A stretch of 64,000 bases of DNA, from the IMG/VR virus record IMGVR_UViG_3300023174_000033, positions 400,606-464,605 of that record, one strand, 5' to 3'. Position numbers and translations under genes: made by a program. How positions within the stretch are numbered: position 1 is the stretch's first letter; every line of letters starts with the position of its first letter. The notes beneath the pieces were generated by a model that made no database searches, had not been told where the DNA came from, and worked only from the letters and a program-made list of their open reading frames with translations. This document shows, piece by piece, positions 1-64,000 of this stretch.

Positions 1-2223
1 ATAAGTACCATCAGTAGAAAGTACCAATTTGAAACTTGTGAAGTCAGAAGATGCGTAAGAACCAGCAGTTTTTACAGTTATACCAGTTAAAAGAGCATTA
101 CCATCAGCAACATCTAATTGAACACTATAAATAGGTTGTGATGTTCCTTGAGCAGCACTTGAAACAGGTGTTGTGAAAGTGTGAGTGATTGTAGGTGTTG
201 GTACATTTACAGGAGCAAATGATACACCTTTAAAAAGAACCTGTGTTGAAGCAGGTGATGTAATGATTGGAGAACCAGAAGCTGTAATGATATCAGAACC
301 TGAACTTGTAATATTAGCAGTTACTGCTGAATTATCAGTAAACTTATAGATTTCATTAGCAGGTGATGTGGTTGATCCAAGACAGATATAGAGAACTCTA
401 TTTCCACCTACAACTTGAACACCAATACCGTGCACAGTTCTACCAGTTGGATTTGGAAGATTTCCTCTTTTTGTCCAAACACCACCAGTATTTGAGAACT
501 TAACAACACCTTGAGTTGCTGTTGCATTAGCATCAGCTACATACATAACATCAGGTGTTCCATTATCATCAACATCAGCGAAAACAAAACCTCTTGGGTC
601 AAGTAGTTCTGTATTTGATGTAGTTCCACTCAAAATTGTGTGTGTATTTCCTGTGGTTGTTGGAAGACCAGCACCAACTGTTGAAATACCAATGTTCACA
701 GATTGAGCACTTGAATAAAGTTGTGAGTTGTAAATAGCAGTTCCCCTAGTATTCACAGTAGTTGTTGAAACTTGGGTAGAAGTAGAAGCACCAAGTGCAA
801 CATATCTTGTACCACCACCAGTTCCAGCACCTCCTGTCCAGAATGCACTACCATCAACAGTAGCAGCTGAACGAATTGAGTTACCATCATAACCATCACT
901 AATACGAGTTGAAGTATTGATTGTACCATTTTGAGTAACCCTAGCAACAATCCTATTTGTTCCAGTAGCAGTACTTGAACTAATACCAATAACACCTGGG
1001 ATGTTATCATACCCACCAAAAGTAAGATATTGACCATCAGGTGAAAGGTTAAGGAAACCTTCGGTTGTAGAAGTACCACTCATAGTGAACTTCCTATTTG
1101 AACCACTTGTTACAAATGGCATTGGTACACTTTGTACTAAAGTACCTGTGGTGGTGTATTCATCAATGAACACAGGTGCTGAATTTGTTGATAAAGTTGT
1201 ACCACCAACTTCACCAACACGAAGAGTTAGGATATTACCAGCAGTGAAAGCAGAACCACCAGAATAAATCTGACCAGTTACAGCCCTTGAAATAGTTGGT
1301 GCTGGTGAAGATACAAAATCAACATTTCCAGTATATGTACCAACGGATGCTGATGTAGTAAGTTTAGCAAAAACTGTGGTTGCTGATACATTACCACCAG
1401 ATTGGTTTAGTGTTAAACTAGATGAAAAAGGACCAGTTGATGAAGTTGAGAATTCATATCCAGAAAGTGTACCCACGGTGATGTTGTTGGTTAGGTTATT
1501 ACCACTTACTGATACCGATTGAACTTCTGAACCAAGACCAGAATTTCCATAAAACTTAGCAAATGTTCCAGTAACAGTGACTGTAGGCACAGGTAAAAAA
1601 CCAGTTAGAGTAATATCATCAAGTCTAGTTGATGCAGTACCAGCTTTTAACCACCTAAGTTTTAGTCCATTGATTTGACCAGCAACTGGGATGGAGATTG
1701 CAGGTGATTGATACCAAGCAACAGCCGCAGTAGCTGTTTGAGAAAAGGTAAATGGAATATTTACCCAAGCAGTACCATTCCAATAATCTACTGTTAGTGT
1801 AGGTAATACTGTTGCACTTTCTTTTCTATATCCAAATTGGAGTGATAGAGAAGTGTAGGCAGATGCGTTTATACCCTCAATTGCAAAACCATACTGACCA
1901 CTAGTGGAAGTTAAGAATACATTACCACCAGCCGAAGCACCAGTGTAACCGGTTGAAGTACTGGTGTTTCTGATATCACCAGGAGTTGTTGCTCCACCAC
2001 TTGTCATAGTAAGAGCAGTGTTTGTGAAACCGTTAGCTGTTTCATGAGCAGCAATTGTAGTAGTTGCAGAAGGTGTACCCATGGTTTCTTGAGTAATAAC
2101 GGGGGATTGCCCAAACACAGTAGGGGCACAAAAAAGTCCTGAGATCAGGACAGCGCAGAAAAGGGACAATACGTTACTAAATCCTGTTCGGAAATTAGTA
2201 CAAAAATTGTAAAGGTGTGACAT
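1..2223 (-). CDS. Large secreted Ser/Thr/Gly-rich surface or adhesin-like protein, partial (3' end off the window edge)
   Basis: ATG at 2223 and an open frame down to position 1 (...KLVLSTDGTY). Signal-peptide-like N-terminus ending TVFG|QSP. Not in the ORF track because there is no stop in the window. Confidence 0.85.
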   Translation of the reverse strand, partial: MSHLYNFCTNFRTGFSNVLSLFCAVLISGLFCAPTVFGQSPVITQETMGTPSATTTIAAHETANGFTNTALTMTSGGATTPGDIRNTSTSTGYTGASAGGNVFLTSTSGQYGFAIEGINASAYTSLSLQFGYRKESATVLPTLTVDYWNGTAWVNIPFTFSQTATAAVAWYQSPAISIPVAGQINGLKLRWLKAGTASTRLDDITLTGFLPVPTVTVTGTFAKFYGNSGLGSEVQSVSVSGNNLTNNITVGTLSGYEFSTSSTGPFSSSLTLNQSGGNVSATTVFAKLTTSASVGTYTGNVDFVSSPAPTISRAVTGQIYSGGSAFTAGNILTLRVGEVGGTTLSTNSAPVFIDEYTTTGTLVQSVPMPFVTSGSNRKFTMSGTSTTEGFLNLSPDGQYLTFGGYDNIPGVIGISSSTATGTNRIVARVTQNGTINTSTRISDGYDGNSIRSAATVDGSAFWTGGAGTGGGTRYVALGASTSTQVSTTTVNTRGTAIYNSQLYSSAQSVNIGISTVGAGLPTTTGNTHTILSGTTSNTELLDPRGFVFADVDDNGTPDVMYVADANATATQGVVKFSNTGGVWTKRGNLPNPTGRTVHGIGVQVVGGNRVLYICLGSTTSPANEIYKFTDNSAVTANITSSGSDIITASGSPIITSPASTQVLFKGVSFAPVNVPTPTITHTFTTPVSSAAQGTSQPIYSVQLDVADGNALLTGITVKTAGSYASSDFTSFKLVLSTDGTY

Positions 2224-2435
2224 AAAGTTTTTTTTGTTTTTGTAAAGTTATTTTTTTTTAAGTTTTGTGATTAATTCGGCAGAACCAAAACTACTAACAT
2301 TTTGCCGAATGAATCTTTACTTTTAACACAAATTAGCACCACCAAAATTTGCGACATGGCTTAGACTCAAAACCAAAATATATATCGCCCAAAAAAGGTT
2401 TAGTTTAGAAAACCTGGATTTATTATCCATACGAA

Positions 2436-2714
2436 TTAAAGGCCTAATAATTTAGACTTTAGAACAGCTTGAAAAACATTTTTCACTTCGTACTTTTCTA
2501 CCGAATCCTTCCGATATTCTTTTTCAGAATTATTGAACTCATTAATCTCACCTATGTAAGCAACTACCATTTCTGAATTGTTATTTTCTACTTGGTTGTG
2601 ATAAGTGTTGTAACTCGACCAAGTTTTAATTCTTGAAATAGTATAACCCTCCTTAATAAGGAAATTTATCATTTCATCGTCTGTAAAATATAAATTAATC
2701 ATACTCATAATCAT
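2436..2714 (-). CDS. Hypothetical protein
   Basis: Track ORF 2436..2792. The start is moved to ATG 2714, which overlaps the upstream stop (ATGA). Confidence 0.65.
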   Translation of the reverse strand: MIMSMINLYFTDDEMINFLIKEGYTISRIKTWSSYNTYHNQVENNNSEMVVAYIGEINEFNNSEKEYRKDSVEKYEVKNVFQAVLKSKLLGL

Positions 2715-2848
2715 AGAAATAAAGATAATATAATGCCCAAAGAAGTTAAAAATACAATAGATATGGCCATTATTCCAATTAGCAATGAACATCCTGTAAC
2801 CGAAATCATTAATAAGTCACCAAGTAAATTTTTCCTCCCATCATTCAT
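2711..2848 (-). CDS. Small membrane protein (45 aa)
   Basis: MNDGRKNLLGDLLMISVTGCSLLIGIMAISIVFLTSLGIIISLFL. ATG lies 4 nt after a TATATTTG promoter element. Confidence 0.6.
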   Translation of the reverse strand: MNDGRKNLLGDLLMISVTGCSLLIGIMAISIVFLTSLGIILSLFL

Positions 2849-2852
2849 AATG

Positions 2853-2860
2853 CAAATATA
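2853..2860 (-). promoter_or_regulatory. Bacteroidetes -7 promoter element (TATATTTG)
   Basis: Matches TAnnTTTG, 4 nt upstream of ATG 2848. Confidence 0.65.
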
Positions 2861-2894
2861 GTTAAAGTTTTTACTCTAAAAAATAAAATAAAAT

Positions 2895-2927
2895 AAAAAA
2901 ACCCAACCGAGCTAAAGTTGGGTTTTT
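2895..2927 (-). terminator. Intrinsic terminator
   Basis: AAAAACCCAAC-N9-GTTGGGTTTTT inverted repeat with A/T tails. Confidence 0.8.
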
Positions 2928-2929
2928 AA

Positions 2930-3236
2930 TTAAAAGTTGAGAGAGATTTAATTAAGATTGCGGTCTCAACACCATCAATCTCTAACTCCGACTTTCCCAA
3001 ATCCGCAAATTTGGTTTGTCTACACCTGGATTTGTGTGTGATGCTTTAGGTGTTTCAGCATCAGACCCTACGGGTGATAGGTTTGGTGACCCACAACATC
3101 TACTAAATGTTGCTCCTTGTTTCATCCATATTAGTAGTTATGGACTTATCTGGACTTGTGTGATCTATATTTGGTTCCTAACATAAATCAAGTTAGATCC
3201 TTTCGGTTAGTCGGCTCTCGCAGCTCCCGTTGGACA
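2930..3236 (-). ncRNA. Candidate large structured non-coding RNA (~300 nt), family not recognised
   Basis: GC-enriched intergenic block between a full promoter and a terminator. At least 7 hairpins, a long-range CCGACT/AGTCGG helix, complementary loops CTACTAA/TTAGTAG and an ACACCT/AGGTGT pseudoknot. Confidence 0.7.
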
Positions 3237-3239
3237 ATA

Positions 3240-3270
3240 CAAAGGTAAGGCGATTTTTTAGGATTCCAAA
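3240..3270 (-). promoter_or_regulatory. Complete Bacteroidetes promoter (-33 TTTG, -7 TACCTTTG)
   Basis: TTTG at 3270-3267, 19-nt spacer, TACCTTTG at 3247-3240. No good ORF follows it. Confidence 0.75.
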
Positions 3271-3575
3271 ATATTTTTCAATTTTTTTTCTCTTAAATAA
3301 TAAATTAATTTTTCCTCAGCCCATAAGAATATCTTAAGTCTTGGAATTAAGTATTCATCACTCCATCTTGTATGTTTTATATAACCTCTCAACTCCTCAA
3401 TAGTTCTTTGAACCGAATCTAAATCATGGAAAAAATTTCCAGAAGAACCATAATACAAAAAAACTACCTTAGTATCATTTTCTAGTATCTTATGTCCATA
3501 AACCTCTGGTTCATATTCATCTATTATGAAATAATCATTCTTACAAAGGTCAGTAAATATTTTAAGCTGAGACAT
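3258..3575 (-). CDS. Hypothetical protein with C-terminal R-x-x-K-L-x-x-I-L tag
   Basis: Ends LREKKLKNILES. Confidence 0.75.
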   Translation of the reverse strand: MSQLKIFTDLCKNDYFIIDEYEPEVYGHKILENDTKVVFLYYGSSGNFFHDLDSVQRTIEELRGYIKHTRWSDEYLIPRLKIFLWAEEKLIYYLREKKLKNILES

Positions 3576-3591
3576 AGTAATATATACTTAT

Positions 3592-4116
3592 GTGAAATTC
3601 ATTAAAAGTTATAAAATTTTTGAGGCAGATGGTACTTTTATGTATGACCCATCAATTGAAAGTATATTACCAGAATATATTAAGATAATTAAGGGGAATC
3701 CAAAAAACCCACTTAGATTAGCTTATAAAAAAGGTATATCAAGACACCTAGGACCAGAAGTTCAAATACCATATGAAACGATGGATAAGAATGGTGGTAG
3801 GGAAAATCCAGACACTTTAGAATTTGACATATATTGGAACTACGATACAAATACTAGTAGTTTAAATATAAATGTCGAAGTAAATTATGGTGATTTAACT
3901 GCTTGTCAATTCTCCATAGAAGCTCCTAATAAAGTTGATGTGATAGTATATACCTCATTACACTCAAAAGATGACCCATCAAATACCGTGTTTGCAATAG
4001 ACGATGAAAGTTTGCAATCATTCTGTAATTACATCAACAAATGGGATCATGGTATCCATATAAATCGCGAAGATTTGAAGTTTATGGACAAGTACGATAA
4101 TTACTTACCTACTTGA
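3592..4116 (+). CDS. Hypothetical protein with MKxIKxF(E)-type N-terminal tag
   Basis: Starts MKFIKSYKIFEA (GTG). AATATATA at 3579-3586. Confidence 0.8.
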   Translation: MKFIKSYKIFEADGTFMYDPSIESILPEYIKIIKGNPKNPLRLAYKKGISRHLGPEVQIPYETMDKNGGRENPDTLEFDIYWNYDTNTSSLNINVEVNYGDLTACQFSIEAPNKVDVIVYTSLHSKDDPSNTVFAIDDESLQSFCNYINKWDHGIHINREDLKFMDKYDNYLPT

Positions 4117-5351
4117 TTTCTATCCCAAGTTTCAATTCCAAGAATGTGATACACTTTATCACTTGGATCCTCTACTAAATCCTTCCTAATGGCCAATTCC
4201 ATAAGTAACAATTCCATTTCGTCGTTCAAATCATGGGATTCCAAATCATAGTTCTCAAGTATCTTTATACCTATAAGTGGGTCTTTTTGAAACTTTGATA
4301 TAATCATATCAAATATTTCAATTTGTTTTGACAGAGACTTACCCCGCAAGTTCCTTGAGGAATTAGGTGCATGGTTTACCAACTTTGACAGTTTCTCTAT
4401 ATTAACGTTTTTTGGGTTTACGTCAAAATATCCATTGAAAGTTAAAGAAGAATCAATTATAGGGTGTAATTTGTACCAAGCTTTTTCATAGTCTTTCTTA
4501 TGAAGAATATTTCTCATATAATAAAGATAATCCTTTGAAAGATGAAGTCCACTTATATCATCTTTCTTGTATTTATCACTATCCACTTTTGATTCTAAAG
4601 ACCAGATATGATCACTTGACCCATAATTTGAGAGTAAGTAAACTTCCAAATCTTTTTCTCTAACCAATTTGAACCTTGATTTTAGGTCAGATTGATATTT
4701 TTTGAACATTTTAGCATATCTGTCTTTGAATCTATACTTATGACTATCGATAAAACACCTACTTCCAATAATAGTAGCAATCAAATCCAATTCTATCTCT
4801 GGTAAAGTAGCTTCCAAATCATACTTTTTCTTTACTAATCTGATAGCAGAGTGTGGTGGTGAACTTAAATTACAAAGACGCAACTCACCAGTTTTCAAAA
4901 ATTCCTCAAAATCTTTTGTCCAAATAAATTGATCAGTTTCAATATCGTATCCAAGTTGACAAGAGTTTATATCAAATGAATCTAGTACTAGAGATTTATC
5001 ATCCGTGGTGGAAAAATATTCAATATTGTTATAAATACCATCTACAGACACTTTCTCAATAGTGTAGTAACCCTTTTGTTGATATCCTATATTAAGACCG
5101 GTGTAATCTTCATAAACCCATTTTTCATTTCTAATAAAATGTTGCTTTGATTTTAACTCTCTATTTGTAAAATCCTTTTTGACACCAATCAGATGATAGA
5201 TATCTAAATCATTCACTGGTGCATTCTTACCAGATATTATATTCCATACCACATTTCCGATTGATCCTCCTGCTAGAAAACCAGATTTTGGAAGTTCCCA
5301 TTTTGATTTGATTTGGTCAAGTGCTTGACGAAAGATTTCTTGATATTTCAT
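4101..5351 (-). CDS. Divergent nucleotidyltransferase (poly(A) polymerase/CCA-enzyme head-like)
   Basis: AGGSI...NDLDIY and SFDINSCQLGYD resemble class II NTase head motifs. The RRD motif is not seen. Confidence 0.55.
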   Translation of the reverse strand: MKYQEIFRQALDQIKSKWELPKSGFLAGGSIGNVVWNIISGKNAPVNDLDIYHLIGVKKDFTNRELKSKQHFIRNEKWVYEDYTGLNIGYQQKGYYTIEKVSVDGIYNNIEYFSTTDDKSLVLDSFDINSCQLGYDIETDQFIWTKDFEEFLKTGELRLCNLSSPPHSAIRLVKKKYDLEATLPEIELDLIATIIGSRCFIDSHKYRFKDRYAKMFKKYQSDLKSRFKLVREKDLEVYLLSNYGSSDHIWSLESKVDSDKYKKDDISGLHLSKDYLYYMRNILHKKDYEKAWYKLHPIIDSSLTFNGYFDVNPKNVNIEKLSKLVNHAPNSSRNLRGKSLSKQIEIFDMIISKFQKDPLIGIKILENYDLESHDLNDEMELLLMELAIRKDLVEDPSDKVYHILGIETWDRNQVGK

Positions 5352-5366
5352 AATAATTTATTAGCA

Positions 5367-5374
5367 CAAAAATA
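5367..5374 (-). promoter_or_regulatory. Bacteroidetes -7 element (TATTTTTG)
   Basis: 15 nt upstream of ATG 5351. Confidence 0.5.
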
Positions 5375-5431
5375 TTAAATTTTTTTCAAAAAACAAAGAT
5401 TTTATATTTTAAATCTTATATATAATTGTAT

Positions 5432-5584
5432 ATGAAAAAGGAAAAAAAGTGGAGTAAGAATTGGAAATATTTAGGCATAGGTTTGTTATTTTTAGCTATA
5501 CCTGGTTCAACTTTTTTACTACCAGCGTTGTTGGCAAAAAAAATTCATGATAATAAGGATACAAACGATATTTTGGGCATATAA
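5432..5584 (+). CDS. Small single-TM protein (50 aa)
   Basis: MKKEKKWSKNWKYLGIGLLFLAIPGSTFLLPALLAKK..., below the track length cut-off. Confidence 0.55.
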   Translation: MKKEKKWSKNWKYLGIGLLFLAIPGSTFLLPALLAKKIHDNKDTNDILGI

Positions 5585-5606
5585 TGTTTAACTAATTATA
5601 CATTAC

Positions 5607-6704
5607 ATGGACAAAACATTTCTATTAACATTTATCATAGGTGGTTCTTTGGTTTATTTCAAACAATTTTTTTTGTTTTTATTTGAAAACATAAAAAATT
5701 TATTTATAACGAGCTTAAAAATTGAAGAATCTTCCTATTTTTTCTACTCATTCCAAAATTTTATACTTAATGAGTATAATAATAAGGTAAACAATTTCTA
5801 CTACAGGAACTTCTTTGATGATTGGATCGGTAAAGAATCAAACTTGAACTTATTTTACTCCTCGGGTTTTATCATAGTAAAATTTGAAGGTACAAAATTC
5901 CTAATTCTGAAAGCACAGAATAACATACAGAATTCTTTCAACCCATTCAAAGACACTAAACAATCTTTTCAAATTTATTGTTTCAATAAGAACAAATTGA
6001 ATAAATTAATTGAATATGTAGATAAATCATATGGCAGTAATTATATCAAATCTTATTATAACTTTAATGGTGAAGTAAAATGTTCAGGTAGAGTCATAAA
6101 TAAAACCTTTGAAAATATCTATCTTGATAATGGTATCGTTGAAGATTTGAAAAAAGATTTAGATCTTTTCGCATCATCAAAATCCATATACGATGAATAT
6201 GGAATTAGATATAAAAGAACTTATCTTTTCTATGGACCTCCTGGAACTGGTAAGTCATCTTTATCTCTGGGAATCTCCAATTATACAAAAAGGGATATAC
6301 TTTCAATCAATATGTCCAAAGATATCACAGATGCTAATTTGATAAGTTTAATTGCTAATAGACCTACAAAATCCATAGTATTATTTGAAGATATTGATTG
6401 CTTATTGGATGATATTAATAGAAATGAAGAGACAAAAGATAAAGAAGTGAAAATTTCACTTTCATGTATACTGAACATACTTGATGGAATATATACTCCT
6501 AACGATGTTATTTTCATAATAACAACGAATAATTTGGATAAAATTGACGATGCTATTAAAAGAAAAGGTAGAACCGATGTTTTATTGGAAGTCAAGAAAC
6601 CAAATAAATACTTTATGGATGAATTGAAAGATAGGTTCAATATAAAAACCGAAAAGGATATTGATAATATTTCTCAACTTTATGAGGAAATAATAAATAA
6701 TTAG
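5607..6704 (+). CDS. BCS1-like AAA+ ATPase with N-terminal TM segment
   Basis: Walker A GPPGTGKS, Walker B IVLFEDID, TTNN sensor, R-x-G-R finger, and the GIRYKRTYLFYGPPG context typical of BCS1. Confidence 0.85.
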   Translation: MDKTFLLTFIIGGSLVYFKQFFLFLFENIKNLFITSLKIEESSYFFYSFQNFILNEYNNKVNNFYYRNFFDDWIGKESNLNLFYSSGFIIVKFEGTKFLILKAQNNIQNSFNPFKDTKQSFQIYCFNKNKLNKLIEYVDKSYGSNYIKSYYNFNGEVKCSGRVINKTFENIYLDNGIVEDLKKDLDLFASSKSIYDEYGIRYKRTYLFYGPPGTGKSSLSLGISNYTKRDILSINMSKDITDANLISLIANRPTKSIVLFEDIDCLLDDINRNEETKDKEVKISLSCILNILDGIYTPNDVIFIITTNNLDKIDDAIKRKGRTDVLLEVKKPNKYFMDELKDRFNIKTEKDIDNISQLYEEIINN

Positions 6705-6708
6705 TGTT

Positions 6709-7215
6709 ATGAAAACTACAAAAGAATGGTTTGAAACCCTAGACAAACAATACAGAGACAAAGCTCTGAAAAACATGACTAGCCCGAATACTAAACATTT
6801 TAGTTTACTAGGAGCAATTTCCAATGGATTTGATTGGAAAAATTCAATCGAAGGCCTTAACTATTGGAAAAAGGTTTTTAGAGAAATCAAAACTGGTGTA
6901 AAACAAGAAGATGATTTTCTTGAAGATGAAATTCAGTCAATTTTACAACCGGTAGAAACAAAGGTAAATTTGATTCAAGAATATAAATCTCAAGTTTCTC
7001 AACAAATTCAATTAGAAGAGAAAATTCAAAAAGTGGAAAAAGTGGAAAAACCACTTGAAAAAGAAGTTGTAAGTGAGGAAAAAGAAACTCCACCAACTAC
7101 ACCGGAAAATTATGTGCCAAGAATTGATAAACATCCCTTGATGGACGCCTACAAAAAACAACAAGAAGTTGGAATTCAAATTGAAAACGCCGAGATCTTA
7201 ACAGAAAAAAATTAA
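6709..7215 (+). CDS. Hypothetical protein (KEWFExL domain plus charged tail)
   Basis: N-terminal ~60 aa is paralogous to 7226..7450. Confidence 0.8.
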   Translation: MKTTKEWFETLDKQYRDKALKNMTSPNTKHFSLLGAISNGFDWKNSIEGLNYWKKVFREIKTGVKQEDDFLEDEIQSILQPVETKVNLIQEYKSQVSQQIQLEEKIQKVEKVEKPLEKEVVSEEKETPPTTPENYVPRIDKHPLMDAYKKQQEVGIQIENAEILTEKN

Positions 7216-7225
7216 GTTTGTTTAT

Positions 7226-7450
7226 ATGAAGAAAATTAGAGAATGGTTTGAATTACTACCAGAAGAGCATAAAGATAAAGCTCTAAAAAGTATGGTAAAT
7301 GGAGAAAGCGAACAAGAATCTATGGTATCCGCACTATCAAATGGACTAATTTGGCAACATACCCCAGAGGGTAAAGAATATTGGTCCAAAGTATTTGATA
7401 AGTATTTACAAAAACTTATCATAAAAGATATAAAGGCAGAAAAAGTTTGA
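7226..7450 (+). CDS. Hypothetical protein (KEWFExL domain)
   Basis: REWFELL...KALKSM...SNGLIW...EGKEYWSKVF aligns with 6709..7215. Confidence 0.8.
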   Translation: MKKIREWFELLPEEHKDKALKSMVNGESEQESMVSALSNGLIWQHTPEGKEYWSKVFDKYLQKLIIKDIKAEKV

Positions 7451-7477
7451 TTTTATCAAACTTTTTTTTTACCTTTG
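7446..7477 (+). promoter_or_regulatory. Complete Bacteroidetes promoter
   Basis: TTTG at 7446-7449, 20-nt spacer, TACCTTTG at 7470-7477. ATG follows 4 nt later. Confidence 0.75.
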
Positions 7478-7481
7478 TATT

Positions 7482-7979
7482 ATGTTCACACAAGATATCA
7501 CAACCGAAAAATCCAAAGTTATACTTTTGGTTGGCCCGCCTTTGAGTGGTAAGGATACTTTCTTGAAATCACAAGATATAACTGACTTTACAGTAATTAG
7601 TAGAGACGATATTCTTATGTCTTTACATGATAATTCCTCTTATTCAGAAGCTTTTGATAAAGTAGATCAAAAAGAAGTAGATAGATTATTGAATAAAAAA
7701 ATTCAAGATTCAATATCCAAGAAAGAGAATGTTATAATCAATATGACAAATCTTTCACCGAAATCAAGAAATAAGCATCTTTGCAAATTCGCAAACACTG
7801 ATTATTACAAAATTGCCATAGTCTTTCCAAAATTAGATTTGACCGATTATATAAATAGAAATGAGGGTAGGTCAATAAGTGAAAATAAGTTTATTCCTCT
7901 GCCTGTTATCAAAAATATGCTTGATAATTGGACTGATATTACAGATAGTGAAGGATTTGACACAATAATAAAACTTTAA
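7482..7979 (+). CDS. P-loop kinase, AAA_33/polynucleotide-kinase-like
   Basis: ILLVGPPLSGKDT, ISRDDI, NMTNLS...R and terminal EGFD, as in PNK kinase domains. Confidence 0.8.
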   Translation: MFTQDITTEKSKVILLVGPPLSGKDTFLKSQDITDFTVISRDDILMSLHDNSSYSEAFDKVDQKEVDRLLNKKIQDSISKKENVIINMTNLSPKSRNKHLCKFANTDYYKIAIVFPKLDLTDYINRNEGRSISENKFIPLPVIKNMLDNWTDITDSEGFDTIIKL

Positions 7980-7984
7980 AATAT

Positions 7985-8470
7985 ATGCCAAACTGGGTTA
8001 AAAACAAATTATTTATTCACGGACCATCTGATAAGGTTAAAAAATGCACACTTGATATCGCAAGTGATAGTGAGCACATTTCCTTTGAGAAAATCCTACC
8101 AAGACCAAAGGATATTGGTGATGGTTGGTACGATTGGAGTGTAGAAAATTGGGGTACTAAATGGGACGCCGCAGATACCTATGAAGATGATGAAGGATAC
8201 ATCTGTTTTGATACTGCTTGGTCCACTCCACATGAATTAATGGGTACACTTTCAGAGAGATATTCAGATTTACTTTTTGAGGTTAAGTTTGCGGACGAAG
8301 ATTTAGGTAATAATTGTGGAATGTATCAATTTAAAGATGGTGATGAAATTGAATTTATGTCCTATGGAATCGAGGAGGCTTGTGATATTTGGGGATATGA
8401 TATTGAGGAAATTTTCCCCGATATCAAACGAGACAGGCAAATCGACAGAATTATAGGTGATGACGAATGA
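7985..8470 (+). CDS. DUF1281/YubB-like ferredoxin-fold phage protein with C-terminal tag
   Basis: MPNW..N, WYDW..ENWGTKWD, FDTAWS.P, ADED.G.NCG. Ends KRDRQIDRII. Confidence 0.75.
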   Translation: MPNWVKNKLFIHGPSDKVKKCTLDIASDSEHISFEKILPRPKDIGDGWYDWSVENWGTKWDAADTYEDDEGYICFDTAWSTPHELMGTLSERYSDLLFEVKFADEDLGNNCGMYQFKDGDEIEFMSYGIEEACDIWGYDIEEIFPDIKRDRQIDRIIGDDE

Positions 8471-8976
8471 AGATTTTTGTCCTAACCCTTTTGTTTCTAT
8501 TATTCAGTACTTTTGGGTTTGGGCAAAGAGTAGGTACAGAAGTGCCAATTTTTGGAGTTGATAAGTTCAACAGTTTATCAAATGATGGAATTTTAACTTT
8601 TGAGATAGATTGTAGAATGGCGGATTGTATATCTTATGTACAAATAATCGATATTGAAAAAATAAAAAAAAAGAAAAGCATTTGGGATAAAATTTACGAT
8701 TGGTGGTGGTTTAAGATTGTCAAAAGATTTGATTTCCAAACTGCTAAAAAATTCAATAAAGAAATCACCCAAGATGAATATTTTCTAAAAGATTTAGATG
8801 ATGGTAAAGAACACATTTATATGAAATGTGAACTTATTACCTTAAAATCTTTATTTGGAAGAAAATCCTTGAAAAAAGGAATAAGAATAAACGTAATTTC
8901 CATGTCGGGAAAGAAAATATACACAAGGGACTTTACACTGGACAAGTCAAAATTGATAGAATCTTTAGAACAATAG
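8467..8976 (+). CDS. Putative secreted protein
   Basis: Signal peptide ending TFGFG|QR. Confidence 0.75.
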   Translation: MKIFVLTLLFLLFSTFGFGQRVGTEVPIFGVDKFNSLSNDGILTFEIDCRMADCISYVQIIDIEKIKKKKSIWDKIYDWWWFKIVKRFDFQTAKKFNKEITQDEYFLKDLDDGKEHIYMKCELITLKSLFGRKSLKKGIRINVISMSGKKIYTRDFTLDKSKLIESLEQ

Positions 8977-8998
8977 TCAAATAAATCATAGAACTACC

Positions 8999-9343
8999 GT
9001 GTATAACAAATTAATAATTGCGCTGATTCTTCTAACAATTGGTCAAATTCTAGCTTATTTCCAACTACAAGGTCAGTTCATGTCAAATTGGTTTAAAAAC
9101 AATCCTTTAATGGTTAGTTTATTGGGATTTCCAATTTCTTACATTTTAATAAAATCAACTCAATATTGTGCTGAAAGTTTCAATGGTCAAGTATGGCCTG
9201 GTAGACTAATTGGGTTTTCAATTGGAGCAATAGTTTTTGCTTTACTTTCTAAATTTCTCATGAATGAGGAATTAAATACAAAAACTGTGGTTTGTTTAGG
9301 ACTCGCATCCCTAATTTTAATTATTCAGTTTTTTTGGAAATGA
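8999..9343 (+). CDS. Small multi-pass membrane protein (DMT/EamA-like)
   Basis: Four hydrophobic segments in 114 aa. Confidence 0.75.
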   Translation: MYNKLIIALILLTIGQILAYFQLQGQFMSNWFKNNPLMVSLLGFPISYILIKSTQYCAESFNGQVWPGRLIGFSIGAIVFALLSKFLMNEELNTKTVVCLGLASLILIIQFFWK

Positions 9344-9571
9344 TTAAATAACTTCCCAAAGTTCCTTTGTGTCCATATTTAATTTGGACATATCATTATT
9401 CAAAAGTTTTAAAAGGTTTTCCATTTTTGATTCAAATAAAGGATATTCTTTATCCTTTACAATTTTTGAGAATCTACCATCATGTTGGATACCATCAAAT
9501 GGAAAATGAAATTCACCTTTCAAAAAAAATATTTGTGTACAAAGCTTCTCGAATTTTTCTATTTGATTCAT
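9344..9571 (-). CDS. Hypothetical protein
   Basis: Start reassigned to MNQIEKF (9571), 4 nt after TATCTTTG at 9583-9576. Confidence 0.7.
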   Translation of the reverse strand: MNQIEKFEKLCTQIFFLKGEFHFPFDGIQHDGRFSKIVKDKEYPLFESKMENLLKLLNNDMSKLNMDTKELWEVI

Positions 9572-9575
9572 AATA

Positions 9576-9583
9576 CAAAGATA
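9576..9583 (-). promoter_or_regulatory. Bacteroidetes -7 element (TATCTTTG)
   Basis: 4 nt upstream of ATG 9571. Confidence 0.65.
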
Positions 9584-9586
9584 CAA

Positions 9587-10417
9587 TTATAAATCTGAAA
9601 TTACAATAGTTTTTACAACTTTTATTCCAACGTCTCCAGGCAGTATTGTAATCACTAAAATTTCATTGTTATTGTTTTTCATAATACCATCTACATCAAT
9701 CACAATAATAATAGAAACATTATACTCTTCAAAATAAAATGAATATCTACCAGATACTAAAATTTCCTTTCCAATCATTGATGGGAATATCTTATCTAAA
9801 AACCTTTTGAATATCCCATTGAAATGTTTTATTGATTGAAATGAACTTCTTTCAGCAATTCTTTTAGTTAAGTCATGTTCTGATGTATTATACCACTTTA
9901 CTTTGAATAATAACTTTTTACCATTCCACCTTTGTTTACAAGTATGCTGACTTACAAGTTTAACATCTGGTTCAGCTGGTGGTGGATTTAATTCTTTTGG
10001 TAGGTCTTTTATTAGATCAGCTAGTCTTGCTTCATTAACTTCAAGTGTGTCACTTAACATTTGTTTAACACCGTCCAACCCATCACACTTATAATAATAA
10101 CTATCAAATGTATTTTGATTGTAATCTTCAATAAAATACCAATCGTCATCATAGTGGAAAATGAAAATGACTTGATCTTTATTTATTGAAGTGTGGTAAT
10201 ATTCACTTGTGTTTGTTTGATAAATTTGTACTTTTGGCCAGTCTGGTGTTTTGTTGGATGGATCAAATATTTTTTTGAACAATCTTTCCAATCTTAATCT
10301 TTCTGATTCATTTACCCCATCATATTTAATTTTTGATGTTATATCACTGAATTTTCCCCTAGTAATTTTCTCATATTCACCACTACCAAATACATCAAAA
10401 CTTTCCAAATATTTCAT
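9587..10417 (-). CDS. MKYL-tag protein: YxCD-family domain plus a second, possibly RNase-fold, domain
   Basis: MKYLESFD start, DWYF...YYKCDGLDGV motif, C-terminal module EHDLTKRIAERS...ILVITIL. AATATATA at 10430-10423. Confidence 0.8.
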   Translation of the reverse strand: MKYLESFDVFGSGEYEKITRGKFSDITSKIKYDGVNESERLRLERLFKKIFDPSNKTPDWPKVQIYQTNTSEYYHTSINKDQVIFIFHYDDDWYFIEDYNQNTFDSYYYKCDGLDGVKQMLSDTLEVNEARLADLIKDLPKELNPPPAEPDVKLVSQHTCKQRWNGKKLLFKVKWYNTSEHDLTKRIAERSSFQSIKHFNGIFKRFLDKIFPSMIGKEILVSGRYSFYFEEYNVSIIIVIDVDGIMKNNNNEILVITILPGDVGIKVVKTIVISDL

Positions 10418-10430
10418 CAGTTTATATATT

Positions 10431-10461
10431 AAAAAAACCCTCTGATTTCTCAGAGGGTTTT
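10431..10461. terminator. Bidirectional intrinsic terminator
   Basis: AAAACCCTCTGA-N4-TCAGAGGGTTTT. Confidence 0.8.
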
Positions 10462-10463
10462 GA

Positions 10464-10976
10464 TTATTTATATCCTATTCCAAAGGCGACGACTTTGTCT
10501 TTTATAGATATTTGTTCTTGTTTGGAAAAATCCCATTCAATAACATAAGTGCCACTCTTACTAGCCAAAAAATCAAAGGTCTTTTTATTCTTGTCACCTT
10601 TGTTTGATAAGAATAGTTTTCCATCGGCATCATATAAATTTATAGTCACAGGATGGGTGAACCCTGTTGATAAATCAACAATTCTGTATGGCTCATTTGA
10701 ATAAAGATCAAATGTAGCTTTTACAATAGCTTTATCCTTAAATTTACTATAGTCCTGTGATACAGAAGATTCATACTTATACTCACCTAACTTTTTTATA
10801 CAATCATATTTTATAGTTCTACCACCATCAATTTGGTAAAAATCCATAAAAGAAGCAGAAATCTGAAATTCCTGATTCACAACATTCTCAAATTTGGGAT
10901 CACTTACCCTAAACTGACTGTAGATGGATGTAACAATTAGAGTCACCAAGGCCATCAAAAACGAATTGTTTTTCAT
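10464..10976 (-). CDS. Putative secreted protein
   Basis: Signal peptide ending SIYS|QF. Confidence 0.8.
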   Translation of the reverse strand: MKNNSFLMALVTLIVTSIYSQFRVSDPKFENVVNQEFQISASFMDFYQIDGGRTIKYDCIKKLGEYKYESSVSQDYSKFKDKAIVKATFDLYSNEPYRIVDLSTGFTHPVTINLYDADGKLFLSNKGDKNKKTFDFLASKSGTYVIEWDFSKQEQISIKDKVVAFGIGYK

Positions 10977-11109
10977 AACTTTAATTTTCTTTTTAGTCCA
11001 ATAAATAATATGGGATATACTATATATTTTAGCTATGCGTCGGTAAAAAATCTACCCTCCACTAATTTTTAAAATTAGCAATATGAGTAAAAAAATAAAT
11101 TAAAATAAA

Positions 11110-11550
11110 CTAAAAATTTTCCTTTAAACACTCCTCAACACCTTCGATAGTATCACAAACCCACATTCTTGAATTTACATTTCTTGAACCAGGTGTCTCT
11201 GGTATAAAACATTCAATCAACCATATATCATCTTCCAGTTTTTGAATAACCAGATCGCATTTAAAAGGTATATCTAAATCAAAAACATATTCCCTTCTGT
11301 AATCAGTTAAACCTTCTCTATGAGTCATTTCATACTTTTGTTTATCTACATGAGCTAATGGAAATCCTTTGGATCTAATATACTCCTCTACAAATCTATC
11401 TAAATTTTTATCTTCTTTTGGTGTTATATCATCTTGGTGACCCCAATATTCTAATTGTTCATAACTATGGGCAGTTAATCTATTATAGATCTTTCCTTCT
11501 AATTTATCATATGCTGATAGATTTTCATTAAATCTTTTTAAGTATTTCAT
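11110..11550 (-). CDS. MKYLK-tag, YxCD-family protein
   Basis: MKYLKRFNE...DIWLIE...WVCDTIEGVEECL. Confidence 0.85.
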   Translation of the reverse strand: MKYLKRFNENLSAYDKLEGKIYNRLTAHSYEQLEYWGHQDDITPKEDKNLDRFVEEYIRSKGFPLAHVDKQKYEMTHREGLTDYRREYVFDLDIPFKCDLVIQKLEDDIWLIECFIPETPGSRNVNSRMWVCDTIEGVEECLKENF

Positions 11551-11984
11551 AACCACTTATCAAGTAATATTTTAAGTGAATCAAATTCATCACATTCATA
11601 GTATTCAGAAAATCCATCAATTGTAGTTTCTTCATCAAAAATATCATCACCTTGAAATATACGAACATAATACCAATCATCCTTATTTTTGTAACAATCA
11701 AAACAAATTAAATTAGCATTTCCACCATTTGAATACATATAAATAACAAAATTATCTGGAAGTTCTTTTTTATCCGAAGTGAATCTGTTGTAGATAAAAC
11801 TAGAACGATTATTATATTCCACATCTTCTATTTTTCTACTCTTATCAAATACAGATTCTAAATATAAAAGTTCTTTTTCAGTAAAATAATCTCTTGTCTT
11901 TTTTTCTGGATAAAAATCTTCATAGGAAATATTTTTAGGTTCAGCAGGTCCAAACATATTTTCAAATAACTTTAGATATTTCAT
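11547..11984 (-). CDS. MKYLK-tag, YxCD-family protein
   Basis: MKYLKLFENMFGPAEPK...DWYYV...YYECDEFDSL. Confidence 0.85.
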   Translation of the reverse strand: MKYLKLFENMFGPAEPKNISYEDFYPEKKTRDYFTEKELLYLESVFDKSRKIEDVEYNNRSSFIYNRFTSDKKELPDNFVIYMYSNGGNANLICFDCYKNKDDWYYVRIFQGDDIFDEETTIDGFSEYYECDEFDSLKILLDKWL

Positions 11985-12430
11985 TTAAGTTTAGCTTCTT
12001 TTTTTAAAAGATTTAATAAACAATCAAACCCATCACATTCATAATATTCTTCATAACCTTCAAAATATCCTTCATCACTATCCCAATTATCTTGATAAAA
12101 ACTTACTAAAAACCATTCATCTTTACATTTTTGGACATGAACTTCAAATGGATATGGATTGCCTTCATCATAAGTTGGTAGATAAAAAGTTAAATAAGTA
12201 AGACCAATTCTGTAATAATCAACTTTTTCACTTAATCCAAGATTATCCCATTCTTCTTCTTCCATATGGCAACGGTCACTATCTTCCATTAAATTAACAA
12301 GGGTTTCCATTTCAGATTTACTGAAAAACTCCTTACCCAAAGATTTTAAAAGTCTTGACCATTCACTATTGGTGATTTTTTTTGGTTCAGCAGCTCCAAA
12401 TATGCTTTCAAATCTTTTTAAGTATTTCAT
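11981..12430 (-). CDS. MKYLK-tag, YxCD-family protein
   Basis: MKYLKRFESIFGAAEPK...EWFLV...YYECDGFDCL. Confidence 0.85.
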   Translation of the reverse strand: MKYLKRFESIFGAAEPKKITNSEWSRLLKSLGKEFFSKSEMETLVNLMEDSDRCHMEEEEWDNLGLSEKVDYYRIGLTYLTFYLPTYDEGNPYPFEVHVQKCKDEWFLVSFYQDNWDSDEGYFEGYEEYYECDGFDCLLNLLKKEAKLK

Positions 12431-12864
12431 AGGTTTAAAAGTTCTTCTAATTTTTCTATTAAGTCTTCAAATGTGCTACATTCGAACTTTCTAACAACCT
12501 CATCACCACCTTTTTCATCAAATTCAGCATAACCCAAATAAAACCAATCAGGATCATCCACCTTATCCCTTTTTGAAATTTCAATTGCTTTTACAATATA
12601 TTTCCCCCTTGGGTAGTTACTGGTTTTCTCTACTTTTCTAAAATCATTAATAGTATAATGGGTCTTATCATAATTTAATTCCAATAACCTATCATATTCT
12701 AAACTCAATTCATACCTTCTTATAAAATCAGACATCTGTTCTATTTCAGAAGTGGTGAATTCTGATAAAGTAACTGACCTTGAATTCACCCTTCTCCACC
12801 AATCATCGAAGTCGAGTTCAGTTGAACCAGAATAAAAGTTTTCAAATCTTTTTAAGTATTTCAT
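12427..12864 (-). CDS. MKYLK-tag, YxCD-family protein
   Basis: MKYLKRFENF...DWFYL...FECSTFEDL. Confidence 0.85.
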   Translation of the reverse strand: MKYLKRFENFYSGSTELDFDDWWRRVNSRSVTLSEFTTSEIEQMSDFIRRYELSLEYDRLLELNYDKTHYTINDFRKVEKTSNYPRGKYIVKAIEISKRDKVDDPDWFYLGYAEFDEKGGDEVVRKFECSTFEDLIEKLEELLNL

Positions 12865-12867
12865 AGT

Positions 12868-13293
12868 TTATTGTATTTTTAATAAGTTCAAAACAGAATC
12901 AAACCCATCACATTCATAATATTCTTCATACTCATAGTAAACTTCCCCTTCTTCATCTTGATACTCATCTTGATAAAAACTAACCATAAACCATTCATCT
13001 GGACACTTTTGTATATGAACCTCTATTGGTAGAGGATTAACATCACCACCTCCAATATAATAAGTTAGATAAGTAAGACCAATAACAAAATTATCTAACT
13101 TTTCACTCCAACCAAGATTATCCCATACTACTTGTTCTCGACCACTACTTTCCATTAAGTCAATCAAAGTTTTATGCTCTGATTTGGTAAAGAAATCTTT
13201 TCCAGATTTAATTTTAATTGACCATTGACGTTCACTTATCTGTTTAGCTTCAGCAGGTCCAAACATAGATTCAAATAATTTCAGATATTTCAT
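12868..13293 (-). CDS. MKYLK-tag, YxCD-family protein (close paralog of 11981..12430)
   Basis: Start reassigned to MKYLKLFES at 13293. AATATATA at 13305-13298. Confidence 0.85.
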   Translation of the reverse strand: MKYLKLFESMFGPAEAKQISERQWSIKIKSGKDFFTKSEHKTLIDLMESSGREQVVWDNLGWSEKLDNFVIGLTYLTYYIGGGDVNPLPIEVHIQKCPDEWFMVSFYQDEYQDEEGEVYYEYEEYYECDGFDSVLNLLKIQ

Positions 13294-13357
13294 TAAGTAT
13301 ATATTAAAATTTTTTATATTTTGCAAAACATTAGAAATAACAAGAATATAAGGTGAT

Positions 13358-13660
13358 ATGTTAAATTTTTATATTTTTTTCGTTTGTTTGATTGTATCGA
13401 GTAGTATCTATTCCCTAAAGGATTGGAGAATATACCATTACGCTTATATCAATTTAAAGTTTTATAAGTTTGAAAATTTATTCAAAATGAAAATTGCCAA
13501 TGATGGTGCAAAAAATGAATTTATAGTTTTTTCCGATTTTAACTATAAAATCAATTATGAAACCTATCTTCAATTTGATATTTGGACTTTATTAGATTTT
13601 CACAAACTCTATTGGATTTTTAAATTCAGATCCAGAGCTAAAGACATGGGATTAGTATGA
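13358..13660 (+). CDS. Hypothetical membrane-anchored protein
   Basis: N-terminal hydrophobic segment. ATGA overlap with the next gene. Confidence 0.65.
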   Translation: MLNFYIFFVCLIVSSSIYSLKDWRIYHYAYINLKFYKFENLFKMKIANDGAKNEFIVFSDFNYKINYETYLQFDIWTLLDFHKLYWIFKFRSRAKDMGLV

Positions 13661-13983
13661 TTAATGCAGTAAGTATAATTAACTTTCTACTATTCATTTG
13701 GTTTAATACAGATGCATTCACTGTATATTTTAAACATCTTGCCTTCTTAAAAATCAAAGAATATAAAGATTACATTAAAATAAACCCAAGGATAAACTAT
13801 CCAAATTGGATTTTTCTACAAACCCCAAACTTTTTGACAAAGCTTCTCAGTTGTAAACCGTGTCTTTGTTTCTTTTTTTGTTTATTCAGTCATATTTATT
13901 TTAATTACGATTTTTTTGGGTTCATTCAAACTTATTTAATCTCATATATAAGTTATAGAACCCTTGATAAATATGTCTATTAG
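13657..13983 (+). CDS. Membrane protein with CxxC (DUF1360-like)
   Basis: KLLSCKPCLCFF flanked by hydrophobic segments. Confidence 0.65.
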   Translation: MINAVSIINFLLFIWFNTDAFTVYFKHLAFLKIKEYKDYIKINPRINYPNWIFLQTPNFLTKLLSCKPCLCFFFCLFSHIYFNYDFFGFIQTYLISYISYRTLDKYVY

Positions 13984-14275
13984 TGCTAAAATAACTAGAA
14001 CTCTGATAATTGATACCCCAAATAAACTTTATCAGATTCTAGACGAACATAAAGATTTGGTTGAAAAATCAATAGAATTGAAAGTTTTCATGGACCAAAT
14101 GAATCTATCAATTCAAGGTTGTGATTGTGATTCATTTGAATATGTAGGTGGTGCGATAAGTATTTATCTTGATTTGGGTAAAATAAAAGAGGAAGATAAA
14201 GTTCTTCTAAAATATAAAATCGGTTGTGATAAAATAATTTTCAAAATGAAAGATCAAATTTTATTTGAATATTAA
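13970..14275 (+). CDS. Hypothetical protein
   Basis: Track ORF 13964..14275, start uncertain. Contains GCDCD. Confidence 0.65.
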   Translation, partial: NMSISAKITRTLIIDTPNKLYQILDEHKDLVEKSIELKVFMDQMNLSIQGCDCDSFEYVGGAISIYLDLGKIKEEDKVLLKYKIGCDKIIFKMKDQILFEY

Positions 14276-14303
14276 AAAAAAAATTATTACCTTTGTGAAA
14301 GAT

Positions 14304-14534
14304 ATGACAAACACGGAATTAGCAAGACACATTTACTTCTACTCAAAGAGTTGTAAATCTGAACTACCATCTGGCCAGACTTGGAGTGATCATGATGATA
14401 AACTGGCAATTAATTACATAGCGAATCTTATGGAACTGCATTTTGAACCACAAAATCATCTCGGTTCAAAAGGGTTTGAGTCCATACCTACTAGAAATAA
14501 TAATAATGAAAATTCTCCTATCTTCGGTTGTTAA
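14304..14534 (+). CDS. Hypothetical protein
   Basis: Start reassigned to MTNTELARH, 8 nt after TACCTTTG at 14288-14295. Confidence 0.6.
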   Translation: MTNTELARHIYFYSKSCKSELPSGQTWSDHDDKLAINYIANLMELHFEPQNHLGSKGFESIPTRNNNNENSPIFGC

Positions 14535-14548
14535 AAAAAAATACTATT

Positions 14549-14761
14549 ATGTCAGATAAACTAAAGTACTCTCTTAATTCTTACGCAGTTTGGTGTCTTG
14601 TTGGTTACCTCCTTATGGCTTTTTTCAATTGGGATTTTAATGCCGGAAATTGGCCAGTTGGTTTTAGGTTCGTTTATATCTTATTTGGACCAGTATTAGG
14701 TGTTTTTATCGGAATTATTATATTCCTCTGGGATAAATTTGAAGAAGAATTCTCTAAATAA
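14549..14761 (+). CDS. Small two-TM membrane protein
   Basis: MSDKLK start, two hydrophobic helices. Confidence 0.65.
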   Translation: MSDKLKYSLNSYAVWCLVGYLLMAFFNWDFNAGNWPVGFRFVYILFGPVLGVFIGIIIFLWDKFEEEFSK

Positions 14762-15469
14762 TAAAACACTCTCCTTTAGTAACTTAACAAATTTGGTTTG
14801 GAAGTCTTTAGCGTCTTGCTTGTATCCTGACTTTGTTTCATCTTTAACATCATCAGTCCACTGATAAGACCAAAATAATTGAGGTGGGGTTTTGAATCCA
14901 AAAAAATTCAAGACCTCTTTTTCATGTTTTACAGCTTCTGCGCCATTCCAGTTGTGTCCAACCGAAATAACTCCACATTCAATGTCCTTTAGTATATTTG
15001 ACTCTCCTAAAGTAGCATGTCTGTTTTCTAACCAAGTCAACCTTTCAATCAATTTGGAGTAAACAGCATTCATTTTGCCCCATCTAATTGACCCGAAGAA
15101 TATAACCGCATCGGATTCTAATAAATCATTGACAACTTTATATAATTCGTCGTCTTTGTGGTTATACGAAGCCCAACATCTATGTACACCGGTTTTATCT
15201 TTACCATTTTTCAGTAAAGCTCCTTTCAAACCACAATTATTCCCATCTTTATGACTTACATTACCCTCACACTCATAAATCTTCAATTTTGAAACGTCTA
15301 TTATAGTGACTTTATTTGGTCCTAACTTTTCTTGTAAAAGATAAGCTAATTGTGAAGATTTTGGAATATCATCACTGTGTCCATCCCACCGGTTTGAGGT
15401 CAATAAGAAAAGACATTTTTCTTTATCCTTTAAGTAATTGAGGGTTTTATTGAATTTTTCTTTAGACAT
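14696..15469 (-). CDS. NAD(P)H-dependent FMN reductase / iron-sulfur flavoprotein-like
   Basis: LTSNR P-loop-like start, CEGNVS...NC...HRCW, DAVIFFGSIRWG, GHNWNG: flavodoxin-like fold motifs. Confidence 0.7.
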   Translation of the reverse strand: MSKEKFNKTLNYLKDKEKCLFLLTSNRWDGHSDDIPKSSQLAYLLQEKLGPNKVTIIDVSKLKIYECEGNVSHKDGNNCGLKGALLKNGKDKTGVHRCWASYNHKDDELYKVVNDLLESDAVIFFGSIRWGKMNAVYSKLIERLTWLENRHATLGESNILKDIECGVISVGHNWNGAEAVKHEKEVLNFFGFKTPPQLFWSYQWTDDVKDETKSGYKQDAKDFQTKFVKLLKESVLLFREFFFKFIPEEYNNSDKNT

Positions 15470-15495
15470 ATATTGTATATATAAAGTATATTTTA

Positions 15496-15503
15496 TATCT
15501 TTG
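15496..15503 (+). promoter_or_regulatory. Bacteroidetes -7 element (TATCTTTG)
   Basis: 8 nt upstream of ATG 15512. Confidence 0.6.
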
Positions 15504-15511
15504 TATTAATT

Positions 15512-15703
15512 ATGGAATTGAGCATAGATCAGAAAATCGCCATCAACAAGTTGCTTCGTAAATACGATGGCACGAACACATTTATACTATCTTTACAAAA
15601 ACAACTAAAGTCAGCAAAAGCTCTTAAAGTTGAAGTAAATGGTAAAATGGTAAAAATTCTTTCAGACAAACAATACTTAACAGCAGAAACAATACTAAAA
15701 TAA
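15512..15703 (+). CDS. Small hypothetical protein
   Basis: YDGTNTFILSL...LSDKQ, with its own promoter. Confidence 0.7.
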   Translation: MELSIDQKIAINKLLRKYDGTNTFILSLQKQLKSAKALKVEVNGKMVKILSDKQYLTAETILK

Positions 15704-15704
15704 T

Positions 15705-16142
15705 ATGAATCAATTCAATCAAGATAATCTAATTTGTATTCACCTCAATATCTTTTCAACTTTTGATTTGATCGCAAGGATGTGTAAGGACAATAATTTG
15801 GAAGTTAATCCCAAGTATCTTTGGGACTTTAAAGTAAGTGGATATCATAAAGTGTGGTTGGATAAAAATTCCTATGAGTTAATTTTTTGGACCGAATCCT
15901 CAAATAAAAGACTCATTTGCTTGAATCAACAATACATTCAATATTTAAGGGATTTGAAATCACTAGTCCACATTAAAACTGAAAAACCACTTGATCAAGA
16001 ATATGAGACTAAACATCCTATGAAGTCTAAAAATGAAGTTAATCAAACAATAATTGATATTATATTGGATAAGATTTCTTCAAGTGGACTGGACTCATTG
16101 AGTGAACGCGAAAGAGAATTTCTAGATAAATATTCTGGTTAA
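15705..16142 (+). CDS. Hypothetical protein with C-terminal DUF6576-like helix pair
   Basis: Ends IDIILDKISSSGLDSLSEREREFL. Confidence 0.7.
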   Translation: MNQFNQDNLICIHLNIFSTFDLIARMCKDNNLEVNPKYLWDFKVSGYHKVWLDKNSYELIFWTESSNKRLICLNQQYIQYLRDLKSLVHIKTEKPLDQEYETKHPMKSKNEVNQTIIDIILDKISSSGLDSLSEREREFLDKYSG

Positions 16143-16342
16143 TTTTCCCTTTTATATTTGTTTTTATATTGCAAACTATTATAATATAAATATCTTTTTT
16201 TATTTTCTTGACCATTTGGTTTAACGACCCTTTTAAATTGGTCAAATTCCGTAGGACTAGGTTTGGATAAAACATCCATATAGTCCTTTTTTGTTTTACA
16301 AGAAATTAAAAATAAAAATAAAAATAAAAATACCCACCCCAT
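16139..16342 (-). CDS. Small lipoprotein
   Basis: MGWVFLFLFLFLISCK lipobox. AATATATA lies just upstream of ATG 16342. Confidence 0.6.
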   Translation of the reverse strand: MGWVFLFLFLFLISCKTKKDYMDVLSKPSPTEFDQFKRVVKPNGQENKKRYLYYNSLQYKNKYKREN

Positions 16343-16365
16343 ATAGGGTATATATTTTATAAAGA

Positions 16366-17064
16366 TCAAATATAATCTTCCTCTCTAGCGACCCTAGAAT
16401 CAATTGATTTTCTCAATGAAGAATAATCCACCCAACCATTATTATTAGAAACAAGAATATCGTGACAGAATAATTGGGGCCATGTTGCAAAGGATTTTCT
16501 TTGCTGCTGAATGTTGGTAACAAAATGTCTATCAATTTCCATAGGGAATGATTCATTATATAAATCCACCATTTCCCGCATCAATGTAGGACTGGGTGAG
16601 TAAGAATAAAGTCCCCATAAGTTTTTAGAACTAATCAAGTTAGGAGCAAAGTGTTGTCCATCAATTACACCATAACTCCACATTGAACAATCGTCAGTCA
16701 ATGGAATCCAACCCAAATAAAGTAAATCATAGTCCTCAGGTATTTGTTGTGAGAACACTGAGAATAGTTCTTGTATATTTTTGTGTGGTTTTACATCATC
16801 TTCTAAAATTAGGATTCTTTTGAAACCTCTTGATAACGCATCATTGTAAATCGAAAGGTGTGAAATTGAACAGGCAACGTAATTTTGTGTGGTGAAGTTA
16901 GAGTTGTCTAATTTTTTCCATAAATGGTTTATGACTTGACCATCACAAGCATCAAAAAATTCAAAATCGATTCCAACTTTACCCAATCTTTCTGTAATTA
17001 AGGACCTTCTATCTGAATTCCTTTTCAAAGAAAGAACGTAAATCTTATCAAAATATTCGTTCAT
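16366..17064 (-). CDS. Glycosyltransferase family 25
   Basis: IYVLSL...DRR, FFDACDG, ACSISH, ILEDD, LLYLG. Confidence 0.85.
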   Translation of the reverse strand: MNEYFDKIYVLSLKRNSDRRSLITERLGKVGIDFEFFDACDGQVINHLWKKLDNSNFTTQNYVACSISHLSIYNDALSRGFKRILILEDDVKPHKNIQELFSVFSQQIPEDYDLLYLGWIPLTDDCSMWSYGVIDGQHFAPNLISSKNLWGLYSYSPSPTLMREMVDLYNESFPMEIDRHFVTNIQQQRKSFATWPQLFCHDILVSNNNGWVDYSSLRKSIDSRVAREEDYI

Positions 17065-17116
17065 ATTATCATTTATATTATTAAACTATAAAATGTTAAG
17101 TGAGTATAACATTATT

Positions 17117-18157
17117 ATGAATATTGAACTACAATACTTAGAACTCCTTAAAGATATATTAGAAAATGGTTGTTCAAAAGGTGATAGAACTGGAACAGGA
17201 ACTATCTCAGTCTTTGGAAGACAAATCAGGCACAAAATGTCAGAAGGATTTCCACTTCTCACAACTAAAAAAATGTATTTCAAAGGGGTTATTACTGAAC
17301 TTCTGTGGTTTTTGCGCGGAGATACAAATATTAAATATCTTTTGGACAATGATTGTCATATCTGGGATGGTGATGCTTGGGCTAACTATTCCAAAAAAGT
17401 GATTGCAAACAATTTACAACTTATTCCTGCAACGGATTTACCCAAAACAAAAGAACAATTCATTGAAAAAATCAAAACTGATCAGGATTTCGCTAATACG
17501 TGGGGTGAATTGGGTAAAGTTTATGGACATGGTTGGCGTAATTGGAATGATAGTATTGACCAAATAGCAAACCTAATCAAAGATCTTAAGACAAATCCAG
17601 ACTCTCGTAGACTTATGGTATCCGCCTGGAATCCCTCAGATTTACCAAATCAAGTTTTACCACCTTGTCATTATGGGTTTCAAGTTTATACAAGGGAATT
17701 AAGCCTTCCTGAAAGAATGGAACTTTGGGAAAAACTTCCTAATAAAGATGTTATGGATTTTCCTATTGGCCAATTAACAGATGAACAATATCATAAAGTT
17801 TTAACAGATATTGGCGTACCTGAAAGATCTATATCTTTAATGTGGTCACAAAGATCGATTGATAGTTTGCTCGGCTTGCCGTTTAATATAGCTTCTTATG
17901 CCACACTATTAGAAATTTTAGCAAAAGAAGTTAATATGGTACCAGATGAACTTATTGGAAATCTTGGTGATTGTCACATTTATAGTAACCACATTGAACA
18001 AGTAAAAGAACAGATTTCAAGAACACCATATAAATTACCAACCCTAAAATTTGAAGTTACAAATCTACTTGAAAATTTAATGGATTGGAAACCATCAGAT
18101 TTTTCAATCTTAAATTATGAATCTCACCCAGCTATAAAAGCTCCTCTGAGTAACTAA
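17117..18157 (+). CDS. thyA: Thymidylate synthase
   Basis: DRTGTGT, FPLLTTKK, ELLWFLRG, DSRR, LPPCH, QRSID..LGLPFNIASY, HIYSNH. Likely start is MNIELQY. Confidence 0.95.
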   Translation: MNIELQYLELLKDILENGCSKGDRTGTGTISVFGRQIRHKMSEGFPLLTTKKMYFKGVITELLWFLRGDTNIKYLLDNDCHIWDGDAWANYSKKVIANNLQLIPATDLPKTKEQFIEKIKTDQDFANTWGELGKVYGHGWRNWNDSIDQIANLIKDLKTNPDSRRLMVSAWNPSDLPNQVLPPCHYGFQVYTRELSLPERMELWEKLPNKDVMDFPIGQLTDEQYHKVLTDIGVPERSISLMWSQRSIDSLLGLPFNIASYATLLEILAKEVNMVPDELIGNLGDCHIYSNHIEQVKEQISRTPYKLPTLKFEVTNLLENLMDWKPSDFSILNYESHPAIKAPLSN

Positions 18158-18159
18158 AA

Positions 18160-18189
18160 TAAAAAACCCACCAAATAGGTGGGTTTTTC
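18160..18189. terminator. Bidirectional intrinsic terminator
   Basis: AAAAACCCACC-AAATA-GGTGGGTTTTT between convergent genes. Confidence 0.8.
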
Positions 18190-18191
18190 CA

Positions 18192-18500
18192 TCATCCTTT
18201 CATTTCTGATATTTTATCATCAACCATTGAGTGAATTTCGTCCTCTTTCTTGTCTCTACAAGAATATTCTAACATATCAAATAGTCTGTCAGATTCGGCT
18301 TGTGTGATTTGACCATCATCAACCTTACTTACTAAATAATCATTTAGTACATCGGCGGTATTTCCGAAAAACTTTCCAATTTTTCTAAATATCTTATCTG
18401 CTGTTTTGGAACCGATTCCACCACCTTCTCCTTTGGAACTGTATCCGTGGAAAAGTTCCTCATTTTTTCCGAATTCTTCAAATCTAGCAATCTTACTCAT
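18192..18500 (-). CDS. Hypothetical protein with tag-like N-terminus
   Basis: MSKIARFEEF...NEE. AATATATA upstream. Confidence 0.75.
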   Translation of the reverse strand: MSKIARFEEFGKNEELFHGYSSKGEGGGIGSKTADKIFRKIGKFFGNTADVLNDYLVSKVDDGQITQAESDRLFDMLEYSCRDKKEDEIHSMVDDKISEMKG

Positions 18501-18553
18501 CTTTAAATACTTTAATTTATGTAATTGTATATATTAAATGTAAAAACTCTTTT

Positions 18554-19000
18554 TTACATTTTCCAATATTCCAATTTGTAAGCAAAAGTTTTTAATATTT
18601 TAGGTAAATATTTCATTCTAACATCTTGCCAAATGAATATTTCATTCCCACCAGTTAAACCATCCATCCTAATAAAGAATTCAATAAATCCACCTTCCCA
18701 TTGTTCCCAAGGATTCATTTTCCAACTCGGGTAGTGGTTTATTTTCATACCACATTTGATTGCAGTTGGTGCTTTGTGTATAACTTCATCAAATTTCAAT
18801 TTTGACTCTCTCCTAGCCATACCACTGAGTTCTTCAACTCTCTCATATTCACAAAGTTTATGACCCAATCTCATAAAATCTTCATTGAACTTTTCATCAA
18901 TCACTTCAATTTGCAGAGGATGATGGACATTCATAGCCTGATGAGCTACTGAATAATCAATAAACTTTTTGAAATCGGTGTCCAAAATAACAGTTTGCAT
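18554..19000 (-). CDS. Hypothetical protein
   Basis: AATATATA at 19012-19005. Confidence 0.75.
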   Translation of the reverse strand: MQTVILDTDFKKFIDYSVAHQAMNVHHPLQIEVIDEKFNEDFMRLGHKLCEYERVEELSGMARRESKLKFDEVIHKAPTAIKCGMKINHYPSWKMNPWEQWEGGFIEFFIRMDGLTGGNEIFIWQDVRMKYLPKILKTFAYKLEYWKM

Positions 19001-19015
19001 ACTTTATATATTAGT

Positions 19016-19495
19016 TTAAACCATTGGATTTAAAATATTTAAAATGTATTCAGCTCTTGGATAAAAACCATCAACTAAATCACCTTTGTACGATTTTGTT
19101 TTGAATCCATTTTGAGTAAAATCACCCCAATACTGATTGTTTGTTGTTTCTACCCAATAATAAAGTGTATCTGAATAGTAAGTATAGTCAAGTAAATATT
19201 CCCTCGCATCAGTAATAAACTGTAAAAATTCTGAATCTGTCAACTGACTTCTCATATAAGATGTAACTACATCTACTTTTTGTTGTCTATTTTCTGGATT
19301 TAGTGGTGGAGTATATTCCATTGATGGGAGTGTATTAACCCACTGAAAATCTGAATTAACACATCCTGAAACTTCTTGGCCTGATATGAACCAATCACCG
19401 TTTATATCTTGTACTGGATTAAAATAAGATGCTGGTGCAAATAATTGACCAACAAGTAAATCCTTTTGTTCTATTGTTAATTTATATAATATCAT
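19016..19495 (-). CDS. Hypothetical protein, probably virion-associated
   Basis: Last gene of the fibre operon. Contains YFNPVQDINGDWFIS. Confidence 0.7.
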   Translation of the reverse strand: MILYKLTIEQKDLLVGQLFAPASYFNPVQDINGDWFISGQEVSGCVNSDFQWVNTLPSMEYTPPLNPENRQQKVDVVTSYMRSQLTDSEFLQFITDAREYLLDYTYYSDTLYYWVETTNNQYWGDFTQNGFKTKSYKGDLVDGFYPRAEYILNILNPMV

Positions 19496-20346
19496 ACTTG
19501 TCTAGCTAATGTTGTTTGAAAATTTTGTACTATTGTATATAGCGTTGCAACTTCTGTATCTGTTAAATCATACCCAATACTACAAAATGCACATTCTTTA
19601 TCAGAAAATTGAGTAGCGGCACCATTTGAATTATTTCTAGCACCTATGTATAGGGGAAAATTTCCAAGAAAAGTTGTTACACTTGTTACATTTTGACCTT
19701 CCCTTACACCATTTTTATAAGCTCTTCTATCAGCAAATGAAACTTTATTACCAACCCAAAATCCTTGACCACCTGAAGTGCTAGTAAATTGAGCTGCTTG
19801 AGCACCCCCACCAGAATAAAACTGAGAAGCTACCATAAGTTGTATGAATGAGGTAGCATTATTGGATCCAACTTCCGATCTAGTAGCATTTAATGTATTG
19901 GTCCTTGAATAGTATGAAATGTGGTGTCTTTCTTGTGGTATGTTATCCAGTGTATTAACATAAGTATTAGCAAAGGTGTTTGTAGCGTTGGGTAAAATAC
20001 CGTTTGAAGAGTGTGTCCAACCCCCAGAAAATGTTAACCTAAAAGCTGTATCAGCATCTCTTGGGTCTTTCAAATTATATTGGTGTGCAGTAGCATTTCC
20101 ACCAACAAAGGGGTAGACAGCTAACATTTTATTCATTAATCCCGTATTAACCAAATCATAAGATAGTTGATTTATAGCAGCTTGTTGATTAGAAACAGTT
20201 ATACCAGTAATTGATATAAAATTTACAGCATAAGTGTTATAGTTACCTAATTGTCCAATTGGCATAGTTGGAAAGCTAGATGGTATGGATACTGTTCCAA
20301 TAGAACCCATTCCAAAATTAAGTCTTTGTGTAAATCCTGCAAACAT
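19492..20346 (-). CDS. Putative virion structural protein (beta-sandwich/LamG-like)
   Basis: Thr/Asn/Gly-rich, with NGILPNATNTFANT and LYIGARN...ECAFCSIG. Adjacent to the collagen fibre gene. Confidence 0.6.
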   Translation of the reverse strand: MFAGFTQRLNFGMGSIGTVSIPSSFPTMPIGQLGNYNTYAVNFISITGITVSNQQAAINQLSYDLVNTGLMNKMLAVYPFVGGNATAHQYNLKDPRDADTAFRLTFSGGWTHSSNGILPNATNTFANTYVNTLDNIPQERHHISYYSRTNTLNATRSEVGSNNATSFIQLMVASQFYSGGGAQAAQFTSTSGGQGFWVGNKVSFADRRAYKNGVREGQNVTSVTTFLGNFPLYIGARNNSNGAATQFSDKECAFCSIGYDLTDTEVATLYTIVQNFQTTLARQV

Positions 20347-20352
20347 AACTTT

Positions 20353-20772
20353 TTAAAAATCTCCTCCTGATGCCCAAACTGTTAATGATTGTGTTGAAGC
20401 ATTTATACTAGAACTCACCCATATAGATTGACCAGGCATTAATTGTAAATCAGTGTATGTATTTATTACCCTTGCAGAAACTGCAGTAGTTGATGGTGTT
20501 GTTGCGGTAAAAAGTAATTCATCATACAATCTAGCACTTGCACTAGAACCAGTTGTATCTGTTACATAAATATAAACCAAACCAGCTGGATTACTATTAG
20601 TATATTTACCACCTATTTGTGTTACTTTTGTTCCAGAAAAACCAGAACCACTTGTACCTGTGATTAAAAGGAAAGAATTAGCTGTGGAGGATGTTCTTGA
20701 ACCACCAGTTGAATTATTTACTGTGACTAACCTATATTGAGGAGTTGATGCGAATTGTGGATTTGCTGCCAT
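20353..20772 (-). CDS. Putative virion structural protein
   Basis: MAANPQFASTP start, Ser/Thr-rich. AATATATA at 20786-20779. Confidence 0.65.
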   Translation of the reverse strand: MAANPQFASTPQYRLVTVNNSTGGSRTSSTANSFLLITGTSGSGFSGTKVTQIGGKYTNSNPAGLVYIYVTDTTGSSASARLYDELLFTATTPSTTAVSARVINTYTDLQLMPGQSIWVSSSINASTQSLTVWASGGDF

Positions 20773-20792
20773 AGAATTTATATATTATTTTT

Positions 20793-23657
20793 TTAATAGT
20801 TGTAGAACAAAAATAAATTTATTGCTGGATTATTTACACCAGTAGCACCTATTGGACCTTGATTTCCTTGTATACCAGTTGGTCCTTGAACTCCTTGTGG
20901 TCCACCAGCAGGACCAGTAGCCCCTTGTGGCCCAATAATACCATCTATTTTAGAAATTGTAATCCTTGAGTTTGGTTCATTTTGTAACCATCCAGAACCG
21001 TTTATTGTAACAGTACCAGCTTGGTCAGAATTTAAATAAGCTCTTATATCAAAGTAATCATTTTGAGCAAGTGTTATGATGAAAGAAAACATCACAGGTT
21101 GTCCATAACTATCACTCAATAAAATACTATTTGACGAATACCTATTATTTGAGTTTGTACTTTGACCATTTTTTACACCATATACCTGTAATGATGTTGC
21201 AAAATCATTAGCACCAAAAGTGGAAATAAAACCAGAAACAGCTACTGTGATAGTAGATGTGTTTATGTTTGTAAATGAATAAGAAGCTCCACTATAAGTT
21301 ACACCCAGAGATCCAATAGTATTTGATGTATCTATGTTTGGCCAAGGTATTATCCCCTCTGTATTGGGTGATATTGATGTGGCATTTGTTTGGTCTCCAA
21401 ATCTACCTATACTTGCAAAACTTGTTCCTGCAGTTGGACCTTGAACACCTATAGCTCCTTGTGGTCCAGTATTTCCTTGTAGACCAGTTACACCTTGTGG
21501 ACCAGTTACACCTTGGACTCCTTGAAAACCTTGAGGACCTTGCAGACCTTGAAATCCTTGTGGACCAGTTGTACCAGTTCCAGCACTAACTATAAATAAT
21601 GCTAAGTTATTATTATTAGAAAAGTTATGGGTTGCACTTAATAAACTAACTTTCACCTCAACATAACCAGTTTGTATAGAAGCATCCGTAGTCACTACCC
21701 ATTTTTGATAATTATTTGAATTTCCTTGGTCCTGTAAGATTAATATATCATTAACTTTTATCAAAGCCAATATAAAATCTATATCTATATTATCATTTGT
21801 TATATGTGATATATTTAGTTGTGTTGCTGATGTCTGTGTAGCATTATCCCATAGAATATATTGACTACCAGGGTTACCACTTGTTAATGTTGTTTTGGCC
21901 TTATATAAGAAAGTATTGGTTGAACCACCAGCTGGACCTTGGTCACCTTGTGGACCTTGGTCTCCTTGAAATCCTTGTGGTCCATCAAAACCCTGAGGTC
22001 CCATATCTCCTTGTGGACCTTGGTCTCCTTGAAATCCTTGTGGTCCATCAAAACCTTGCGGACCATCAAATCCTTGCGGACCATCAAATCCTTGCGGACC
22101 ATCAAATCCTTGCGGACCATCAAATCCTTGCGGACCTGGATCACCCTGTGGACCTGGATCACCCTGTGGACCTGGATCACCCTGTGGACCTGGATCGCCC
22201 TGTGGACCTGGATCGCCCTGTGGACCTGGATCGCCCTGTGGACCTGGATCGCCCTGTGGACCTGGATCACCCTGTGGACCTGTGTTACCTTGAACACCCT
22301 GGAATCCTTGTGGACCAGTATTACCTTGAAAACCCTGAGGTCCAGTAAATCCTTGTGAACCAGTAAGTCCTTGATTCCCCTGTGGACCTTGTAAACCTTG
22401 GAATCCTTGGAATCCTTGTGGACCTGTAAATCCCTGAGGTCCTTCTATACCAATAGACAATGGTACAAAAATCATATCGTGTCCATTAGTAAATGAATAA
22501 CCACCATTAACATAAGTAACTGGTATTGAAACATAACTATTAGGTGTAATACTAGTTGTCCCACTAACTGTCCATTTTTGATAGTTATTTGAGTTATTCT
22601 CATCTTGGAGTATTAAACTATCACCAGTTTTAATCAATGCTAAAAATACATCTATATCTACACCATCTCTTGTTAAGTGAGAAACATATAATATAGTTGA
22701 GCTTATTTGCGTGGCATTATTCCACACAATCTGTGAGTTATTTGGTGGAGGTGATTGTGTATTTGTTCTAGCATTATATTTGTAATAAGATACTGATACA
22801 CCATCAGCACCAGCAGCACCAGTTCCACCTTGAATACCTTGTACACCTTGAAATCCTTGTGGGCCTGTATAACCTTGAAATCCTTGTACACCTTGAAATC
22901 CTTGTGGGCCTGTATAACCTTGAAATCCTTGTGGACCAGTAGTTCCCTGACTACCAGTTGAACCTTGATTTCCAGTAGTTCCCTGACTACCAGTTGAACC
23001 TTGAGGACCAGTATTACCTTGAGCACCAGTACCACCAAAAGCACCCCCTTGAATACCTTGAAATCCTTGAGGACCAGTATTACCTTGGTTTCCAGTACCT
23101 CCACCAAGTGGTCCCTGAGCACCAGTATTTCCCTGAGGACCAGTATTACCTTGATTACCAGTACCACCACCTAAACCACCTTGAACACCCTGTGGTCCAG
23201 TATAACCTTGAAATCCTTGTGGACCTTGGATTCCTTGTACACCAGTAAAACCTTGGGGTCCCTCTGTGCCGGCACCTGTTATGACAAGACCACTGGTGGT
23301 GGTAGCAAAAATCAGTGTATAATCATCAGTACTATTATGTGTTAAAGTATATGTTGTTATTTCTTGGAAACTACCATCCAATACTTGAACTACCGGATAA
23401 TATCCAAAACTATGTGTTATTGTTAATGTATCAGAAGAACTAAAAGTGCTATTTAAAATGGAGGGAACCCCACCAGATCCTTGTGGACCTTGTTGACCTT
23501 GTGATCCAGTCTCACCATTAGCCCCTATAACACCATTTCCCCCAGAAATTTCCAAAAGATTTCCATCACCATCATAAAATTGACCATCGATATATTGGAC
23601 CATCACTGGCAATTTTTCGAAGGTTAATTGAAATATTTTATTTGGTAAATCTGCCAA
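20793..23657 (-). CDS. Collagen-like fibre protein with two repeated globular inserts
   Basis: Long (Gly-X-Y)n blocks separated by two similar domains (WNNATQ...NNYQKW and WDNATQ...NNYQKW). TTG start, AATATATA at 23682-23675. Confidence 0.9.
21930..22290 (-). repeat. 18-nt coding tandem repeats (GPQGDP x ~8, GPQGFD x ~5)
   Basis: Units such as TGTGGACCTGGATC(A/G)CCC at ~22131-22280. Confidence 0.9.
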
Positions 23658-23717
23658 ACTATTTGCTTTATTTTTATATATTAATACCGACAGAACTCAA
23701 AAAAAATTTTAATTATT

Positions 23718-23936
23718 ATGATTGGATTTGTTAGTTACCCAACACCAAATAAAACCTATAAACATTACAAGGGAGGTTTGTATAAAGTTCTTTTTTTATC
23801 CAAACATACCGAAACGGATGAAATATTAGTAAATTACCAATCAATTCTTTTTGGTTCTTATTATTCAAGACCACTAGAATCTTGGAATTCTACAACAGAA
23901 AGAGGTGAACCACGTTTTAAAGAAGTTATACAATGA
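23718..23936 (+). CDS. DUF1653-family protein
   Basis: YKHYKGGLYKV...HTETDEILV.Y...SRPL. Confidence 0.85.
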   Translation: MIGFVSYPTPNKTYKHYKGGLYKVLFLSKHTETDEILVNYQSILFGSYYSRPLESWNSTTERGEPRFKEVIQ

Positions 23937-24367
23937 TTAAGGAAAAAGAATTTATCCTGAATAAAATAAAAATTGAAGGTGATGCAAAAGAATGGAACTA
24001 TACTTGTAAAAATGGTATAGAATTCAAATGTTATATTCGTAGAGTTCCAAGAAGCGGACACCTTTGTGGTTATGTGCACCTAACACCTGATAACGATTAC
24101 TTTGGTTATGAATATGATCATATACCAGTAGATTGCCATGGTGGATTGACCTATAGTTCTGACCATGATGGTGAGTGGGTTATTGGATTTGATTGTGCTC
24201 ACTTTGGTGATAATAAACCATTTTATTCCGATATGGAAATCTATGGGAATGATGGTACTTATAGAGATATGGAATATCTTACTAAAGAATGTGAATCTAT
24301 TTGTGAACAATTATCAACTAAAAGTAAATCACATTATAGAACAAAAAAATTAAATGAAATATTATGA
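23933..24367 (+). CDS. Conserved phage hypothetical protein with C-terminal tag
   Basis: GHLCGYV, CHGGLTY, IGFDCAH. Ends RTKKLNEIL. Confidence 0.8.
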   Translation: MIKEKEFILNKIKIEGDAKEWNYTCKNGIEFKCYIRRVPRSGHLCGYVHLTPDNDYFGYEYDHIPVDCHGGLTYSSDHDGEWVIGFDCAHFGDNKPFYSDMEIYGNDGTYRDMEYLTKECESICEQLSTKSKSHYRTKKLNEIL

Positions 24368-24540
24368 AACAATTTTTTTACGTATTAATGATTTTAAGCC
24401 TTTTAACCACAGCTTTTTTTGTATTTATTGGTCTTAAATTAGCTGAATCCGCAGTTCAAGAAGCATCTGCTGCTGGATTCGCTTGTGTATTTGGAATTAT
24501 AAGTAGAATTCTACAAGCAGAAGCACATAAGTCTGAATAA
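24364..24540 (+). CDS. Small two-TM membrane protein (58 aa)
   Basis: MKQFFYVLMILSLL...AESAVQEASAAGFACVFGIISRIL. ATGA overlap with the upstream gene. Confidence 0.65.
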   Translation: MKQFFYVLMILSLLTTAFFVFIGLKLAESAVQEASAAGFACVFGIISRILQAEAHKSE

Positions 24541-24561
24541 TCAAAATAAATATATACTTCG

Positions 24562-24972
24562 ATGGAGTATATAAAATTATTTGAAAGTTTTTTTAGTGGT
24601 GGAATGCCTGAAGAAATCACCAGTGAACAATGGAATGAATTGCAAATAACAGAAAAAGATGAATATGGAGAAATAATCAAAAACTCTCCAATACCACCTT
24701 ATCTTTTTAGAGAAATTGTTGCAATTGGTGGTGCGGAAAGATACTTACCAACTAGAGAAGGTGGATCTATTCAGATGCACGGCAGAAGACCAAACACTAA
24801 ACATTTATATGTTGTGTATTTTACACCCAAAGATGATGCTCCTTTTTATTTAATAAGATTTTCAACAGATAATAACCCACCAGAAAGAGTACAAAAGGAA
24901 AAGGGTTTTGTCAAGCTTTATGTAGCTGATGATTTTGAACAAGTGAAAAACTTTTGTAAAGAAAATCTATAA
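24562..24972 (+). CDS. MKYL-like-tag, YxCD-family-like protein
   Basis: MEYIKLFESF...LYVADDFEQV. AATATATA at 24549-24556. Confidence 0.8.
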   Translation: MEYIKLFESFFSGGMPEEITSEQWNELQITEKDEYGEIIKNSPIPPYLFREIVAIGGAERYLPTREGGSIQMHGRRPNTKHLYVVYFTPKDDAPFYLIRFSTDNNPPERVQKEKGFVKLYVADDFEQVKNFCKENL

Positions 24973-24979
24973 AAGTTTT

Positions 24980-25324
24980 ATGGAAAAGAAAAATACTATC
25001 TTTTGTGATATAGATGGAACTATATTTGTTTACAGGAAATTTGAAACCTATACACAAACCAAACCTGAAGTTATACCATCAACAGTTAAATATCTCAAAG
25101 AGCAAGCCGATTTAGGGCATATGATTGTCCTTACTACCGCTAGGCCGGAACATTTAGAAACACACACTATTAGAGAGTTACTTGAGACTAGAATACCATA
25201 TCACAAATTAATTATGGGAATAGAAAGAGGTCCAAGATATTTAATTAACGATATGGATCCACAAAATGAAGGATTGAGAGCTTATGCTATCAATCTCGAA
25301 AGAGATAAAGGATTCACAGAATAA
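24980..25324 (+). CDS. HAD-superfamily phosphatase (short, capless)
   Basis: CDIDGTI, LTTARP, YLINDMD. Confidence 0.8.
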   Translation: MEKKNTIFCDIDGTIFVYRKFETYTQTKPEVIPSTVKYLKEQADLGHMIVLTTARPEHLETHTIRELLETRIPYHKLIMGIERGPRYLINDMDPQNEGLRAYAINLERDKGFTE

Positions 25325-25330
25325 TATATA

Positions 25331-25425
25331 AGTTTTTACCGGTGGCTTAAGTGTCACATTTTAGGACCGGTTATAGTTTAGGCTATAAGGAAACCAAGAA
25401 CTCGCTACTCTTGGTTTTCACTTTT
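25331..25425 (+). ncRNA. Candidate small structured RNA or regulatory 3' element ending in a terminator hairpin
   Basis: AATATATA at 25323-25330, then ACCGGT/ACCGGT, GTGGC/GTCAC, TTATAG/CTATAA and GAAACCAAGA/TCTTGGTTTT helices. Confidence 0.4.
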
Positions 25426-25448
25426 TATATGGAAATAAAAAAGGTGTC

Positions 25449-25676
25449 TTAATTGACACCTAATTCATTTGAGAACTTTTCAATCAGTTCGTCAATCACC
25501 AACATCACATCTTTTGAATCAGTTAGGATTTCAATTTGTCCCCTGAGTTCTTCCATCACCTGTGGATGTTCTCCAATTCCTGCGGCATTTGTTAGATAAA
25601 CTTTGATAGTTTCCTCTGCTTCTGCTGCCTTTGCTTCATAGTGAAGTCTTGCTGCTTTTAATCTTGATAATTTCAT
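25449..25676 (-). CDS. Conserved small hypothetical protein
   Basis: YLTNAAGIGEHPQV motif. Confidence 0.75.
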   Translation of the reverse strand: MKLSRLKAARLHYEAKAAEAEETIKVYLTNAAGIGEHPQVMEELRGQIEILTDSKDVMLVIDELIEKFSNELGVN

Positions 25677-25754
25677 TGTTTTATTATAGTTCTTAATATG
25701 TTTTTGTTTTCGGTAAAAAATACAACTTTGCTAATTTAAATATATAATATAATT

Positions 25755-25895
25755 ATGGAAGAAAAGAAATGTGTTTGGTGTAAAAAACCATTCAAAAATG
25801 AAACTCCCGAAACTCACTATTGTCTTGTGAAAAAGAAGGTAGATGATTGGGAAGCTAAACAACGTGAGAAAGGTCAACTCAAACGAGTAAAGTGA
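25755..25895 (+). CDS. Small CxxC protein (46 aa)
   Basis: MEEKKCVWCKKPF...HYC. Confidence 0.5.
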   Translation: MEEKKCVWCKKPFKNETPETHYCLVKKKVDDWEAKQREKGQLKRVK

Positions 25896-26473
25896 TCACA
25901 AAGTTTTGTAAGGTCTTTGTTAATTAATTCCAACTTTGTCTGTTTAGTCTTTTCCAAACGCTTTTCGTTTTCCTCATTAAAGGAATTGATGAAAAATTCA
26001 GCCAATTTATCCTTGATAGTTACTTCATAAAGGTAAGACCTTTGATTATTTATATTAAAAATAGTTAAAAGATAATCAACTTCATTCATACGGTTTAGAC
26101 AAAGTAGAAAATTAGTATTTTCAAGGTGTATGTCTTTCGTAATTAGACTACTTGTGAATTTAGTCTTTGGATCTTTCAATAAAGATGTCCAAAGTTTTTT
26201 TGATTTCCAATGAATTGGAGTTTCTTCATAGTTAGATTTTGTTTGCTTTCTGATAAAAGTAGTAATATCACTTTTGATTGATACATATCTTCTTAACATA
26301 AAAAATTTGAGCCGGTTTGTATTTTTTAATTTTGATTTATACACCACAAAACCCACAATACCCATTGATAGGGTATAAAGATACAAAAACAATTTACTCT
26401 CGTAGATGCCATTCAACAGATTCGGTGCTAAAAATAAAATAGAAGTGAAGAGAAGGTAAGGAATAGTTTTCAT
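25874..26473 (-). CDS. Hypothetical membrane-anchored protein
   Basis: Likely start MKTIPYLL (26473), two TM segments. TATCTTTG at 26511-26504. Confidence 0.7.
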   Translation of the reverse strand: MKTIPYLLFTSILFLAPNLLNGIYESKLFLYLYTLSMGIVGFVVYKSKLKNTNRLKFFMLRRYVSIKSDITTFIRKQTKSNYEETPIHWKSKKLWTSLLKDPKTKFTSSLITKDIHLENTNFLLCLNRMNEVDYLLTIFNINNQRSYLYEVTIKDKLAEFFINSFNEENEKRLEKTKQTKLELINKDLTKLCDHFTRLS

Positions 26474-26569
26474 AGTGATTTGTTGTTGTGAAGTATTATA
26501 TGACAAAGATACTATAATCGTTTGGTAAAAAAAATAAAAAAAATTGTTGGTCTTTTCGATAATTCACCA

Positions 26570-26577
26570 TATATTTG
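26570..26577 (+). promoter_or_regulatory. Bacteroidetes -7 element (TATATTTG) driving the tRNAs
   Basis: 10 nt upstream of the first tRNA. Confidence 0.6.
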
Positions 26578-26587
26578 TAGTAGAAAC

Positions 26588-26661
26588 AGACAGGTGGCGC
26601 AATCGGTGAGCGCAGGACTCTTATACGGTCAAGGTTGTGGGTTCAAGTCCCATCCTGTCAA
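26588..26661 (+). tRNA. tRNA-Ile(UAU)
   Basis: D arm GCGC/GCGC, anticodon loop CT-TAT-AC, T arm GTGGG-TTCAAGT-CCCAT. The 1:72 pair is an A:A mismatch. No encoded CCA. Confidence 0.8.
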
Positions 26662-26718
26662 CAAATAAAATCTGTAAACAAAGAGGGCTAATAATATAAA
26701 ATATTAAGATATATAAAA

Positions 26719-26792
26719 GGGCTCTTAACTCAGTAGGTCAGAGTGTCGGTCTCATAAACCGGAAGTCGTTGGTTCAAACCCAACAGGGCCCA
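26719..26792 (+). tRNA. tRNA with CAU anticodon (Met or lysidine-type Ile2)
   Basis: Acceptor GGGCTCT/AGGGCCC, loop CT-CAT-AA, T arm GTTGG-TTCAAAC-CCAAC. No encoded CCA. Confidence 0.9.
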
Positions 26793-26825
26793 CACTTTTT
26801 TATTAAAAAAAACTAATTAACTAAC

Positions 26826-27068
26826 TTGTTCAAGAGTTCAGACTATTTCAACGTCGTATGTATCGAAAATTGTAAATCTACCAAAGAATTCTGGCCAATA
26901 ACAATTGGTAAGCATTATCAAATCAAAAGTGGTTGGAAAACTTCAAATATTGCCTTCTATAACATAATAGCTGATGATGGAAAAGAATGGATAATACCAT
27001 CTACTTTTTTCAAATATGTAGATGAAGTAAGAGAGATAAAGATAGAGGAAATCCTTACTGTAAATTAA
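26826..27068 (+). CDS. Small VCI-family protein with C-terminal tag
   Basis: VVCIEN...TIGKHY...ADDG...FKYVDEVREIKIEEIL. Confidence 0.8.
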   Translation: MFKSSDYFNVVCIENCKSTKEFWPITIGKHYQIKSGWKTSNIAFYNIIADDGKEWIIPSTFFKYVDEVREIKIEEILTVN

Positions 27069-27796
27069 CCAGCTTTCCTCCTGCCAAGTGAATCTATACT
27101 CCCATCATGCTTGAACTCACTAACCATTCCAGAAAGATAAATAGTTCCAAAATGGTAATCATCTTTCGGGTCAAATAAATAGTAATCATAACCCGTGAAT
27201 ATCTTATTATAGTCACTCATAAGTGTTCTCCACTCATTAGTTCTTCTTCCCACCGCCCATATATTCTTCGAATTTTTATAGTCATTGATGGGTACACTTA
27301 ACAAATCATAATTATTTCCCTGTTTATATGGACTTGACTGTAACCAATCCTCAAATCCATCCCAACCATCAACTAACCACCAGTCTTTGACAAAATAAAT
27401 ATCTTTGGTTCCTTTCAAAGTAAGGTGACTTGCATCTACTGGTAGTTCAGTTTGAATTAAAAAATAATCATCTTGGTATTTAGCTAGACTCATATCTTTC
27501 CTAAATCCATTTGGAATTTCAACTTTCCAATTTACTTGATTGATTTTTCCTGAAGTACCAGTTGCTGGATAGAGTGATCGACTAACAAGTTGTAGACCAG
27601 TTAGTTCTGGTTTTAAATATTTAGTAAATAACTTTTCAATTTGTAATAAATCACTTGAATTTAGTTCTTCTGTGCCCGGACTCTTTTCCATATCGAAGAA
27701 AAGGTCATTGAAAAGGTCTTGACCTAAATTTACATAGGTTGAACTTTTCAAATACTTTTCGTGTCTTGACTCATTGAATTTCCTTAAATATCTCAT
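27065..27796 (-). CDS. MKYL-tag, YxCD-family-like protein
   Basis: MRYLRKFNE...DYFLI...WLVDGWDGF. AATATATA at 27812-27805. Confidence 0.8.
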   Translation of the reverse strand: MRYLRKFNESRHEKYLKSSTYVNLGQDLFNDLFFDMEKSPGTEELNSSDLLQIEKLFTKYLKPELTGLQLVSRSLYPATGTSGKINQVNWKVEIPNGFRKDMSLAKYQDDYFLIQTELPVDASHLTLKGTKDIYFVKDWWLVDGWDGFEDWLQSSPYKQGNNYDLLSVPINDYKNSKNIWAVGRRTNEWRTLMSDYNKIFTGYDYYLFDPKDDYHFGTIYLSGMVSEFKHDGSIDSLGRRKAG

Positions 27797-27814
27797 AGAT
27801 AGTGTATATATTAA

Positions 27815-28036
27815 CTATCCGAGCAATATATTCAATTTATCATTTCTATGTTCATTTAAACGCTTGAACATTTTTATAGGATAGTGTCCCATTCTATCAT
27901 AGTCATTTACAACCCAACACAAATCAATATCATTAGTCAAAGTTAGATCGTATACTTTACCTATTACGAATGGACCTTCAATTATGGAATCCTCCCAATA
28001 GGTATTGTCTATACAGACTGCTTTTATTTTTTCCAT
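27815..28036 (-). CDS. Small VCI-family protein with C-terminal tag
   Basis: AVCIDN...IGKVY...FKRLNEHRNDKLNILL. Confidence 0.8.
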   Translation of the reverse strand: MEKIKAVCIDNTYWEDSIIEGPFVIGKVYDLTLTNDIDLCWVVNDYDRMGHYPIKMFKRLNEHRNDKLNILLG

Positions 28037-28037
28037 A

Positions 28038-28361
28038 TTAAAGAGTTTTAATCCATTCTATAAGTAGTAATGATACTTTATATCCACAGAATGCTCCAAG
28101 TGCGGATGGAATTGGAAATACAATTAATTTACCTAAATCAGTAACATATTTAGGTCTATTAACAATTTTCCCCATAAAAAAGTAATAAGCTAAATAACCA
28201 AGTAAAACAGCAATATCTGTTTTAGTAGCTATAAAAACCACAAGAGTTGCACCAATAAAACCAAAAGTAAAGTTATCTCTTACACCCTCCCATACTTCAT
28301 ATGGTGTTGCTTCATTAATTTCTTTAATTATCTTCTTATGTAGTTCTTTAGTCTTTCTCAT
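28038..28361 (-). CDS. Membrane protein
   Basis: Three hydrophobic segments. Start at the ATGA overlap with the methyltransferase stop. Confidence 0.75.
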   Translation of the reverse strand: MRKTKELHKKIIKEINEATPYEVWEGVRDNFTFGFIGATLVVFIATKTDIAVLLGYLAYYFFMGKIVNRPKYVTDLGKLIVFPIPSALGAFCGYKVSLLLIEWIKTL

Positions 28362-29107
28362 TTTTGTTTTTTCCATTCTTCAAAGTGATCGATTTGTGGT
28401 TGTGATAATTCAGATCCTATATAACTCATTCCCCTTTCAATACAAGCTTTAGCAGTAGTTCCAATTCCCATAAAACTATCATATACAAGTGAGTTGGGTT
28501 TAGCATAAATATCCATTAACTTAGTAATAAGTTCAGTAGAAAAAGTAGCTTTGTTTAGGGGATTAGAACCATCATTATTTCTAGCTTCAATAAAGTTATA
28601 GATATTCTCATAGTTAGCTTGCCCAGTTCTTTCAATTCTACCAGTTATTTTCTTATTAGCATCAAAGGTTTTGAATTCATTTTTCCTAGAAAAGACAAAG
28701 ATATATTCAACTATTCTTGTAAGTTTATTCTTACTCACATTATTTGGAATAGCATTTGATTTTTTCCAAACGATACAATCTGCTGTAATAAAGTTAGTTC
28801 TTCTAATAATATCAGCGATAACTAACCAAATTAAATGTGTTTTCTCACTTGAATAAGACATATTGTAAAGAACACAACCATTTGGTTTTAATATTTTATC
28901 ATAACCATTAAAGACATCACAAGTCCAGTCAATATATTCTTGGTCTGTTTTGAAGTCTTGGAATATGTCATACCTACTGGAATATTTATCTGCTGCGCCA
29001 ACTCTGGATGTATTATATGGTGGTGATGTAATGACCATATCAACCTGTCCTTGAAGTTCAGGTCTATTCATTGTATCAAAGCAGGATTCGTTATAAATTA
29101 TATTCAT
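28358..29107 (-). CDS. DNA amino-methyltransferase (N4-C/N6-A, beta class)
   Basis: ITSPPY motif IV near the N-terminus, DSFMGIGTT motif I near the C-terminus. Confidence 0.9.
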   Translation of the reverse strand: MNIIYNESCFDTMNRPELQGQVDMVITSPPYNTSRVGAADKYSSRYDIFQDFKTDQEYIDWTCDVFNGYDKILKPNGCVLYNMSYSSEKTHLIWLVIADIIRRTNFITADCIVWKKSNAIPNNVSKNKLTRIVEYIFVFSRKNEFKTFDANKKITGRIERTGQANYENIYNFIEARNNDGSNPLNKATFSTELITKLMDIYAKPNSLVYDSFMGIGTTAKACIERGMSYIGSELSQPQIDHFEEWKKQK

Positions 29108-29493
29108 TTTAGTAGTTGTTCTATTCTTTGGTTTCTTTTTTCTTGTGGTTTTAAAACTGGATTATACTTGAAGTATCTATCAAACTTTAGTAACCAATAT
29201 AGTGAATAAGGGTCAAAGTAAGTGATTAAGTTTCTATTCAAATAAACATTTTTTTGTAGCTCATAATGTCCATTTCTCCATCTATAAAACTTTCCTGTTA
29301 TGTATAGGTTTTCATCTTCAGTTATTGTATTTCCATCAACACTTTCCCAAAGGTAAAACTTTTTATTAGGAAGGTCGTCATATACCTTTTTATAGTATTT
29401 CCATTTATTAAAGTTAGTCATAATAGAAGCAAACACAAATGGAATGAAACTAGCAATGACTACAACAAAAATATTAAAATGTAATGTAATCAT
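29104..29493 (-). CDS. Membrane-anchored hypothetical protein with C-terminal tag
   Basis: N-terminal TM. Ends KRNQRIEQLLK. Confidence 0.75.
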   Translation of the reverse strand: MITLHFNIFVVVIASFIPFVFASIMTNFNKWKYYKKVYDDLPNKKFYLWESVDGNTITEDENLYITGKFYRWRNGHYELQKNVYLNRNLITYFDPYSLYWLLKFDRYFKYNPVLKPQEKRNQRIEQLLK

Positions 29494-29496
29494 TTT

Positions 29497-29817
29497 TTAG
29501 ATAAGGTCTTTATCCTTTAGACGTTTTAGATAGGAAGTAGCACCAGTATCGCCAGACATATACCATTCAAGTTCTTTTGCTCTGAATGCGCAGTTGTTTA
29601 GGTCTTTGATTAGTTTATGAACTTCATTTAAGATAAGTTCTCTTTCTTCTGGTGTTGCGTCACCAATTCTATCATACTCTACCATAGGTCTTTTACCAAA
29701 ACCATTGTGGGTATAATCCTCACCTTCATATTTGCCATCATTAACAAACATATTTTCAATTTCATCAGCCAACATTTGGACTTTGAAATAACCATAATCA
29801 AATGAACCTCCCGACAT
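29497..29817 (-). CDS. Conserved phage hypothetical protein
   Basis: MSGGSFDY...LEWYMSGDTG. TATCTTTG at 29843-29836. Confidence 0.8.
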   Translation of the reverse strand: MSGGSFDYGYFKVQMLADEIENMFVNDGKYEGEDYTHNGFGKRPMVEYDRIGDATPEERELILNEVHKLIKDLNNCAFRAKELEWYMSGDTGATSYLKRLKDKDLI

Positions 29818-29854
29818 AACTTTTATATTTTTTTACAAAGATAAGGGATTAAGT

Positions 29855-30070
29855 TTAATTCTCCAAAATCTTTTGTAAAAAGTATTCTCTAATGATTGAC
29901 TTATCCCAAAAATATTTAGCTGGTATATCTACTCGTCTCCCAAGATTATCAATGGTTAAATAAAGAACACCATGTTCCATTTTTACTTCAACCAATTCAT
30001 ATTCATCACCTAACTTTATATTAGCGTGATTTGCTGGTGAATAGTGTTCCTTAATACATTTGATTATCAT
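29855..30070 (-). CDS. Small VCI-family protein with C-terminal tag
   Basis: IKCIKE...LGDEY...IREYFLQKILE. Confidence 0.75.
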   Translation of the reverse strand: MIIKCIKEHYSPANHANIKLGDEYELVEVKMEHGVLYLTIDNLGRRVDIPAKYFWDKSIIREYFLQKILEN

Positions 30071-30390
30071 AGGTTTAATATCTCATCTATATCATCATCC
30101 CGTTTTTGTTCTTTGGATGGTAGTGCCACATCTACTAAATATACTTTGAAGTTAAGGATTTCTTCTTGGATACTACCATCTTTCATATCATAAAACTCTT
30201 TATAAACAAACTTACCTTGGTAATCATTTGGATATTTACTATTATCTGGCACAAAATCAACAAACTCACCCCTTTGTCTTGGTACACCGCAATAATCATC
30301 AAGATATTCTCTGATGTATTTGAGGGTTGGACCAACACAGATTGGTGTACCATCTTGTAATACCACATGGGAAAATTTTACTACTTTCAT
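30067..30390 (-). CDS. Hypothetical protein with C-terminal tag
   Basis: Ends KRDDDIDEILNL. ATG 4 nt after TATCTTTG at 30402-30395. Confidence 0.75.
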   Translation of the reverse strand: MKVVKFSHVVLQDGTPICVGPTLKYIREYLDDYCGVPRQRGEFVDFVPDNSKYPNDYQGKFVYKEFYDMKDGSIQEEILNFKVYLVDVALPSKEQKRDDDIDEILNL

Positions 30391-30391
30391 T

Positions 30392-30667
30392 TTACAAAGA
30401 TAATATATTTTCTATTTTTTCCTCTCTAATTTCTTCAATTGTTTTGAACTCTGAAATAGGGTAGTAGTATTTGGTTGTTCCCTTATCAGATTTTTCAATC
30501 AAATAATATCTTTTATCATCGTTTATTTTGGATGAAATATGACTACCAAACCAAACATAAGGATTTGTGTAAGGAGCCAAGGTATCTTCTCTTGGTAAGG
30601 CATTATACACTTTACCATCAGTTAATTCATCCCACTCAACATCAGTTTTGATTTTAATAACTTTCAT
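30392..30667 (-). CDS. Small VCI-family protein with C-terminal tag
   Basis: LTDGKVY...FKTIEEIREEKIENIL. Confidence 0.8.
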   Translation of the reverse strand: MKVIKIKTDVEWDELTDGKVYNALPREDTLAPYTNPYVWFGSHISSKINDDKRYYLIEKSDKGTTKYYYPISEFKTIEEIREEKIENILSL

Positions 30668-30903
30668 TCTAATATTTTTTCTATTTGTTTTTCTCTGAAT
30701 TCTATTATATCAATAAAGTATTCGTCAAATGTTATTTTACCAATAGAAAATCTATGTCTGCCAGTATTCACATCATATAGTTCAACTTTTACAGGTGGTC
30801 CAAATCCTTCATTACCATCATAGTTTAGGAAATAAGTAAAAGTATCTCCCTTTTCTACTGGTGTTTCTTTCATTGGTGATTTAATGCAAATACATTTATT
30901 CAT
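30664..30903 (-). CDS. Small VCI-family protein with C-terminal tag
   Basis: CICIKS...FIDIIEFREKQIEKILE. Confidence 0.8.
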   Translation of the reverse strand: MNKCICIKSPMKETPVEKGDTFTYFLNYDGNEGFGPPVKVELYDVNTGRHRFSIGKITFDEYFIDIIEFREKQIEKILE

Positions 30904-31130
30904 TTTAATATTTCATCTAATTGTTGTTGTCTCCATTTAGTTACTTCTACCATCTTAAACCTATCAGTATTAAGCATCCATTCACTAAATTGTTTTACTT
31001 TTAATTTATCATTTTTGGAAAAATAATTACCACTAACAAAAAGAACATTATATATTTTACCAGGTGTGAAATAGTGACACCTTGAATATTCATATGGGTC
31101 GTTTTTAATACAGATATATTTTAGGTTCAT
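30900..31130 (-). CDS. Small VCI-family protein with C-terminal tag
   Basis: YICIKN...FTPGKIY...WRQQQLDEILK. Confidence 0.8.
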   Translation of the reverse strand: MNLKYICIKNDPYEYSRCHYFTPGKIYNVLFVSGNYFSKNDKLKVKQFSEWMLNTDRFKMVEVTKWRQQQLDEILK

Positions 31131-31372
31131 TTTAATAGTTCATCTATTTGTTTTTCTCTGTATTCTTCTATAAAATCAAAATCTTCTATTGGCCAATAGG
31201 AAAACTGGTCTCTATCATCTTCAACAATATAAGACATAATAACTTTATCTTTACCCGCTAAATAAATGTATTGACCTGAACCATATAAAGGTAGTGCTTC
31301 ATATATTTTTCCATAAGTCAATCTTTCCCAGAAAGGTTCATTACCTGGTTTTCTTTTATACCTCAACTTCAT
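31127..31372 (-). CDS. Small VCI-family protein with C-terminal tag
   Basis: LTYGKIY...EEYREKQIDELLK. Confidence 0.8.
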   Translation of the reverse strand: MKLRYKRKPGNEPFWERLTYGKIYEALPLYGSGQYIYLAGKDKVIMSYIVEDDRDQFSYWPIEDFDFIEEYREKQIDELLK

Positions 31373-31620
31373 TTTAATAGTTCATCTATTTGTTTTTGTC
31401 TAAAATCTTGTATATCCTCAAAATGACTTTTGAAATGTTTTTCTATTAGACCAAAGTCATACATACCATCTTTAACATCATAAAGATGAAAAGTTATTTG
31501 GCGATTTCCAAGTGTATCACCAATTTTATCTACTTCATACCAGAACTTATCACCCTTTCTAACAGGTGTTCTTTTTCCTAAAAATTTCCTATCTTTTATA
31601 CACACACAATAATTTCTCAT
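31369..31620 (-). CDS. Small VCI-family protein with C-terminal tag
   Basis: CVCIKD...QDFRQKQIDELLK. Confidence 0.8.
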   Translation of the reverse strand: MRNYCVCIKDRKFLGKRTPVRKGDKFWYEVDKIGDTLGNRQITFHLYDVKDGMYDFGLIEKHFKSHFEDIQDFRQKQIDELLK

Positions 31621-31973
31621 TCTAAAATCTTTTTTATTTTTATTTCTCTAATTGTTTCTTTACTGGCATACCTTTCTATAATAGATTTTTTTGGGTTGAA
31701 AGTCATAGGAGTAACTTGAAAACAAGATGGTTCAGATAGTAATTGGTCTATGGTTTCTTGTCTATATTCGTCAAGTGGTTTGAAATGTTCCAAAAAAATA
31801 TCTGATGGAAGTCCAAGTATATAACGCAACCCACTCACATGGTGGTCTGATTTTTGATAAAGGTTCCATTGTAGTTCTTTTTTCATAGGTGGTAAAACCA
31901 AAAAAACATCACCTATTTTTGGTTTATGTTGAGTATAATACTGCCTATTTTTTATACAAATGTATTGTGTCAT
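31617..31973 (-). CDS. Small VCI-family protein carrying two copies of the C-terminal tag
   Basis: FKPLDEYRQETIDQLL, then IREIKIKKILE. Confidence 0.8.
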   Translation of the reverse strand: MTQYICIKNRQYYTQHKPKIGDVFLVLPPMKKELQWNLYQKSDHHVSGLRYILGLPSDIFLEHFKPLDEYRQETIDQLLSEPSCFQVTPMTFNPKKSIIERYASKETIREIKIKKILE

Positions 31974-32200
31974 TCTAAAAACTTTTCTATTTGTTCTTGT
32001 CTAAATTCATCAATCAATTTGAAATAATATTCTGGTACTACAATTGGGTGTCCTGTATCCGCAGTGACACCATATTGACTATCAAAATGAAAACTCCCAT
32101 AATGTTTAACTTCATAAACCTTTCCAATAGTTAGTATTGCATTTCTACCATTTTTTTGTGGAGTATCCCAGTTTTTATTTCTTATACAAATTGCTTTCAT
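31970..32200 (-). CDS. Small VCI-family protein with C-terminal tag
   Basis: AICIRN...LTIGKVY...DEFRQEQIEKFLE. Confidence 0.8.
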   Translation of the reverse strand: MKAICIRNKNWDTPQKNGRNAILTIGKVYEVKHYGSFHFDSQYGVTADTGHPIVVPEYYFKLIDEFRQEQIEKFLE

Positions 32201-32400
32201 TTAAGTAACTCTTCTAATCTTATATTTCTCAATTCTGTAAGTGGTGTGAACATTTTTTCAATATAATGTTCTTTGGCTCCACCATCATCAACAATATAAA
32301 TCCATACTACACTATTCCTATGGACTTCATAAATCTTACCTGGTGTGATATTAAATTGGATACCATTGGGTGTGATATTGGTTTTACAAACTACTTTCAT
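32197..32400 (-). CDS. Small VCI-family protein with C-terminal tag
   Basis: VVCKTN...ITPGKIY...VDDGG...ELRNIRLEELLK. Confidence 0.8.
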   Translation of the reverse strand: MKVVCKTNITPNGIQFNITPGKIYEVHRNSVVWIYIVDDGGAKEHYIEKMFTPLTELRNIRLEELLK

Positions 32401-32612
32401 TTTCCTAAAATATCATCAATGTTTTTATCCCTTTTATCAGCCTCATAGTTTTCCATAAAGTATTTTATCTGCTCTACTATATTCTTATCATTTTTTTCAT
32501 TATTTTTAATCCTATCTTGTAGAGCAAAAAGTAAGGAATGTATTTGCTCCTTGAAATCTTCTTTTACAAAGAGTTTTTCCAACTTTTCTCTGAATTCTGG
32601 GTCCAAGTTCAT
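32397..32612 (-). CDS. Small helical protein with C-terminal tag
   Basis: Ends KRDKNIDDILGK. Confidence 0.75.
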   Translation of the reverse strand: MNLDPEFREKLEKLFVKEDFKEQIHSLLFALQDRIKNNEKNDKNIVEQIKYFMENYEADKRDKNIDDILGK

Positions 32613-32839
32613 TTTAGTAGTTCTTCTAGTTTTTCTAATCTAACTTCATCAAGGGGTTTAAACCTACCTCTTCTTAAAGCAACCTCAATCCCATCATTAC
32701 CTATTATATAATATACACCATTATCATTAAATGTTGAATTCAGCCTATCTGTAACTTGGTAGATTTTACCAGAAGTCACAAAATCCATACCCAATGCCTC
32801 ATTAGTAACACCAGTATCATCTATACACACAACTTTCAT
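32609..32839 (-). CDS. Small VCI-family protein with C-terminal tag
   Basis: VVCIDD...VTSGKIY...FKPLDEVRLEKLEELLK. Confidence 0.8.
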   Translation of the reverse strand: MKVVCIDDTGVTNEALGMDFVTSGKIYQVTDRLNSTFNDNGVYYIIGNDGIEVALRRGRFKPLDEVRLEKLEELLK

Positions 32840-33045
32840 TTTATTAATTGATTTATCTTATCTTGTCTTATTGATTGGAGTGGTTTAAACATATATTCTG
32901 TATATTCACTATATTTGATTTTATATCCTTTATCATCTATGATATATTTAGCAAAGAAATAGTCATGAGGTGCTGTTATTACTTCATAGATTTTACCTTC
33001 AGTAAAATTAAATATTTTGGTATTTATATTACAAACTATTTTCAT
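32836..33045 (-). CDS. Small VCI-family protein with C-terminal tag
   Basis: IVCNIN...FTEGKIY...IDDKG...SIRQDKINQLIK. Confidence 0.8.
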   Translation of the reverse strand: MKIVCNINTKIFNFTEGKIYEVITAPHDYFFAKYIIDDKGYKIKYSEYTEYMFKPLQSIRQDKINQLIK

Positions 33046-33269
33046 TTTAATAATTCGTCTAACTTTTCTTGTCTATATTGTTCTAACTCAATAAATCTCC
33101 TTTTTGATAAAATCACTATTTTTCCACTATCATCATACAACTTATATGATTGTTCAGAACCATCATCAATTAACTCATATACTCTACCCAAAGTTAAAAA
33201 GATTTCTATTTTATCTGGGTTTTTACCCATCTTAGGAAAGGGATAATCATCTATACATACTACTTTCAT
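33042..33269 (-). CDS. Small VCI-family protein with C-terminal tag
   Basis: Start MKVVCIDD (33269, ATGA overlap). Ends QYRQEKLDELLK. Confidence 0.8.
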   Translation of the reverse strand: MKVVCIDDYPFPKMGKNPDKIEIFLTLGRVYELIDDGSEQSYKLYDDSGKIVILSKRRFIELEQYRQEKLDELLK

Positions 33270-33481
33270 AACAAAGTTTTTTCTAATTGCATTTCTCTCC
33301 ATTCATCCAAAGATACAAATGATTTTGGACTTGTATAAATTGTTTCTCCAATATCATTTGTTATTTTCATAGCCAGTTTATCCTTGTTGGATTTCCAAAT
33401 AGGGTTCCAAGAGTCAAGTGCTTCATATTGTTTCCCATATGTAAGATTGGGACAATTTTCTTTGATAAAAATAACTTTCAT
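33266..33481 (-). CDS. Small VCI-family protein with C-terminal tag
   Basis: LTYGKQY...TNDIG...DEWREMQLEKTLL. Confidence 0.8.
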   Translation of the reverse strand: MKVIFIKENCPNLTYGKQYEALDSWNPIWKSNKDKLAMKITNDIGETIYTSPKSFVSLDEWREMQLEKTLL

Positions 33482-33720
33482 TTTAATAATTCGTCTAACT
33501 TTTCTAATCTAACTTCATCAAGTGGTTTGAACCTGTCCATCCTTAGTGATACTTCTTTACCATTATCACTGATAATATTTACCATATGAATACCTGATGG
33601 TTTATGTATACCACCTTTATTTGGATGGGAAATCATTTCATATACTTTTCCCTCTGTAATATGTTCATGTGGGGAAACCCCACCTTCTCTGATTTTATTG
33701 TTTATACAAACTAGTTTCAT
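33478..33720 (-). CDS. Small VCI-family protein with C-terminal tag
   Basis: LVCINN...ITEGKVY...FKPLDEVRLEKLDELLK. Confidence 0.8.
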   Translation of the reverse strand: MKLVCINNKIREGGVSPHEHITEGKVYEMISHPNKGGIHKPSGIHMVNIISDNGKEVSLRMDRFKPLDEVRLEKLDELLK

Positions 33721-34043
33721 AGGATTTCTTCTATTTTTTTATTCCTAACTTCTTGGATGTTTTCACTATCAACCCATTTATTAAAATCTTCAACTGCGTT
33801 TTCTGAAGCATGTTGGTGGTAATACTCTTGATGTTTCACAAGTGATGGGTCAAGAGTTCCACCTTTCCCATCTGAATATGGAATAGGAACTGGACTTACT
33901 TTATCTTGGATAAGACCAGGATAATGTTTTGTATATCCACAAGGTTTGCAAATAAAACGAATGCATCTATCATAAGAATCGTCTTTGATTTTTCCACCAC
34001 ATTTTGGGCAAGGTTTTAAGTATTGTTCGCTATAACTTCCCAT
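33717..34043 (-). CDS. Zn-ribbon protein (Lar-like CPKCGG...CKPC) with C-terminal tag
   Basis: LKPCPKCGG, CKPCG. Ends VRNKKIEEIL. ATG 4 nt after TATTTTTG at 34055-34048. Confidence 0.8.
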   Translation of the reverse strand: MGSYSEQYLKPCPKCGGKIKDDSYDRCIRFICKPCGYTKHYPGLIQDKVSPVPIPYSDGKGGTLDPSLVKHQEYYHQHASENAVEDFNKWVDSENIQEVRNKKIEEIL

Positions 34044-34047
34044 ACCA

Positions 34048-34062
34048 CAAAAATAATATATA
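34048..34062. promoter_or_regulatory. Back-to-back promoters: TATTTTTG (minus) and AATATATA (plus)
   Basis: The motifs occupy 34055-34048 and 34055-34062 in a 23-nt divergent gap. Confidence 0.6.
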
Positions 34063-34066
34063 ATCT

Positions 34067-34438
34067 ATGAAATACCTAAAAATATTTGAAAGTTTTAATC
34101 AAGGGAAATATTATTGGCCAATAACTGCAACTGAGTTCAATAAGTATGTAGAAACATTTGAATTTACAGAACAAGAAATTGAAGCAATAAAAAGTATCTG
34201 TGATAAAAGATTTACTGAAATGGATTTTGAATTTTATACAAGCTGGGATATACCACCAACTGGTTCAATAAATTTGGAGACAAATACAGGTGGTCAAAAC
34301 TTATATACTATAAGAACAAGAATAGACAAAGAAAATGACGAATATTTCGCAGTCGCATATAATATTGATAGGACACCAGAATATTACAAAGCAGACCAAT
34401 TGGAGGGTCTAATAAAACTTTTGGAAGATATCTTATGA
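34067..34438 (+). CDS. MKYLK-tag, YxCD-family protein
   Basis: MKYLKIFESF...EYFAV...YYKADQLEGLIKLL. Confidence 0.85.
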   Translation: MKYLKIFESFNQGKYYWPITATEFNKYVETFEFTEQEIEAIKSICDKRFTEMDFEFYTSWDIPPTGSINLETNTGGQNLYTIRTRIDKENDEYFAVAYNIDRTPEYYKADQLEGLIKLLEDIL

Positions 34439-34881
34439 AATACCTAAAAATATTTGAAGAGTTTTCTGATTTCTATAAAAAAATACGAAATGACGATATC
34501 AATCCTAAAAAAATCATTGATATTGATTTAGGTATACAGAATATGATAGAATCAAGATTAAAGCACAAATCTACTTTTTCATATTCCATATACCAACCAT
34601 ACATGGGTAGTATGTTGAGAGGAAATCAAAGGAAATTAAAGATTGAAACAGATATAATCGTTACACATGGTTCTCCAGATAAAATGGTAAAACCCTTAAT
34701 CAAAAAACACAATACTATGATTGTTGAGATGGAAGATGAGTGGTTTATAGTTTCTAACCAGACAAGATTTGATGGTGGTGGTTCTTGGGCTACTCCAAAG
34801 TCATTGGATATTGAATTATATGAATGTGACCAAGAAGAAGGACTTTTGGAGTTATTAAAGAAATTAGATATAATAAAATGA
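34435..34881 (+). CDS. MKYLK-tag, YxCD-family protein
   Basis: MKYLKIFEEF...EWFIV...LYECDQEEGLLELL. Confidence 0.85.
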   Translation: MKYLKIFEEFSDFYKKIRNDDINPKKIIDIDLGIQNMIESRLKHKSTFSYSIYQPYMGSMLRGNQRKLKIETDIIVTHGSPDKMVKPLIKKHNTMIVEMEDEWFIVSNQTRFDGGGSWATPKSLDIELYECDQEEGLLELLKKLDIIK

Positions 34882-35312
34882 AATACCTAAAAATATTTGA
34901 AGGTAGTGAAAGTTTTTTTGGAACCTCCAACTATGGTGATTTTGAAATAAATAAACCCGCCCATAAAGTCATATTCAATATGTTCATATGTGATTATGAA
35001 TCACCAAATTGGAAAGAAAATGTTGAAATCCTAAAAGGTATAAACTTCCCAACAAGTATAGAAAAATCAAAAGGTTATCATAAAGGTTTATCTATTCAAG
35101 TTTTACTTGATATGGACATCCAATCAGCAAAAGAGTTCTCTGATGAAATCGTCAATATGTTTTTAGATAAACCACTTATCGTTATTGCTGAGGTAGATGT
35201 AATAATGAAAAAACAACCAATAGGTTATTACTTTGATAAAGACCTATGGGAACCTGGTAGATATTTTGATAAACTAATTGAAAGTGGTGAAAAAGGAGTA
35301 TTTATACATTAA
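34878..35312 (+). CDS. MKYLK-tag protein with an unrelated body
   Basis: MKYLKIFEG start, no YxCD motif. Confidence 0.8.
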   Translation: MKYLKIFEGSESFFGTSNYGDFEINKPAHKVIFNMFICDYESPNWKENVEILKGINFPTSIEKSKGYHKGLSIQVLLDMDIQSAKEFSDEIVNMFLDKPLIVIAEVDVIMKKQPIGYYFDKDLWEPGRYFDKLIESGEKGVFIH

Positions 35313-35754
35313 TTCTATCAATAATTTTTGGTCTTAGAAATGTTTTGATGCTTTTTTCATTTTGTTCTAATATATTTGGTATTGCTGCCATTGAATTATG
35401 ATGTAATCCACGAGCAGGATTTGGATTTATCATTTCAAATGGTCCAATATATCTTTCAAAGTTTTCTAACATTTTAGAAAATATTAAACGATGATCTGAT
35501 GCAAGATACATAATCTGTGGGTAAACATCCCCAAAATGACCCCATTTTACAGTATACATCCTTATATGATTTTTATCCATTGAATTTGGTTCAAAGTGCC
35601 TTCTTGGTCTGAATCCAATAAATCTATTCCATTTTTCTTTGATATAGTTTGGGTCATTAACAAAGACAAGGTTGTCAGTCCACTTTTACATGAGGAAAGT
35701 TATTAAATATAAATTGACTATTCTATTATAGTCAGGATCATTTTTATAAATCAT
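35302..35754 (-). pseudogene. Possible interrupted gene (single in-frame TAA at 35688-35686)
   Basis: ATG 35754 is in frame with track ORF 35302..35580 apart from one stop codon. Confidence 0.45.
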
Positions 35755-35917
35755 CTTCTTTTAGTATTTCATCAATTTTAATTTCTCTATTAACCCACTT
35801 TGGTCTTTTCATATAATCTGGCAAATGTTCCCAATTTTTCTGATGATGTTTAATCATCCACTCATGATATTCCTGGGCGACTTTATCTGGTTTTGTTCCA
35901 ATTTGTTTTTCATTCAT
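35744..35917 (-). CDS. Small protein (57 aa) with C-terminal tag
   Basis: MNEKQIG...VNREIKIDEILKEDDL. ATGA overlap with the upstream gene. Below the track cut-off. Confidence 0.75.
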   Translation of the reverse strand: MNEKQIGTKPDKVAQEYHEWMIKHHQKNWEHLPDYMKRPKWVNREIKIDEILKEDDL

Positions 35918-36114
35918 GATATAATTCTGTCTATTTTTTGATTTCTAAATTCTTCCAATGTAACAAAAAATCTTTTATCCCAGTTAAAAATATCTACCAT
36001 TTTATCACTTTCTCTCTGAACCATATAAAACCCTTTGAAGTCACTTAAAACATTATAAACATTTCCATATTGTAAATAAATGTGATTATCAACTATACAA
36101 ACTACTTGTTTCAT
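35914..36114 (-). CDS. Small VCI-family protein with C-terminal tag
   Basis: VVCIVD...LQYGNVY...EEFRNQKIDRII. Confidence 0.8.
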   Translation of the reverse strand: MKQVVCIVDNHIYLQYGNVYNVLSDFKGFYMVQRESDKMVDIFNWDKRFFVTLEEFRNQKIDRIIS

Positions 36115-36368
36115 TTTAATATTTGCTCTATTTGTTCGTCTCTATATTCTTCTATTGGTTTGAAAAAGTCAAAATGTATATGGATATTTTTCCCATGATC
36201 ATCAATTACTCTACACTTCTTAGGAAGTATCTTTGGTGCAAATTCATAGAGTTCATAGATTTCGTAAACTTTACCAATAGTCAAGTCGTGTTTTCTAAAC
36301 TTCTTCTCACCATTGAAAGATGTGGCTGGATGAATTGTTTGGGTATTTTCTATACAGATAGCTTTCAT
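36111..36368 (-). CDS. Small VCI-family protein with C-terminal tag
   Basis: AICIEN...LTIGKVY...IDDHG...EEYRDEQIEQILK. Confidence 0.8.
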   Translation of the reverse strand: MKAICIENTQTIHPATSFNGEKKFRKHDLTIGKVYEIYELYEFAPKILPKKCRVIDDHGKNIHIHFDFFKPIEEYRDEQIEQILK

Positions 36369-36371
36369 TTT

Positions 36372-36710
36372 TCAAATAGATAATTCTTTTAACTTTTCTT
36401 CTCTAATAGTTCTAGTTCTGAAAGACTCATAACTTTCTTCTTTATTTATGGTAAGTTTTGGTGAATAAATCGCATCCCAATCATCATCAAAGTAATCATC
36501 TAACATCTTAAATAAATCTTTTGCTTTTATTCTTTTCAATGAAAAGGTCCACTCTCTATTATTGGTATGAAAAATCTCACCATCATTTCTTGTAACGACA
36601 ATTCTAAGTCCTGCGTAATTAAAAACCACCCTAAAGTTAGGTGCGATTAATTTACCTGTTTTAACAAAACCCAAGTATTCGAGTATTTCAGTTAATTGGT
36701 CTATTGTCAT
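36372..36710 (-). CDS. Hypothetical protein with C-terminal tag
   Basis: Ends TIREEKLKELSI. Confidence 0.75.
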   Translation of the reverse strand: MTIDQLTEILEYLGFVKTGKLIAPNFRVVFNYAGLRIVVTRNDGEIFHTNNREWTFSLKRIKAKDLFKMLDDYFDDDWDAIYSPKLTINKEESYESFRTRTIREEKLKELSI

Positions 36711-36907
36711 TTTACTATTTCTTCTATTTTATCATTTCTATTATCTTCAATGGATTCGAATATTTCTTTTGGATACCAACCACCTTGATTTAGATCATCT
36801 TTGTAAACCCAATGTCCATCATCTCTACTGGTAGAAGGCACCAATCTATAGTATTTTCCTTCAGTCAAATATCTTATACTTTTGATACATTTGAGTTTTA
36901 TATCCAT
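36707..36907 (-). CDS. Small VCI-family protein with C-terminal tag
   Basis: Start MDIKLKCIK (36907), 4 nt after TATATTTG at 36919-36912. Ends NRNDKIEEIVK. Confidence 0.8.
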   Translation of the reverse strand: MDIKLKCIKSIRYLTEGKYYRLVPSTSRDDGHWVYKDDLNQGGWYPKEIFESIEDNRNDKIEEIVK

Positions 36908-36977
36908 GTTACAAATATAGAAAATAATATTTAAAAAGTAAAAAATTATATATACAAATATAAATATTAATTGGCAA

Positions 36978-37877
36978 ATGAAGAAATTAAAGACTTTCGA
37001 ACAATTCAAAGAAAAAAATGTCCAAGAAGGCATAAAGGATTATTTATTAGGTGGTTTAGCCACAATAGGTAGTATGGTTACTACACCAGAAACCTCTTAT
37101 GGACAACAAAAAACCCCAAAAGAAGTTACTTCGCAACAAGTCAGTGATAAAAAGGACATACTGGGTAGACCATTAACAGCAGCACCCCCCACAAAAACTG
37201 AGAATCTTGGAAAGCGTAAGTATTTAGTAACCACTAAACAAATAAACCCAAGTCCACAAAAGGATGCTGAATTAAAAGCTAAGGGGTATAAACCAGTTTG
37301 GACTGAGACTGTAAAGTCTACACCAAAATGGGGAGTTGAGAGTTCTGAAAGAAAAAAGCCAGTTGTAATGAAATCGGATAATGATAAGTTCTTTGAACTC
37401 GGTGGATATACTTTAACACAACAAGTAAAAGATACAATACAAGCAAGGATTAATAAATTGGGTGGTGTTGATAGTGTGAAAGTTGAAGCTTCTACTGATA
37501 AAACTCCATTGACTAAGAAACTAAAAGCTGATTTAGAATCAAAAGGTTATTCGGGTGATAACACTGGACTTTCAAAAGCTAGGTCAAATGCTATTAAAAA
37601 CTTTTTGATTAGTATTGGTGTAAATCCATCAAATATCGTTGAAGTTAATTTGGCCGACCAAGGTAAAGAGGGTGGTTATGACCCAAGTGCTAGATATGTA
37701 AAACTTACTCTAATTGAAAAAGGTAGTGGTACTGGTAGTGGTGAAGAATATTTCCAAGAAAAGGAAGAAATAGTTGTTTACTATCAAAGAGTAAATGATA
37801 TGATGCAGAAAATGGTCAAACAAAGATATGGTACACCTATCGATTGTGAAGGTGGTAACTGTGCCACTTATGATTGA
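36978..37877 (+). CDS. OmpA-like peptidoglycan-binding-domain protein with N-terminal tag
   Basis: FFELGGYTL...VKVEASTD...NTGLSKARSNAIKNFL...ARYV. Starts MKKLKTFEQF. Confidence 0.75.
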   Translation: MKKLKTFEQFKEKNVQEGIKDYLLGGLATIGSMVTTPETSYGQQKTPKEVTSQQVSDKKDILGRPLTAAPPTKTENLGKRKYLVTTKQINPSPQKDAELKAKGYKPVWTETVKSTPKWGVESSERKKPVVMKSDNDKFFELGGYTLTQQVKDTIQARINKLGGVDSVKVEASTDKTPLTKKLKADLESKGYSGDNTGLSKARSNAIKNFLISIGVNPSNIVEVNLADQGKEGGYDPSARYVKLTLIEKGSGTGSGEEYFQEKEEIVVYYQRVNDMMQKMVKQRYGTPIDCEGGNCATYD

Positions 37878-37882
37878 GGAAT

Positions 37883-37912
37883 AAAAAAACCCTCTTTTTA
37901 AGAGGGTTTTTC
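37883..37912. terminator. Bidirectional intrinsic terminator
   Basis: AAAAAACCCTCTT-TT-TAAGAGGGTTTTT. Confidence 0.8.
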
Positions 37913-37928
37913 ATTTGAGTAATGTCTA

Positions 37929-38903
37929 TTAAGGAGCGGCAAAAGTAGTTCTTCCACCACCAGTAGCAAACGTAGCTAACATTCTTGATTTCTGACCAGC
38001 AGAGAACATATACATACAAGCATCATCAGTATAATCCATATAGTTCATAGTCATTTCAATAGGTGTTCCAGTACAAGTGGATCTATGACCAGCAGCTGGA
38101 CAACCATAGTTTGCAGTATTATGAGTTGGAGTATCTGTAACTAGATCAGAACCACAAGTTGCATCTCCCCAAATGTGACGAAGGTTTAACCAGTGTCCAA
38201 CTTCATGTGTAGCGGTTCTGCCTTTGTTGAATGGAGCTGCGGCAGTTCCAGTTCTTCCAAATGCAGTGTTTAAGATAACAACACCATCAGTCGCAGAAGA
38301 ACCACCTGGGAATTGAGCATATCCTAAGATACCATTTCCAAGAGTACAAGCCCATAAATTAAGATAGATAGTTGGTGAAGTTGGGTTTAATCCACCAGAA
38401 GCAGTTTTCTTAACAGCATCATTTGTAGACCAAGAAGTCTTTGTTGTGGCCTTACGAGTTACACCTTGTAAAACAAAACGGATATTAGTGGCACCAGCTT
38501 TAACACCTGTAAAAGTAGAAGGGACTAAAGATACATCAGTATTTGTGCCACCAAAATCTTCATTTAAAACATCAATTTGTGATTGGATTTGAGTTTGTGA
38601 AATGTTTTCAGCAGTTGTTCTATACAATACATTAACCCAAACAGGAATTTCATAAACACCGTTTACTAACCTACCCATTCTCATAAGGTTTTGATTGGTC
38701 TCAAGGTTTCTTTCAATTTCATCCATTCTTGATTGAAGCTGAGGGTCTTCTTGGAGTTTCTGTTGTAAAACTTCCATAGAAGCACATTGTCTACCAGCAA
38801 ATTGTGGTTCAGATGTCTTGATAGAAGAAATATCCTCTGACTTTTGACAAGCGGTAAATCCTAGTATGGCTAGAACAAAACCGAATAATTTTAGTTTTTT
38901 CAT
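37929..38903 (-). CDS. M43 (pappalysin-like) zinc metalloprotease lipoprotein
   Basis: Lipobox GFTA|C, RQCAS switch-like Cys, HEVGHWLNLRH zinc motif, NYMDY Met-turn. Confidence 0.9.
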   Translation of the reverse strand: MKKLKLFGFVLAILGFTACQKSEDISSIKTSEPQFAGRQCASMEVLQQKLQEDPQLQSRMDEIERNLETNQNLMRMGRLVNGVYEIPVWVNVLYRTTAENISQTQIQSQIDVLNEDFGGTNTDVSLVPSTFTGVKAGATNIRFVLQGVTRKATTKTSWSTNDAVKKTASGGLNPTSPTIYLNLWACTLGNGILGYAQFPGGSSATDGVVILNTAFGRTGTAAAPFNKGRTATHEVGHWLNLRHIWGDATCGSDLVTDTPTHNTANYGCPAAGHRSTCTGTPIEMTMNYMDYTDDACMYMFSAGQKSRMLATFATGGGRTTFAAP

Positions 38904-38950
38904 TTAAGATTATTTTATTTTTTAGTTATATATAAAAACAATATTTGGGT

Positions 38951-39184
38951 TTATTCCAAAATCTTGTGGATTTTATATTGTCGGATTTCTTCTAAATTTC
39001 TTTCCATGAAAGTTTCATAAACTATTTTTTTCGCTTCTGAATTATCTGGTAACACATTTGCACAGCAAGTAAAGTCAGGACAACACTCATCATCTATTTG
39101 ATTATGTTTTGATACTCCACCCATCCAATCAAGAAGTTGCTCGTAACTTCTTATACTGTATCCTGTTTTTTTATTTCTATACAT
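38951..39184 (-). CDS. Small Cys-cluster protein with C-terminal tag
   Basis: ECCPDFTCC. Ends IRQYKIHKILE. Confidence 0.75.
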   Translation of the reverse strand: MYRNKKTGYSIRSYEQLLDWMGGVSKHNQIDDECCPDFTCCANVLPDNSEAKKIVYETFMERNLEEIRQYKIHKILE

Positions 39185-39437
39185 TGTCTATTATACCCTC
39201 AATAATTTTATTTCTCTTATTTTGAAACTCTATTTGTTTATATTCTTCTTCAAAAAATATTCTATTAGCTAACTCAACAATTTGGTCATGAGCTTGGTCT
39301 GGACTTATCATACCACCCCATCTTTTTCTTTTTATCTGTTCACTATCAATTGATGTTAATATAGATATAGCTGCTAGTAGTAACTTACCCTCGTCTATAT
39401 TAGTGTCAATTTGTCTAAATTCTTCTACCTTTATCAT
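39177..39437 (-). CDS. Hypothetical protein with C-terminal tag
   Basis: Ends KRNKIIEGII. Confidence 0.75.
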   Translation of the reverse strand: MIKVEEFRQIDTNIDEGKLLLAAISILTSIDSEQIKRKRWGGMISPDQAHDQIVELANRIFFEEEYKQIEFQNKRNKIIEGIIDNV

Positions 39438-39441
39438 ACAT

Positions 39442-39476
39442 AAAAAAACCCCACACTTTGGGTGTGGGGTTTTTAT
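39442..39476. terminator. Intrinsic terminator
   Basis: AAAAAACCCCACAC-TTTGG-GTGTGGGGTTTTT. Confidence 0.85.
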
Positions 39477-39490
39477 TAAAAAAATCTCAA

Positions 39491-41083
39491 TTAGTTTTTA
39501 ATAAACTTAACTGTTTCTTTAGTACTGTTTGATGTGAGGGTAAGGAAATAAACACCATTAGCAAGATTGTTAATAGAAACTTCTTGTGTAGGAGTGTCAT
39601 AAAGTTCCCCATCCATAGAACCTTCGGTCATTAATTTACCTTGGGAATTTCTAATAGAATAGTTATATACACCCTCCTCAGCGATAGTAGCAATAAATTC
39701 AATTTTATCACTTACAATGTTTCCATTTACAATTTCAAGTGGGAACATTTCCTCAGGTACACCACCGTCCATGAAAGTTGATTCACCTTCAACGATTGCT
39801 CTACGAACATTAACAGATCCCTCACAAGAAAATCCGATAGGAGTTGAACCTGGAGGAGGTGGAGGAAGTTGAGAAATAATGATGTTGTCCATATCATATC
39901 CATCTGCACCACTACCGAAATCAGCAGGGTTTGAAGCATCTTGGAATTTTATGAAATTAACGATTGAGAACTCAGGTCCGAAAGAAGATAGGTCAATAGC
40001 AGCTGATGTTCCAGCGATGCCAAGAGCATCTTTACAGATAAGTACAGTACTAGACCAATTTACACCATCAGCAGACACACTTACGTTTGCTTTCTCAGGG
40101 TAACTTGGACAAGGTTGGTTGTTCCAAGTTGTTTCAAAAGAAAAGAATTCAGCACCAGGACCATTAAAAACGGTATAAGGAAGTTGTAGACAAGCCCAAC
40201 CACCGAATCCAAGTGACCAGAAGTTGTAAGAACCACTAGCTGGTCCAGAATCACGAAGACCTGGGTTAGATAAAGCAGCTGATGGGAATCCAATTTCATT
40301 GATATTAGCGTTAGCGAAATTCTTACGAACACCAACAATACCACGGCCAGGGAAATTACCAGCAGCTCCAACAAATTGTGAAGCAACTCCTTGTTGATAT
40401 TCACAAATTGGTGAGGTTGGGGTATTGCCAGCAGTAGGCATTTCATAATTCACTGTGATACCATCAACATCATAACCATCAACACCATCACCTTGAACAT
40501 TCCAAGCTGGATTTGTTCTATCAGTAATACGTACATATTGAGCTTTCATAAGAGGGAAAATATCAAAAGAACCATTGTAACAAGTATTGTAAGCACCACC
40601 TGGTCCCAAAGTAATTGTACCAGGAGTAATCCAATTAACACCATCTTCGGAAACTTCTACAAGAGCTTGTTCTGAATTTGTTGGACGACACGTAGGATTT
40701 CCCCAAGTAGTTTCGTGGATAGTGATGTCATTACCAACTCCATTAGAAATCCATTCAGATGAACGAAGTACCATTTCACCACCGAATCCAAGAGATACGA
40801 AGTTCATAGCACCAGTGATATCAGATTGTTCAGCCACTAAAGCTTTACTCGGAATAGAACGAGCACCTACGGGATAACCCAAAGTATTACCAGGATTTCC
40901 AGCACCTGGACTCAGCACCCGTGAAGATTTTGCGGTGTTTCCGGATCTGAGTGAACTAGCAACGTGACCACGGGCAGGTCCTTGCTTCACACACATAACT
41001 TCCCAAGTCATAGCTTGAGAATTCTGAAGGGTTGTGAAAATTCCACCAACCACAGCAGTTAACATTAGAAAAAGGTTTTTCAT
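39491..41083 (-). CDS. Secreted protein with two SLGFGG repeat domains and a T9SS type A C-terminal domain
   Basis: Likely start MKNLFLML (41083). Two copies of SLGFGG...ETTW...E.A.VSVS.DG.NW. Ends INNLANGVYFLTL...ETVKFIKN. Confidence 0.85.
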   Translation of the reverse strand: MKNLFLMLTAVVGGIFTTLQNSQAMTWEVMCVKQGPARGHVASSLRSGNTAKSSRVLSPGAGNPGNTLGYPVGARSIPSKALVAEQSDITGAMNFVSLGFGGEMVLRSSEWISNGVGNDITIHETTWGNPTCRPTNSEQALVEVSEDGVNWITPGTITLGPGGAYNTCYNGSFDIFPLMKAQYVRITDRTNPAWNVQGDGVDGYDVDGITVNYEMPTAGNTPTSPICEYQQGVASQFVGAAGNFPGRGIVGVRKNFANANINEIGFPSAALSNPGLRDSGPASGSYNFWSLGFGGWACLQLPYTVFNGPGAEFFSFETTWNNQPCPSYPEKANVSVSADGVNWSSTVLICKDALGIAGTSAAIDLSSFGPEFSIVNFIKFQDASNPADFGSGADGYDMDNIIISQLPPPPPGSTPIGFSCEGSVNVRRAIVEGESTFMDGGVPEEMFPLEIVNGNIVSDKIEFIATIAEEGVYNYSIRNSQGKLMTEGSMDGELYDTPTQEVSINNLANGVYFLTLTSNSTKETVKFIKN

Positions 41084-41117
41084 AAAATTTTTATAGTTTT
41101 TTCTTTTATATATCATG

Positions 41118-41153
41118 AAAAATGGGTGAAGTTTAAGATTTCACCCATTTTTT
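41118..41153. terminator. Intrinsic terminator
   Basis: AAAATGGGTGAA-N7-TTTCACCCATTTT. Confidence 0.75.
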
Positions 41154-41182
41154 CTTTGTACTTTTCCAAGATCCTTAAAAAA

Positions 41183-41350
41183 CTAACTGGTTTTTTTATC
41201 TTTCTCCTCTAAATATTTAAGAGCTTCTTTATATCCTTTTACGAATCCGGTAATTTCCGCTGATCTATGTCCGGTAAAAAATGTTTCGTTAAAAGGGTTG
41301 TAGGGTATTAACTTTTCAGCTAATTCTCTAATTTCTTGATCAGATTTCAT
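41183..41350 (-). CDS. Small hypothetical protein (55 aa)
   Basis: MKSDQEIRELAEKL..., follows 41354..41737 directly. Confidence 0.55.
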   Translation of the reverse strand: MKSDQEIRELAEKLIPYNPFNETFFTGHRSAEITGFVKGYKEALKYLEEKDKKTS

Positions 41351-41353
41351 AAC

Positions 41354-41737
41354 TTATTTATTAAATAAATCGTTTAATTTTCTATCTCTTATTTCTTGTT
41401 TGAAAAATTGAAATTGATAATCCATATATTGACAATTAAAATTGTAATCAGTTGGGACTGTTTCATAAGGTTGGTGACGAGTTCCGAATTTACCACTTAA
41501 TTCAAAATGTATCCCACCTGCAACATAAATATTGACTTTCATTATGTATCTTTCCGAACCTCTGAAAGTTATTGTATGTGCTCCTAATTCTGGTACTAAT
41601 ATCACACAGGTGTCTAAATTCCAAATTTGTGGTAATTCTTTTTTAACTTTGAACCCAATAGACACAAGGAAATCTCTAGCTTCTTTTACTTTTTCGAAAC
41701 CTTCGTAGTTTTCCTCTATGTAAATGTTTTCATCCAT
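41354..41737 (-). CDS. Hypothetical protein with C-terminal tag
   Basis: Ends EIRDRKLNDLF. Confidence 0.75.
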   Translation of the reverse strand: MDENIYIEENYEGFEKVKEARDFLVSIGFKVKKELPQIWNLDTCVILVPELGAHTITFRGSERYIMKVNIYVAGGIHFELSGKFGTRHQPYETVPTDYNFNCQYMDYQFQFFKQEIRDRKLNDLFNK

Positions 41738-41739
41738 AA

Positions 41740-41772
41740 TAAAAAAAACCCTCCTTTTTAGGGAGGGCTTTG
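41740..41772. terminator. Intrinsic terminator
   Basis: AAAACCCTCC-TTTTTAG-GGAGGGCTTT. Confidence 0.75.
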
Positions 41773-41775
41773 ACT

Positions 41776-43089
41776 TTACTTAACAAAATTTGTAACTACC
41801 ACTTTGTCACCACTCCTAACCATCGCCCGATAAACTCCACTTGGTTTAGTTCGGATTTTATCAAGGTCTTGATTCACATTATTATTATTTGTTTTAATAA
41901 CAAGTTGTCCAAATGAATTGTAAATATAAACTTCTCCGGCAAAATTACTTGGAAAGTTTGTTCTTAAAGTTCCATTTTGATAGTAGAAATAAGAACGAAC
42001 ATCATTTAGTTTTTTAGCTGACAAAATTCCAGGAATTACAATAGTGCAAATTGAATCAGCTCCCAAGTTGTAATTGTCGGAAGTCTTTTTCAATTTGAGA
42101 TAAAATTTCTCATAACCTTCAGATTGATCGTCGTTATTAATCGTAATTCCGAAACTAGTAGTTGTGGTTCCAATCGGAAAAGTCGCAAGTGCCGGTTGTT
42201 GTAAGATAAAATCAGCAGAATCAGTGTCTACATTCTGTACAGAAATCAAACAAGCAATCTGTTGATTTACTGGTACCGTAGAATTTAGTGGCATACTGAG
42301 AACAGTACCTTCCTCAATAACATAATTCGTATCAGCAAAACTGATTACAGGAATTTCAAGGGGGGCGGATGGTGTGATATCAGCAGAAGACCTTGGGAGA
42401 AGTTGGTACCTTGAATCTCTTGGAATAGAGGAATCAAACTGACCACCCATACCTACAACATCAACTTTACCAGTTGGAACAGGTGCTCCGAAAAGGTCAC
42501 AATCATTATCAATACGAACATCAAACTCTTGATAATCAGTTGTGCCAGCAACTCCTCTGAAAGCTTTAGCGGTAAATCCAGAACCACTTGGCACAGCTGG
42601 CCAGCTATTTGGTAGAAATTCTAAATTCTGCATTTTAACCAAGTAGGATTCAGAAACCTCACTCAAATCGGTAACGACTCTTGGTTGTGTTAATTGACAA
42701 TTGGTTTTTAGAATTTTAATTGTATCAATTACAATTTGTGATAGTCCGTTGAAACAGTTTACCATTCCGATAACTTTAACACTATCACCTTCGTTCAAAG
42801 TAACTCCGATATCAAGTGTAGCTTTAAAAAGCCCAATTCCACATCGGTTGCTTAACAAAGTATCAGCTCGTTTCTCAACGAGACTTAGTTGGATTCGCCC
42901 GTTAGCTAATCCAAAATTCTTTCCATAAACGACTCCTTGTGTCCTAACAAACACCGAGTCATAATCCGAACAACCACCTTGGGTTGTGTCCAAACCTCTG
43001 ATTTCATCCACATTCAAACTTAGAATTTGAGGCTGTGAAAACAGAGACATACTAATTAGTAGAAAAATTGTTGTAAAAATGTATCTCAT
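41776..43089 (-). CDS. Secreted protein: OB-fold-like repeats, Calx-beta domain, T9SS type A C-terminal domain
   Basis: Signal peptide SLFS|QP. ISFADTNYVIEEG...ITINNDDQSEGYEKF (Calx-beta). Ends IYNSFGQLV...PSGVYRAMV...TNFVK. Confidence 0.85.
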   Translation of the reverse strand: MRYIFTTIFLLISMSLFSQPQILSLNVDEIRGLDTTQGGCSDYDSVFVRTQGVVYGKNFGLANGRIQLSLVEKRADTLLSNRCGIGLFKATLDIGVTLNEGDSVKVIGMVNCFNGLSQIVIDTIKILKTNCQLTQPRVVTDLSEVSESYLVKMQNLEFLPNSWPAVPSGSGFTAKAFRGVAGTTDYQEFDVRIDNDCDLFGAPVPTGKVDVVGMGGQFDSSIPRDSRYQLLPRSSADITPSAPLEIPVISFADTNYVIEEGTVLSMPLNSTVPVNQQIACLISVQNVDTDSADFILQQPALATFPIGTTTTSFGITINNDDQSEGYEKFYLKLKKTSDNYNLGADSICTIVIPGILSAKKLNDVRSYFYYQNGTLRTNFPSNFAGEVYIYNSFGQLVIKTNNNNVNQDLDKIRTKPSGVYRAMVRSGDKVVVTNFVK

Positions 43090-43215
43090 AAAATTTTATA
43101 GTTTGTTTATTTTATCCGAAAAATTAGATAAGTTTTTTTCCAAACAACAATTCATTTTTTCCCAAAAAAGTACAATTTTCGGAATTTTTGGATTTTTTAT
43201 GGAAATATATAATAT

Positions 43216-43593
43216 ATGGAGGAAAGGAATAAAATAATGATAGTTGACGAGTCGGAAACTATTTCATTAATCACTAGCAAACTATTTGAATTTCAACACT
43301 GGAATGTAACAAAAGCAATCAGTGGTGAAATGGCTCTAGAATTTATACAAAATGAAGATTTTGATGTGATTCTTATGGATATAAATCTACCAGGAATGAC
43401 TGGAATAGAGTGTTGTCATCTAATAAGAAAAATGGAAGATAAAAGAAAATCTAAAACCCCCATCTTTGCGGTTACTGGAAATGATTTAAATTTAACAGAA
43501 AAGGAATATAAAGATAGGGGATTTAGTGAATTTTTTGAAAAACCAACTAACTTTCAACTACTAATAGATAAACTTAAAAAGATTCTGGACTAA
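43216..43593 (+). CDS. Stand-alone response-regulator receiver domain
   Basis: IMIVDE, DVILMDINLPGMTG, AVTG, EKP: all receiver landmarks. AATATATA at 43204-43211. Confidence 0.9.
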   Translation: MEERNKIMIVDESETISLITSKLFEFQHWNVTKAISGEMALEFIQNEDFDVILMDINLPGMTGIECCHLIRKMEDKRKSKTPIFAVTGNDLNLTEKEYKDRGFSEFFEKPTNFQLLIDKLKKILD

Positions 43594-43600
43594 AAAATTC

Positions 43601-44005
43601 ATGTTAAATGAATTACAAAAGGCCAATCAAAATAAAATAGTAGTTAAAGAACAAGACCTACATAAACCAATAGCAAAAGGTTTATTCACTTTGGAAGGTC
43701 AAATTGAATTAGGTGCAAACAACATATTAGAACAATATAAAGTTTTAAAAAAACAAGCTCTTGCAATCCAAGAGAAAAAAAGAATTTCGACTAGGATTTA
43801 CGAAGCAGAAATCAAGTTTGAACCAATTATACTCGGCATTTATAACCTTTACAGAACCGAAACCAATACATTTATCTCAATGGTTGGGCCAACTGAATGG
43901 GGTAGGTCCATGAAAAGGAAAATTGAATTTATCGCAAAGATAAAATTAGATTATGACCACACTTGGCAGATTTTAGAATTAAACGATTCAGACTTCTTTA
44001 TCTAA
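43601..44005 (+). CDS. DUF2452-like protein
   Basis: IYEAEIKFEPI.G.Y.LY...ISMVGP.EW...LDYDHTW. Confidence 0.7.
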   Translation: MLNELQKANQNKIVVKEQDLHKPIAKGLFTLEGQIELGANNILEQYKVLKKQALAIQEKKRISTRIYEAEIKFEPIILGIYNLYRTETNTFISMVGPTEWGRSMKRKIEFIAKIKLDYDHTWQILELNDSDFFI

Positions 44006-44561
44006 ACTCAGGATTTTGCTCACTTTTTACAATGGGGACCTTGGTTTTCCTAGGTCGGAACCATAAAAATCTCCTTGAGGTGGGCATTTCTTTATATTTA
44101 GTACTGTCTTTTTCGGATTTCTCTCTTAATTTACTAACCACTTGATTCAAACTATCAATCTCTCTTTCTAATTTATTGTTATAGATTTTAAGTTCTGCGT
44201 TTTCAAAAGATTCTTGACTAGGGCCATATACCATGGGATTTGGATTTACCTCAGTAATAATCTTATCAACATATTTTATTTCAGTTTTTGGAACTATCAA
44301 AACTTTTGGTTTCTTTTTCAATTCACGAAGGATACTATCCCTAACCAATTCTGAATTATGAACTTTTATTTCCGACTGAGTGAAAATCAATTTTTTCCAT
44401 GTTTCGAGTAGGGATATTGTTGAATCCACCCTTGACTTATAATTGAATTTATGTGGTTTTGGATCATGTCCACAACCAAAGAAATAACAATAAATCAAAT
44501 ATAGCCAAATAAGAACGAATATTGAAATTGTGATATTTCTGTATTTTTCTGGAAAAATCAT
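43998..44561 (-). CDS. Membrane-anchored coiled-coil protein (possibly lysis-associated)
   Basis: N-terminal TM, C-terminal coiled coil. Confidence 0.65.
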   Translation of the reverse strand: MIFPEKYRNITISIFVLIWLYLIYCYFFGCGHDPKPHKFNYKSRVDSTISLLETWKKLIFTQSEIKVHNSELVRDSILRELKKKPKVLIVPKTEIKYVDKIITEVNPNPMVYGPSQESFENAELKIYNNKLEREIDSLNQVVSKLREKSEKDSTKYKEMPTSRRFLWFRPRKTKVPIVKSEQNPEFR

Positions 44562-44563
44562 AG

Positions 44564-44785
44564 TTATTTATTTTCTTTTTTAAACATTTGAATAATTTTA
44601 TCATTCAGTAGTTTGTTTTCATCCTTCAAAGCCTTATTCTCCTCACGGATTTCAGCTATTTGTTTTAGGAATTGATTTCTACTATCCACATATAAATATC
44701 CAATTGCTGTCAAGCAAATAAATAGCATACCAGAAATCGGATTACTCAGAAATTTGGTATAGGTATCCATTTTATTCAAAGTCAT
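44564..44785 (-). CDS. Small TM plus coiled-coil protein (holin-like candidate)
   Basis: ISGMLFICLTAIGYLYVD followed by heptads. AATATATA upstream. Confidence 0.6.
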   Translation of the reverse strand: MTLNKMDTYTKFLSNPISGMLFICLTAIGYLYVDSRNQFLKQIAEIREENKALKDENKLLNDKIIQMFKKENK

Positions 44786-44828
44786 AACAATAGATATAGA
44801 TTTATATCTATATATTATGTTTTGAAGT

Positions 44829-45296
44829 TTAGTTCAAGTCTGACCAATCTGGATCTTTGAAATTAATTCCTTTTAGAACTTTAGCATCAACAGTTCGTTT
44901 GATTATGTACTTACCATCGGATAGCTTTTCATAATATGTAGATAAATCTCTTTCCGTATATAAAAGTACCGATTTATGAGCTTCCTCCTCATTTTCACAA
45001 AGTTTACTCATATTTGATTCATAGACTCTTTCTACAATTTTCTCAACATCTAATCCATGAATTGCAGCAGCTTGATAAACAACAAAAAACAAATCAGCAA
45101 CAGCATCCGCAACCTCGTCTAACCTTGGATCGTATTGTCTATCACTATTCCATAGAGCGGATTTTAGTTCCCTCAATTCCTCTTCGATCAATCGGAAAGC
45201 AAGTTCACTTTCTTTTTCATTTGTGATTTTGGGAGTGGTACGGTTTGGTAGACCAAATGTCTCTCTCCAGTGTTTGATTTTTTCAAGTGCGTTCAT
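44829..45296 (-). CDS. MazG-like / PRA-PH nucleoside-triphosphate pyrophosphohydrolase
   Basis: Start MNALEKI (45296). LIEEELREL, EVADAVADL, VYESNMSK, KVLKG. Confidence 0.85.
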   Translation of the reverse strand: MNALEKIKHWRETFGLPNRTTPKITNEKESELAFRLIEEELRELKSALWNSDRQYDPRLDEVADAVADLFFVVYQAAAIHGLDVEKIVERVYESNMSKLCENEEEAHKSVLLYTERDLSTYYEKLSDGKYIIKRTVDAKVLKGINFKDPDWSDLN

Positions 45297-45384
45297 AAGA
45301 TTTGTGAAATATTTTAAGTTATATACTATTAGATTAAAAGTTTTTTGGGTGGACAAAGTTATTAAAAATTTTAATATATATGTC

Positions 45385-47325
45385 ATGCTTACAAATTTTG
45401 ACGATTACATCTATGAGGAATATCTCAAATTAGACCTACCACTTTATTATACCAAAGAATTAAAATCTACACTCGGAGCAATTGCATCTAAAGGAGATTC
45501 AGTAGCTAGTTTTCTTTATTATGGAGAATCCACAGATGCTGTGAAATCAGATATTACTTTTGTAGGTTTAGGCGAAGGTAATGATAAGGTAAGTTTTATT
45601 CAAGTCAATCGTGTCCTTAGAATGATCGATAAAGAACTAGGCGATCCAGAATCTAAAAATCAAGGAACTCTCAAGGGGCAATTAGAGGAAGATTATATTA
45701 ATAAAATATGGAGAATCAAACAAAATTTTGACCACCCAGCTTGGAAAGAACAAAGAACTGAATTGGGTGTGGGTAGATTTGCAACTAAGATTTCACAAAA
45801 AGCTGGTAAAAACTTCACACCACCACAAATAAATGCATTCGTTGATAAGTTTAAAGCTTACAGAGATTTCCAAACCACAAAGAAAGATAAGTTTGAATTA
45901 GTATCAGGTGAGGATATCAGAAAATGGTATGATGAAGATACTTACGAAGATGCAGAATATCACCTATCAAACTCTTGTATGAGGTATGCTAGATGTCAAA
46001 GGTATTTAGACATATATGTTGAAAATCCAAATCAAGTTTCAATGGTTATCCTAAAAGGAACTGATCCTAATAAAATCATTGGTAGAGCTCTTATTTGGAA
46101 ATTAGAAAATGGGAATTATTACTTAGATAGACCTTATGCTAATAATGATGAAGATATAAATTTATTCAAAGAGTGGGGTAGAAGTAAAGGTTATACTGTC
46201 TATGGGGCTAGCTATGACCACAAAGAAGTAGTATTGGATAAGGCTAATTTTTCCTACTACCCATATATGGATACTTTCAAATATCTAAATAGAGATGATA
46301 AAACACTAAGCACTGATGCAAACGAATATGATAATGGTAATCAAGATTGGATTAAATTAGAAAGTACTGGAGGTGATTTTGAAGAAGTAGAAAGAGGTGT
46401 TTATTCTGAATATTATGGTGAATATATTGATGAAGATAGTGCTGTTTTTGCGGAAGATATACAAAGTTATATACATTCAGATGATGCTTATTATTTAGAA
46501 TATAAAGACACATATGTTCACAATGATGCTGACGTGGTATATTCTGAATTTGATGGTCAATACTATTTAAGTGAAGATGCCATTAAGTCTGAATATTTAG
46601 ATACTTATATCTATTCAGATGATGCACTAAATGTATTTACCTCACCAGATGAGGAAGATTATGTGCCAGACTCATTCAGAGAGAAAGGATTAGTTAAAGA
46701 ATATTATTTAGATGGTTCACCAAAATGGTGTATATCTGCAAATGTATTTAAAAGCCCATTCTCCAATGAGTATTTCTTTAGAACTGGGACTGTCAAAGTA
46801 TTCACTGTGCAAGATGGTGGACTGATGACACAAAATGAGGCAGATACTAAAGACATAGATACCAAAGGTCTTGAATCTGACTATATGGAAATTGATGATT
46901 ATCTATCAAAAAGAATTAAACCTTTAACCAAAGATCAATTTACAGAAAAGGTCAAGAGTTTAGAATTTACTGAAAATCAAATAAATGATTTCAAAAGGGA
47001 TAGTAGTTCACAATTATATACTCTCAATTCATTTTTTAGGGATGTTACACTTGATGAAATAGAAAGAATGATGAAACTTCTAATATGGCTTTCTTATAGT
47101 GCTAGTGAAAGAGATCAGTATGGTAAACCGAAAAGTAAAAATAGAAGGAATTTGATTGAATCAATGAAAAGTAAATGCCAAGAATTTATCACAAATGAAA
47201 GGTTCTATGGGTTACAAAGTATGAGCATAGAAAGTCTATTCCGAACAATGGATGCCAACCTTAGTGATTATATAAGAAACGAAGAATTATTAGCTCAAAT
47301 TATTCTTTATAAGAATAGTATTTAA
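45385..47325 (+). CDS. Large conserved phage protein with acidic internal repeats and tag-like N-terminus
   Basis: Start reassigned to MLTNFDDYIYEE (AATATATA at 45373-45380). NSCM...GRALIW...YLDRPY domain, YSEY/SEF...DA repeats. Confidence 0.8.
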   Translation: MLTNFDDYIYEEYLKLDLPLYYTKELKSTLGAIASKGDSVASFLYYGESTDAVKSDITFVGLGEGNDKVSFIQVNRVLRMIDKELGDPESKNQGTLKGQLEEDYINKIWRIKQNFDHPAWKEQRTELGVGRFATKISQKAGKNFTPPQINAFVDKFKAYRDFQTTKKDKFELVSGEDIRKWYDEDTYEDAEYHLSNSCMRYARCQRYLDIYVENPNQVSMVILKGTDPNKIIGRALIWKLENGNYYLDRPYANNDEDINLFKEWGRSKGYTVYGASYDHKEVVLDKANFSYYPYMDTFKYLNRDDKTLSTDANEYDNGNQDWIKLESTGGDFEEVERGVYSEYYGEYIDEDSAVFAEDIQSYIHSDDAYYLEYKDTYVHNDADVVYSEFDGQYYLSEDAIKSEYLDTYIYSDDALNVFTSPDEEDYVPDSFREKGLVKEYYLDGSPKWCISANVFKSPFSNEYFFRTGTVKVFTVQDGGLMTQNEADTKDIDTKGLESDYMEIDDYLSKRIKPLTKDQFTEKVKSLEFTENQINDFKRDSSSQLYTLNSFFRDVTLDEIERMMKLLIWLSYSASERDQYGKPKSKNRRNLIESMKSKCQEFITNERFYGLQSMSIESLFRTMDANLSDYIRNEELLAQIILYKNSI

Positions 47326-47369
47326 AAAAAATATACCAAACTCTAGTATTTATTTTTCATATAAAATAA

Positions 47370-48110
47370 ATGGACCCGTTTAGTGAGTCATTTGGTTTTG
47401 GTGAATATAAATCACAAGCAATAGATTTATTAAAAACTACCATCGAAATTTTAAATGAATTCGAAATACCAAACATGCTAATATCCGGCACTTTACTTGG
47501 ATATATCAGACACAATGATTTTATACCTTGGGATGATGACATAGACTTACTTGTTGATTCTTCAATCCTAAGAAAACTAGGTAAGATTGCTGAAAAATAT
47601 GATAACATTAATATTTTTTACAAAAATAAATATGATGCTATTAAATTCTGTTTTGATTTTGGAAAACCCATAAGTGATAAATCTTGGGAAATGTCAATAA
47701 TAGATGGTAAAATTCAAAGAAAATCAAAACTTAATTTTCCATTTGTAGATTTATTTATCTATGAATCTGGTTACGGGACTCATATTTGTGGACAAGAACA
47801 ACATATCGAAATTGATGGTGAAATTAGAAAAATGTTTATGCCCTTTTCTGGTCCTTGTGATAGGTGTTTTAGATTCATAAAATCGGATGAATTAGTTTTT
47901 TTTCACAACGATTGGAAGAAAAAGAACTTTTTCCCTCTACAAGAAGTAGATTTTTTAGGAATAAAATGTAATATACCTAAAAATCCCCACCATTTTTTAA
48001 AAAAAAATTACGATGGGGATTATATGAAAGTAATTGAGTCAAGAAACTACGACCATAAAAACAACTTAAAAGTAGAAAATATAACTAAAAAACCTTATGT
48101 TAGAAATTGA
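47370..48110 (+). CDS. licD: LicD-family (fukutin-like) phosphotransferase
   Basis: ISGTLLGYIRHNDFIPWDDDIDL, VDLF, NIPKNP..FL...Y. Confidence 0.85.
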   Translation: MDPFSESFGFGEYKSQAIDLLKTTIEILNEFEIPNMLISGTLLGYIRHNDFIPWDDDIDLLVDSSILRKLGKIAEKYDNINIFYKNKYDAIKFCFDFGKPISDKSWEMSIIDGKIQRKSKLNFPFVDLFIYESGYGTHICGQEQHIEIDGEIRKMFMPFSGPCDRCFRFIKSDELVFFHNDWKKKNFFPLQEVDFLGIKCNIPKNPHHFLKKNYDGDYMKVIESRNYDHKNNLKVENITKKPYVRN

Positions 48111-49869
48111 AGAATTAAAAACACATTTGCCGACTGGTGTAGATGCAAAGATTATGCAGTATGAGGAAAATGCTACAAACATCTCCGATGATAAAATTGA
48201 TTTTCCTAAATTATTGGATGGCACACAAACTACCATACTCATAAATATGGAAAGACATACTGAGAGATATCATGTAAGTTTGGAACAATTAAAAAAACTA
48301 TCAATACAAAATTTTGTACACCTTAAAGGAACTGATGGTAAAATTAAATCTCAGTTGGAACAGGATCTAACTTACATCTTGGGGTTTATCAAACAATTCA
48401 ATGATAAGGTAGTTAGTAATCAAATAGAAATAAATGATTTCTCAGAAGTAAATAATCAAGGTGTAAATCTACAAGATGGACCACTTGGCTGTTATTGTTC
48501 ACATCTTAGAGCAATGATTTATGGTTACTTATCTGGTAGTGATTACACTATAATTTGTGAAGATGATATTTCTATTACAAACACAAAAAATATTGAGGAG
48601 TATATACCAAAAATTCCAAATGATTGGGATGTTATTTTCTTGAACTCAAGACCCAAAAATGTTTTACATGACGAACCTTATTATAAATTCATTGATGAAT
48701 TCCATTCTGGTCACTTTTATATTATCAAAAACAAAGCTCTACCTACCATATTTAGTGGTATGTACCCGATGAACGACCAAGTAGATGTTCTACTTTCTTT
48801 CTTACACAAGAAATTGAATATGTATAACATACCAGATACTGTTTATCAAAAGAACTTAGAAACCAATACCCAAAACAATCTTGATATTATTTTTAGTTCA
48901 CCTAACTATATTCCAGTAACAGATGCTTTAAACAAATCAGAAGAAATATTAAATCACTATGCTAATAAAATTCTTCCTGATAACACAGACCAAAATAGAT
49001 TGATTGTAAAGCATTTGATGTATGATATGATTTACAATTTTATACTAACTAAAGGCATTAATAACGAACCAGATCCCAACATAGAAGACTATGTTTTTGA
49101 TAATCCCCATATTGGAAAATGGAGATATACTAAGTTGGAAAAATTTGTTGGATTTTTCTTACAATGTACGAAAAAAGGAATTAACCCAAAGTTAGCTGGT
49201 CAAGGTTTAACAAATGCACTGTTATTTACTTTAAATAAGTTCACTGAATTACATGATACTGATGGAGATATTAAAGCTTATGGATTTGGATCGACTGCTC
49301 ATACCTACAAAGTTGGTAATGATTTGTTAATCAAAAGATATAATAAAAAATTGAGGTGGGCTACTGAAGGTCATGATGACCCCAAAAAAATTATGAATAA
49401 GGAAATAGAACTTTTGGAAAAATTAAAAAATGTAAAATCGGTTCCGAAAATAGTTGACTATGACAATAGAGATATCATTATGGAATATAGGGGGGAATCT
49501 ATCTATAATGATTTTAACTTACCTACTGATTGGAAGGATCAAATAACAAATATATTTTCTGAACTTACTAATAATGGTGTATTTTATCCAGAGTTTAGGT
49601 TGCAGAATATCCTTGTATTAGATGGTAAGATTAGTTTTGTTGATTTTGGTATGGCTGAGTTTAGGGATAAATGTGATAACGCTATCAATCTCGAAAAGTT
49701 TATTAAGTATTTGAGTTTACTTGAGGATAAGTTTAAGATTGTAATTGATTTAGATGCTAGACAAAGGTTGATTTCAACTTTTCTAAAAAATGTTAATATG
49801 CCAACGCCGACCATAGACCAGAAGTTTTCGGAAGGTATTGAACCATTGTTTGGTAATGACTTTTTTTAG
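48097..49869 (+). CDS. GT25 glycosyltransferase fused to a C-terminal kinase-like domain
   Basis: LINMERHTER, GCYCSH, ICEDD. Then GFGSTAH, LIKRY, IIMEYRG, YPEFRLQN, FVDFG. Confidence 0.8.
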   Translation: MLEIEELKTHLPTGVDAKIMQYEENATNISDDKIDFPKLLDGTQTTILINMERHTERYHVSLEQLKKLSIQNFVHLKGTDGKIKSQLEQDLTYILGFIKQFNDKVVSNQIEINDFSEVNNQGVNLQDGPLGCYCSHLRAMIYGYLSGSDYTIICEDDISITNTKNIEEYIPKIPNDWDVIFLNSRPKNVLHDEPYYKFIDEFHSGHFYIIKNKALPTIFSGMYPMNDQVDVLLSFLHKKLNMYNIPDTVYQKNLETNTQNNLDIIFSSPNYIPVTDALNKSEEILNHYANKILPDNTDQNRLIVKHLMYDMIYNFILTKGINNEPDPNIEDYVFDNPHIGKWRYTKLEKFVGFFLQCTKKGINPKLAGQGLTNALLFTLNKFTELHDTDGDIKAYGFGSTAHTYKVGNDLLIKRYNKKLRWATEGHDDPKKIMNKEIELLEKLKNVKSVPKIVDYDNRDIIMEYRGESIYNDFNLPTDWKDQITNIFSELTNNGVFYPEFRLQNILVLDGKISFVDFGMAEFRDKCDNAINLEKFIKYLSLLEDKFKIVIDLDARQRLISTFLKNVNMPTPTIDQKFSEGIEPLFGNDFF

Positions 49870-49892
49870 AAAAGTTAAAAATTTTCTATGAT

Positions 49893-50435
49893 ATGAACAA
49901 TTGTTTCAAACAAATTGATGTTAAAATTAAATTCAATGGGTCATTATCAGATATAAAATCTGACTTACACATGACTCATGACAAGTGGCAAAAATATGGA
50001 CTCACTCTAAAGAAAAAAGAAAATTATGAGGCTTCAATTGCAACTACATACGAGGTAACAGATCAAGTAAAATCATATGTACTCTCAAAAATCCCAACTG
50101 AATTACTTCAATTAGAAACACCAAAAGTTTGGTATCTTGAAGTTACTGGAACAAATAAAAGTACAACAATGGTTCCACCACACATTGACACTTTTAGGAT
50201 ATGTACAATAAATTTTTATATCAATACCAATGGCGAGACAACTAAATTTTACGAATATAAATCCGGAACTATTATAGATGAAATTGGTGAGTTTTGTGCA
50301 AAAGACAATGAATGTTTTATCCTAAACACCACCGTACCACATTCGGTAAAACTTATGTCAGAAAAAAAAAGATCGGTAATTGGAGCTTCGTTCATAAAGA
50401 CCCCATATGAAAAAGTAATAACTTATTTCTCTTAA
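49893..50435 (-). CDS. 2OG-Fe(II) dioxygenase-like protein
   Basis: PPHIDT...INFY...VPHSV...R...ASF facial-triad pattern. Confidence 0.7.
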
Positions 50436-51040
50436 AAAATATCTTCCAAGGTAGTTATCTTCCTCAAGTATCTATAATGTCCACCTATCAATTCATATTT
50501 CATATCAAACCTACTAACAACAGGTAAAATTTCACACTCCTCACCTGTTTGAATATAGGTGTTAAAAATGTGTTTGAATAAATCAAAGTTAGTTATTTGT
50601 GGAGAACAAAGCTCAATGAAATCATTTCGGTTTGGTATAACGTATCCAACATCTTTCAATTGAGCTAGGCCGTTTAGCATCGGTAAATAAAATTGAGAGT
50701 GTAGATTTTTATTTGAACTTTCTAAAAGCCTTTCCACCATTGACTCTGTGATATAAGGTCTAGCAGCATCATGAATTAGAATGTTTGAACACTTGTCAAT
50801 GTTGGATAGTGCAACTTTTATAGATTCCAATCTTGAATCGTTATCTGTTAGCAAAACGTCACCATATATTTTTAAGTAACAATCTGAATTAGCAACGATA
50901 ATCACATCGTCAAGATATTTGGAAAATAGATCAATTGAATGTTGAACCATAGGTTTATCACCTATAGGATATAATTGTTTTGGAATTTCCGAATTAAATC
51001 GAGTTGATTTACCAGCGGCTAATATAACACCTATGTTCAT
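50432..51040 (-). CDS. IspD/TarI-like cytidylyltransferase
   Basis: ILAAGKSTRF...PKQL, SRLESI, LIHDAARP, KITTLED. Confidence 0.8.
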   Translation of the reverse strand: MNIGVILAAGKSTRFNSEIPKQLYPIGDKPMVQHSIDLFSKYLDDVIIVANSDCYLKIYGDVLLTDNDSRLESIKVALSNIDKCSNILIHDAARPYITESMVERLLESSNKNLHSQFYLPMLNGLAQLKDVGYVIPNRNDFIELCSPQITNFDLFKHIFNTYIQTGEECEILPVVSRFDMKYELIGGHYRYLRKITTLEDIF

Positions 51041-51528
51041 TAAAATTTATATAGTTTTACTGACCAATCCTTCCAATCATTTTTAGAAGTCAATTGGGCT
51101 CTATCGTATTTATCCCACTTTTTCAAGTCAATATCCAACCAATCAGTAATTTCTCTATTTGCTTTATCAAGATTCAAATTCCGATTGAATGCTTTAGCAA
51201 AACAATAAGTAATATAACCTTTAGCTCTGTGCTCATAATCTTTTGCATCAAAGCCAAGTTTTTTAGCTTTATTGATTACAGTGATTTCACAATCATATTC
51301 ATATTCATATACTTTCATACCTTTATGAACCTCTGCCCGAGCAATGTGGGTTATTTCGTGAAGGCAAATAAGGAATCTATTTAGAGTTGTTGGATCGGGT
51401 ATTTCTACGAGTTTTTCTTTAATGAAAGCAACTCCACAATCACCCTTTCTCCATTTCCTAACTTGGATACCATAGAAACGAAGTTCATCATCAACGTATT
51501 TTTTTGCCCACTCTGAATTGAATTCCAT
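51040..51528 (-). CDS. HExxH zinc-metallopeptidase-like protein
   Basis: CLHEITH...YEYE. Start MEFNS (51528), 4 nt after TATCTTTG at 51540-51533. Confidence 0.7.
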   Translation of the reverse strand: MEFNSEWAKKYVDDELRFYGIQVRKWRKGDCGVAFIKEKLVEIPDPTTLNRFLICLHEITHIARAEVHKGMKVYEYEYDCEITVINKAKKLGFDAKDYEHRAKGYITYCFAKAFNRNLNLDKANREITDWLDIDLKKWDKYDRAQLTSKNDWKDWSVKLYKF

Positions 51529-51591
51529 AACACAAAGATACAACTTTTTTTTGATTTGTCAATACAATAAGAACAAAAAAAAATTAGTTAT

Positions 51592-51945
51592 ATGGAAAAA
51601 TTATTAACATGGAAAAATCTTGGTTGGGTTCTAACCGCACTTATCACACTTTTAATTGGATTTTCAGCTTTTAATAAAGTTATTGGATCCGAGGAAATGG
51701 TGAAAGGATTTGAGTCAATGAAACTTCTACCTTATATGAAACTGATTGGACTTGGTGAATTAGTAGGACTTGGCCTTTTGATTTACCCAAGAACAAGTAT
51801 GTATGGAGCACTTTTACTCTCTTCATTTATGTCTGGAGCTGTCGCTATACACTTATCTTACATGGGAGCTAACACAATTGTTGGTCCAATTTTGTTCGGT
51901 ATCATTGGTTGGACTGCACATTGTTTAAGGACTTACTTCAAGTAA
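51592..51945 (+). CDS. DoxX-family membrane protein
   Basis: SAFNK, IGLGELVG..LLIYPRT..YGALLL...GAVAIHL. Confidence 0.85.
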   Translation: MEKLLTWKNLGWVLTALITLLIGFSAFNKVIGSEEMVKGFESMKLLPYMKLIGLGELVGLGLLIYPRTSMYGALLLSSFMSGAVAIHLSYMGANTIVGPILFGIIGWTAHCLRTYFK

Positions 51946-51963
51946 TAGTCCTCTAGTTATTTG

Positions 51964-51993
51964 AAAAAACCCAACCATTTTGGTTGGGTTTTT
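51964..51993 (+). terminator. Intrinsic terminator
   Basis: AAAAAACCCAACCA-TTT-TGGTTGGGTTTTT. Confidence 0.85.
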
Positions 51994-52021
51994 ATATTTA
52001 CATTTGGAAAATACATAAAAT

Positions 52022-52273
52022 ATGGAGGAGTATTACTTAAGATTTGATAAATATTTTTGGGCCAGACGTGGTAGGAAAACTCTGTACCCATCTAGTACGA
52101 AAGTTTTAATAGAAATAGAAAAAATGTCAAGTGTTGATGGTGGAGAAGTTAAATACTATTACGCTTATATAAAAGATGGAGCTCCACTTGGTCAATTTGA
52201 TGAAGAGGAATTCAAGGAAACTTTTATGGATATAAATGAAATGAGGGATAGGAAAATTGACGATATAATTTAA
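52022..52273 (+). CDS. Small protein with C-terminal tag
   Basis: Ends FMDINEMRDRKIDDII. TACATTTG at 51999-52006. Confidence 0.75.
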   Translation: MEEYYLRFDKYFWARRGRKTLYPSSTKVLIEIEKMSSVDGGEVKYYYAYIKDGAPLGQFDEEEFKETFMDINEMRDRKIDDII

Positions 52274-52413
52274 TATGAAAGCTCATCGGAGTTATTTTTC
52301 CTTGAGTAAATCTTTTTGGAGGGCACTACCTTTGAAGTGAACCTGGCATCAAATCCAGTATCTCTCTTAATCAAATCCCTTTTTATTTTCTTATAGTTTA
52401 TTTTAGATTTCAT
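52270..52413 (-). CDS. Basic 47-aa peptide (ArfA-like motif candidate)
   Basis: MKSKINYKKIKRDLIKRDTGFDARFTSKVVPSKKIYSRKNNSDELSY. ATG 4 nt after TACTTTTG at 52425-52418. Confidence 0.6.
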   Translation of the reverse strand: MKSKINYKKIKRDLIKRDTGFDARFTSKVVPSKKIYSRKNNSDELSY

Positions 52414-52430
52414 ATTACAAAAGTAATATT

Positions 52431-52916
52431 TTAATTCGGTCTTTCCAAAACCTCTTCAAATTTCCATTCAATTTTCTGTACTTTCTTGAAAGCTCTTTTT
52501 GTTTCCCTTTTCAAAATCAACAAACCAAGACAACCTTTTTGTACCTCTTTGGTGGGAGGAATTTTTATTAACAAAAAATAGTTCTCACTTTTTTTGAATG
52601 GATCACACCTTAAAATACAATCACCATTCTTGACTATTTTCCTTGATAGAACTTTCCAATTTAAAGTGATGAGAGTCACATCAATAGAATCAGCAATCCC
52701 ATGAGTTTGAATCAAAAATGCCAACTTGGTTTTAAATTGAACATCGGAAATTTTAACAGTATAAGTTTTTCCACTTTCCACATCATAAACTCTCTTATCC
52801 ACAAGTGAATAAGGAATTACTTCCAAATTATCCAACTTTGTAGATAGAATATCGAAACATTGACCACAAACCAAGTTAGATATTAGAAAAAGTAAAGAAA
52901 ATAAACAAAATTTCAT
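52431..52916 (-). CDS. Putative secreted protein
   Basis: Signal peptide ending LVCG|QC. Confidence 0.75.
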   Translation of the reverse strand: MKFCLFSLLFLISNLVCGQCFDILSTKLDNLEVIPYSLVDKRVYDVESGKTYTVKISDVQFKTKLAFLIQTHGIADSIDVTLITLNWKVLSRKIVKNGDCILRCDPFKKSENYFLLIKIPPTKEVQKGCLGLLILKRETKRAFKKVQKIEWKFEEVLERPN

Positions 52917-53044
52917 AGTTATATCTATATATAAACCTATAAATTAAGTAATGTGTAAAATAAGTTCACAAACTTTATTCATAAAAATAGACTTGTGATT
53001 TTTGTTATATTCCAAGAAAAATATATAAAAGAAAATTTTATACT

Positions 53045-53221
53045 ATGAAAATTACAAAAGAACAATTTTTAGGTATAGTTAGACATGGTTTAACTTTCGT
53101 TGGTGCTATCCTAGTAGCAAAAGGTCAAGTTGATGATGGACAGTGGTACGAAATCAGTGGAGCCGCAGTTTCTCTCGTAGCTGTTGTTTGGTCTGTTTTA
53201 GATAAAAAACAAACAGTTTAA
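53045..53221 (+). CDS. Small two-TM protein, holin-like (58 aa)
   Basis: MKITKEQFLGIVRHGLTFVGAILVAKG...VVWSVLDKK. AATATATA upstream. Confidence 0.7.
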   Translation: MKITKEQFLGIVRHGLTFVGAILVAKGQVDDGQWYEISGAAVSLVAVVWSVLDKKQTV

Positions 53222-53227
53222 AAAAAT

Positions 53228-53257
53228 TAAAGGGAGTCAAAAAAACTCCTTTTTTTG
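53228..53257 (+). terminator. Intrinsic terminator
   Basis: AAAGGGAG-N9-CTCCTTTTTTT. Confidence 0.6.
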
Positions 53258-53300
53258 TTGAAAAAATTTTATATATAAGTCAATAATATAAAATAACTAA

Positions 53301-53810
53301 ATGAATATGGCAAATATTAAAAGATTCAATAACTTCATAAACGAAGAATGGTTTTGGGATAAAAAAACGAAAAAAGAAGAAGAGGAGGAAGCTCAAGCTC
53401 AAAGGCAAGCTGATGCTGAATTAATTGATGTGGAAGAAAAACCACTTGCAGGTGGTGGAAAATTAATAGAAGTTGAGCAAGATTTCTACAAAGATTGGTT
53501 TAATATAATTCCAAAACATGATGAATTTTTACAAGTAACGTTTGTAGCAGATGAAAATACAAACCTAACAATCTACAAACCAGATGTTAGATTCTTATCT
53601 AAAGATCCAAAAAAACCTAATCCAGAAGAAGATGGGGATGAAAATATATTCATCAGATATGATAAAAAAGATAATCCACAACTAAATCAAGCTGTTCTAA
53701 AGAAAATGGAACAGGAAAAAATTATCGCAACAAAACATTATATGTCTTTGATTAAACCAGAAGGTATAATGATGCATTGTGGTAATTTAATGTCAATTGT
53801 GGTAAAATAA
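53301..53810 (+). CDS. Hypothetical protein with N-terminal tag
   Basis: MANIKRFNNFINEE. Confidence 0.8.
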   Translation: MNMANIKRFNNFINEEWFWDKKTKKEEEEEAQAQRQADAELIDVEEKPLAGGGKLIEVEQDFYKDWFNIIPKHDEFLQVTFVADENTNLTIYKPDVRFLSKDPKKPNPEEDGDENIFIRYDKKDNPQLNQAVLKKMEQEKIIATKHYMSLIKPEGIMMHCGNLMSIVVK

Positions 53811-53827
53811 AAAATATTTACGAATAA

Positions 53828-53854
53828 ATAACCCTCTTAAATGAGGGTTTTTTT
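53828..53854. terminator. Intrinsic terminator
   Basis: ACCCTC-TTAAAT-GAGGGTTTTTTT. Confidence 0.75.
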
Positions 53855-53863
53855 TGATATATT

Positions 53864-54127
53864 TTAGTTTCTTCTACCGCCTCTCGGTCCGTGATGGTGT
53901 TTTCTTGGTGTATTTAGGTTAATTCTTACAGTCGGTCTGTAAAAATTGTTATAGTTATATCTATTATTTACCCACCAATAATTACGATAGGCTAAACTAT
54001 TTGGTAGATAAACAACACTTGTAGCTACGGGCAATGGTTGAACAGATACTCCAACACCGGTGTTTGGACTAACTATTGTACAAGAATTTAACAGAATTAG
54101 TAGAAATATAATTAAAATGTTTTTCAT
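53864..54127 (-). CDS. Small lipoprotein
   Basis: MKNILIIFLLILLNS|C. Basic His/Arg tail. AATATATA upstream. Confidence 0.7.
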   Translation of the reverse strand: MKNILIIFLLILLNSCTIVSPNTGVGVSVQPLPVATSVVYLPNSLAYRNYWWVNNRYNYNNFYRPTVRINLNTPRKHHHGPRGGRRN

Positions 54128-54215
54128 ATTCACTGTTATTTTTGATTATATATTAATTCTACTTGTAAGTTAATATTAAATTTTTTAAATATATTTTTAT
54201 ATATATGATCTACTT

Positions 54216-54521
54216 ATGCGAATATTTGGTAAATTCTTTGAATTCAAAAGGCAACTAATCGTGACTGATGAAAATGTGCAACAAGTTTTGGACAGTTACG
54301 AAAACGAAATTGTACAACTTGAGGAGGCCAACCTAAACCTTATGAGAAATGTAAGGAAATTGGAAAGTCAAATTAAATTTTATCAAGAAAGATTAAAAAT
54401 TGTTGAAACAATAAAAATTGATGAAAAATCAAAAGTAAACCTTTGGAAAATCATCGCAATAATATCCATATTATTCGGAATTCTCTCATGGATGTCATCA
54501 TTCAAAAATTTGACTTTTTAA
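54216..54521 (+). CDS. Coiled-coil protein with C-terminal TM
   Basis: Heptads followed by LWKIIAIISILFGILSW. Confidence 0.7.
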   Translation: MRIFGKFFEFKRQLIVTDENVQQVLDSYENEIVQLEEANLNLMRNVRKLESQIKFYQERLKIVETIKIDEKSKVNLWKIIAIISILFGILSWMSSFKNLTF

Positions 54522-54547
54522 ATGTTGGTTAAAATTTTTCTAAAAGA

Positions 54548-54745
54548 TCAATAACCAAAAATACCTTTGTAACTTGATCTAGAATTTGGGTTACCGTTAT
54601 CAGTAAGACTAACTTTATTTCCCATATTTCCAATTGGATCAGATGCATTACCTGTTTTGGATCTTTTATCCATTTTCAACCCGTATTTTTTTAATTGTCC
54701 GGAGATGTCTGGTGTTGGTTCCTGTGGATTAACTGGATTGAACAT
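54548..54745 (-). CDS. Small hypothetical protein
   Basis: AATATATA at 54774-54767. Confidence 0.6.
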   Translation of the reverse strand: MFNPVNPQEPTPDISGQLKKYGLKMDKRSKTGNASDPIGNMGNKVSLTDNGNPNSRSSYKGIFGY

Positions 54746-54810
54746 AATGAATAATTTATTTAATTCTATATATTAAAAACAAAATGTGGTATAAATTAAT
54801 ATAATTTTTT

Positions 54811-56574
54811 ATGAAATTACTCGATGGAAAAAAGGCTTCTAAAATAATACTTTCTGAATTAAAATATAAAATAAAAAAAATTACTGAAAGAAATAATGAA
54901 ATAAAAATACCAAAAATTGCGATAGTTCTGGTCGGTGATAATCCTAGCAGTATGTCTTATATGAGGTCAAAACTAAAGATATCATCGGAAAATAATTTCA
55001 ATGCTCAATTGTTTTTTTATTCTGACTTTATAAAAGAAGATGAATTGCTAAACGAAATTGATAAGTTAAACAATTCATCAGATATTGATGGGGTCATAGT
55101 TGAACTACCCCTACCAAATCAAATATCCCAAGAAAAAATAATTAACCGAATTGATCCACAAAAAGATATTGATGGCTTCAATCCGATTAACTTTGGCAAA
55201 ATGTCTCTTGGCCAAAAAGCACACAGACCCGCTACAGCTTATGGTATTCTAAAACTTCTGGAATTTTACAAAATTTATACAACGAGCAAACACATTGTTG
55301 TTATTGGAAGATCAAATATAGTTGGAAAACCTATATCTATAATGTTAGGAAATGACTTTGATATTGGTAGAGCGACAGTAACTTCATGTGATATAAACAC
55401 ACCAATTGAACTATTAAGAGAAGAATCAAGAAGAGCTGATATTATAATCGTAGCAGTTGGTAAAGTAAATCTTTTAAAAGAAGATATGGTAAAGGATGGT
55501 GCCATAGTTATTGACGTTGGCATAAATATGGTTGGTGATACAATCGTAGGAGATTGTGATTTTGAAAACGTATCTCCGAAATGTGAATGGATCACACCTG
55601 TTCCAGGTGGTGTTGGCCCAATGACAATTTGTGCACTTCTTTTGAACACATTTGCAACTTGGTATGAAAAAAATAAAATACTTGAAGAAAAGATAAATTC
55701 AATTGACTACACAGTTAAACTGATTGAGAGTCTAGACCAAAGTTTCTCACCCACCACGGATGGAAAAAAACTAATCGGAACCTACGATCATAATAGAATT
55801 CCAGGTGATAATGAAGTAATTCATGTCATAGGTGATTATCCAGTCGGAAAGCATTCACTAATAACAGAAAATCCAAGTTTCAGACATTATAAATGGGCAA
55901 TGAAGTTCAGCTATGATTCATTTGAGGGTAATACCTGTTGGGATGGAATTGATGATATTTGGATCATCAACGATACCGTTAGACAAGATAGACTTTATGA
56001 TACCCTGAAAGAATTCAAGAAAATTGGGATACCGCTCAATAAAGTAAAAATACAACCAGCCGAATTCAATAGTTCAACCGGTAATAATTACGCAAATAAA
56101 CTAATTGGATGTTTCAAATCACACCTTAAAATATTTGAACAATATCAAGATAAAGATTTTAAACATTTATTAATTTTTGAAGATGATTTTACTTTTTCCG
56201 ATCCGATTGAAGAGTCACAAAGACAAATTAGAGAATTTGTCTCAAGAGACTATGAATATGATGTGATGTTATTCTCAACAAGTTGTATCGGTCAAATAAT
56301 TCCAATTGATGATTTGATAAGTGAATCAAAACAACCTTGTACAACAACTGCTGGTTATATGGTCTCAAAGAAGGGACTTGAAAAAATTATACCACTTTGG
56401 CACGAAGGAATAAACGGTCTACTTGGATGGTGTGATTTCAATCAATTTGCTTGTGATAAATATTGGACAAAAATTCAGAAAGATGGACAAATGTTTTCTT
56501 TTAACGCAAAAATTGGATACCAAAGACCAAGCTATAGTACAACTCTTGGCAATTTGAGTTACAATTTAGATTAA
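54811..56574 (+). CDS. folD: FolD (methylene-THF dehydrogenase/cyclohydrolase) fused to a GT25 domain
   Basis: LLDGK, KDIDGF, VIGRSNIVGKP, IDVGIN, TPVPGGVGPMT in the first ~290 aa. IGCFKSH, IFEDD, TTAGYMVS, QRPSYS after. One uninterrupted frame. Confidence 0.85.
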   Translation: MKLLDGKKASKIILSELKYKIKKITERNNEIKIPKIAIVLVGDNPSSMSYMRSKLKISSENNFNAQLFFYSDFIKEDELLNEIDKLNNSSDIDGVIVELPLPNQISQEKIINRIDPQKDIDGFNPINFGKMSLGQKAHRPATAYGILKLLEFYKIYTTSKHIVVIGRSNIVGKPISIMLGNDFDIGRATVTSCDINTPIELLREESRRADIIIVAVGKVNLLKEDMVKDGAIVIDVGINMVGDTIVGDCDFENVSPKCEWITPVPGGVGPMTICALLLNTFATWYEKNKILEEKINSIDYTVKLIESLDQSFSPTTDGKKLIGTYDHNRIPGDNEVIHVIGDYPVGKHSLITENPSFRHYKWAMKFSYDSFEGNTCWDGIDDIWIINDTVRQDRLYDTLKEFKKIGIPLNKVKIQPAEFNSSTGNNYANKLIGCFKSHLKIFEQYQDKDFKHLLIFEDDFTFSDPIEESQRQIREFVSRDYEYDVMLFSTSCIGQIIPIDDLISESKQPCTTTAGYMVSKKGLEKIIPLWHEGINGLLGWCDFNQFACDKYWTKIQKDGQMFSFNAKIGYQRPSYSTTLGNLSYNLD

Positions 56575-56615
56575 TTTCATCTTTTGGGTGAAATATATAA
56601 TCTAAAGGGTATTTT

Positions 56616-57002
56616 TTGAAGGTGAAAATTAAAATATTACTTTTATTTTTAGTTCAAATACTTTGCACAATAGCAGTAGTAACTAATCCAGATATTGATG
56701 TTCACAAAGAATTTGCTCGTGTAGAATTCCTAAAAGAGTATAATAAGCCAAGTGGGTATATAGAGAAATTGGTAAACATTGTAGTTGATGAAAAGGTTTA
56801 TTCTGACTCTTATTTTTTCTTCTCACTAACTAAATTTGAAGATTTAGGAACTTTAAAAACCATTGGAGTTGGTATATTTGGCCAAATAATTCCTTATTAT
56901 TGTATCCAAGAAAATAAATCTCAAATAATTTTTGCTTTAATTGCAATTCTTTTAACTGTTAAATTTTTATTTGATTTTATATCAGATCAAGTTAAAAAGT
57001 AA
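56616..57002 (+). CDS. DUF4359-like membrane protein
   Basis: VTNPD..H, YFFFSLTK, IGVGIFGQI. Confidence 0.65.
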   Translation: MKVKIKILLLFLVQILCTIAVVTNPDIDVHKEFARVEFLKEYNKPSGYIEKLVNIVVDEKVYSDSYFFFSLTKFEDLGTLKTIGVGIFGQIIPYYCIQENKSQIIFALIAILLTVKFLFDFISDQVKK

Positions 57003-57031
57003 ACTTTTTAATTTCCTATCATACCATATTT

Positions 57032-57682
57032 ATGATTGATTTTGATGTTAAAACACCAACTCTTCTTTGCGAATTAATGCAAAAATATGGAAGTGATAAA
57101 GGTGGTGAGAATTTAGAAAAAACTTGGCATAATTACACACCCGTTTACAATTCCCTTTTTGAGAATATCAGGTTTGATAAATTAAAAGTATTTGAGCTTG
57201 GCCTTGGAACTAATAATACTCAGGTACCATCAAATATGGGTAAAGATGGTAAACCAGGAGCTTCTTTATACGCTTGGGCAGACTTTTTTCCAAACTCCCA
57301 AATCTTCGGAGCAGATATTGATAAGGAAATTCTATTCAACACTGAAAGAATCAAAACTTATTTTTGTGACCAAACTAACCCATTTGAAATTAAAAAAATG
57401 TGGAACGATGCTGACCTCTATGGACAATTTGATATCATACTTGAGGACGGTTTACATGAATTTGCGGCTAACGTCACATTCTTTGAAAACAGTATTCACA
57501 AACTATCAAAGAATGGATATTTTATAATTGAGGACATAGCAAACAAGGAAATTCCTCTTTTCAAAATTAAAATTGAGGAGTGGAAAAGTAAATATAATAA
57601 TATCAGTTTTGATCTCCTAATTCTCCCGACTTCAGTAAATTGGATTGATAATAATTTACTTATTTGTAAAAAATTGTTCTAG
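57032..57682 (+). CDS. Class I SAM-dependent methyltransferase (sugar O-methyltransferase-like)
   Basis: YGSDKG, HNYT..Y, VFELGLG, GADID, CDQT, IILEDGLH, IIED. Confidence 0.8.
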   Translation: MIDFDVKTPTLLCELMQKYGSDKGGENLEKTWHNYTPVYNSLFENIRFDKLKVFELGLGTNNTQVPSNMGKDGKPGASLYAWADFFPNSQIFGADIDKEILFNTERIKTYFCDQTNPFEIKKMWNDADLYGQFDIILEDGLHEFAANVTFFENSIHKLSKNGYFIIEDIANKEIPLFKIKIEEWKSKYNNISFDLLILPTSVNWIDNNLLICKKLF

Positions 57683-57873
57683 ATTTTTTCTCTAGCAATT
57701 TCAACTACACCATCATTTGAAATTACTACTTCAATTTCCTGACCATCGGTGTAACTTTTATCCAAGGTTATAAATGGAATTCTTTTTGGAATTAAATCTT
57801 TACCTACCTTTTCATAGGTTTTAAAAATCCAAGAATTATTTAATTTGTGAATATTGTGTATTGTGCCTTTCAT
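57679..57873 (-). CDS. Small hypothetical protein
   Basis: Track ORF. Its ATG follows the restored stop of the upstream gene. Confidence 0.65.
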   Translation of the reverse strand: MKGTIHNIHKLNNSWIFKTYEKVGKDLIPKRIPFITLDKSYTDGQEIEVVISNDGVVEIAREKI

Positions 57874-57875
57874 AA

Positions 57876-58290
57876 TTAATTGTTTAAAGATACAACCCTA
57901 TACATTAGTTCCAAGTTAGAAAATTGGAAAATAACATAACTCCCGTTATCACTTGTGTGATACCAAATCATTTTACACTTTGTTCCATTTTCATCCACAC
58001 ACATTACAGAACATTACAGAATAAATAGGATTACTTTTCTCATCATATGATTTAGTAACACCTTCAATCATATCATAAGTCTGTGGTGTAGAAGAATAAA
58101 CATTAACTCTTTCATTTTGAGATACTATTAGAACTCCAGATGTAGACCACTCACTCCATAAACCCCAAGACTCACCATTATTATATGATAACCTGGATGA
58201 ATAATCAGAAGCTCTCCACTTATACACTTGTTGAGAAAAGCAAATGGTAATTGAGAAGAAAAGAAGAAGGGTTGTAATAATTTTTTTCAT
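57876..58290 (-). pseudogene. Secreted protein frameshifted by a 10-bp tandem duplication
   Basis: ACATTACAGA x2 at 58001-58020. Removing one copy gives a 134-aa ORF ending at 57876, 2 nt before the next ATG. Confidence 0.75.
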
Positions 58291-58367
58291 GGTTATAATT
58301 ATATATTTCCTTATATCAAAGTTTCATATTTATAACTATTTGTATATTTAATTATATAATTAATAAA

Positions 58368-59096
58368 ATGGCAAAGAAATTTGAAATATCAGATACCATT
58401 GACCTCTATTTCAAAGAAATTGAGAAGGTATCATCACCTCTTACTAAAAAAGAGGAACACGCACTTGCTGTAAAAATACAAGCAGGTGATACAAATGCTT
58501 TGAACGAATTGGTTTTACACAACCTAAAATTCGTTGTATTACTCGCAAACAAATTTATTGGAATGGGTGTTAATATTGATGATTTAATCCAAGAAGGTAA
58601 TGCTGGTTTGATTGAAGCCGCTAAAAGATTCACATCCGATAAAGACACAAGATTTATAACATATGCTCAATTTTGGATAAGAAAATATCTTAATGAATCA
58701 ATTGTGGAATATGGCAGAACAGTAAAACTACCACACAATAAAGAGTATGATATTTATAAACAAAAAGTTGCTGGAGAATGGGAGGGAAATTTACACAATG
58801 TGGAATTGGACAAAACCATGGGTGATGAAAATGAAGATACTTTAGGCGACCACATATTATCTGAAGAATTTTCAGATCCATTTCAAAACGAAGAACAAAA
58901 TAATCAACTAATTTTTTTCTTAAACAAATTAACACCCGAGGAGATAAAAATAACAAAACTATTTTATGGAATTGAACAAACTTCATCATTATCAACAAGA
59001 GAGGTTGGAAATATAGTTGGAATAGAAGAGTCAAAGGTTAATAGAATTCTAAAAATTGCAAGAAGCAAAATGAGAAAAGCAATTACAAAAAAATGA
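58368..59096 (+). CDS. RNA polymerase sigma-70-family factor (regions 1.2, 2 and 4)
   Basis: IDLYFKEI...LT.KEE..LA, ELVLHNLKFVV, DDLIQEG..GL.EAA.RF, RFITYA.FWIR, C-terminal HTH. Confidence 0.9.
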   Translation: MAKKFEISDTIDLYFKEIEKVSSPLTKKEEHALAVKIQAGDTNALNELVLHNLKFVVLLANKFIGMGVNIDDLIQEGNAGLIEAAKRFTSDKDTRFITYAQFWIRKYLNESIVEYGRTVKLPHNKEYDIYKQKVAGEWEGNLHNVELDKTMGDENEDTLGDHILSEEFSDPFQNEEQNNQLIFFLNKLTPEEIKITKLFYGIEQTSSLSTREVGNIVGIEESKVNRILKIARSKMRKAITKK

Positions 59097-59329
59097 AAAA
59101 ACACCATCAAGTTTTACTTGAACTCTTACAATTGAGAGATAAAGACTACGACTTATTTGTAGATAAGTTATATGATGCTATAACAAATGAATTCTCAAAA
59201 TATTTCAAAGAAGAGTTAATTAAAGATAAAGACCATCAACAGACATTAAAGATTATGATTGATCATTACGAAAAAAAGGAAGAATACGAAAAGTGTGATG
59301 TGTTACTACATTTGTTGAAAATCGGTTAA
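59093..59329 (+). CDS. Small helical protein (UVR-like C-terminus)
   Basis: MIDHYEKKEEYEKCDVL. Confidence 0.7.
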   Translation: MKKHHQVLLELLQLRDKDYDLFVDKLYDAITNEFSKYFKEELIKDKDHQQTLKIMIDHYEKKEEYEKCDVLLHLLKIG

Positions 59330-59339
59330 TCTAATAGTT

Positions 59340-59783
59340 ATGAGAATAATCATCATTATATTATTTTCACTATTTCCAATTAATGCTTTTGGTCAATATT
59401 TACAAACTCTAAATACATCAAGTGAAAAAGATGATTATTCTGAATTTGAAATTAAAATATTGATGCAAATCAATTTCAAAAGAACCTTAAATAAATTAAG
59501 ACCGCTAAAAACCAATCCCACATTAAATAATTTTTCAAAATTAATCTGCAATAGATTACAAGAAAAAAATATTGACACCTCAATAAAAAATACTCTAATT
59601 ATTTATTATAGTGATTCACTAAAATTAGACCACCCAATGCTGAAAGATACTTTTCATTTAATAGGCATTCATAAAGTTCCTCATAAATTTAATTGTGAAG
59701 TTTTGGTAATAACTTTGGACAAAAAAATGGAGCAAATCAAATGGAAGGATTTAGATTGTCCTAAATTTATGAGTAAAAAATAA
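59340..59783 (+). CDS. Secreted protein, possibly degenerate CAP/SCP domain
   Basis: Signal peptide NAFG|QY. INFKRT..KL.PL...TL. Confidence 0.6.
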   Translation: MRIIIIILFSLFPINAFGQYLQTLNTSSEKDDYSEFEIKILMQINFKRTLNKLRPLKTNPTLNNFSKLICNRLQEKNIDTSIKNTLIIYYSDSLKLDHPMLKDTFHLIGIHKVPHKFNCEVLVITLDKKMEQIKWKDLDCPKFMSKK

Positions 59784-59817
59784 TTCATCGGACAGTATTA
59801 ATATATACTGTTTTGTC

Positions 59818-60258
59818 ATGGAACAATTAGTCTCTTATTTTACCATATTTATATTGTGGATAGTATATTCATCACTTTTTGGATATTGTGATGCCTACTA
59901 TTGGTATAGTGCTAATGTTGGCAAATACTGTTTAAAGGACTTTAAATTCAAAGATTTGCATCCACAATATTTTTGGATGCGATCTATAGTTGGGTCTGTG
60001 TTTGCTTACTCAATGTCAGATGGGACAGTAATTAACTGGTTACTTACAACTATTTGTTTGGGTATGATATTACCTTTTTTTCATAATGGATTTTATTATA
60101 AAACAAGAAACAAAATTGACCAAACAGTTTATCCACACGGATTTAGAGATATGTCTAAAACAAGTATAGCCAATGTTAATTTCACATTTCTTGGCAGGAC
60201 TTTATTACTTATTTTGGGAGTTATTGGAACGTCTATTCTCTTCACTTTAAAAAAGTGA
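59818..60258 (+). CDS. Multi-pass membrane protein
   Basis: Four hydrophobic segments, FFHNGFYY. AATATATA at 59800-59807. Confidence 0.75.
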   Translation: MEQLVSYFTIFILWIVYSSLFGYCDAYYWYSANVGKYCLKDFKFKDLHPQYFWMRSIVGSVFAYSMSDGTVINWLLTTICLGMILPFFHNGFYYKTRNKIDQTVYPHGFRDMSKTSIANVNFTFLGRTLLLILGVIGTSILFTLKK

Positions 60259-60300
60259 AAAAATTTTGTGTTCTTAATAAAAATTAATATATTTGTATTA

Positions 60301-60420
60301 ATGTTCAAAGTAATAATTTTTCTCGGTCTACTTTATATAGCTTGGAAATTGGCTAGAAAAATTTTCAATGTTTTATTTTTTATATTCATAATCTATTTAA
60401 TTTTAAATTTACTTTCATGA
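60301..60420 (+). CDS. Small membrane peptide (39 aa)
   Basis: ATG 5 nt after TATATTTG at 60288-60295. ATGA overlap with the next gene. Confidence 0.55.
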   Translation: MFKVIIFLGLLYIAWKLARKIFNVLFFIFIIYLILNLLS

Positions 60421-60707
60421 AAAAACTAATTCCATTCCTAACCTTATTTTTGAGTTCGTGTTATTATTACACGCAACCGTCTCCAAGACCAGTATATACC
60501 TATGGTACATACTACCAAAGTCCACCACAAAGAAATTGTCAGTGTGGTTATGTCCTTGATAAGGGAGTAGACGATTGGGGATATTATTTCCTTGATGTGC
60601 AAAACCAATGCTCTGGAAATGTAAAAAGATTCACTTTCAGTAAAAGTGATTGGATGCAATATAAAATTTCCGATGGAATATGTCTTGAAAGAAATTCCTC
60701 TTGGTAA
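60417..60707 (+). CDS. Small Cys-rich lipoprotein
   Basis: MKKLIPFLTLFLSS|C, CQCG...NQCSGN...ICL. Confidence 0.75.
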   Translation: MKKLIPFLTLFLSSCYYYTQPSPRPVYTYGTYYQSPPQRNCQCGYVLDKGVDDWGYYFLDVQNQCSGNVKRFTFSKSDWMQYKISDGICLERNSSW

Positions 60708-60725
60708 TAAAAATATAAAAAACTA

Positions 60726-60757
60726 TTTGGAATCTGAGTAATATATTACTACCTTTG
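60726..60757 (+). promoter_or_regulatory. Complete Bacteroidetes promoter
   Basis: TTTG at 60726-60729, 20-nt spacer, TACCTTTG at 60750-60757. ATG follows 4 nt later. Confidence 0.75.
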
Positions 60758-60761
60758 TATT

Positions 60762-60992
60762 ATGAAAACGAAACAACAATCGGCTTACTTTATAACCAAG
60801 AGAGTATTCTCAAGAAATTCGTTTGGCCCTATACCACAAGAGAAAATCTTCTACTTCACCCACTATCGTAGAGAGTTTCAAACCCTTTCAAAGAAACAAC
60901 AGGACCGTTTTGTTAAGGATCTGAAAAAGTTCTTTGGAGGAGACTACTTTATGGTAGAGCACTGGGAAAGAAAATTAAATATAAAGCTCTAA
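60762..60992 (+). CDS. Small basic hypothetical protein
   Basis: Has its own promoter. Confidence 0.7.
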   Translation: MKTKQQSAYFITKRVFSRNSFGPIPQEKIFYFTHYRREFQTLSKKQQDRFVKDLKKFFGGDYFMVEHWERKLNIKL

Positions 60993-61196
60993 CGTGTAGG
61001 TTTGATAAACCCACAAGCGTCTCACAAAGTTGTCTTTGTATGTGAGGACAAAGGTTAGAGAAAAAGAATATTTGGGTGTTGTGAATTAACATCAAAAAAG
61101 GATACAACTCCGACTTATCATCGGATTGTGGAAACTCCTTCATAAACCATCCAGAGGGTTCTCAATAACTTATTTATTTTTGATAATATAATTTTT

Positions 61197-62168
61197 ATGA
61201 TAGTAGTCACTGGCGCTTTGGGTTTTATAGCCTCTTGCCTTATTTCAAAACTAAACACTGATGGGTTCAACGAAATTGTAGCAGTTGATGATTTTTCACC
61301 ATCAACCCTTTTCAGAAAAAAAAATCTTAATGATAAACAAATTTCAAAGTATATCAATAGAGAAGAATTCCCCAAATGGTTAGAAGATAATCAAATAAAT
61401 GTTGATTTTATTTTTCATTTGGGAGCTAGAACAGACACTATGGAGAAATCCAAAGATATTTTTGATAAGTTTAATTTTAACTACTCTAAAGAACTATACA
61501 GTATCTGCACAAAATATCAAATTCCAATTCTATATGCTTCATCAGCAGCGACTTATGGTTCGGGAGAACTTGGATATGTAGATTATGAACCACTTATTTC
61601 AGAATTAAAACCACTGAATCCTTATGGTGAGTCAAAACAAAATTTTGACATTTGGATACTTGAACAAGAAAATAAACCTTATTTTTGGACCGGTCTTAAA
61701 TTCTTCAACGTTTATGGTCCTAATGAGTACCACAAAGGTAAAATGGCTTCGGTTATTTACCACTCATATAAACAAATAAAGGAAAACCAAAAACTTTGCC
61801 TATTTCAATCTCACAAAGAGGGTATTGAGAACGGACACCAAAAAAGAGATTTTATCTATGTTAAAGACGTGGTTGATGTTATGATTTGGTTTTTCAACAA
61901 GAGGATAAATTCAGGTATTTATAATCTTGGAAGCGGACAGGCAAGAACTTTTTTAGATGTAGCTAAAAGTGTTTTCAACTCTTTAGATATAGAAGAGAAT
62001 ATTGAATTCACACCAACACCTATTGAAATCCGAGATTCTTATCAATATTTCACACAAGCTAATATGGATAAAATCAGGTCTGCCGGATATGACAGACCCT
62101 TTACTAGTTTAGAGGATGGCATTGAAGATTACGTTAAGAATTATTTAAATTTAGAAAAAATTCTATAA
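61197..62168 (+). CDS. rfaD: ADP-L-glycero-D-manno-heptose 6-epimerase
   Basis: VTGALGFIAS, FHLGARTDT, YASSAATYG, YGESK, KFFNVYGPNEYHKGKMASV, RDFIYVKD. Confidence 0.9.
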   Translation: MIVVTGALGFIASCLISKLNTDGFNEIVAVDDFSPSTLFRKKNLNDKQISKYINREEFPKWLEDNQINVDFIFHLGARTDTMEKSKDIFDKFNFNYSKELYSICTKYQIPILYASSAATYGSGELGYVDYEPLISELKPLNPYGESKQNFDIWILEQENKPYFWTGLKFFNVYGPNEYHKGKMASVIYHSYKQIKENQKLCLFQSHKEGIENGHQKRDFIYVKDVVDVMIWFFNKRINSGIYNLGSGQARTFLDVAKSVFNSLDIEENIEFTPTPIEIRDSYQYFTQANMDKIRSAGYDRPFTSLEDGIEDYVKNYLNLEKIL

Positions 62169-64000
62169 TCTTACATACTCAACTGCATTTGTAGTAGCAT
62201 TTAAATAAAGATATGTACTACCAACTGGATAACCATTTAATTGTGTTATTGCTATAAGTGCTGCCGACCTATTAGAAAATTCTCGAATAGATTGATTTGA
62301 TATAGCAAAAACATTATCATTTCCGGTATACCCAGTCATACTAAAAGTTTGATATCCAGCATTTGGTCCTATAAAAACACCCCCATCTTTTGTATTATTT
62401 TTACCAGCATCTTGCCCGAGTTGTAAAACATCATCACCAGTATTATTAAAACCAGCGTTTTTTCCAAGTTGTAAAACATTGTTTCCGCTATTTTGAGACC
62501 CAGCATAGTAACCTATTTGAACCACATCATTACCACCCCCACCAGCACCAACGCCTATCTGAACTGAATTGTCGCCTGTGAAAACACCCCCACCAGCACC
62601 AGCGCCTATCTGAATAGCAGATTGCCCAACATTAAAGCCTCCAGCAGAATCACCAATTTGAACTACACCACCAGCACTATTATTCTGACCAGCACCATAA
62701 CCCAGTTGAATTGAATTTCCTCCGGTATTATTGTACCCAGCATTGTAACCTATTTGAACAACATAATTACCAGTATTACCAGTAAACCCCATGCCCGAGC
62801 CAGCACCAAATCCCAATTGAATAGAATAGCTGCCCATATTACGTTGTCCAGCACTTTCACCTATCTGAATCACCCCATTACCCATATTAAGATATCCAGC
62901 AGATTCAGCTATCTGAACTACACCATTACCACTATTAGCCAGACCAGCACCATTACCTAATTGAACTGCTTGATTACCGGCATTACTTGAACCAGCAGCA
63001 TAACCCAGTTGAACTGAATTGTCACCGGTATTATTTGAACCAGCAGCATAACCCAGTTGAACTGAATTGTCACCGGTATTATAAAAACCAGCTTGATATC
63101 CTATTTGAACAACATTATAACCAGTATTACCACTAAGCCCCATGCCCGATCCAGCACCAAATCCCAATTGAATAGAATAGCTGCCCGTATTATTTTGACC
63201 AGCAGATTCACCTATCTGAATCACTCCATTACCAGTTTGATTACCACCAGCGCCATTCCCAATACACACAACTCCAGTTCCAGTAGCGGTATTTAAATAT
63301 TCTGTGATTGAAATAAATGATTTACTAATATCCATTTGTAAAACAAATCCATTAATAGTATTTCCACCATCATAACCAGCTTGCAAACTAGCAGGACCTA
63401 TCGGACCTTGATATCCTTGATCACCTTGGAAACCCTGTGGGCCGTCAGGACCTTGATCACCCTGGAAACCTTGTGGGCCATCTGGGCCTTGATCACCTTG
63501 GAAACCTTGTGGGCCATCTGGGCCTTGGTCGCCTTGGAAACCTTGTGGGCCGTCAGGACCTTGGTCGCCTTGGAAACCTTGTGGGCCATCTGGACCTTGG
63601 TCACCCTGGAAACCTTGTGGGCCATCTGGACCTTGGTCACCCTGGAAACCTTGTGGGCCATCTGGACCTTGGTCACCCTGGAAACCTTGTGGGCCATCTG
63701 GGCCTTGGTCGCCTTGGAAACCTTGTGGGCCATCTGGACCTTGATCACCTTGGAAACCTTGTGGGCCATCTGGACCTTGATCACCTTGGAAACCTTGTGG
63801 GCCATCTGGACCTTGGTCGCCTTGGAAACCTTGTGGGCCATCTGGGCCTTGGTCGCCCTGGAAACCTTGTGGGCCGTCAGGTCCTTGGTCACCCTGGAAA
63901 CCTTGTGGGCCATCTGGGCCTTGGTCGCCTTGGAAACCTTGTGGGCCATCTGGACCTTGGTCACCCTGGAAACCTTGTGGGCCGTCAGGGCCTTGGTCAC
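62163..64000 (-). CDS. Collagen-like fibre with C-terminal YadA-head-like repeats, partial (5' end off the window edge)
   Basis: The [12 protein letters not shown] frame runs without a stop from 64000 into track ORF 62163..63386, which carries ~14-aa VQ(I/L)GxxAGxxNxG repeats. Confidence 0.9.
63420..64000 (-). repeat. 36-nt coding tandem repeat ([12 protein letters not shown] x ~16)
   Basis: Head-to-tail units with synonymous variation and no spacers. Confidence 0.9.

Follow-up and report, generated by a model that had tools for sequence, protein, structure and literature searches.

Genes of the window

The DNA analysed here, referred to as the window, is the final 64 kb of the 464,605 bp genome (~98% complete) of a freshwater (lake) megaphage, whose host is probably a member of the Cytophagales. 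A sequence-only reading had proposed that this phage may hydroxylate Pro and glycosylate Thr on its own collagen-like fibres. The elements that it listed (two collagen-like genes, three GT25 domains, RfaD, and an HxD...H oxygenase) were all found where it had placed them. The genes considered are:

16366..17064, minus strand: GT25 #1, stand-alone, 232 aa, EDD at residue 88 (Pfam PF01755, 77 bits; PHROG glucosyltransferase)
20793..23657, minus strand: collagen-like protein E, 954 aa (Pfam Collagen, 175.9 bits)
47370..48110, plus strand: LicD-family phospho-alcohol transferase, 246 aa (Pfam LicD, 66.6 bits vs cutoff 22.6)
48097..49869, plus strand: GT25 #2 with a C-terminal protein-kinase-like domain, 590 aa (Pfam GT25, 40.1 bits, and a weak RIO1 match; NCBIfam Bud32, 5.5e-8)
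49893..50435, plus strand: P0001, small Fe(II)/2-oxoglutarate (2OG) oxygenase, 180 aa (HxD...H...R)
50432..51040, minus strand: IspD/TarI-type cytidylyltransferase, 202 aa (Pfam IspD, 67.9 bits vs cutoff 27)
51040..51543, minus strand: ORF without annotation, 167 aa, directly upstream of the IspD-type gene on the same strand (1-nt overlap)
54811..56574, plus strand: FolD-GT25 #3 fusion, 587 aa (FolD, residues 1-288; GT25, residues about 400-587, EDD at 457)
57032..57682, plus strand: weak class-I SAM-methyltransferase-like ORF, 216 aa (Pfam Methyltransf_31, 24.5 bits, below the cutoff of 27; PHROG methyltransferase, 3.9e-5)
61197..62168, plus strand: ADP-L-glycero-D-manno-heptose 6-epimerase, RfaD/HldD (NCBIfam TIGR02197 equivalog, 367.5 vs 274.6 bits)
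62163..64000, minus strand: 3' part of the gene for collagen-like protein F (Pfam Collagen, 100.1 bits for the ORF at 62163-63998)

Collagen-like fibre genes

Besides the two collagen-like ORFs of the window, four more lie outside it, giving six genome-wide. They belong to a paralogous modular fibre family in which GPQ-rich triple-helix segments alternate with shared spacers, some about 120 aa and others about 60 aa long; these spacers are common to the collagen genes of this genome and to relatives that bear the enzyme module described below. One member, collagen B, adjoins virion-structural genes. Collagen E has 148 Gly-X-Y triplets in 9 segments with globular spacers between them, an internal spacer of 114 aa being present in duplicate, and its C-terminal part matches tail-fibre PHROGs, chiefly through the repeats. 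Collagen F combines a repeated 12-residue unit with a 408-aa non-collagen C-terminal domain that had no PHROG match. Its gene carries on at genome positions 1-345, placing the N-terminus at the start of the record. Because the same repeat is present at both record ends and the terminal collagen gene resumes at the start, we conclude that the assembly broke within this repeat.

In collagen E, X is mostly Pro, while Y is Gln in 82, Thr in 28, and Lys in none of the 148 triplets. Many Thr had been noted at Y, but the commonest Y residue is Gln. Over the 1294 triplets of the genome, Y is Gln in 59%, Thr in 17%, Pro in 1.3%, and Lys in 0.4%, and X is Pro in 33%. Since Lys is nearly absent and Pro sits at X rather than Y, the canonical sites of collagen hydroxylation and of hydroxylysine glycosylation are missing. 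As it reads, a Pro-at-X, Gln-at-Y collagen does not call for hydroxylation, and with so little Lys, hydroxylysine chemistry of the collagen type is not supported. Neither a signal peptide nor a TM segment was detected in any collagen protein, nor a TM segment in any GT25, so both sets would be cytoplasmic.

GT25 enzymes and RfaD

The genome encodes four GT25 domains, three in the window and one outside it (Pfam GT25 cutoff, 24 bits), as well as about seven GT2 enzymes. The catalytic EDD motif is intact in all four. GT25 #1 is divergent from ThyA, with a gap of 28 nt, and its similarity to Mimivirus R655, bacterial GT25, and COLGALT1 is weak and about equal (E 1e-6 to 4e-5); of 24 candidate hosts, just 4 have a gene like it, with identities of at most 41%. 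GT25 #3 is joined to a full FolD (THF_DHG_CYH_C, 189.9 bits; THF_DHG_CYH, 104.4 bits; NCBIfam FolD, 297 bits; GT25, 40.5 bits), whereas relatives encode FolD separately, a few genes upstream of LicD. GT25 #4 adjoins a head-tail adaptor gene, and its relatives, like cyanophage GT25s, reside in multi-GT polysaccharide-type clusters within auxiliary-gene regions. None of the phage GT25s has the COLGALT architecture or a specific affinity to COLGALT.

RfaD is 60-65% identical over its full length to Cytophagales enzymes and, by sequence, is an LPS-core gene of host origin. The genome has no other SDR epimerase, and GmhA and GT9 were not found in it. It does touch the second collagen gene, as had been noted, with the 3' ends overlapping by 6 nt; however, the two genes are convergent and so do not form an operon. 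The 216-aa ORF, previously likened to a sugar methyltransferase, gave a generic SAM-methyltransferase match below threshold and no NCBIfam match, leaving the sugar link unsupported.

A conserved viral module of LicD, GT25-kinase, and cytidylyltransferase

The 3' end of the LicD gene overlaps the GT25-kinase gene by 14 nt. The order of the module is LicD, GT25-kinase fusion, (oxygenase), IspD-type cytidylyltransferase, with both GT25 #2 and the oxygenase inside it. The kinase-like domain contains the invariant Lys, the alphaC-Glu, E-x4-N, and DFG, and in distant relatives it matches Pkinase or RIO1; its predicted structure has a pLDDT of 35, which we counted against the explanation favoured below. 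We found 469 homologs of the GT25-kinase, and among the matches listed all 120 were at least 71% identical. The cytidylyltransferase scored under all NCBIfam equivalog cutoffs, and its product would be a CDP-activated polyol or alcohol phosphate. The 167-aa ORF had no Pfam, PHROG, or NCBIfam match; at its place, three relatives (L005, L129, and L130) carry an unannotated 273-aa gene as its positional counterpart.

All 5 close relatives and 18 of the 22 distant ones have LicD next to the GT25-kinase gene, and the IspD-type gene is the conserved third member. In 3 of 46 representatives, LicD and GT25-kinase form one protein, and in G037 they share an 816-aa open frame. The module is kept across hundreds of viral contigs, sometimes as one fused protein, and is deeply conserved among megaphages, separate from collagen. 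When a sample of 201 Cytophagales genomes was searched with single-protein queries, LicD gave no matches and the GT25-kinase one weak match to GT25 only. A collection of cultured phages yielded no LicD homolog by tblastn and 12 GT25 matches, none of which reached the kinase-like part.

The module and the other GT25s are located among early-type nucleotide-metabolism genes (MazG-like, FolD, DHFR, ThyA, RNR) rather than late structural genes. This location was also counted against the favoured explanation. Nucleotide-metabolism genes are, moreover, dispersed across the whole region, some of them adjoining collagen genes.

The oxygenase accompanies the module

P0001 had no Pfam or PHROG match. 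Nevertheless, H97, D99, H150, and R160 are invariant in its family of about 60 homologs, and its AlphaFold model (pLDDT 77.5) gave VIA matches to Fe(II)/2OG oxygenases with Z of 8-10.5, so that the predicted fold is a true 2OG/Fe(II)-oxygenase fold. Several matches are tied: ALKBH6 (nominally the top), the collagen prolyl 4-hydroxylase vCPH of chlorovirus PBCV-1 (Z 10.2 over 140 residues), a proline 3-hydroxylase, and many others. The nearest atlas clusters are 100% viral. P0001 occurs at 4 of the 5 close module loci and on none of 22 distant module-bearing contigs, including those adjacent to collagen genes, and where present it always accompanies the LicD/GT25/IspD module. It is an addition by this clade and not part of the module core. 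Hydroxylation of fibre Pro by this enzyme, as had been suggested, is not supported, given the position of Pro in the triplets, the association of P0001 with the glycan module, and the absence of any P4H-type Pfam match in the protein or elsewhere in the genome.

Collagen and the glycan enzymes

Of 27 module loci, 5 have a collagen gene at most 10 kb to either side of the module, which is not above the 31% background in this genome. No collagen repeats were found in any of the 11 viral records that carry a relative of GT25 #4 or the oxygenase, nor in 3 further related records. Two 99%-complete jumbo phages with a collagen-family spacer domain both lack LicD, and one lacks any GT25. All four GT25s of this phage are at most 12.3 kb from a collagen gene (P from 0.01 to 0.16 according to the statistic used). 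In some distant relatives, Thr-rich collagen-like genes directly adjoin the GT25-kinase gene; Thr makes up 70-87% of Y in these module-adjacent ORFs versus 17% in this phage, and in L147 such an ORF begins about 30 nt past the GT25-kinase ORF on the same strand. O-glycosylation of Thr in Gly-X-Thr tracts makes chemical sense, but no sequence feature ties the enzymes specifically to collagen. Folding of (Gly-Pro-Thr)10 requires beta-galactosyl-Thr (PMC11923368).

Discussion

The window is best read as a set of co-resident features rather than a single collagen-modification pathway. What stands of that proposal is its parts, the large glycosylation capacity, the oxygenase fold, and the chemical sense of Thr O-glycosylation; Pro hydroxylation, hydroxylysine chemistry, and the link between collagen and the enzymes are not supported. 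We tentatively favour, at somewhat less than an even chance, a virus-specific module that would add a phospho-alcohol-decorated glycan, most likely onto virion proteins, with the collagen fibres as a plausible candidate acceptor.

The main rival, which we consider possible but less probable, is remodelling of the host envelope. In the infected Cytophagales cell, lipid-linked intermediates of LPS core, O-antigen, or capsule would be the targets of the GT25s, of RfaD, and of LicD with the kinase and cytidylyltransferase, on the model of lic1/lic2/lpsA LOS decoration in Haemophilus. If so, the benefit would be a block to superinfection, or progeny kept from adsorbing to debris. The homology-based names GT25 ("LPS biosynthesis"), LicD, and RfaD (an equivalog) all point to LPS/LOS or teichoic-acid cell-envelope decoration, an observation counted against the explanation that we favour. 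The enzymes are soluble and cytoplasmic like LOS-core transferases, their genes sit among early metabolic genes, and GT25 #4 relatives and cyanophage GT25s occupy polysaccharide-type clusters. Furthermore, no heptosyltransferase to partner the host-derived RfaD was found in the phage, so that the RfaD product would be used by enzymes of the host. Surface-modifying auxiliary genes, however, are usually patchy and host-like, whereas this module is nearly without matches in the Cytophagales sample and is kept across distant megaphages whose hosts probably differ; GT25 #1-like genes, too, are scarce and divergent in candidate hosts. Decoration of the cell envelope is nonetheless the usual interpretation of phage GT repertoires in the literature (PMC12801897).

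A pathway dedicated to the collagen-like fibres, along the lines of Mimivirus L230/R699 or animal P4H/COLGALT, is improbable; in it, Pro would be hydroxylated by the oxygenase, and Thr or hydroxylated residues would be glycosylated by the GT25s. Both sets do share one genome, with every GT25 near a collagen gene; the oxygenase fold ties with the chlorovirus enzyme; Thr is enriched at Y beside the module in relatives, L147 included, and (GPT)10 folds only with beta-Gal-Thr (PMC11923368); and the one collagen beta-galactosyltransferase known so far is a GT25 enzyme whose EDD site is the same (PMC12003778). Against this stand the scarcity of Pro and Lys at Y, the lack of a P4H-type match, the absence of the oxygenase from distant module loci even beside collagen genes, the background-level proximity of collagen, the related viral records and spacer-bearing jumbo phages described above, the GT25 architectures, and the convergence of RfaD with its collagen neighbour. 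Less probable still, indeed very unlikely, is DNA hypermodification, in which the oxygenase and/or folate enzymes would hydroxylate a base for decoration by GT25, kinase, and LicD, as in T-even glucosyl-hmC, arabinosyl-5hoC, and TET-linked systems. GT25s adjoin or are fused to ThyA, FolD, the RNR small subunit, and a MazG-like gene, an AlkB-like 2OG oxygenase adjoins the module in two relatives, and ALKBH6 is the nominal top fold match of P0001. Yet the sole ThyA homolog is a canonical thymidylate synthase that scores above an equivalog cutoff, with both the catalytic Cys and the dUMP-specifying Asn in place; searches of the genome for a C5-cytosine methyltransferase and for TET/JBP gave no match (the TET control was uninformative); the oxygenase lies outside the module core; nucleotide-metabolism genes also occur regionwide, including beside collagen genes; and known DNA glycosyltransferases of such systems are GT-B/GT4-like, not GT25 (PMC13326640).

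Haemophilus influenzae decorates its LOS with phosphocholine through the lic1 LicA/LicC/LicD pathway, with GT25 enzymes Lic2A/LpsA and RfaD. The phage has the same enzyme classes (GT25 hexosyltransferase, PK-fold kinase, cytidylyltransferase, LicD transferase, heptose epimerase), but its cytidylyltransferase is IspD/TarI-type rather than LicC-type, its kinase domain is RIO/Pkinase-like and not clearly a choline kinase, and its genes are viral, differently fused, and did not turn up in the candidate host order. The glycosylation enzymes of Bacillus anthracis BclA are not known to be GT25. O-glycosylated Thr in Gly-X-Thr is established for BclA and for Riftia cuticle collagen, and such sugars at Y stabilise the helix of prokaryote-type collagen lacking hydroxyproline (cited in PMC11923368); in the phage, Thr is just 17% of Y and GPQ triplets dominate. 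COLGALT1/GLT25D1 shares with all four phage GT25s the unusual Glu-Asp-Asp Mn2+ motif (PMC12003778), but it has a two-domain GT1+GT2 architecture and a hydroxylysine acceptor, whereas each phage enzyme carries one GT25 domain, which stands by itself or is joined to a kinase-like domain or FolD, and the phage collagens nearly lack Lys. The large lytic cyanomyoviruses S-SSM7 and S-SCSM2R encode numerous GTs, among them GT25 next to GT10/GT11, as well as epimerases and cytidylyltransferases (PMC12801897), and GT25 #4 relatives occupy similar cell-wall-modification clusters; these have no collagen link, nor was a LicD homolog found by tblastn in the cultured-phage collection. PBCV-1 vCPH is likewise a small viral DSBH enzyme with HxD...H, but P0001 lacks the P4H family signature, matches others equally well, and has as genomic partner a glycan module rather than a Pro-rich substrate.

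Mimivirus also combines collagen-like proteins with glycosyltransferases (the L230 lysyl hydroxylase/glucosyltransferase, the R699 glucosyltransferase, and the candidate GT25 R655) in one large virus. R655, whose own activity is unproven (PMC9546862), is the best solved-structure match of GT25 #1, but a weak one (E 1e-6), no better than bacterial GT25. Mimivirus chemistry uses hydroxylysine, while in the phage Lys is rare at Y and searches revealed neither an L230-type nor a P4H-type oxygenase.

For the virus-specific module that we favour, we infer a chemistry, step order, and acceptor from the domain identities, motifs, synteny, fusions, and distribution. In the cytoplasm, the cytidylyltransferase would make a CDP-activated polyol or alcohol phosphate; the inverting GT25, with its intact EDD metal site, would transfer a beta-hexose to a hydroxyl of the acceptor; phosphate or phospho-alcohol would be attached to that sugar by the kinase domain and LicD; and the oxygenase may tailor the product. 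GT25 #1, GT25 #4, and the FolD-GT25 fusion would be additional, independently placed transferases, and RfaD a separate host-derived auxiliary gene supplying ADP-L,D-heptose. Viruses that glycosylate their own surface have a precedent in Mimivirus (PMC9546862, PMC9614988). Because the module is deeply conserved in megaphages and did not turn up in the sampled genomes of the candidate host order, its acceptor is most likely a phage component; virion surface proteins are the leading candidate, and the Thr/Ser-bearing collagen-like fibres may plausibly be among them.

Genome assembly and probable host

The IMG/VR record (464,605 bp, GC ~30%), of which the window covers 400,606-464,605, is rated ~98% complete. 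At least two independent studies of lake and freshwater metagenomes contain near-identical sequence. Although the record is labelled linear, both of its ends bear a collagen repeat coding for the same 12 residues, and one collagen gene spans them (window 62163-64000, beginning at genome 1-345, minus strand). Because of the common end repeat and the end-spanning gene, we deduced that the assembly is circular or circularly permuted and was broken inside a tandem repeat. Every translation used table 11; an alternative genetic code was rejected, since TGA terminates 91 of 416 long ORFs and coding density does not improve when it is taken as a sense codon.

Phage and bacterial hallmarks include a sigma-70 factor, an OmpA-like protein (window 36978-37877), and two proteins with type IX secretion (T9SS) C-terminal sorting domains; outside the window, the genome encodes a head-tail adaptor and a gp32-like protein that binds ssDNA. 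A giant-virus origin, prompted by the low GC and by the presence of both collagen and GT25, was rejected on the sigma-70, gp32-like, head-tail adaptor, and T9SS features and on the host-like ADP-heptose 6-epimerase, RfaD (window 61197-62168). RfaD passes the TIGR02197 equivalog (367.5 vs 274.6 bits) and, across its whole length, shares 60-65% identity with proteins of freshwater Cytophagales (Catalimonadaceae, Spirosoma, Pontibacter, Dyadobacter). Its similarity and the T9SS domains indicate a host within the Cytophagales. The sorting-domain proteins (F5/8 type C and Calx-beta-like) lie with an M43-type metallopeptidase at window 37929-43089 and were apparently built for export via the host type IX system.

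Other features of the genome were also seen. The nucleotide-metabolism set at genome 362000-400605 is unusually broad (adenylosuccinate lyase, RNR small subunit, OMP decarboxylase, ThyA, FolD, MazG-like), and relatives add IMPDH, adenylosuccinate synthetase, DHFR, PRPP synthetase, and the chaperones DnaJ and GrpE. At window 11547-13326, minus strand, three of five consecutive ORFs of ~148 aa are paralogous (31-60% identity), forming a small tandem family. A stand-alone response-regulator receiver domain (window 43216-43593) and a sigma-70 family factor (58368-59096) are encoded near the glycan genes described next.

A LicD-GT25/kinase-cytidylyltransferase module

All the elements listed in an earlier sequence-only reading were found in the window: two collagen-like genes, three GT25 domains, an oxygenase, and RfaD. 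The gene it called sugar-methyltransferase-like gave only a sub-threshold generic match. RfaD, said to abut the second fibre gene, is correctly named; the two genes are convergent, with a 3' overlap of 6 nt. The GT25 gene at window 48097 belongs to a compact module.

Genes of the glycan module and the adjoining oxygenase (window coordinates)
47370-48110, LicD; overlaps the GT25/kinase gene by 14 nt
48097-49869, GT25/kinase fusion (GT25 #2); C-terminal protein-kinase-like domain
49893-50435, 180-aa oxygenase P0001; follows the GT25/kinase gene after a 23-nt gap
50432-51040, strand opposite to LicD, IspD-type cytidylyltransferase; preceded by a 167-aa ORF that has no Pfam, PHROG, or NCBIfam match

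LicD matches PF04991 in two stretches (66.6 bits vs a cutoff of 22.6), while the NCBIfam cholinephosphotransferase Mf1 model gave 65.4 bits, under its cutoff of 225. The cytidylyltransferase reaches the Pfam IspD family level (67.9 vs 27 bits) and not the equivalog level (TIGR00453, 87.4 vs 181.3 bits; NF001183, 51.3 vs 166 bits). The lic1 pathway uses the choline kinase LicA and a LicC-type (NTP_transferase) enzyme; the phage has a generic kinase-like domain and an IspD-type cytidylyltransferase. The kinase-like domain retains the Lys, alphaC-Glu, and DFG, as well as a catalytic loop of the form E-x4-N, with Glu in the place commonly taken by Asp. Among 46 distant multi-domain relatives, 25 match Pkinase, 19 RIO1, and four Choline_kinase, with few APH or LPS-kinase matches. 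A model of the domain (pLDDT 34.7) was set aside.

The gene order is kept on related contigs of 392, 342, 291, and 92 kb, and 18 of another 22 viral contigs have the whole triad at 33-52% identity. We found 469 homologs of the GT25-kinase protein, the 120 listed all being at least 71% identical, and a deep profile search returned 539 representatives of the kinase-like domain. Twenty-four of the 46 multi-domain relatives also carry GT25, three of them LicD in addition, and three carry GT2; in one viral record LicD, GT25, and kinase make up a single frame of 816 aa. Because they are fused in relatives, the LicD, GT25, and kinase activities can be placed in one pathway. Relatives add genes for a UDP-glucose dehydrogenase, a UXS-like epimerase, PRPP synthetase, GT34, an RXYLT1-like glycosyltransferase, and an AlkB-like oxygenase.

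LicD had no match in 201 genomes of the candidate host order, in which the GT25-kinase protein gave one weak match to its GT25 part only; genes like GT25 #1 occur in four of 24 candidate hosts at no more than 41% identity. RfaD is host-like; judged by these comparisons, the module is not. No LicD homolog was found in the cultured-phage collection, and neither a GT9 heptosyltransferase, GmhA, nor a P4H-type oxygenase was found in the phage genome. Collagen-like fibres and glycosyltransferase repertoires are each already known in phages separately. What is new is the compact module, its genes often fused, which is kept in hundreds of environmental megaphage contigs; literature searches on phage collagen, GT25, and phage glycosyltransferases gave no description of it.

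Many of the compared contigs L133-L154 are named as giant-virus MAG (GVMAG) bins. Many of this set carry the triad, and some also share collagen-family and other genes with this phage (seven genes within 21 kb on L147). The GVMAG contigs with the triad may in fact come from megaphages and have been wrongly binned as giant viruses.

GT25 domains of the phage

The genome encodes four GT25 domains, one per protein: GT25 #1 (window 16366-17064), #2, #3 (window 54811-56574), and #4, outside the window. Their PF01755 scores are 77, 40.1, 40.5, and 60.2 bits (cutoff 24), and the partner is the kinase-like domain (#2), FolD (#3), or none. An EDD motif, invariant in the family alignments, lies at residues 88, 155, 457, and 118, respectively; this Glu-Asp-Asp sequence is the defined metal-binding motif of the GT25 catalytic domain (PMC12003778). 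In GT25 #3 a complete FolD (methylene-THF dehydrogenase/cyclohydrolase) is in frame with the GT25 across a linker of ~120 aa; relatives encode FolD on its own, a few genes upstream of LicD. About seven GT2 genes are also present.

Unlike COLGALT/GLT25D, which combines a structural GT1 with a catalytic GT2 domain, the phage enzymes lack this architecture. GT25 #1 matches Mimivirus R655 (E = 1.3e-6), bacterial GT25 (2.2e-5), and COLGALT1 (2.4e-5) to similar degrees; #4 matches bacterial GT25 only, #2 matches none of the three, and #3 reaches COLGALT1 at 0.03. These matches do not suggest that the phage GT25s are closer to COLGALT than to LPS-type GT25.

GT25 #4 lies 3' of the RNR small subunit gene and 5' of the head-tail adaptor, as in a 91%-identical relative. 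Its more distant relatives (39-43% identity) reside in large multi-GT clusters with GT10, GT11, GT47, GT77-like enzymes, FkbM/TylF methyltransferases, and UDP-galactopyranose mutase, a pattern like that of the cultured cyanophage S-SSM7. Two related large phage contigs (L033:1-15222 and L035:4900-17600) have glycan clusters of at least 15 genes, comprising eukaryote-like GT10, GT11, GT47/exostosin, RXYLT1-like, and GT77-like enzymes, FkbM/TylF, and UDP-galactopyranose mutase; they also hold a SIS/transaldolase/GHMP-kinase/nucleotidyltransferase set reminiscent of a pathway to heptose nucleotides.

The adjoining oxygenase

P0001 has no family match in Pfam or PHROG, yet the earlier assignment as an oxygenase held up: H97, D99, H150, and R160 are invariant among ~60 homologs, and the structural model (pLDDT 77.5) matched 47 solved chains at Z of at least 8, nearly all of them 2OG oxygenases (range Z 8-10.5). 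The top matches were tied among ALKBH6, a Burkholderia oxygenase, a chlorovirus collagen prolyl hydroxylase, and proline 3-hydroxylase; Foldseek matches were weaker (TM ~0.4), and a sequence-profile search of the oxygenase family against the PDB returned only noise. The modelled double-stranded beta-helix, the HxD...H motif, and the basic residue for 2OG binding place P0001 in the Fe(II)/2-oxoglutarate oxygenase superfamily. Its gene is present at four of the five close module loci and at none of the 22 distant ones, a distribution that marks the oxygenase as an accessory to the module.

The collagen-like fibre family

The genome has six collagen-like ORFs (A-F), the longest 2849 aa, and 77 PF01391 matches in all. 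The two ORFs in the window (E and F) score 175.9 and 100.1 bits for Gly-X-Y repeats, and the other four 749.9, 564.3, 88.5, and 72.5 bits. A, C, and D share a spacer of ~120 aa, and A-E a unit of ~60 aa, both placed between GPQ-rich segments; the proteins are one paralogous, modular family. No signal peptide or TM segment was found in any of them. Collagen B adjoins a virion-structural, tail-fibre-like protein, and collagen repeats in phages are ordinarily read as fibres. A tblastn search against cultured phages gave a single low-complexity match.

In 1294 pooled triplets, Pro makes up 32.7% of X, while Y is 59% Gln, 17% Thr, 6% Ser, 1.3% Pro, and 0.4% Lys. The near-absence of Lys had been correctly noticed, whereas the prominence given to Thr was misplaced, Gln being dominant. 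Viral collagens generally have KGD as 13% of triplets (PMC11923368), against which Lys-free GPQ collagens look unusual.

ORFs C (2227 aa) and D (525 aa) form one frame interrupted by a single TGA at genome 376482-376484 (L007:14483-14485, outside the window). The TGA replaces the required Gly codon of the repeat (GLE-G-PQ-GDM becomes GLE-stop-PQ-GDM), and the apparent start of D is merely the Met of the following GDM triplet. The TGA would be a readthrough site or else a nonsense mutation, or sequence variant, that interrupts a gene of ~2757 codons. All contigs that cover it end within ~20 nt of it.

Does the module act on collagen?

The sequence-only reading had proposed that the enzymes and fibres form a collagen-modification pathway. 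This proposal is supported in part: the components are present, whereas the link of the enzymes to collagen and prolyl hydroxylation were not supported. COLGALT acts on hydroxylysine, and the phage collagens are nearly Lys-free (0.4% of Y, 0.1% of X), which speaks against this chemistry. The P4H substrate is X-Pro-Gly, with Pro at Y, whereas here Pro is concentrated at X; PF13640 has no match in P0001 or anywhere in the genome. Prolyl hydroxylation of the fibres is thus unlikely on sequence evidence, and a repeat with Pro at X and Gln at Y would not call for it.

Within the genome all four GT25 genes lie no more than 12.3 kb from a collagen gene (permutation P = 0.01-0.16, by statistic), 12.3 kb being the distance for GT25 #2. 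The GT25-rich region is full of nucleotide-metabolism genes, which flank collagen genes too. No collagen ORF was found within 10 kb on either side of the module in four close-clade contigs. Eleven viral records that encode a relative of GT25 #4 or of the oxygenase, one of them with terminal repeats, likewise showed no collagen repeats; the phage's own genome, with its 77 matches, was the positive control.

Five of the 22 distant loci do have collagen-like ORFs nearby, members of the phage's own collagen family with spacers 37-54% identical to those of collagens A-D and with Thr as 70-87% of Y (GYT, GFT, GAT, GPT). On contig L147 such an ORF begins ~30 nt past a 909-aa GT25-kinase ORF on the same strand. 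Because GT25 enzymes are inverting hexosyltransferases, and because a collagen peptide of this type needs beta-galactosylated Thr, the Thr-rich collagen beside the module is suggestive. That peptide, (Gly-Pro-Thr)10, folds solely in the galactosylated form (PMC11923368). Overall, collagen lies near the module at five of 27 loci, which does not exceed the background in this genome, where 31% of equal-sized intervals touch a collagen gene. Furthermore, two 99%-complete jumbo phages have the family spacer domain in (G-T-N/S)n proteins while lacking LicD, and one of them lacks any GT25. We conclude that the association of module and collagen is at the level of the clade and is not demonstrably functional. 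The jumbo-phage proteins (L155:2237-11005 and L156:8174-11137) are up to 2923 aa long, with G-T-N/G-T-S repeats that have Thr at X and no Pro, and perhaps do not form collagen triple helices.

Possible roles of the module

On the evidence the genome is best explained by three separate things: a glycan module intrinsic to the virus, a family of collagen-like fibres, and a heptose epimerase of host derivation. The module would involve a CDP-alcohol donor, a beta-hexose placed on an acceptor, and a phosphate or phospho-alcohol adorning the sugar, with the clade-specific oxygenase as a tailoring enzyme. We tentatively favor virion proteins as the acceptor, and we hold this with less than even confidence. 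Remodelling of the host envelope is a somewhat less probable use of the same chemistry.

A narrower version, in which the module of these freshwater megaphages O-glycosylates Thr (and Ser) at Y of their own collagen-like fibres and adds a phospho-polyol cap, in place of hydroxyproline as a helix-stabilizing or shielding modification, is doubtful; a dedicated pathway of collagen hydroxylation and glycosylation is more doubtful still. Least probable is DNA modification. The arabinosyl- and glucosyltransferases known to act on DNA belong to the GT-B type and are accompanied by ThyA homologs that modify dCMP (PMC13326640). Against modified DNA here, no enzyme of the kinds that make the hydroxylated base in hmC, 5hoC, or TET-linked phage systems was found. 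The sole ThyA of the genome is a canonical thymidylate synthase (350.5 bits against an equivalog cutoff of 325), so that we rejected it as a pyrimidine hydroxymethylase, and no C5-methyltransferase (PF00145) match was found in the genome; nor was a TET/JBP (PF12851) match, a search whose control was uninformative.

On either the virion or the envelope reading, the module offers four defined proteins whose expression and assay need no phage culture. Were it to remodel the host envelope, lytic phages would have in it a system of surface conversion conserved to an unusual degree. If the Thr/Ser reading were true, animal Hyl-Gal-Glc and Bacillus BclA would be joined by a third independently evolved system of collagen glycosylation, the first known from a bacteriophage. 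If the module glycosylates virions, it would extend the self-glycosylation of giant viruses to bacteriophages, with a bearing on host recognition, particle stability, and the detection of environmental phages.

What the first reader, a model, noticed from the sequence alone, without database searches (positions are those of the whole stretch)
27815..36907. Tandem array of ~19 hypervariable small beta-domain paralogs with recombination-like junction repeats
Seen: 65-120-aa genes with M-K-x-(V/I)-C-I...(L/F/I)-T-x-G-K-x-Y-x-V...(D/N)-D-x-G...F-x-x-(L/I)-x-E-x-R, chained almost entirely by 4-bp ATGA overlaps. Junction DNA is repeated exactly: 30 nt at 33040-33069 = 33476-33505 and 30 nt at 31126-31155 = 31368-31397, each spanning tag, stop and next start, while gene interiors are very divergent. 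Inference: an SH3-like scaffold expanded as a gene accordion, where the conserved tag/stop/start junction lets cassettes be gained, lost or shuffled, as expected for an arms-race binder repertoire.
Basis: partly seen in the sequence, partly recalled or inferred. Interest (0 to 1): 0.68.

Follow-up and report, generated by a model that had tools for sequence, protein, structure and literature searches.

The report
Tagged mini-gene cassettes, huge phage
A 465-kb phage carries a chain of about 25 tiny genes, most encoding an SH3-like barrel, that all end in the same short helix; related phages gain or lose whole genes at the DNA coding that helix, and the same tail sits on 42 to 143 unrelated reading frames in this phage lineage, which hints at an unknown protein-addressing system.

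Summary
Window 27815-36907 (minus strand) holds 18 HMM-supported paralogues, with a 19th at 26826-27068(+). Nineteen of 28 junctions are ATGA overlaps, and both 30-nt exact repeats are real. AlphaFold (pLDDT 92) gives a five-strand SH3-like barrel plus a C-terminal helix, with variation concentrated in two loops.

Five independent metagenomic haplotypes keep the cassette order but differ by whole cassettes. Indel ends fall at the junctions (74% within 45 nt of a stop codon, against 21% at random). Shuffling, recent amplification ("accordion") and pervasive positive selection are not supported: paralogues share a median 29% identity and orthologue dN/dS has a median of 0.27.

The main new point is that the "tag" (R-x-x-K-[IL]-[DE]-x-[IL]-L) is not specific to this family. 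It ends 42 ORFs genome-wide (about 2.6 expected) and 143 in the 642-kb phage LR756502.1 (about 7 expected), on unrelated bodies. It is absent from two control phages and from distant homologues. Codon patterns show constraint at the peptide level. Its function is unknown; my best guess is a shared docking helix.

The parts
36707..36907 (-). SH3-like + tag cassette (66 aa)
   Evidence: HMM E 4e-19; orthologues of 66 aa at 92-94% identity in L001 and L004
36372..36710 (-). Non-family cassette (112 aa) with a degenerate tag
   Evidence: No Pfam or PHROG hit; 85-87% orthologues in L001, L004 and L006
36111..36368 (-). SH3-like + tag cassette (85 aa, long loop 1)
   Evidence: HMM E 3e-25; many metagenomic orthologues
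35914..36114 (-). SH3-like + tag cassette (66 aa)
   Evidence: HMM E 4e-19
35744..35917 (-). Small tagged gene (57 aa) with another body; present in L009, absent in L001 and L004
35303..35754 (-). Orthologue of a 150-aa gene, interrupted here by an in-frame stop (open part 35302-35580)
34067..35312 (+). Three plus-strand genes that share the N-terminal M-K-Y-L-K-I-F-E motif and interrupt the array
   Evidence: (family D7)
33717..34043 (-). Zn-ribbon protein (weak Lar-like hit) carrying the tag; first gene of the main chain
   Evidence: Pfam PF14354 E 0.016, below cut-off; tag; absent in L004 and L006
33478..33720 (-). SH3-like + tag cassette (80 aa)
   Evidence: HMM E 2e-25
33266..33481 (-). 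SH3-like + tag cassette (71 aa); absent in L006
33042..33269 (-). SH3-like + tag cassette (75 aa); absent in L006
33476..33505 (.). Exact 30-nt junction repeat, copy A (its partner is 33040-33069). The pair flanks the 436-bp two-cassette segment that L006 lacks
33040..33069 (.). Exact 30-nt junction repeat, copy B
32836..33045 (-). SH3-like + tag cassette (69 aa); a 92.5% DNA copy lies at genome 6581-6794 on the other strand
32609..32839 (-). SH3-like + tag cassette (76 aa)
   Evidence: HMM E 6e-24; 95% orthologue in L001
32397..32612 (-). Tagged cassette with a different body and no family hit (71 aa); absent in L001
32197..32400 (-). SH3-like + tag cassette (67 aa); this is the member that was modelled
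   Evidence: AF2 pLDDT 92, strands 2-5, 23-25, 33-37, 43-47, 51-53, helix 54-66
31970..32200 (-). SH3-like + tag cassette (76 aa)
   Evidence: HMM E 9e-27
31617..31973 (-). SH3-like cassette with an internal tag, fused to a short extension that ends in a second tag (118 aa)
31369..31620 (-). SH3-like + tag cassette (83 aa)
31127..31372 (-). SH3-like + tag cassette (81 aa); absent in L001 and L004, present in L009
31368..31397 (.). Exact 30-nt junction repeat, copy A (its partner is 31126-31155). The pair flanks the 242-bp cassette that L004 lacks
31126..31155 (.). Exact 30-nt junction repeat, copy B
30900..31130 (-). SH3-like + tag cassette (76 aa); absent in L001
30664..30903 (-). SH3-like + tag cassette (79 aa); 100% aa identity in L001, absent in L004
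30392..30667 (-). SH3-like + tag cassette (91 aa, long loop 2)
   Evidence: phrog_6261 E 1e-5
30067..30390 (-). Tagged gene (107 aa) with another body
29855..30070 (-). SH3-like + tag cassette (71 aa)
29104..29493 (-). Tagged protein with a hydrophobic N-terminus (129 aa)
28358..29107 (-). N6/N4 DNA methyltransferase, the conserved downstream anchor of the array in all relatives
   Evidence: phrog_67 E 1e-38; PF01555 in the loci
27815..28036 (-). Outlying SH3-like + tag cassette (73 aa)
   Evidence: HMM E 5e-23
26826..27068 (+). Outlying SH3-like + tag cassette on the other strand (80 aa)
   Evidence: HMM E 3e-27

Best explanation
This is a hyperplastic accessory region of an uncultured 465-kb T4-type 'Mahaphage'-clade phage, probably with a Bacteroidota host. 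It is built from translationally coupled mini-cassettes. Each cassette has two parts. The first is a small body, usually a five-strand SH3-like barrel whose two long loops carry nearly all of the length and sequence variation. The second is a 12-14-residue C-terminal amphipathic helix, E-x-R-x-x-K-[IL]-[DE]-x-[IL]-L-K, followed by ATGA.

SHOWN: the tag-coding DNA plus the stop/start overlap forms a 30-57-nt direct repeat at each seam. Relatives differ by whole cassettes whose ends lie in that repeat, so every gain or loss is in frame and recreates an intact tag and an intact start.

INFERRED: the events arise by homologous recombination between seams, either unequal exchange within a genome or exchange between co-infecting relatives.

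SHOWN: the tag is a portable, lineage-specific peptide module. It sits on unrelated bodies genome-wide, forms its own terminal helix in two different bodies, and is constrained at the amino-acid level with an extra bias towards A at third codon positions.

INFERRED, weakly: the tag is a common docking or address helix that ties many small accessory proteins to one shared partner or destination, and the barrels are variable-loop binders used in host takeover or counter-defence. The A-rich, unstructured tag-coding RNA probably also serves as the Shine-Dalgarno-less initiation region of the next cassette.
For: Genome context: G000 is a viral record of 464.6 kb, 98% complete. TerL is 63% identical to the 634-642-kb phages LR756502 and LR745206, which belong to the Mahaphage clade with predicted Bacteroidetes hosts (PMC7162821). 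The major capsid protein is gp23-like.

Fold: pLDDT 92, barrel plus helix 54-66. SH3 domains fill the PDB hit lists at TM about 0.6 and Z about 6. Phage proteins match in BFVD and the Atlas at TM up to 0.85. Insertions are concentrated after residues 12 and 28, with 41 and 97 inserted residues.

Cassette polymorphism: the maps of five haplotypes from separate samples are collinear but differ in content, and L001=L002=L003 and L009=L010 replicate across assemblies. Of 268 indel ends, 74% lie within 45 nt of a stop codon against 21% at random, with a typical pattern of 0/-33. Recombinant junctions are visible in alignments A3 and A4. The last 36 nt of an orthologue diverge more than its body when the downstream neighbour differs (-0.039 against +0.019, p = 3e-4). 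One cassette has been copied exactly from border to border to another locus.

Tag: 42 ORFs against 2.6 expected in G000; 143 against 6.9 in LR756502.1; 8 against 5 in LR756501.1; 1 against 2 in PTm1. Tagged bodies include DUF1281_C, phrog_2164/MazG-like and a Zn ribbon. phrog_2164 relatives at about 45% identity or more mostly carry the tag (67 of the 120 listed), while the more distant homologues listed below them end before it. The tag forms a separate helix, 132-143, in that body. Codon information is 0.74/1.40/0.55 for positions 1/2/3. Several synonymous codons are used per position, but A3 is 0.54 against 0.335 in the bodies. Junction RNA is unstructured, mean z +0.25. Upstream regions genome-wide are A-rich and G-poor with no SD. 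Orthologue dN/dS has a median of 0.27, so these are real, constrained genes.
Against: No partner, destination or activity is known for the tag or the barrel; nothing here tests binding. No tagged protein lies in the capsid module. Haplotype pairs share ancestry, so the breakpoint statistics overcount events. BLAST segments extend into any shared tag, which by itself pulls apparent breakpoints towards junctions. The direction of each event (gain or loss) is unknown. Expression timing was not measured, because reads could not be obtained. The A3 bias shows that some of the conservation is at the nucleotide level.
Confidence: 0.6

Rival explanations
1. The junction is conserved for RNA or translation reasons only. 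On this view it is an A-rich, unstructured re-initiation region for the next ATGA-coupled gene in a host that lacks Shine-Dalgarno pairing, and the peptide motif is a by-product.
For: A3 is 0.54 in tags against 0.335 in the bodies of the same genes. 57% of tagged G000 ORFs end in ATGA against 9% of all ORFs. Junction RNA is unstructured. Upstream regions are A-rich genome-wide.
Against: Conservation is three-periodic, with codon position 2 highest. The invariant Arg uses AGA, AGG, CGA, CGT and CGC at background ratios. Hydrophobic positions keep a helical spacing. 73% of tagged ORFs in LR756502.1 do not end in ATGA. The motif is kept across phages with 63% TerL identity, with changed residues at the end (ILK against LGI). 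It folds as a confident helix in two different bodies.
Confidence: 0.15
2. The tag is a virion- or compartment-targeting signal. It would be the C-terminal counterpart of the T4 capsid-targeting sequence or of encapsulin and microcompartment cargo peptides, so that the array is a repertoire of packaged or injected small proteins.
For: The tag sits at a fixed position at the extreme C-terminus, most often core plus one residue. It is portable across unrelated bodies. The phage has a T4-type head. In T4, a 10-residue terminal peptide targets diverse, poorly conserved internal proteins into the head (PMC9026906).
Against: There are no virion proteomics. No tagged protein lies next to the capsid genes. 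143 different cargo species would be unprecedented. This is a special case of the docking-helix idea, not a separate line of evidence.
Confidence: 0.15
3. The array is a classical gene accordion: recent tandem amplification of one binder gene under selection, followed by divergence.
For: The genes are tandem, in the same orientation and from the same family. L009 has two adjacent copies of one cassette type. T4 is known to amplify genes by recombination at short homologies (PMC9391042).
Against: Paralogues share a median 29% aa identity and at most 44% between array members. Each cassette type has its own 84-100% orthologue in other haplotypes. dN/dS is mostly below 1.
Confidence: 0.05
4. Cassettes move by a site-specific system, either integron-like attC sites or PeSL-like stem-loop cassettes.
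For: Promoterless cassettes in the same orientation carry a conserved element at the 3' end. One cassette has been copied exactly from border to border to another locus.
Against: The junctions have no hairpin potential (mean z +0.25, MFE -1 to -12 kcal/mol per 70 nt). No RNA family is found there. No integrase was seen in the window ORFs that were scanned. Breakpoint overlaps of 33-57 nt fit homologous exchange.
Confidence: 0.05

Closest known systems
PeSL-mediated modular shuffling in the hyperplastic regions of T4-type phages (Arbiol et al. 2010, PMC2839356; Comeau et al. 2014, PMC4122927)
   Same: This is a T4-type phage with blocks of small non-essential ORFan genes. Close relatives differ by insertion, deletion and replacement of whole genes, and the events are bounded by a short repeated element at gene borders.
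   Different: PeSLs are non-coding promoter-plus-terminator stem-loops. Here the repeat is coding (a C-terminal peptide plus an overlapping stop/start), has no stem-loop, and the genes are translationally chained rather than separately transcribed.
T4 internal-protein genes with the capsid-targeting sequence (review PMC9026906)
   Same: A short terminal peptide is shared by otherwise unrelated, poorly conserved small proteins of a T4-type phage, and the locus is variable among relatives.
   Different: The CTS is N-terminal, is cleaved by gp21 and has proven function. The tag here is C-terminal, its function is unknown, and it is about ten times more numerous. A separate N-terminal motif in this genome looks more like a CTS.
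Recombination-driven amplification and deletion in T4 (tifA; PMC9391042) and poxvirus gene accordions (from my own knowledge)
   Same: Recombination between short direct homologies changes the gene content of accessory regions.
   Different: Those events produce near-identical copies within a few generations. Here the copies are ancient paralogues and the polymorphism is presence or absence of distinct cassettes.
Small SH3-like phage proteins: YorP of SPbeta (PDB 2heq), phrog_4927, phrog_6261, Olleya phage Harreka_1 'putative early protein', DUF6501
   Same: They share the small five-strand barrel, and these are the best structural or weak profile matches.
   Different: None has a known function. 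Sequence similarity is marginal (E 1e-5 to 1e-6 at best), and whether they carry the tag was not examined.
Integron cassette arrays
   Same: They are dense, same-orientation, promoterless cassettes with a recombination element at each 3' end.
   Different: Here there is no integrase and no attC-like folded site, and the element lies inside the coding sequence.

Membership tests
SH3-like small beta-barrel fold | Five antiparallel strands forming a barrel, with RT-like and n-Src-like loops | tested here: met
   AF2 pLDDT 92. The top 50 Foldseek and VIA hits are mostly SH3 domains, at TM 0.5-0.6 and Z 5-6.3. These scores are middling, so this shows a shared fold, not homology to eukaryotic SH3.
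SH3-like small beta-barrel fold | All array members share the fold | tested here: met
   Eighteen members match one HMM at E 1e-11 to 1e-27, with conserved core residues C5, I6, G21, Y24, F51. Only one member was modelled.
PeSL-type modular shuffling | Indels between close relatives are bounded by a repeated border element | tested here: met
PeSL-type modular shuffling | The border element is an intergenic early promoter plus a terminator stem-loop | tested here: not met
   The seams are coding and overlap by 4 bp, with no stable hairpin.
Gene accordion | Recent tandem amplification giving near-identical copies of variable number | tested here: not met
   Median paralogue identity is 29% and the maximum is 44% between array members.
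Gene accordion | Positive selection on the amplified gene | tested here: inconclusive
   Pairwise dN/dS has a median of 0.27. Three cassette types approach or exceed 1, but only at dS of about 0.03-0.06. No site-model test was run.
Integron cassette array | An integrase and attC sites that fold as imperfect hairpins | tested here: not met
   No hairpin signal, and no integrase among the scanned neighbours (only part of the window was scanned).
Terminal targeting peptide (T4 CTS-like or cargo-loading peptide) | A short terminal motif shared by unrelated proteins and portable between bodies | tested here: met
Terminal targeting peptide (T4 CTS-like or cargo-loading peptide) | The motif is necessary and sufficient to deliver cargo to a defined destination | not testable with these tools
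   This needs virion proteomics or fusion experiments.
Lar-like restriction alleviation (gene 33717-34043) | A match to PF14354 above its cut-off | tested here: not met
   15.8 bits against a cut-off of 28.6. Only the Zn-ribbon part matches.

The most novel reading that the evidence does not exclude
A subclade of the largest known phages (G000 and LR756502.1) labels roughly a tenth or more of its proteome with one of two lineage-specific terminal peptides, and no reading frame was found to carry both. One is the C-terminal helix R-[DN]-x-K-[IL]-x-x-[IL]-[LG]. The other is the N-terminal motif M-K-[YH]-L-K-x-F-E-x-F. They would act as address labels for an unrecognised phage protein-sorting or assembly system, for example loading into the giant head or docking on a common hub. 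Because the C-terminal label is encoded at every cassette seam, recombination can plug any new small gene into that system in frame.
Probability: 0.3. Interest if true: 0.88.

Novelty: new variant of a known kind. Interest (0 to 1): 0.72.

Why it matters
Huge phages encode hundreds of small proteins that nobody can yet classify. A short terminal motif shared by 42-143 reading frames gives a handle for sorting them into a functional class and for fishing out the partner with a single bait. It also shows a compact way for a phage to keep an exchangeable gene repertoire. One 30-57-nt coding seam supplies the protein's C-terminal module, the stop codon, the next start codon and the recombination homology, so gene gain and loss never breaks a reading frame. 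If the tag is a targeting signal, it could be used to load cargo into large capsids, as the T4 CTS is.

Tried and rejected
- Pfam and PHROG scans of 20 array or tagged proteins gave no family above cut-off for the barrel or the tag.
- Megablast of the region and tblastn of one member against 50,697 phage records found no match.
Contigs were reached through the look-up of encoding contigs instead.
Population reads and expression were therefore not examined, and I did not try another route.
- The PF03420 (T4 prohead protease) search was uninformative, because its controls were silent too.
- The 293-aa protein that carries a family domain at its C-terminus (genome 343113-343994) has no recognisable partner domain.
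- The sequence TTATCTTTGTAAA at the two non-overlapping seams is not enriched in the window.
- A search for a tagged scaffold-like protein near the capsid genes found none.
- Complex prediction was not run, because I make no claim that two specific proteins bind. The 1.84-billion-protein profile search was not run either, because the word search already gave 226 relatives and that library carries no names.
- Literature searches found no description of the tag.

Full report
**What the window is.** The window is the last 64 kb of a single 464,605-bp viral record (G000:C1:400606-464605). It has 32% GC and 7 tRNAs, and CheckV rates it 98% complete. Its large terminase is 63% identical to the uncultured 642-kb and 635-kb phages LR756502.1 and LR745206.1. 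It is 40-42% identical to the 636-735-kb phages and 33% identical to Tenacibaculum phage PTm1. Those giant genomes form the 'Mahaphage' clade, with predicted Bacteroidetes hosts (PMC7162821). The genome has a gp23-type capsid gene. The window also holds a collagen-like tail fibre, ThyA, FolD and a DNA methyltransferase. Both contig ends lie in one 36-nt-period collagen-like repeat, so the contig probably broke inside a repeat of a circular or permuted genome.

**Checking the observation.** The ORF list shows the minus-strand chain as described.
- An HMM built from 18 members retrieves all of them at E 1e-11 to 1e-27. It also finds one member at 26826-27068(+), a second mini-array at genome 6572-7292, and a few scattered copies. 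In total there are 25-26 in the genome.
- Nineteen of 28 successive junctions are ATGA overlaps, including 15 of 16 in the main run 34043-29855.
- The two 30-nt exact repeats are correct.
- The array is not pure. Six genes with other bodies also carry the tag. These include a Zn-ribbon protein and one with a hydrophobic N-terminus. A plus-strand trio and a methyltransferase interrupt the array.

**Fold.** I modelled 32197-32400 with a 68-sequence alignment.
- The model has pLDDT 92 and consists of five strands plus a helix at residues 54-66.
- Foldseek and VIA-align lists are almost entirely SH3 domains (TM 0.5-0.6, Z 5-6.3). YorP of SPbeta is among them. These scores are middling, so they support a shared fold and nothing more.
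- BFVD and the ESM Atlas give uncharacterised phage proteins, among them an Olleya phage 'putative early protein', at TM up to 0.85.
- Among the 18 paralogues the framework residues are conserved: C5, I6, G21, K22, Y24, D39, F51.
- Length variation sits after residues 12 and 28, which are the two long loops, with 41 and 97 inserted residues.

**Comparison with relatives.** A word search with the family profile gave 226 unnamed metagenomic proteins. From these I fetched syntenic contigs from separate samples and assemblers: L001=L002=L003, L004, L006 and L009=L010~L011. I clustered genes at 55% identity or more and wrote each locus as a string of cassette types.
- The order is collinear in all five haplotypes, apart from one possible local swap.
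- The content differs by whole cassettes. Taking the stretch from the Zn-ribbon gene or its positional equivalent to the methyltransferase:
  - Window: 10 11 12 13 14 15 16 17 18 19 20 21 22 23 24 25 26 27 28 29
  - L001: 10 15 17 18 75 19 50 20 23 24 70 78 80 25 73 27 28
  - L004: 81 16 66 17 18 20 22 82 83 70 25 26 27 84 29
- Neighbouring cassettes show very different identity to the same relative, for example 100% next to 60%. The region is therefore a mosaic.

**Where the breakpoints are.**
- In pairwise BLASTN chains, 74% of 268 indel ends lie within 45 nt of a stop codon, with a median distance of 11 nt. For random positions the figure is 21% and the median is 112 nt.
- The recurring pattern is that one segment ends at the stop codon and the next begins 33-57 nt before a stop codon. 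The tag-coding stretch is therefore shared by both flanks.
The second flanks the 242-bp cassette that L004 lacks.
- In both cases the relative's junction matches the window's left seam upstream of the repeat and the right seam downstream of it.
- The last 36 nt of an orthologue are less conserved than its body when the downstream neighbour differs, and slightly more conserved when it is the same (-0.039 against +0.019, Mann-Whitney p = 3e-4, pairs not independent).
- One cassette (32832-33045) has a 92.5% DNA copy, cut exactly at its borders, at genome 6581-6794 on the other strand.
- The seams have no hairpin potential (mean z +0.25), and no Rfam family is found there.
- T4-type phages are known to recombine at short homologies (PMC9391042) and at repeated border elements (PMC2839356).

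**What is not supported.**
- Paralogues are old. The median identity is 29%. The highest between array members is 44%. The 91% pair is the distal copy. This is not a recent amplification.
- Orthologous cassettes have a median pairwise dN/dS of 0.27, and 4.5% of pairs exceed 1, all at very low divergence. The genes are real and constrained, and I see no general arms-race signature.

**The tag is a genome-wide module.**
- A loose pattern for the tag, required within the last 15 residues, hits 42 ORFs in G000 (2.6 expected from internal matches) and 143 in LR756502.1 (6.9 expected).
- It hits only 8 (5 expected) in the 735-kb LR756501.1 and 1 (2 expected) in PTm1, which has the same base composition.
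- In LR756502.1 the ending is often L-G-I instead of I-L-K.
- Tagged bodies include DUF1281_C (7985-8470), phrog_2164/MazG-like (23933-24367) and a Zn ribbon.
- For phrog_2164, 67 of the 120 listed relatives carry the tag. Almost all of those are the relatives at about 45% identity or more, from this phage lineage. The distant ones shown (Burkholderia, Ralstonia and other phages) stop just before it.
- In the model of that protein the tag is a separate terminal helix, residues 132-143, after a short break.

**Peptide or nucleotide constraint.**
- Information content in the tag codons is 0.74, 1.40 and 0.55 for positions 1, 2 and 3.
- The invariant Arg uses five codons at background ratios.
- Third positions are nonetheless A-rich: 0.54 against 0.335 in the bodies of the same genes.
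- Upstream regions of long genes are A-rich and G-poor with no Shine-Dalgarno signal.
- I conclude that the tag is a peptide-level motif whose coding RNA is also shaped as the initiation region of the next gene.

**Interpretation.** Seam-mediated, in-frame cassette gain and loss is well supported, at about 0.8. The portable peptide tag is shown. Its role as a shared docking or address helix, and the barrels as variable-loop binders of an early host-takeover region, are inferences at about 0.3-0.4. The closest known system is PeSL-mediated shuffling in T4 hyperplastic regions. It differs because the seam here is coding and unstructured. The T4 capsid-targeting sequence (PMC9026906) is the nearest precedent for a terminal peptide shared by diverse small phage proteins.

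**Limits.** Reads could not be obtained, so there are no data on within-population variation or on expression. Breakpoint counts include non-independent haplotype pairs. Only two proteins were modelled. No binding was tested.

Noticed in passing
window 11110-13293(-), 27065-27796(-), 34067-35312(+), 36978-37877(+); genome-wide: A second lineage-specific terminal motif, N-terminal M-K-[YH]-[LI]-K-x-[FY]-[EN]-x-F, starts 29 ORFs in G000 (0.24 expected) and 59 in LR756502.1 (0.8 expected). It starts none in LR756501.1 or PTm1, and never occurs on a protein with the C-terminal tag. From memory it resembles the T4 capsid-targeting sequence, which ends in hydrophobic-x-E.
   Followed up: partly
window 63414-64000 and genome 1-212: Both contig ends lie in the same 36-nt-period collagen-like repeat (86-98% identical copies). 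The 'linear' record therefore probably broke in a repeat of a circular or permuted genome.
   Followed up: partly
window 32832-33045 and genome 6581-6794: A single cassette is duplicated at 92.5% DNA identity, cut exactly at the cassette borders, on the opposite strand. The copy heads a second three-gene ATGA-chained mini-array at genome 6572-7292.
   Followed up: yes
window 35303-35754(-): The orthologue of a 150-aa gene that is intact in L001, L004 and L009 carries an in-frame stop here, which leaves a 92-aa ORF at 35302-35580.
   Followed up: partly
window 26588-26662 and 26719-26793 (+): tRNA-Ile(TAT) and a CAT-anticodon tRNA sit beside the array. Ile codons in the tag are mostly ATA and the invariant Arg is mostly AGA, and the genome also encodes tRNA-Arg(TCT).
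   Followed up: no
window 31617-31973(-): This 118-aa gene has an internal tag after its barrel and a second tag at its end, as if two cassettes were fused by loss of a stop codon. The 92% orthologue in L001 is likewise about 119-125 aa.
   Followed up: no
window 29832-29844(-) and 30391-30403(-): The sequence TTATCTTTGTAAA occurs exactly at two of the non-overlapping seams of the chain. It contains TAnnTTTG, which from memory is the Bacteroidota -7 promoter box. It is not enriched window-wide.
   Followed up: partly
L001 7836-9061, L009 5200-6424: Relatives carry two DUF2589 genes and other genes between cassette 4 and the 150-aa gene, where the window has only the 57-aa tagged gene. L004 has a 149-aa gene inserted between cassettes 2 and 3.
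   Followed up: no
LR756502.1 2-20 kb (+) and 585-641 kb (-): Most of the 143 tagged ORFs cluster in two blocks that diverge across the coordinate origin of that genome, which the original paper reports as circular. In G000 most tagged genes likewise lie near the two contig ends, at 1.9-7.3 kb (+) and about 404-453 kb.
   Followed up: no

What the first reader, a model, noticed from the sequence alone, without database searches (positions are those of the whole stretch)
39491..43089. Phage genes encoding cargo for the host type IX secretion system
Seen: two neighbouring genes each have a signal peptide and end in a typical type A CTD (IRNSQGKLM...INNLANGVYFLTL...VKFIKN and IYNSFGQLV...PSGVYRAMV...TNFVK). 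Each has its own terminator, and phage-type tagged genes are interleaved (38951, 39177, 41354), arguing against a host insert or chimera. Established: type A CTDs route proteins through the Bacteroidetes T9SS to the surface or medium. Inference: the phage uses the host T9SS to display adhesin-like (Calx-beta, SLGFGG-repeat) proteins, remodelling the infected cell surface for exclusion, aggregation or anti-grazing.
Basis: partly seen in the sequence, partly recalled or inferred. Interest (0 to 1): 0.76.

Follow-up and report, generated by a model that had tools for sequence, protein, structure and literature searches.

The report
Huge phage carries host-derived T9SS cargo
A 465-kb freshwater phage carries two (four genome-wide) genes for proteins addressed to its Bacteroidota host's type IX secretion system; at least one was captured from the host lineage and kept under selection, a phenomenon already reported in phages but never tested at the bench.

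Summary
ORF A (window 39491-41083, minus strand, 530 aa) and ORF B (41776-43089, minus strand, 437 aa) each have a signal-peptide-like N-terminus. Each ends in a type A T9SS sorting domain (TIGR04183 30.6 and 28.6 bits, cut-off 23) and is followed by its own terminator hairpin.

The record is a real 464.6-kb phage with major capsid, portal and TerL genes. Its TerL is 64% identical to that of the 635-642 kb "Mahaphage" genomes. Independent assemblies reproduce the locus, so it is neither a chimera nor a recent insert.

A is a tandem discoidin (lectin-like) protein. Its phage copies form one well-supported clade nested among chromosomal orthologues from freshwater Cytophagales, which encode SprA and 71-150+ CTD cargo genes. 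dN/dS is about 0.15, CTD included.

B is a YhcR-type OB-fold/DUF5689 module plus Calx-beta plus CTD, with no catalytic domain.

The block B...o127-o55-A-o86-M43 protease recurs, whole or in part, in six related phage contigs.

Export through the host T9SS is well supported in silico. The proposed purposes (exclusion, aggregation, anti-grazing) are untested.

Phage-encoded T9SS cargo was already reported in "Cryophage" (2020) and in gut phage contigs (2019). This is a new member of a known kind, and of moderate interest.

The parts
39491..41083 (-). ORF A: 530-aa secreted protein made of a signal peptide, a short conserved Cys-containing N-terminal segment, two discoidin/F5-8 type C-like jelly-roll domains, a Pro-rich linker and a type A CTD
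   Evidence: ORF. Start at 41083 inferred from homologues and from the hairpin over the upstream ATG. AF2 model pLDDT 88.6, pTM 0.85. Foldseek matches neuropilin b1b2, factor V/VIII C1C2, fucolectin and CBM32 pairs.
41012..41083 (-). Signal peptide of A (residues 1-24, ...QNSQA|MTW)
   Evidence: Sequence inspection and hydropathy heuristic. AF2 gives a low-pLDDT N-terminal helix.
40439..40831 (-). Discoidin-like domain 1 of A, containing the first SLGFGG and ETTWGNP motifs (approximate bounds)
   Evidence: Pfam F5_F8_type_C 30.1 bits, cut-off 28.2. Strand pattern. Fold matches.
39869..40246 (-). Discoidin-like domain 2 of A, containing the second SLGFGG and ETTWNNQPCP motifs (approximate bounds)
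   Evidence: Internal repeat visible in the alignment. Tandem-domain fold matches.
39494..39697 (-). Type A T9SS C-terminal sorting domain of A (GVYFLTL and KFIKN motifs)
   Evidence: TIGR04183 30.6 bits and 34.1 bits. Six or seven beta strands at pLDDT above 90. Residues invariant across phage and bacterial copies. dN/dS 0.14-0.17 between phages.
39444..39474 (-). Intrinsic-terminator-like hairpin after A
   Evidence: 13-bp stem with 6 GC pairs, then a T run.
41117..41153 (-). Hairpin between the 55-aa ORF and A. It separates A transcriptionally from the upstream genes and overlaps the spurious first ATG.
41183..41737 (-). Two small phage ORFs (o55 at 41183-41350, o127 at 41354-41737) between B and A
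   Evidence: No family hits. Homologues occur only in phage-like contigs L023, L024, L009 and L025, and upstream of A in the first three. The same order is seen in the P0009 contig, by ORF size and position only.
41776..43089 (-). ORF B: 437-aa secreted protein made of a signal peptide, a YhcR-type OB-fold plus beta-sandwich (DUF5689) module, a Calx-beta domain and a type A CTD. It has no catalytic domain.
   Evidence: ORF. AF2 pLDDT 82.5. Domain evidence.
43036..43089 (-). Signal peptide of B (residues 1-18, ...SLFS|QPQ; Gln at +1)
   Evidence: Inspection and heuristic.
42355..43032 (-). N-terminal OB-fold/DUF5689 module of B (residues about 20-245)
   Evidence: DUF5689 in 25 of 50 and the tRNA_anti OB-fold in 8 of 50 family members. 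AFDB matches to the YhcR N-terminal domain and to LTD or extracellular phosphoesterase proteins, rmsd 3.2-3.3 A over about 230 residues. dN/dS 0.10-0.14.
42025..42354 (-). Calx-beta domain of B (residues about 246-355)
   Evidence: Pfam 21.9 bits, sub-threshold. Foldseek TM 0.84, rmsd 2.0 A to 3e9t. Family profile hits CALX CBD at E 3.5e-7.
41779..41973 (-). Type A T9SS sorting domain of B (GVYRAMV and TNFVK motifs), with a predicted helical insertion
   Evidence: TIGR04183 28.6 bits and 32.7 bits. Family profile hits solved CTDs 8glk_D and 8glj_D. Lower pLDDT of 68-86.
41745..41771 (-). Intrinsic-terminator-like hairpin after B
   Evidence: 10-bp stem with 5 GC pairs, then a T run.
37929..38903 (-). 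M43 (pappalysin-type) zinc metalloprotease lipoprotein. It is a conserved neighbour of A in related phages and belongs to the same envelope-directed gene cluster.
   Evidence: Pfam Peptidase_M43 53.1 bits. Lipobox ...GFTAC. Close to A in L005, L040 and the P0009 contig. 83% identical to a chromosomal gene in MAGs G001 and G002.
36978..37877 (+). OmpA-like peptidoglycan-binding protein, also part of the envelope-directed cluster
   Evidence: Pfam OmpA 25.7 bits, just sub-threshold. 78% identical to the ORF next to A in L009 and 64% to one in L025.

Best explanation
A and B are genuine genes of a 465-kb Bacteroidota-infecting huge phage. They encode non-enzymatic, binding-type surface or secreted proteins addressed to the host's type IX secretion system.

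Proposed route (inferred from established T9SS biology):
1. During infection each gene is transcribed as its own unit from phage-type upstream sequence.
2. The product crosses the inner membrane through Sec, using its signal peptide.
3. Its type A CTD is recognised by the host SprA translocon and PorV shuttle.
4. The CTD is removed by the PorU sortase. The protein is then either anchored on the outer surface or released.

Origin (shown): A is a captured copy of a conserved chromosomal T9SS cargo gene of freshwater Cytophagales. The tree is consistent with a single capture, kept under purifying selection in a whole clade of huge phages. A sits in a conserved envelope-directed block (B ... o127-o55-A-o86-M43 lipoprotein protease, with an OmpA-like gene nearby). 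B is a trimmed version of a longer bacterial cargo protein.

Most likely purpose (inferred, low certainty): these proteins let the phage control the composition of the infected cell's T9SS-displayed surface coat during a long infection. They would supplement or replace the host's own lectin-like protein A and add B. The likely consequence is altered adhesion and altered access for other phages.
For: Phage identity:
- Major capsid, portal and TerL genes are present.
- TerL is 63-64% identical to the 635-642 kb Mahaphage genomes, which are predicted to infect Bacteroidetes.
- CheckV estimates 98% completeness.

Cargo features:
- TIGR04183 passes its cut-off at the extreme C-terminus of both proteins.
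- Family profiles hit solved F. johnsoniae CTDs.
- Both have signal-peptide-like N-termini. About 30 other phage ORFs do too, many with Gln at +1 as is typical of Bacteroidota.

Not an artefact:
- Contigs from another study match at 0 mismatches and bridge the o86/A and o127/B junctions.
- L023 holds REC-DUF2452-B-o127-o55-A contiguously.
- The block recurs in L009, L024 and the P0009 contig; L005 and L040 show only the A-M43 adjacency.

Capture and retention:
- All five context-verified phage copies of A fall in one 26-row clade (SH-aLRT 100). That clade is nested in a 55-row clade (99) with chromosomal Cytophagaceae copies.
- Bacterial copies sit at a syntenic LptFG-DapD locus with Bacteroidetes-type promoter motifs. 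The phage copies lack those motifs.
- dN/dS between phage copies of A is 0.12-0.17 in the body and 0.14-0.17 in the CTD.

Host competence: five MAGs carrying the A orthologue all encode SprA and 71-150+ CTD proteins.

Binding, not catalysis: tandem discoidin fold in A. OB/DUF5689 plus Calx-beta with no enzyme domain in B.
Against: - No experimental evidence of expression, export or T9SS dependence exists.
- Metatranscriptome support is weak: one 183-nt contig in B, almost nothing on A, and DNA carry-over is not excluded.
- Pfam PF18962 is below its gathering score for both proteins.
- B's CTD is poorly constrained (dN/dS 0.28-0.64) and carries a predicted helical insertion at modest pLDDT.
- The host is inferred only from gene similarity.
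- The signal peptides were judged by a heuristic.
- Only 5 of the 26 sequences in the "phage clade" have verified phage context.
- The biological purpose is undetermined.
Confidence: 0.65

Rival explanations
1. Surface remodelling specifically for superinfection exclusion or protection of progeny. The phage floods the T9SS and the surface with its own cargo (A, B) and an M43 lipoprotein protease. This masks, displaces or degrades T9SS-displayed host proteins that serve as phage receptors. It is a special case of the best explanation and is the reader's first suggestion.
For: - The envelope-directed genes are clustered and co-conserved (OmpA-like, M43 lipoprotein, A, B).
- Al-Shayeb et al. propose that huge-phage surface proteins affect susceptibility to other phages.
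- The segment that holds B, together with the REC, DUF2452 and o187 genes, is only 61-85% identical in nucleotides between two phages whose A segments are 96-99% identical. Cryophage's T9SS cargo genes are similarly variable.
- From my own knowledge: loss of T9SS or gliding gives phage resistance in Flavobacterium, so T9SS cargo are plausible receptors.
Against: - A is strongly conserved and host-like (dN/dS about 0.15), with no sign of an arms race.
- The divergence of B between the two phages is allelic replacement (dS 1.0-1.3, N-terminal module dN/dS 0.10), not accelerated protein evolution.
- No known exclusion-protein family matches.
- There is no cultured phage-host pair to test it.
Confidence: 0.25
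2. Auxiliary-gene model. The phage copies perform the same job as the host proteins, such as glycan or particle binding or nutrient capture. They keep that job running after host transcription is shut down, as cyanophage psbA does for photosynthesis.
For: - A keeps 60-64% identity to chromosomal orthologues along its full length, with the same domain order and invariant residues.
- Purifying selection is equal in body and CTD.
- The phage carries many metabolic genes, including ThyA, FolD, glycosyltransferases and an epimerase.
Against: - The function of the host protein is itself unknown.
- B is a truncated derivative (437 vs about 655-660 aa) that lacks the second N-module of the bacterial forms. 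It is therefore not a like-for-like replacement.
Confidence: 0.3
3. Neutral passengers or an assembly chimera. On this view the genes are recently acquired or mis-assembled host DNA with no role in the phage.
For: - GC of the 38-44 kb segment is slightly higher (0.34-0.36) than the phage backbone (about 0.30).
- The genes have bacterial homologues.
Against: - Independent assemblies and runs reproduce the junctions.
- Synteny holds across phages with only 60-74% A identity.
- The phage copies are monophyletic.
- dN/dS is far below 1.
- The upstream regions are phage-type.
- Host orthologue contigs have GC of 0.35-0.44 (0.44 in the nearest, G001/G002).
Confidence: 0.03
4. The CTD-like beta-sandwiches are Ig-like decoration or adhesion domains of virion proteins, so A and B are structural and not secreted.
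For: - Phages commonly carry Ig-like and carbohydrate-binding domains on virions; BACON repeats in crAss-like phages are discussed in PMC6949934.
- The genome encodes collagen-like fibres.
Against: - Both proteins have cleavable-looking signal peptides, conserved across the families.
- The neighbourhood is non-structural: REC, DUF2452, glycosyltransferases and small ORFs.
- The orthologues of A are ordinary chromosomal T9SS cargo.
Confidence: 0.05

Closest known systems
T9SS-CTD cargo genes of "Cryophage" (Bellas et al. 2020, Nat Commun, PMC7468147)
   Same: These are phage-borne genes ending in T9SS type A sorting domains, interpreted as hijacking the host T9SS. The cargo genes lie in variable regions. 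Here, B lies in a segment that was swapped between near-identical phages.
   Different: - Cryophage cargo are an endoglucanase, a GH39 and a PA14 protein. Here the cargo are non-catalytic binding proteins.
- The present phage is a 465-kb Mahaphage-related genome with four CTD genes.
- A is shown to be a single capture of a conserved host gene, retained across a phage clade.
- The Cryophage paper called its case "unique"; this finding and one search show it is recurrent.
T9SS sorting-domain ORFs near crAss-BACON ORFs in gut phage contigs (de Jonge et al. 2019, Viruses, PMC6949934)
   Same: Carbohydrate-binding-type domains are combined with a T9SS sorting domain in phages of Bacteroidetes.
   Different: Those are gut phages with BACON repeats located beside head and tail genes, possibly structural. 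No signal-peptide or origin analysis was done. There is no sequence relationship to A or B.
Chromosomal orthologues of A in freshwater Cytophagales MAGs (CAMDMI01, CANETC01, Catalimonadaceae bins)
   Same: They share the same architecture (signal peptide, two discoidin-like domains, CTD) at 50-64% identity, with invariant motifs including the CTD.
   Different: The bacterial copies sit at a fixed LptFG-DapD locus with Bacteroidetes promoter motifs. The phage copies sit behind o127-o55 with AT-rich phage upstream sequence.
ExeM/NucH/YhcR-type extracellular nucleases and LTD proteins
   Same: B's N-terminal two-domain module matches the YhcR N-terminal OB-fold/DUF5689 module found in these proteins.
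   Different: B has no nuclease, phosphoesterase or LTD domain. Only the accessory binding module plus Calx-beta is present.
Phage-encoded outer-membrane exclusion lipoproteins (T5 Llp, phi80/N15 Cor); cited from my own knowledge
   Same: In concept, these are phage proteins exported to the host envelope during infection that change receptor availability.
   Different: There is no homology. Those are small lipoproteins using the Lol pathway, whereas A and B use a CTD/T9SS address. This is a functional analogy only, and it is untested.

Membership tests
T9SS type A CTD cargo (TIGR04183 / PF18962) | HMM match above the curated cut-off | tested here: met
   TIGR04183: A 30.6 bits and B 28.6 bits against a cut-off of 23; 34.1 and 32.7 bits in the genome search. 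Caveat: Pfam PF18962 scores 26.5 and 18.2 against a gathering score of 27.
T9SS type A CTD cargo (TIGR04183 / PF18962) | Domain located at the extreme C-terminus | tested here: met
   The matches end at residues 541 of 541 and 437 of 437.
T9SS type A CTD cargo (TIGR04183 / PF18962) | N-terminal Sec signal peptide | tested here: met
   A basic n-region, an uncharged hydrophobic core and a small-residue cleavage site are present in both proteins and in their homologues. This rests on a heuristic and inspection only; no dedicated predictor was available.
T9SS type A CTD cargo (TIGR04183 / PF18962) | Compact Ig-like beta-sandwich fold with GxY and C-terminal Lys motifs | tested here: met
   A: six or seven strands across residues 460-529 at pLDDT above 90, with GVYFLTL and KFIKN. 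B: strands plus one inserted helix at pLDDT 68-86, with GVYRAMV and TNFVK. Profiles hit solved CTDs 8glj_D and 8glk_D. B is weaker than A.
T9SS type A CTD cargo (TIGR04183 / PF18962) | Producer cell possesses a T9SS | tested here: inconclusive
   The host is not identified directly. All five MAGs carrying the A orthologue encode SprA and 71-150+ CTD proteins. The nearest TerL relatives are predicted Bacteroidetes phages.
T9SS type A CTD cargo (TIGR04183 / PF18962) | Secretion depends on the T9SS, with the CTD cleaved by PorU | not testable with these tools
   This needs expression in wild-type and T9SS-mutant strains.
F5/8 type C (discoidin) / galactose-binding-like domains (protein A) | HMM match and jelly-roll fold | tested here: met
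   PF00754 30.1 bits against a cut-off of 28.2 for domain 1. Tandem-domain Foldseek matches to neuropilin b1b2, FV/FVIII C1C2, fucolectin and CBM32 pairs at probability 0.97-1.0. The ligand is unknown.
Calx-beta domain (protein B) | HMM match and fold | tested here: met
   Pfam is sub-threshold for the window protein (21.9 vs 27), but 37 of 50 family members match. The profile hits CALX CBD at E 3.5e-7. Fold TM 0.84, rmsd 2.0 A.
ExeM/NucH/YhcR extracellular nucleases (protein B) | Catalytic nuclease or phosphoesterase domain | tested here: not met
   Only the N-terminal OB-fold/DUF5689 accessory module is present. No catalytic family matches in Pfam or NCBIfam. B is therefore not a member; it shares only the accessory module.
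Phage-encoded T9SS cargo (as in Cryophage) | CTD-bearing gene embedded in a bona fide phage genome | tested here: met
   Major capsid, portal and TerL genes lie on the same 464.6-kb record. Phage-only neighbours are conserved. Independent assemblies support the locus.

The most novel reading that the evidence does not exclude
Bacteroidota-infecting huge phages of the Mahaphage-related group have domesticated a set of host envelope genes as a heritable "surface-reprogramming module". The set comprises T9SS CTD cargo, an M43 lipoprotein protease and an OmpA-like protein.

On this reading, use of the host T9SS is a recurrent, selected trait of the group. CTD ORFs are present in 4 of the 4 largest known phage genomes. 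The module would determine superinfection immunity or the adhesion behaviour of infected cells in lakes.
Probability: 0.3. Interest if true: 0.7.

Novelty: new member of a known kind. Interest (0 to 1): 0.5.

Why it matters
If the export is real, a phage can post its own proteins onto the surface of Bacteroidota through a secretion system that also builds the gliding machinery and displays much of the cell's surface coat. That would change how infected cells stick, feed and are recognised by other phages or grazers.

This case adds three things:
- The trait is not a one-off. It occurs in a huge-phage lineage and in the 634-735 kb record-holding genomes.
- One cargo gene was captured from the host once and kept under selection.
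- There is a concrete, cloneable gene pair (plus a host link through an 83%-identical protease) with which the idea could be tested in Flavobacterium johnsoniae for the first time.

Tried and rejected
- Megablast of 10 kb around the locus against GenBank phages found nothing. tblastn of A and B against the same 50,697 phages also found nothing. The families are absent from deposited phage genomes.
- Pfam Terminase_6C found nothing in the genome, but PHROGs identified TerL, portal and major capsid.
- Single-protein scans of IMG/VR found only the 246-kb relative for A and nothing for B.
- I looked for a phage histidine-kinase partner for the REC gene. The only HATPase_c hit lies in a 612-aa ORF whose N-terminus reads like a GyrB/topoisomerase II subunit (my reading of the sequence, not tested).
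- The 17-nt motif AACTATAAAA(A)TTTTATG occurs only at the starts of A and B in the 464-kb genome. It is not conserved in front of B in the closest relative, so I do not claim a shared regulatory element.
- The metatranscriptome run gave only short, divergent contigs, too weak to claim transcription.
- I considered and rejected the chimera, neutral-passenger and virion-protein readings; see the rival explanations.
- An ESM Atlas feature search of A gave only leads: DUF4465+CTD clusters and a 50-member viral Por_Secre_tail cluster.

Full report
**What is there.**
The window is the last 64 kb of a 464,605-bp IMG/VR virus record that CheckV rates 98% complete.

The record is a real phage:
- PHROGs identify a major head protein, a portal and a large terminase elsewhere on the contig.
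- The window itself holds a collagen-like tail fibre, ThyA, FolD and two tRNAs.
- TerL is 63-64% identical to the 635- and 642-kb genomes, and 40-42% identical to the 636- and 735-kb genomes, of Al-Shayeb et al. 2020. Those genomes belong to the "Mahaphage" clade and are predicted to replicate in Bacteroidetes.
- The next relatives are jumbo phages of Tenacibaculum.

The contig begins and ends inside the same collagen-like GXY repeat. The assembly therefore probably broke in a repeat of a circular or permuted genome. This also explains the GC rise at the window's end.

**The observation.**
ORF A (39491-41116 as listed, minus strand) and ORF B (41776-43089, minus strand) exist.
- TIGR04183 matches the extreme C-terminus of both above the curated cut-off: 30.6 and 28.6 bits against 23.
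- In a six-frame genome search the scores are 34.1 and 32.7 bits. No hit passes the cut-off in 14 control genomes.
- Pfam's PF18962 is marginally below threshold for A and clearly below for B.
- Against that, 38 of 50 B-family members match PF18962.
- The B-family profile hits the solved Flavobacterium johnsoniae CTDs 8glk_D and 8glj_D at E 2e-7 and 3e-6. The A-family profile hits 8glj_D at E 0.004.

Both N-termini look like cleavable signal peptides by inspection and a hydropathy heuristic.

Terminator-like hairpins follow each stop codon. A third hairpin at 41117-41153 overlaps the first ATG of A. Together with the homologues' starts, this moves the true start of A to 41083 and makes it 530 aa.

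**What the proteins are.**
The AlphaFold2 model of A is confident (pLDDT 88.6, pTM 0.85). It consists of a short conserved N-terminal segment, two jelly-roll domains each carrying an SLGFGG...ETTW...C...D-YD-DG motif set, a proline-rich linker and a beta-sandwich CTD.

Foldseek matches the pair of jelly rolls to tandem discoidin domains: neuropilin b1b2, factor V/VIII C1C2, a fucolectin and CBM32 pairs. Pfam F5_F8_type_C passes threshold for the first domain. A is thus a lectin-like binding protein with no enzyme domain.

B (pLDDT 82.5) has three parts:
- A central Calx-beta domain, with TM 0.84 and rmsd 2.0 A to CALX CBD1.
- An N-terminal two-domain module that corresponds to DUF5689 and the OB-fold of YhcR-type extracellular nucleases and LTD proteins.
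- The CTD.

B has no catalytic domain.

**Not a chimera or recent insert.**
- Contigs from a different study (runs X2, X3) match at zero mismatches and bridge the o86/terminator/A and o127/B junctions.
- An independent ENA assembly (L023) holds REC-DUF2452-B-o127-o55-A contiguously.
- The small ORFs between and beside the two genes have homologues only in phage-like contigs, never in the bacterial loci.
- The order B ... o127-o55-A-o86-M43 recurs, whole or in part, in contigs whose A is only 60-74% identical.

The locus, or near relatives of it, occurs in lake and freshwater metagenomes from at least nine studies.

**Origin.**
A has about 300 homologues.

Context look-ups show that copies at 60-97% identity (97, 74, 72, 60%; L023, P0011, P0010, P0051) lie in phage-like contigs. 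These include a 246-kb IMG/VR genome.

Copies at 45-64% identity lie in bacterial chromosomes at a syntenic START-LptFG-GT-DapD locus.

The GTDB scan names the bacteria as freshwater Cytophagales MAGs: Cytophagaceae, "Spirosoma fluviale", and Catalimonadaceae from Lake Mendota and Czech reservoirs.

In a maximum-likelihood tree, all five context-verified phage copies fall in one 26-row clade (SH-aLRT 100). That clade is nested in a 55-row clade (99) containing chromosomal Cytophagaceae copies. This is consistent with a single capture followed by diversification with the phages. The caveat is that 21 of the 26 rows have no verified context.

Between phage copies, dN/dS is 0.12-0.17 for the body and 0.14-0.17 for the CTD. 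The address tag is therefore maintained in phages as strongly as the rest of the protein.

Bacterial copies carry Bacteroidetes-type TTTG promoter elements upstream. Phage copies do not.

The neighbouring M43 lipoprotein protease is 83% identical over its full length to a chromosomal gene in two MAGs (G001, G002). In those MAGs it lies about 2 kb from their A orthologue. This is the strongest pointer to the host lineage.

All five MAGs encode the SprA translocon and 71 to over 150 CTD proteins.

B-like bacterial proteins are 42-44% identical and longer (about 655-660 aa), with a duplicated N-module. The phage B is a trimmed derivative. Its family at 45% identity or above was phage-like in all four contigs checked.

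**Mosaicism.**
Between the window and L023, the A segment is 96-99% identical in nucleotides. The segment holding B, REC and DUF2452 is only 61-85% identical.

In B, dS is 1.0-1.3 with low dN/dS in the N-module. This indicates an allelic swap rather than accelerated protein evolution. It parallels the variability of T9SS cargo genes in Cryophage.

**How it most likely works.**
Shown: phage-borne, host-derived, selectively maintained genes with a Sec signal and a T9SS type A address, in a phage whose likely hosts have the T9SS.

Inferred from established T9SS biology: export by Sec, recognition by SprA/PorV, CTD removal by PorU, then surface anchoring or release.

Speculative: the purpose. The genes sit in a conserved envelope-directed cluster (OmpA-like, M43 lipoprotein, A, B). 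The genome encodes about 30 signal-peptide or lipoprotein ORFs, many with Gln at +1 as is typical of Bacteroidota.

I therefore favour control of the infected cell's surface coat during a long infection. That could mean topping up or replacing the host's own protein A (auxiliary-gene logic), or changing receptor access for other phages (exclusion logic). Al-Shayeb et al. proposed the latter in general terms for huge-phage surface proteins. The sequence data do not decide between the two.

**Comparison with what is known.**
Phage-encoded T9SS cargo has been reported twice:
- Three variable genes in "Cryophage", called a "unique occurrence" (PMC7468147).
- Sorting-domain ORFs in gut phage contigs carrying crAss-BACON repeats (PMC6949934).

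Neither report was tested experimentally.

A and B have no homologues in 50,697 GenBank phage records. However, TIGR04183 ORFs above cut-off occur in all four of the 634-735 kb GenBank phage genomes (one to two each), and in none in Tenacibaculum phage PTm1. The ESM Atlas also holds a 50-member viral Por_Secre_tail cluster.

The present genome has four CTD ORFs in total.

**Verdict.**
The finding is real and well supported as far as computation can go. It is a new member of a known, still unvalidated kind.

It adds a clean evolutionary case (capture once, keep under selection) and evidence that the trait is recurrent among the largest phages. Interest is moderate, at 0.5.

Noticed in passing
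window 1-2223 (-), continuing upstream to G000:397786: A third and much larger T9SS cargo gene: a 1680-aa ORF with a hydrophobic N-terminus and the best CTD in the genome (TIGR04183 45.7 bits; PF18962 35.2 bits). It has no other Pfam domain. Its N-terminal part lies in the window and explains the GC of 0.39 at 1-2000.
   Followed up: partly
window 10464-10976 (-): A 170-aa ORF with a signal-peptide-like N-terminus (...SIYSQ) and a weak internal CTD-like match that ends about 14 residues before the C-terminus. TIGR04183 scores 24.8 bits in the genome search; Pfam scores 20.0, which is sub-threshold.
   Followed up: partly
window 37929-38903 (-): The M43 zinc-metalloprotease lipoprotein is 83% identical over its full length to a chromosomal gene of two Cytophagaceae MAGs. 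In those MAGs it lies about 2 kb from the host orthologue of A. It is the best host clue, and possibly a second capture from the same host region.
   Followed up: partly
window 43216-44005 (+): A stand-alone receiver-domain response regulator (75 bits) followed by a DUF2452 protein, conserved next to B in L023. No histidine kinase is evident in this phage: the only HATPase_c hit is in a 612-aa ORF that reads like a GyrB/topoisomerase subunit (not tested). A related phage contig (L025) carries two PAS/TPR histidine kinases plus a REC gene.
   Followed up: partly
window 62163-64000 and G000:1-200: The record starts and ends inside the same collagen-like GXY repeat. The genome is probably circular or permuted and the assembler broke in the repeat. 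IMG/VR lists it as linear.
   Followed up: partly
whole genome; in the window for example 8467-8976, 52431-52916, 57991-58290, 59340-59783: About 30 ORFs with signal-peptide or lipoprotein N-termini, many cleaving before Gln (...FSQ...FGQ...YGQ). This is the Bacteroidota +1 Gln habit. They include a reprolysin-like protease (G000:387080-389089) and a YDG-domain protein (G000:3374-5719). The set amounts to a sizeable phage "secretome".
   Followed up: partly
window 41083-41100 and 43089-43105 (-): The motif AACTATAAAA(A)TTTTATG occurs only twice in the 464-kb genome, exactly at the start codons of A and B. It is not conserved before B in the closest relative.
   Followed up: yes
window 39336-44822 compared with L023: There is a sharp mosaic boundary near the 3' end of B. 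The A side is 96-99% identical in nucleotides and the B/REC/DUF2452 side only 61-85%.
   Followed up: yes
GenBank LR756502.1, LR745206.1, LR756504.1, LR756501.1: All four of the 634-735 kb huge phage genomes carry one or two ORFs each with a TIGR04183 sorting domain above cut-off. Tenacibaculum phage PTm1 has none. T9SS is not mentioned in the main text of the paper that reported them.
   Followed up: partly
window 26588-26793 (+): tRNA-Ile(TAT) and tRNA-Met(CAT) genes lie side by side.
   Followed up: no
window 54811-56574 (+) and 48097-49869 (+): A FolD-like methylenetetrahydrofolate dehydrogenase/cyclohydrolase is fused to a glycosyltransferase-like C-terminal part. A second 590-aa glycosyltransferase-like protein is also present (Glyco_transf_25 in the L023 orthologue).
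   Followed up: no
L010 8001-11379 (bacterial contig): One bacterial genome carries two tandem paralogues of A (539 and 520 aa). They fall in different subclades of the tree.
   Followed up: partly
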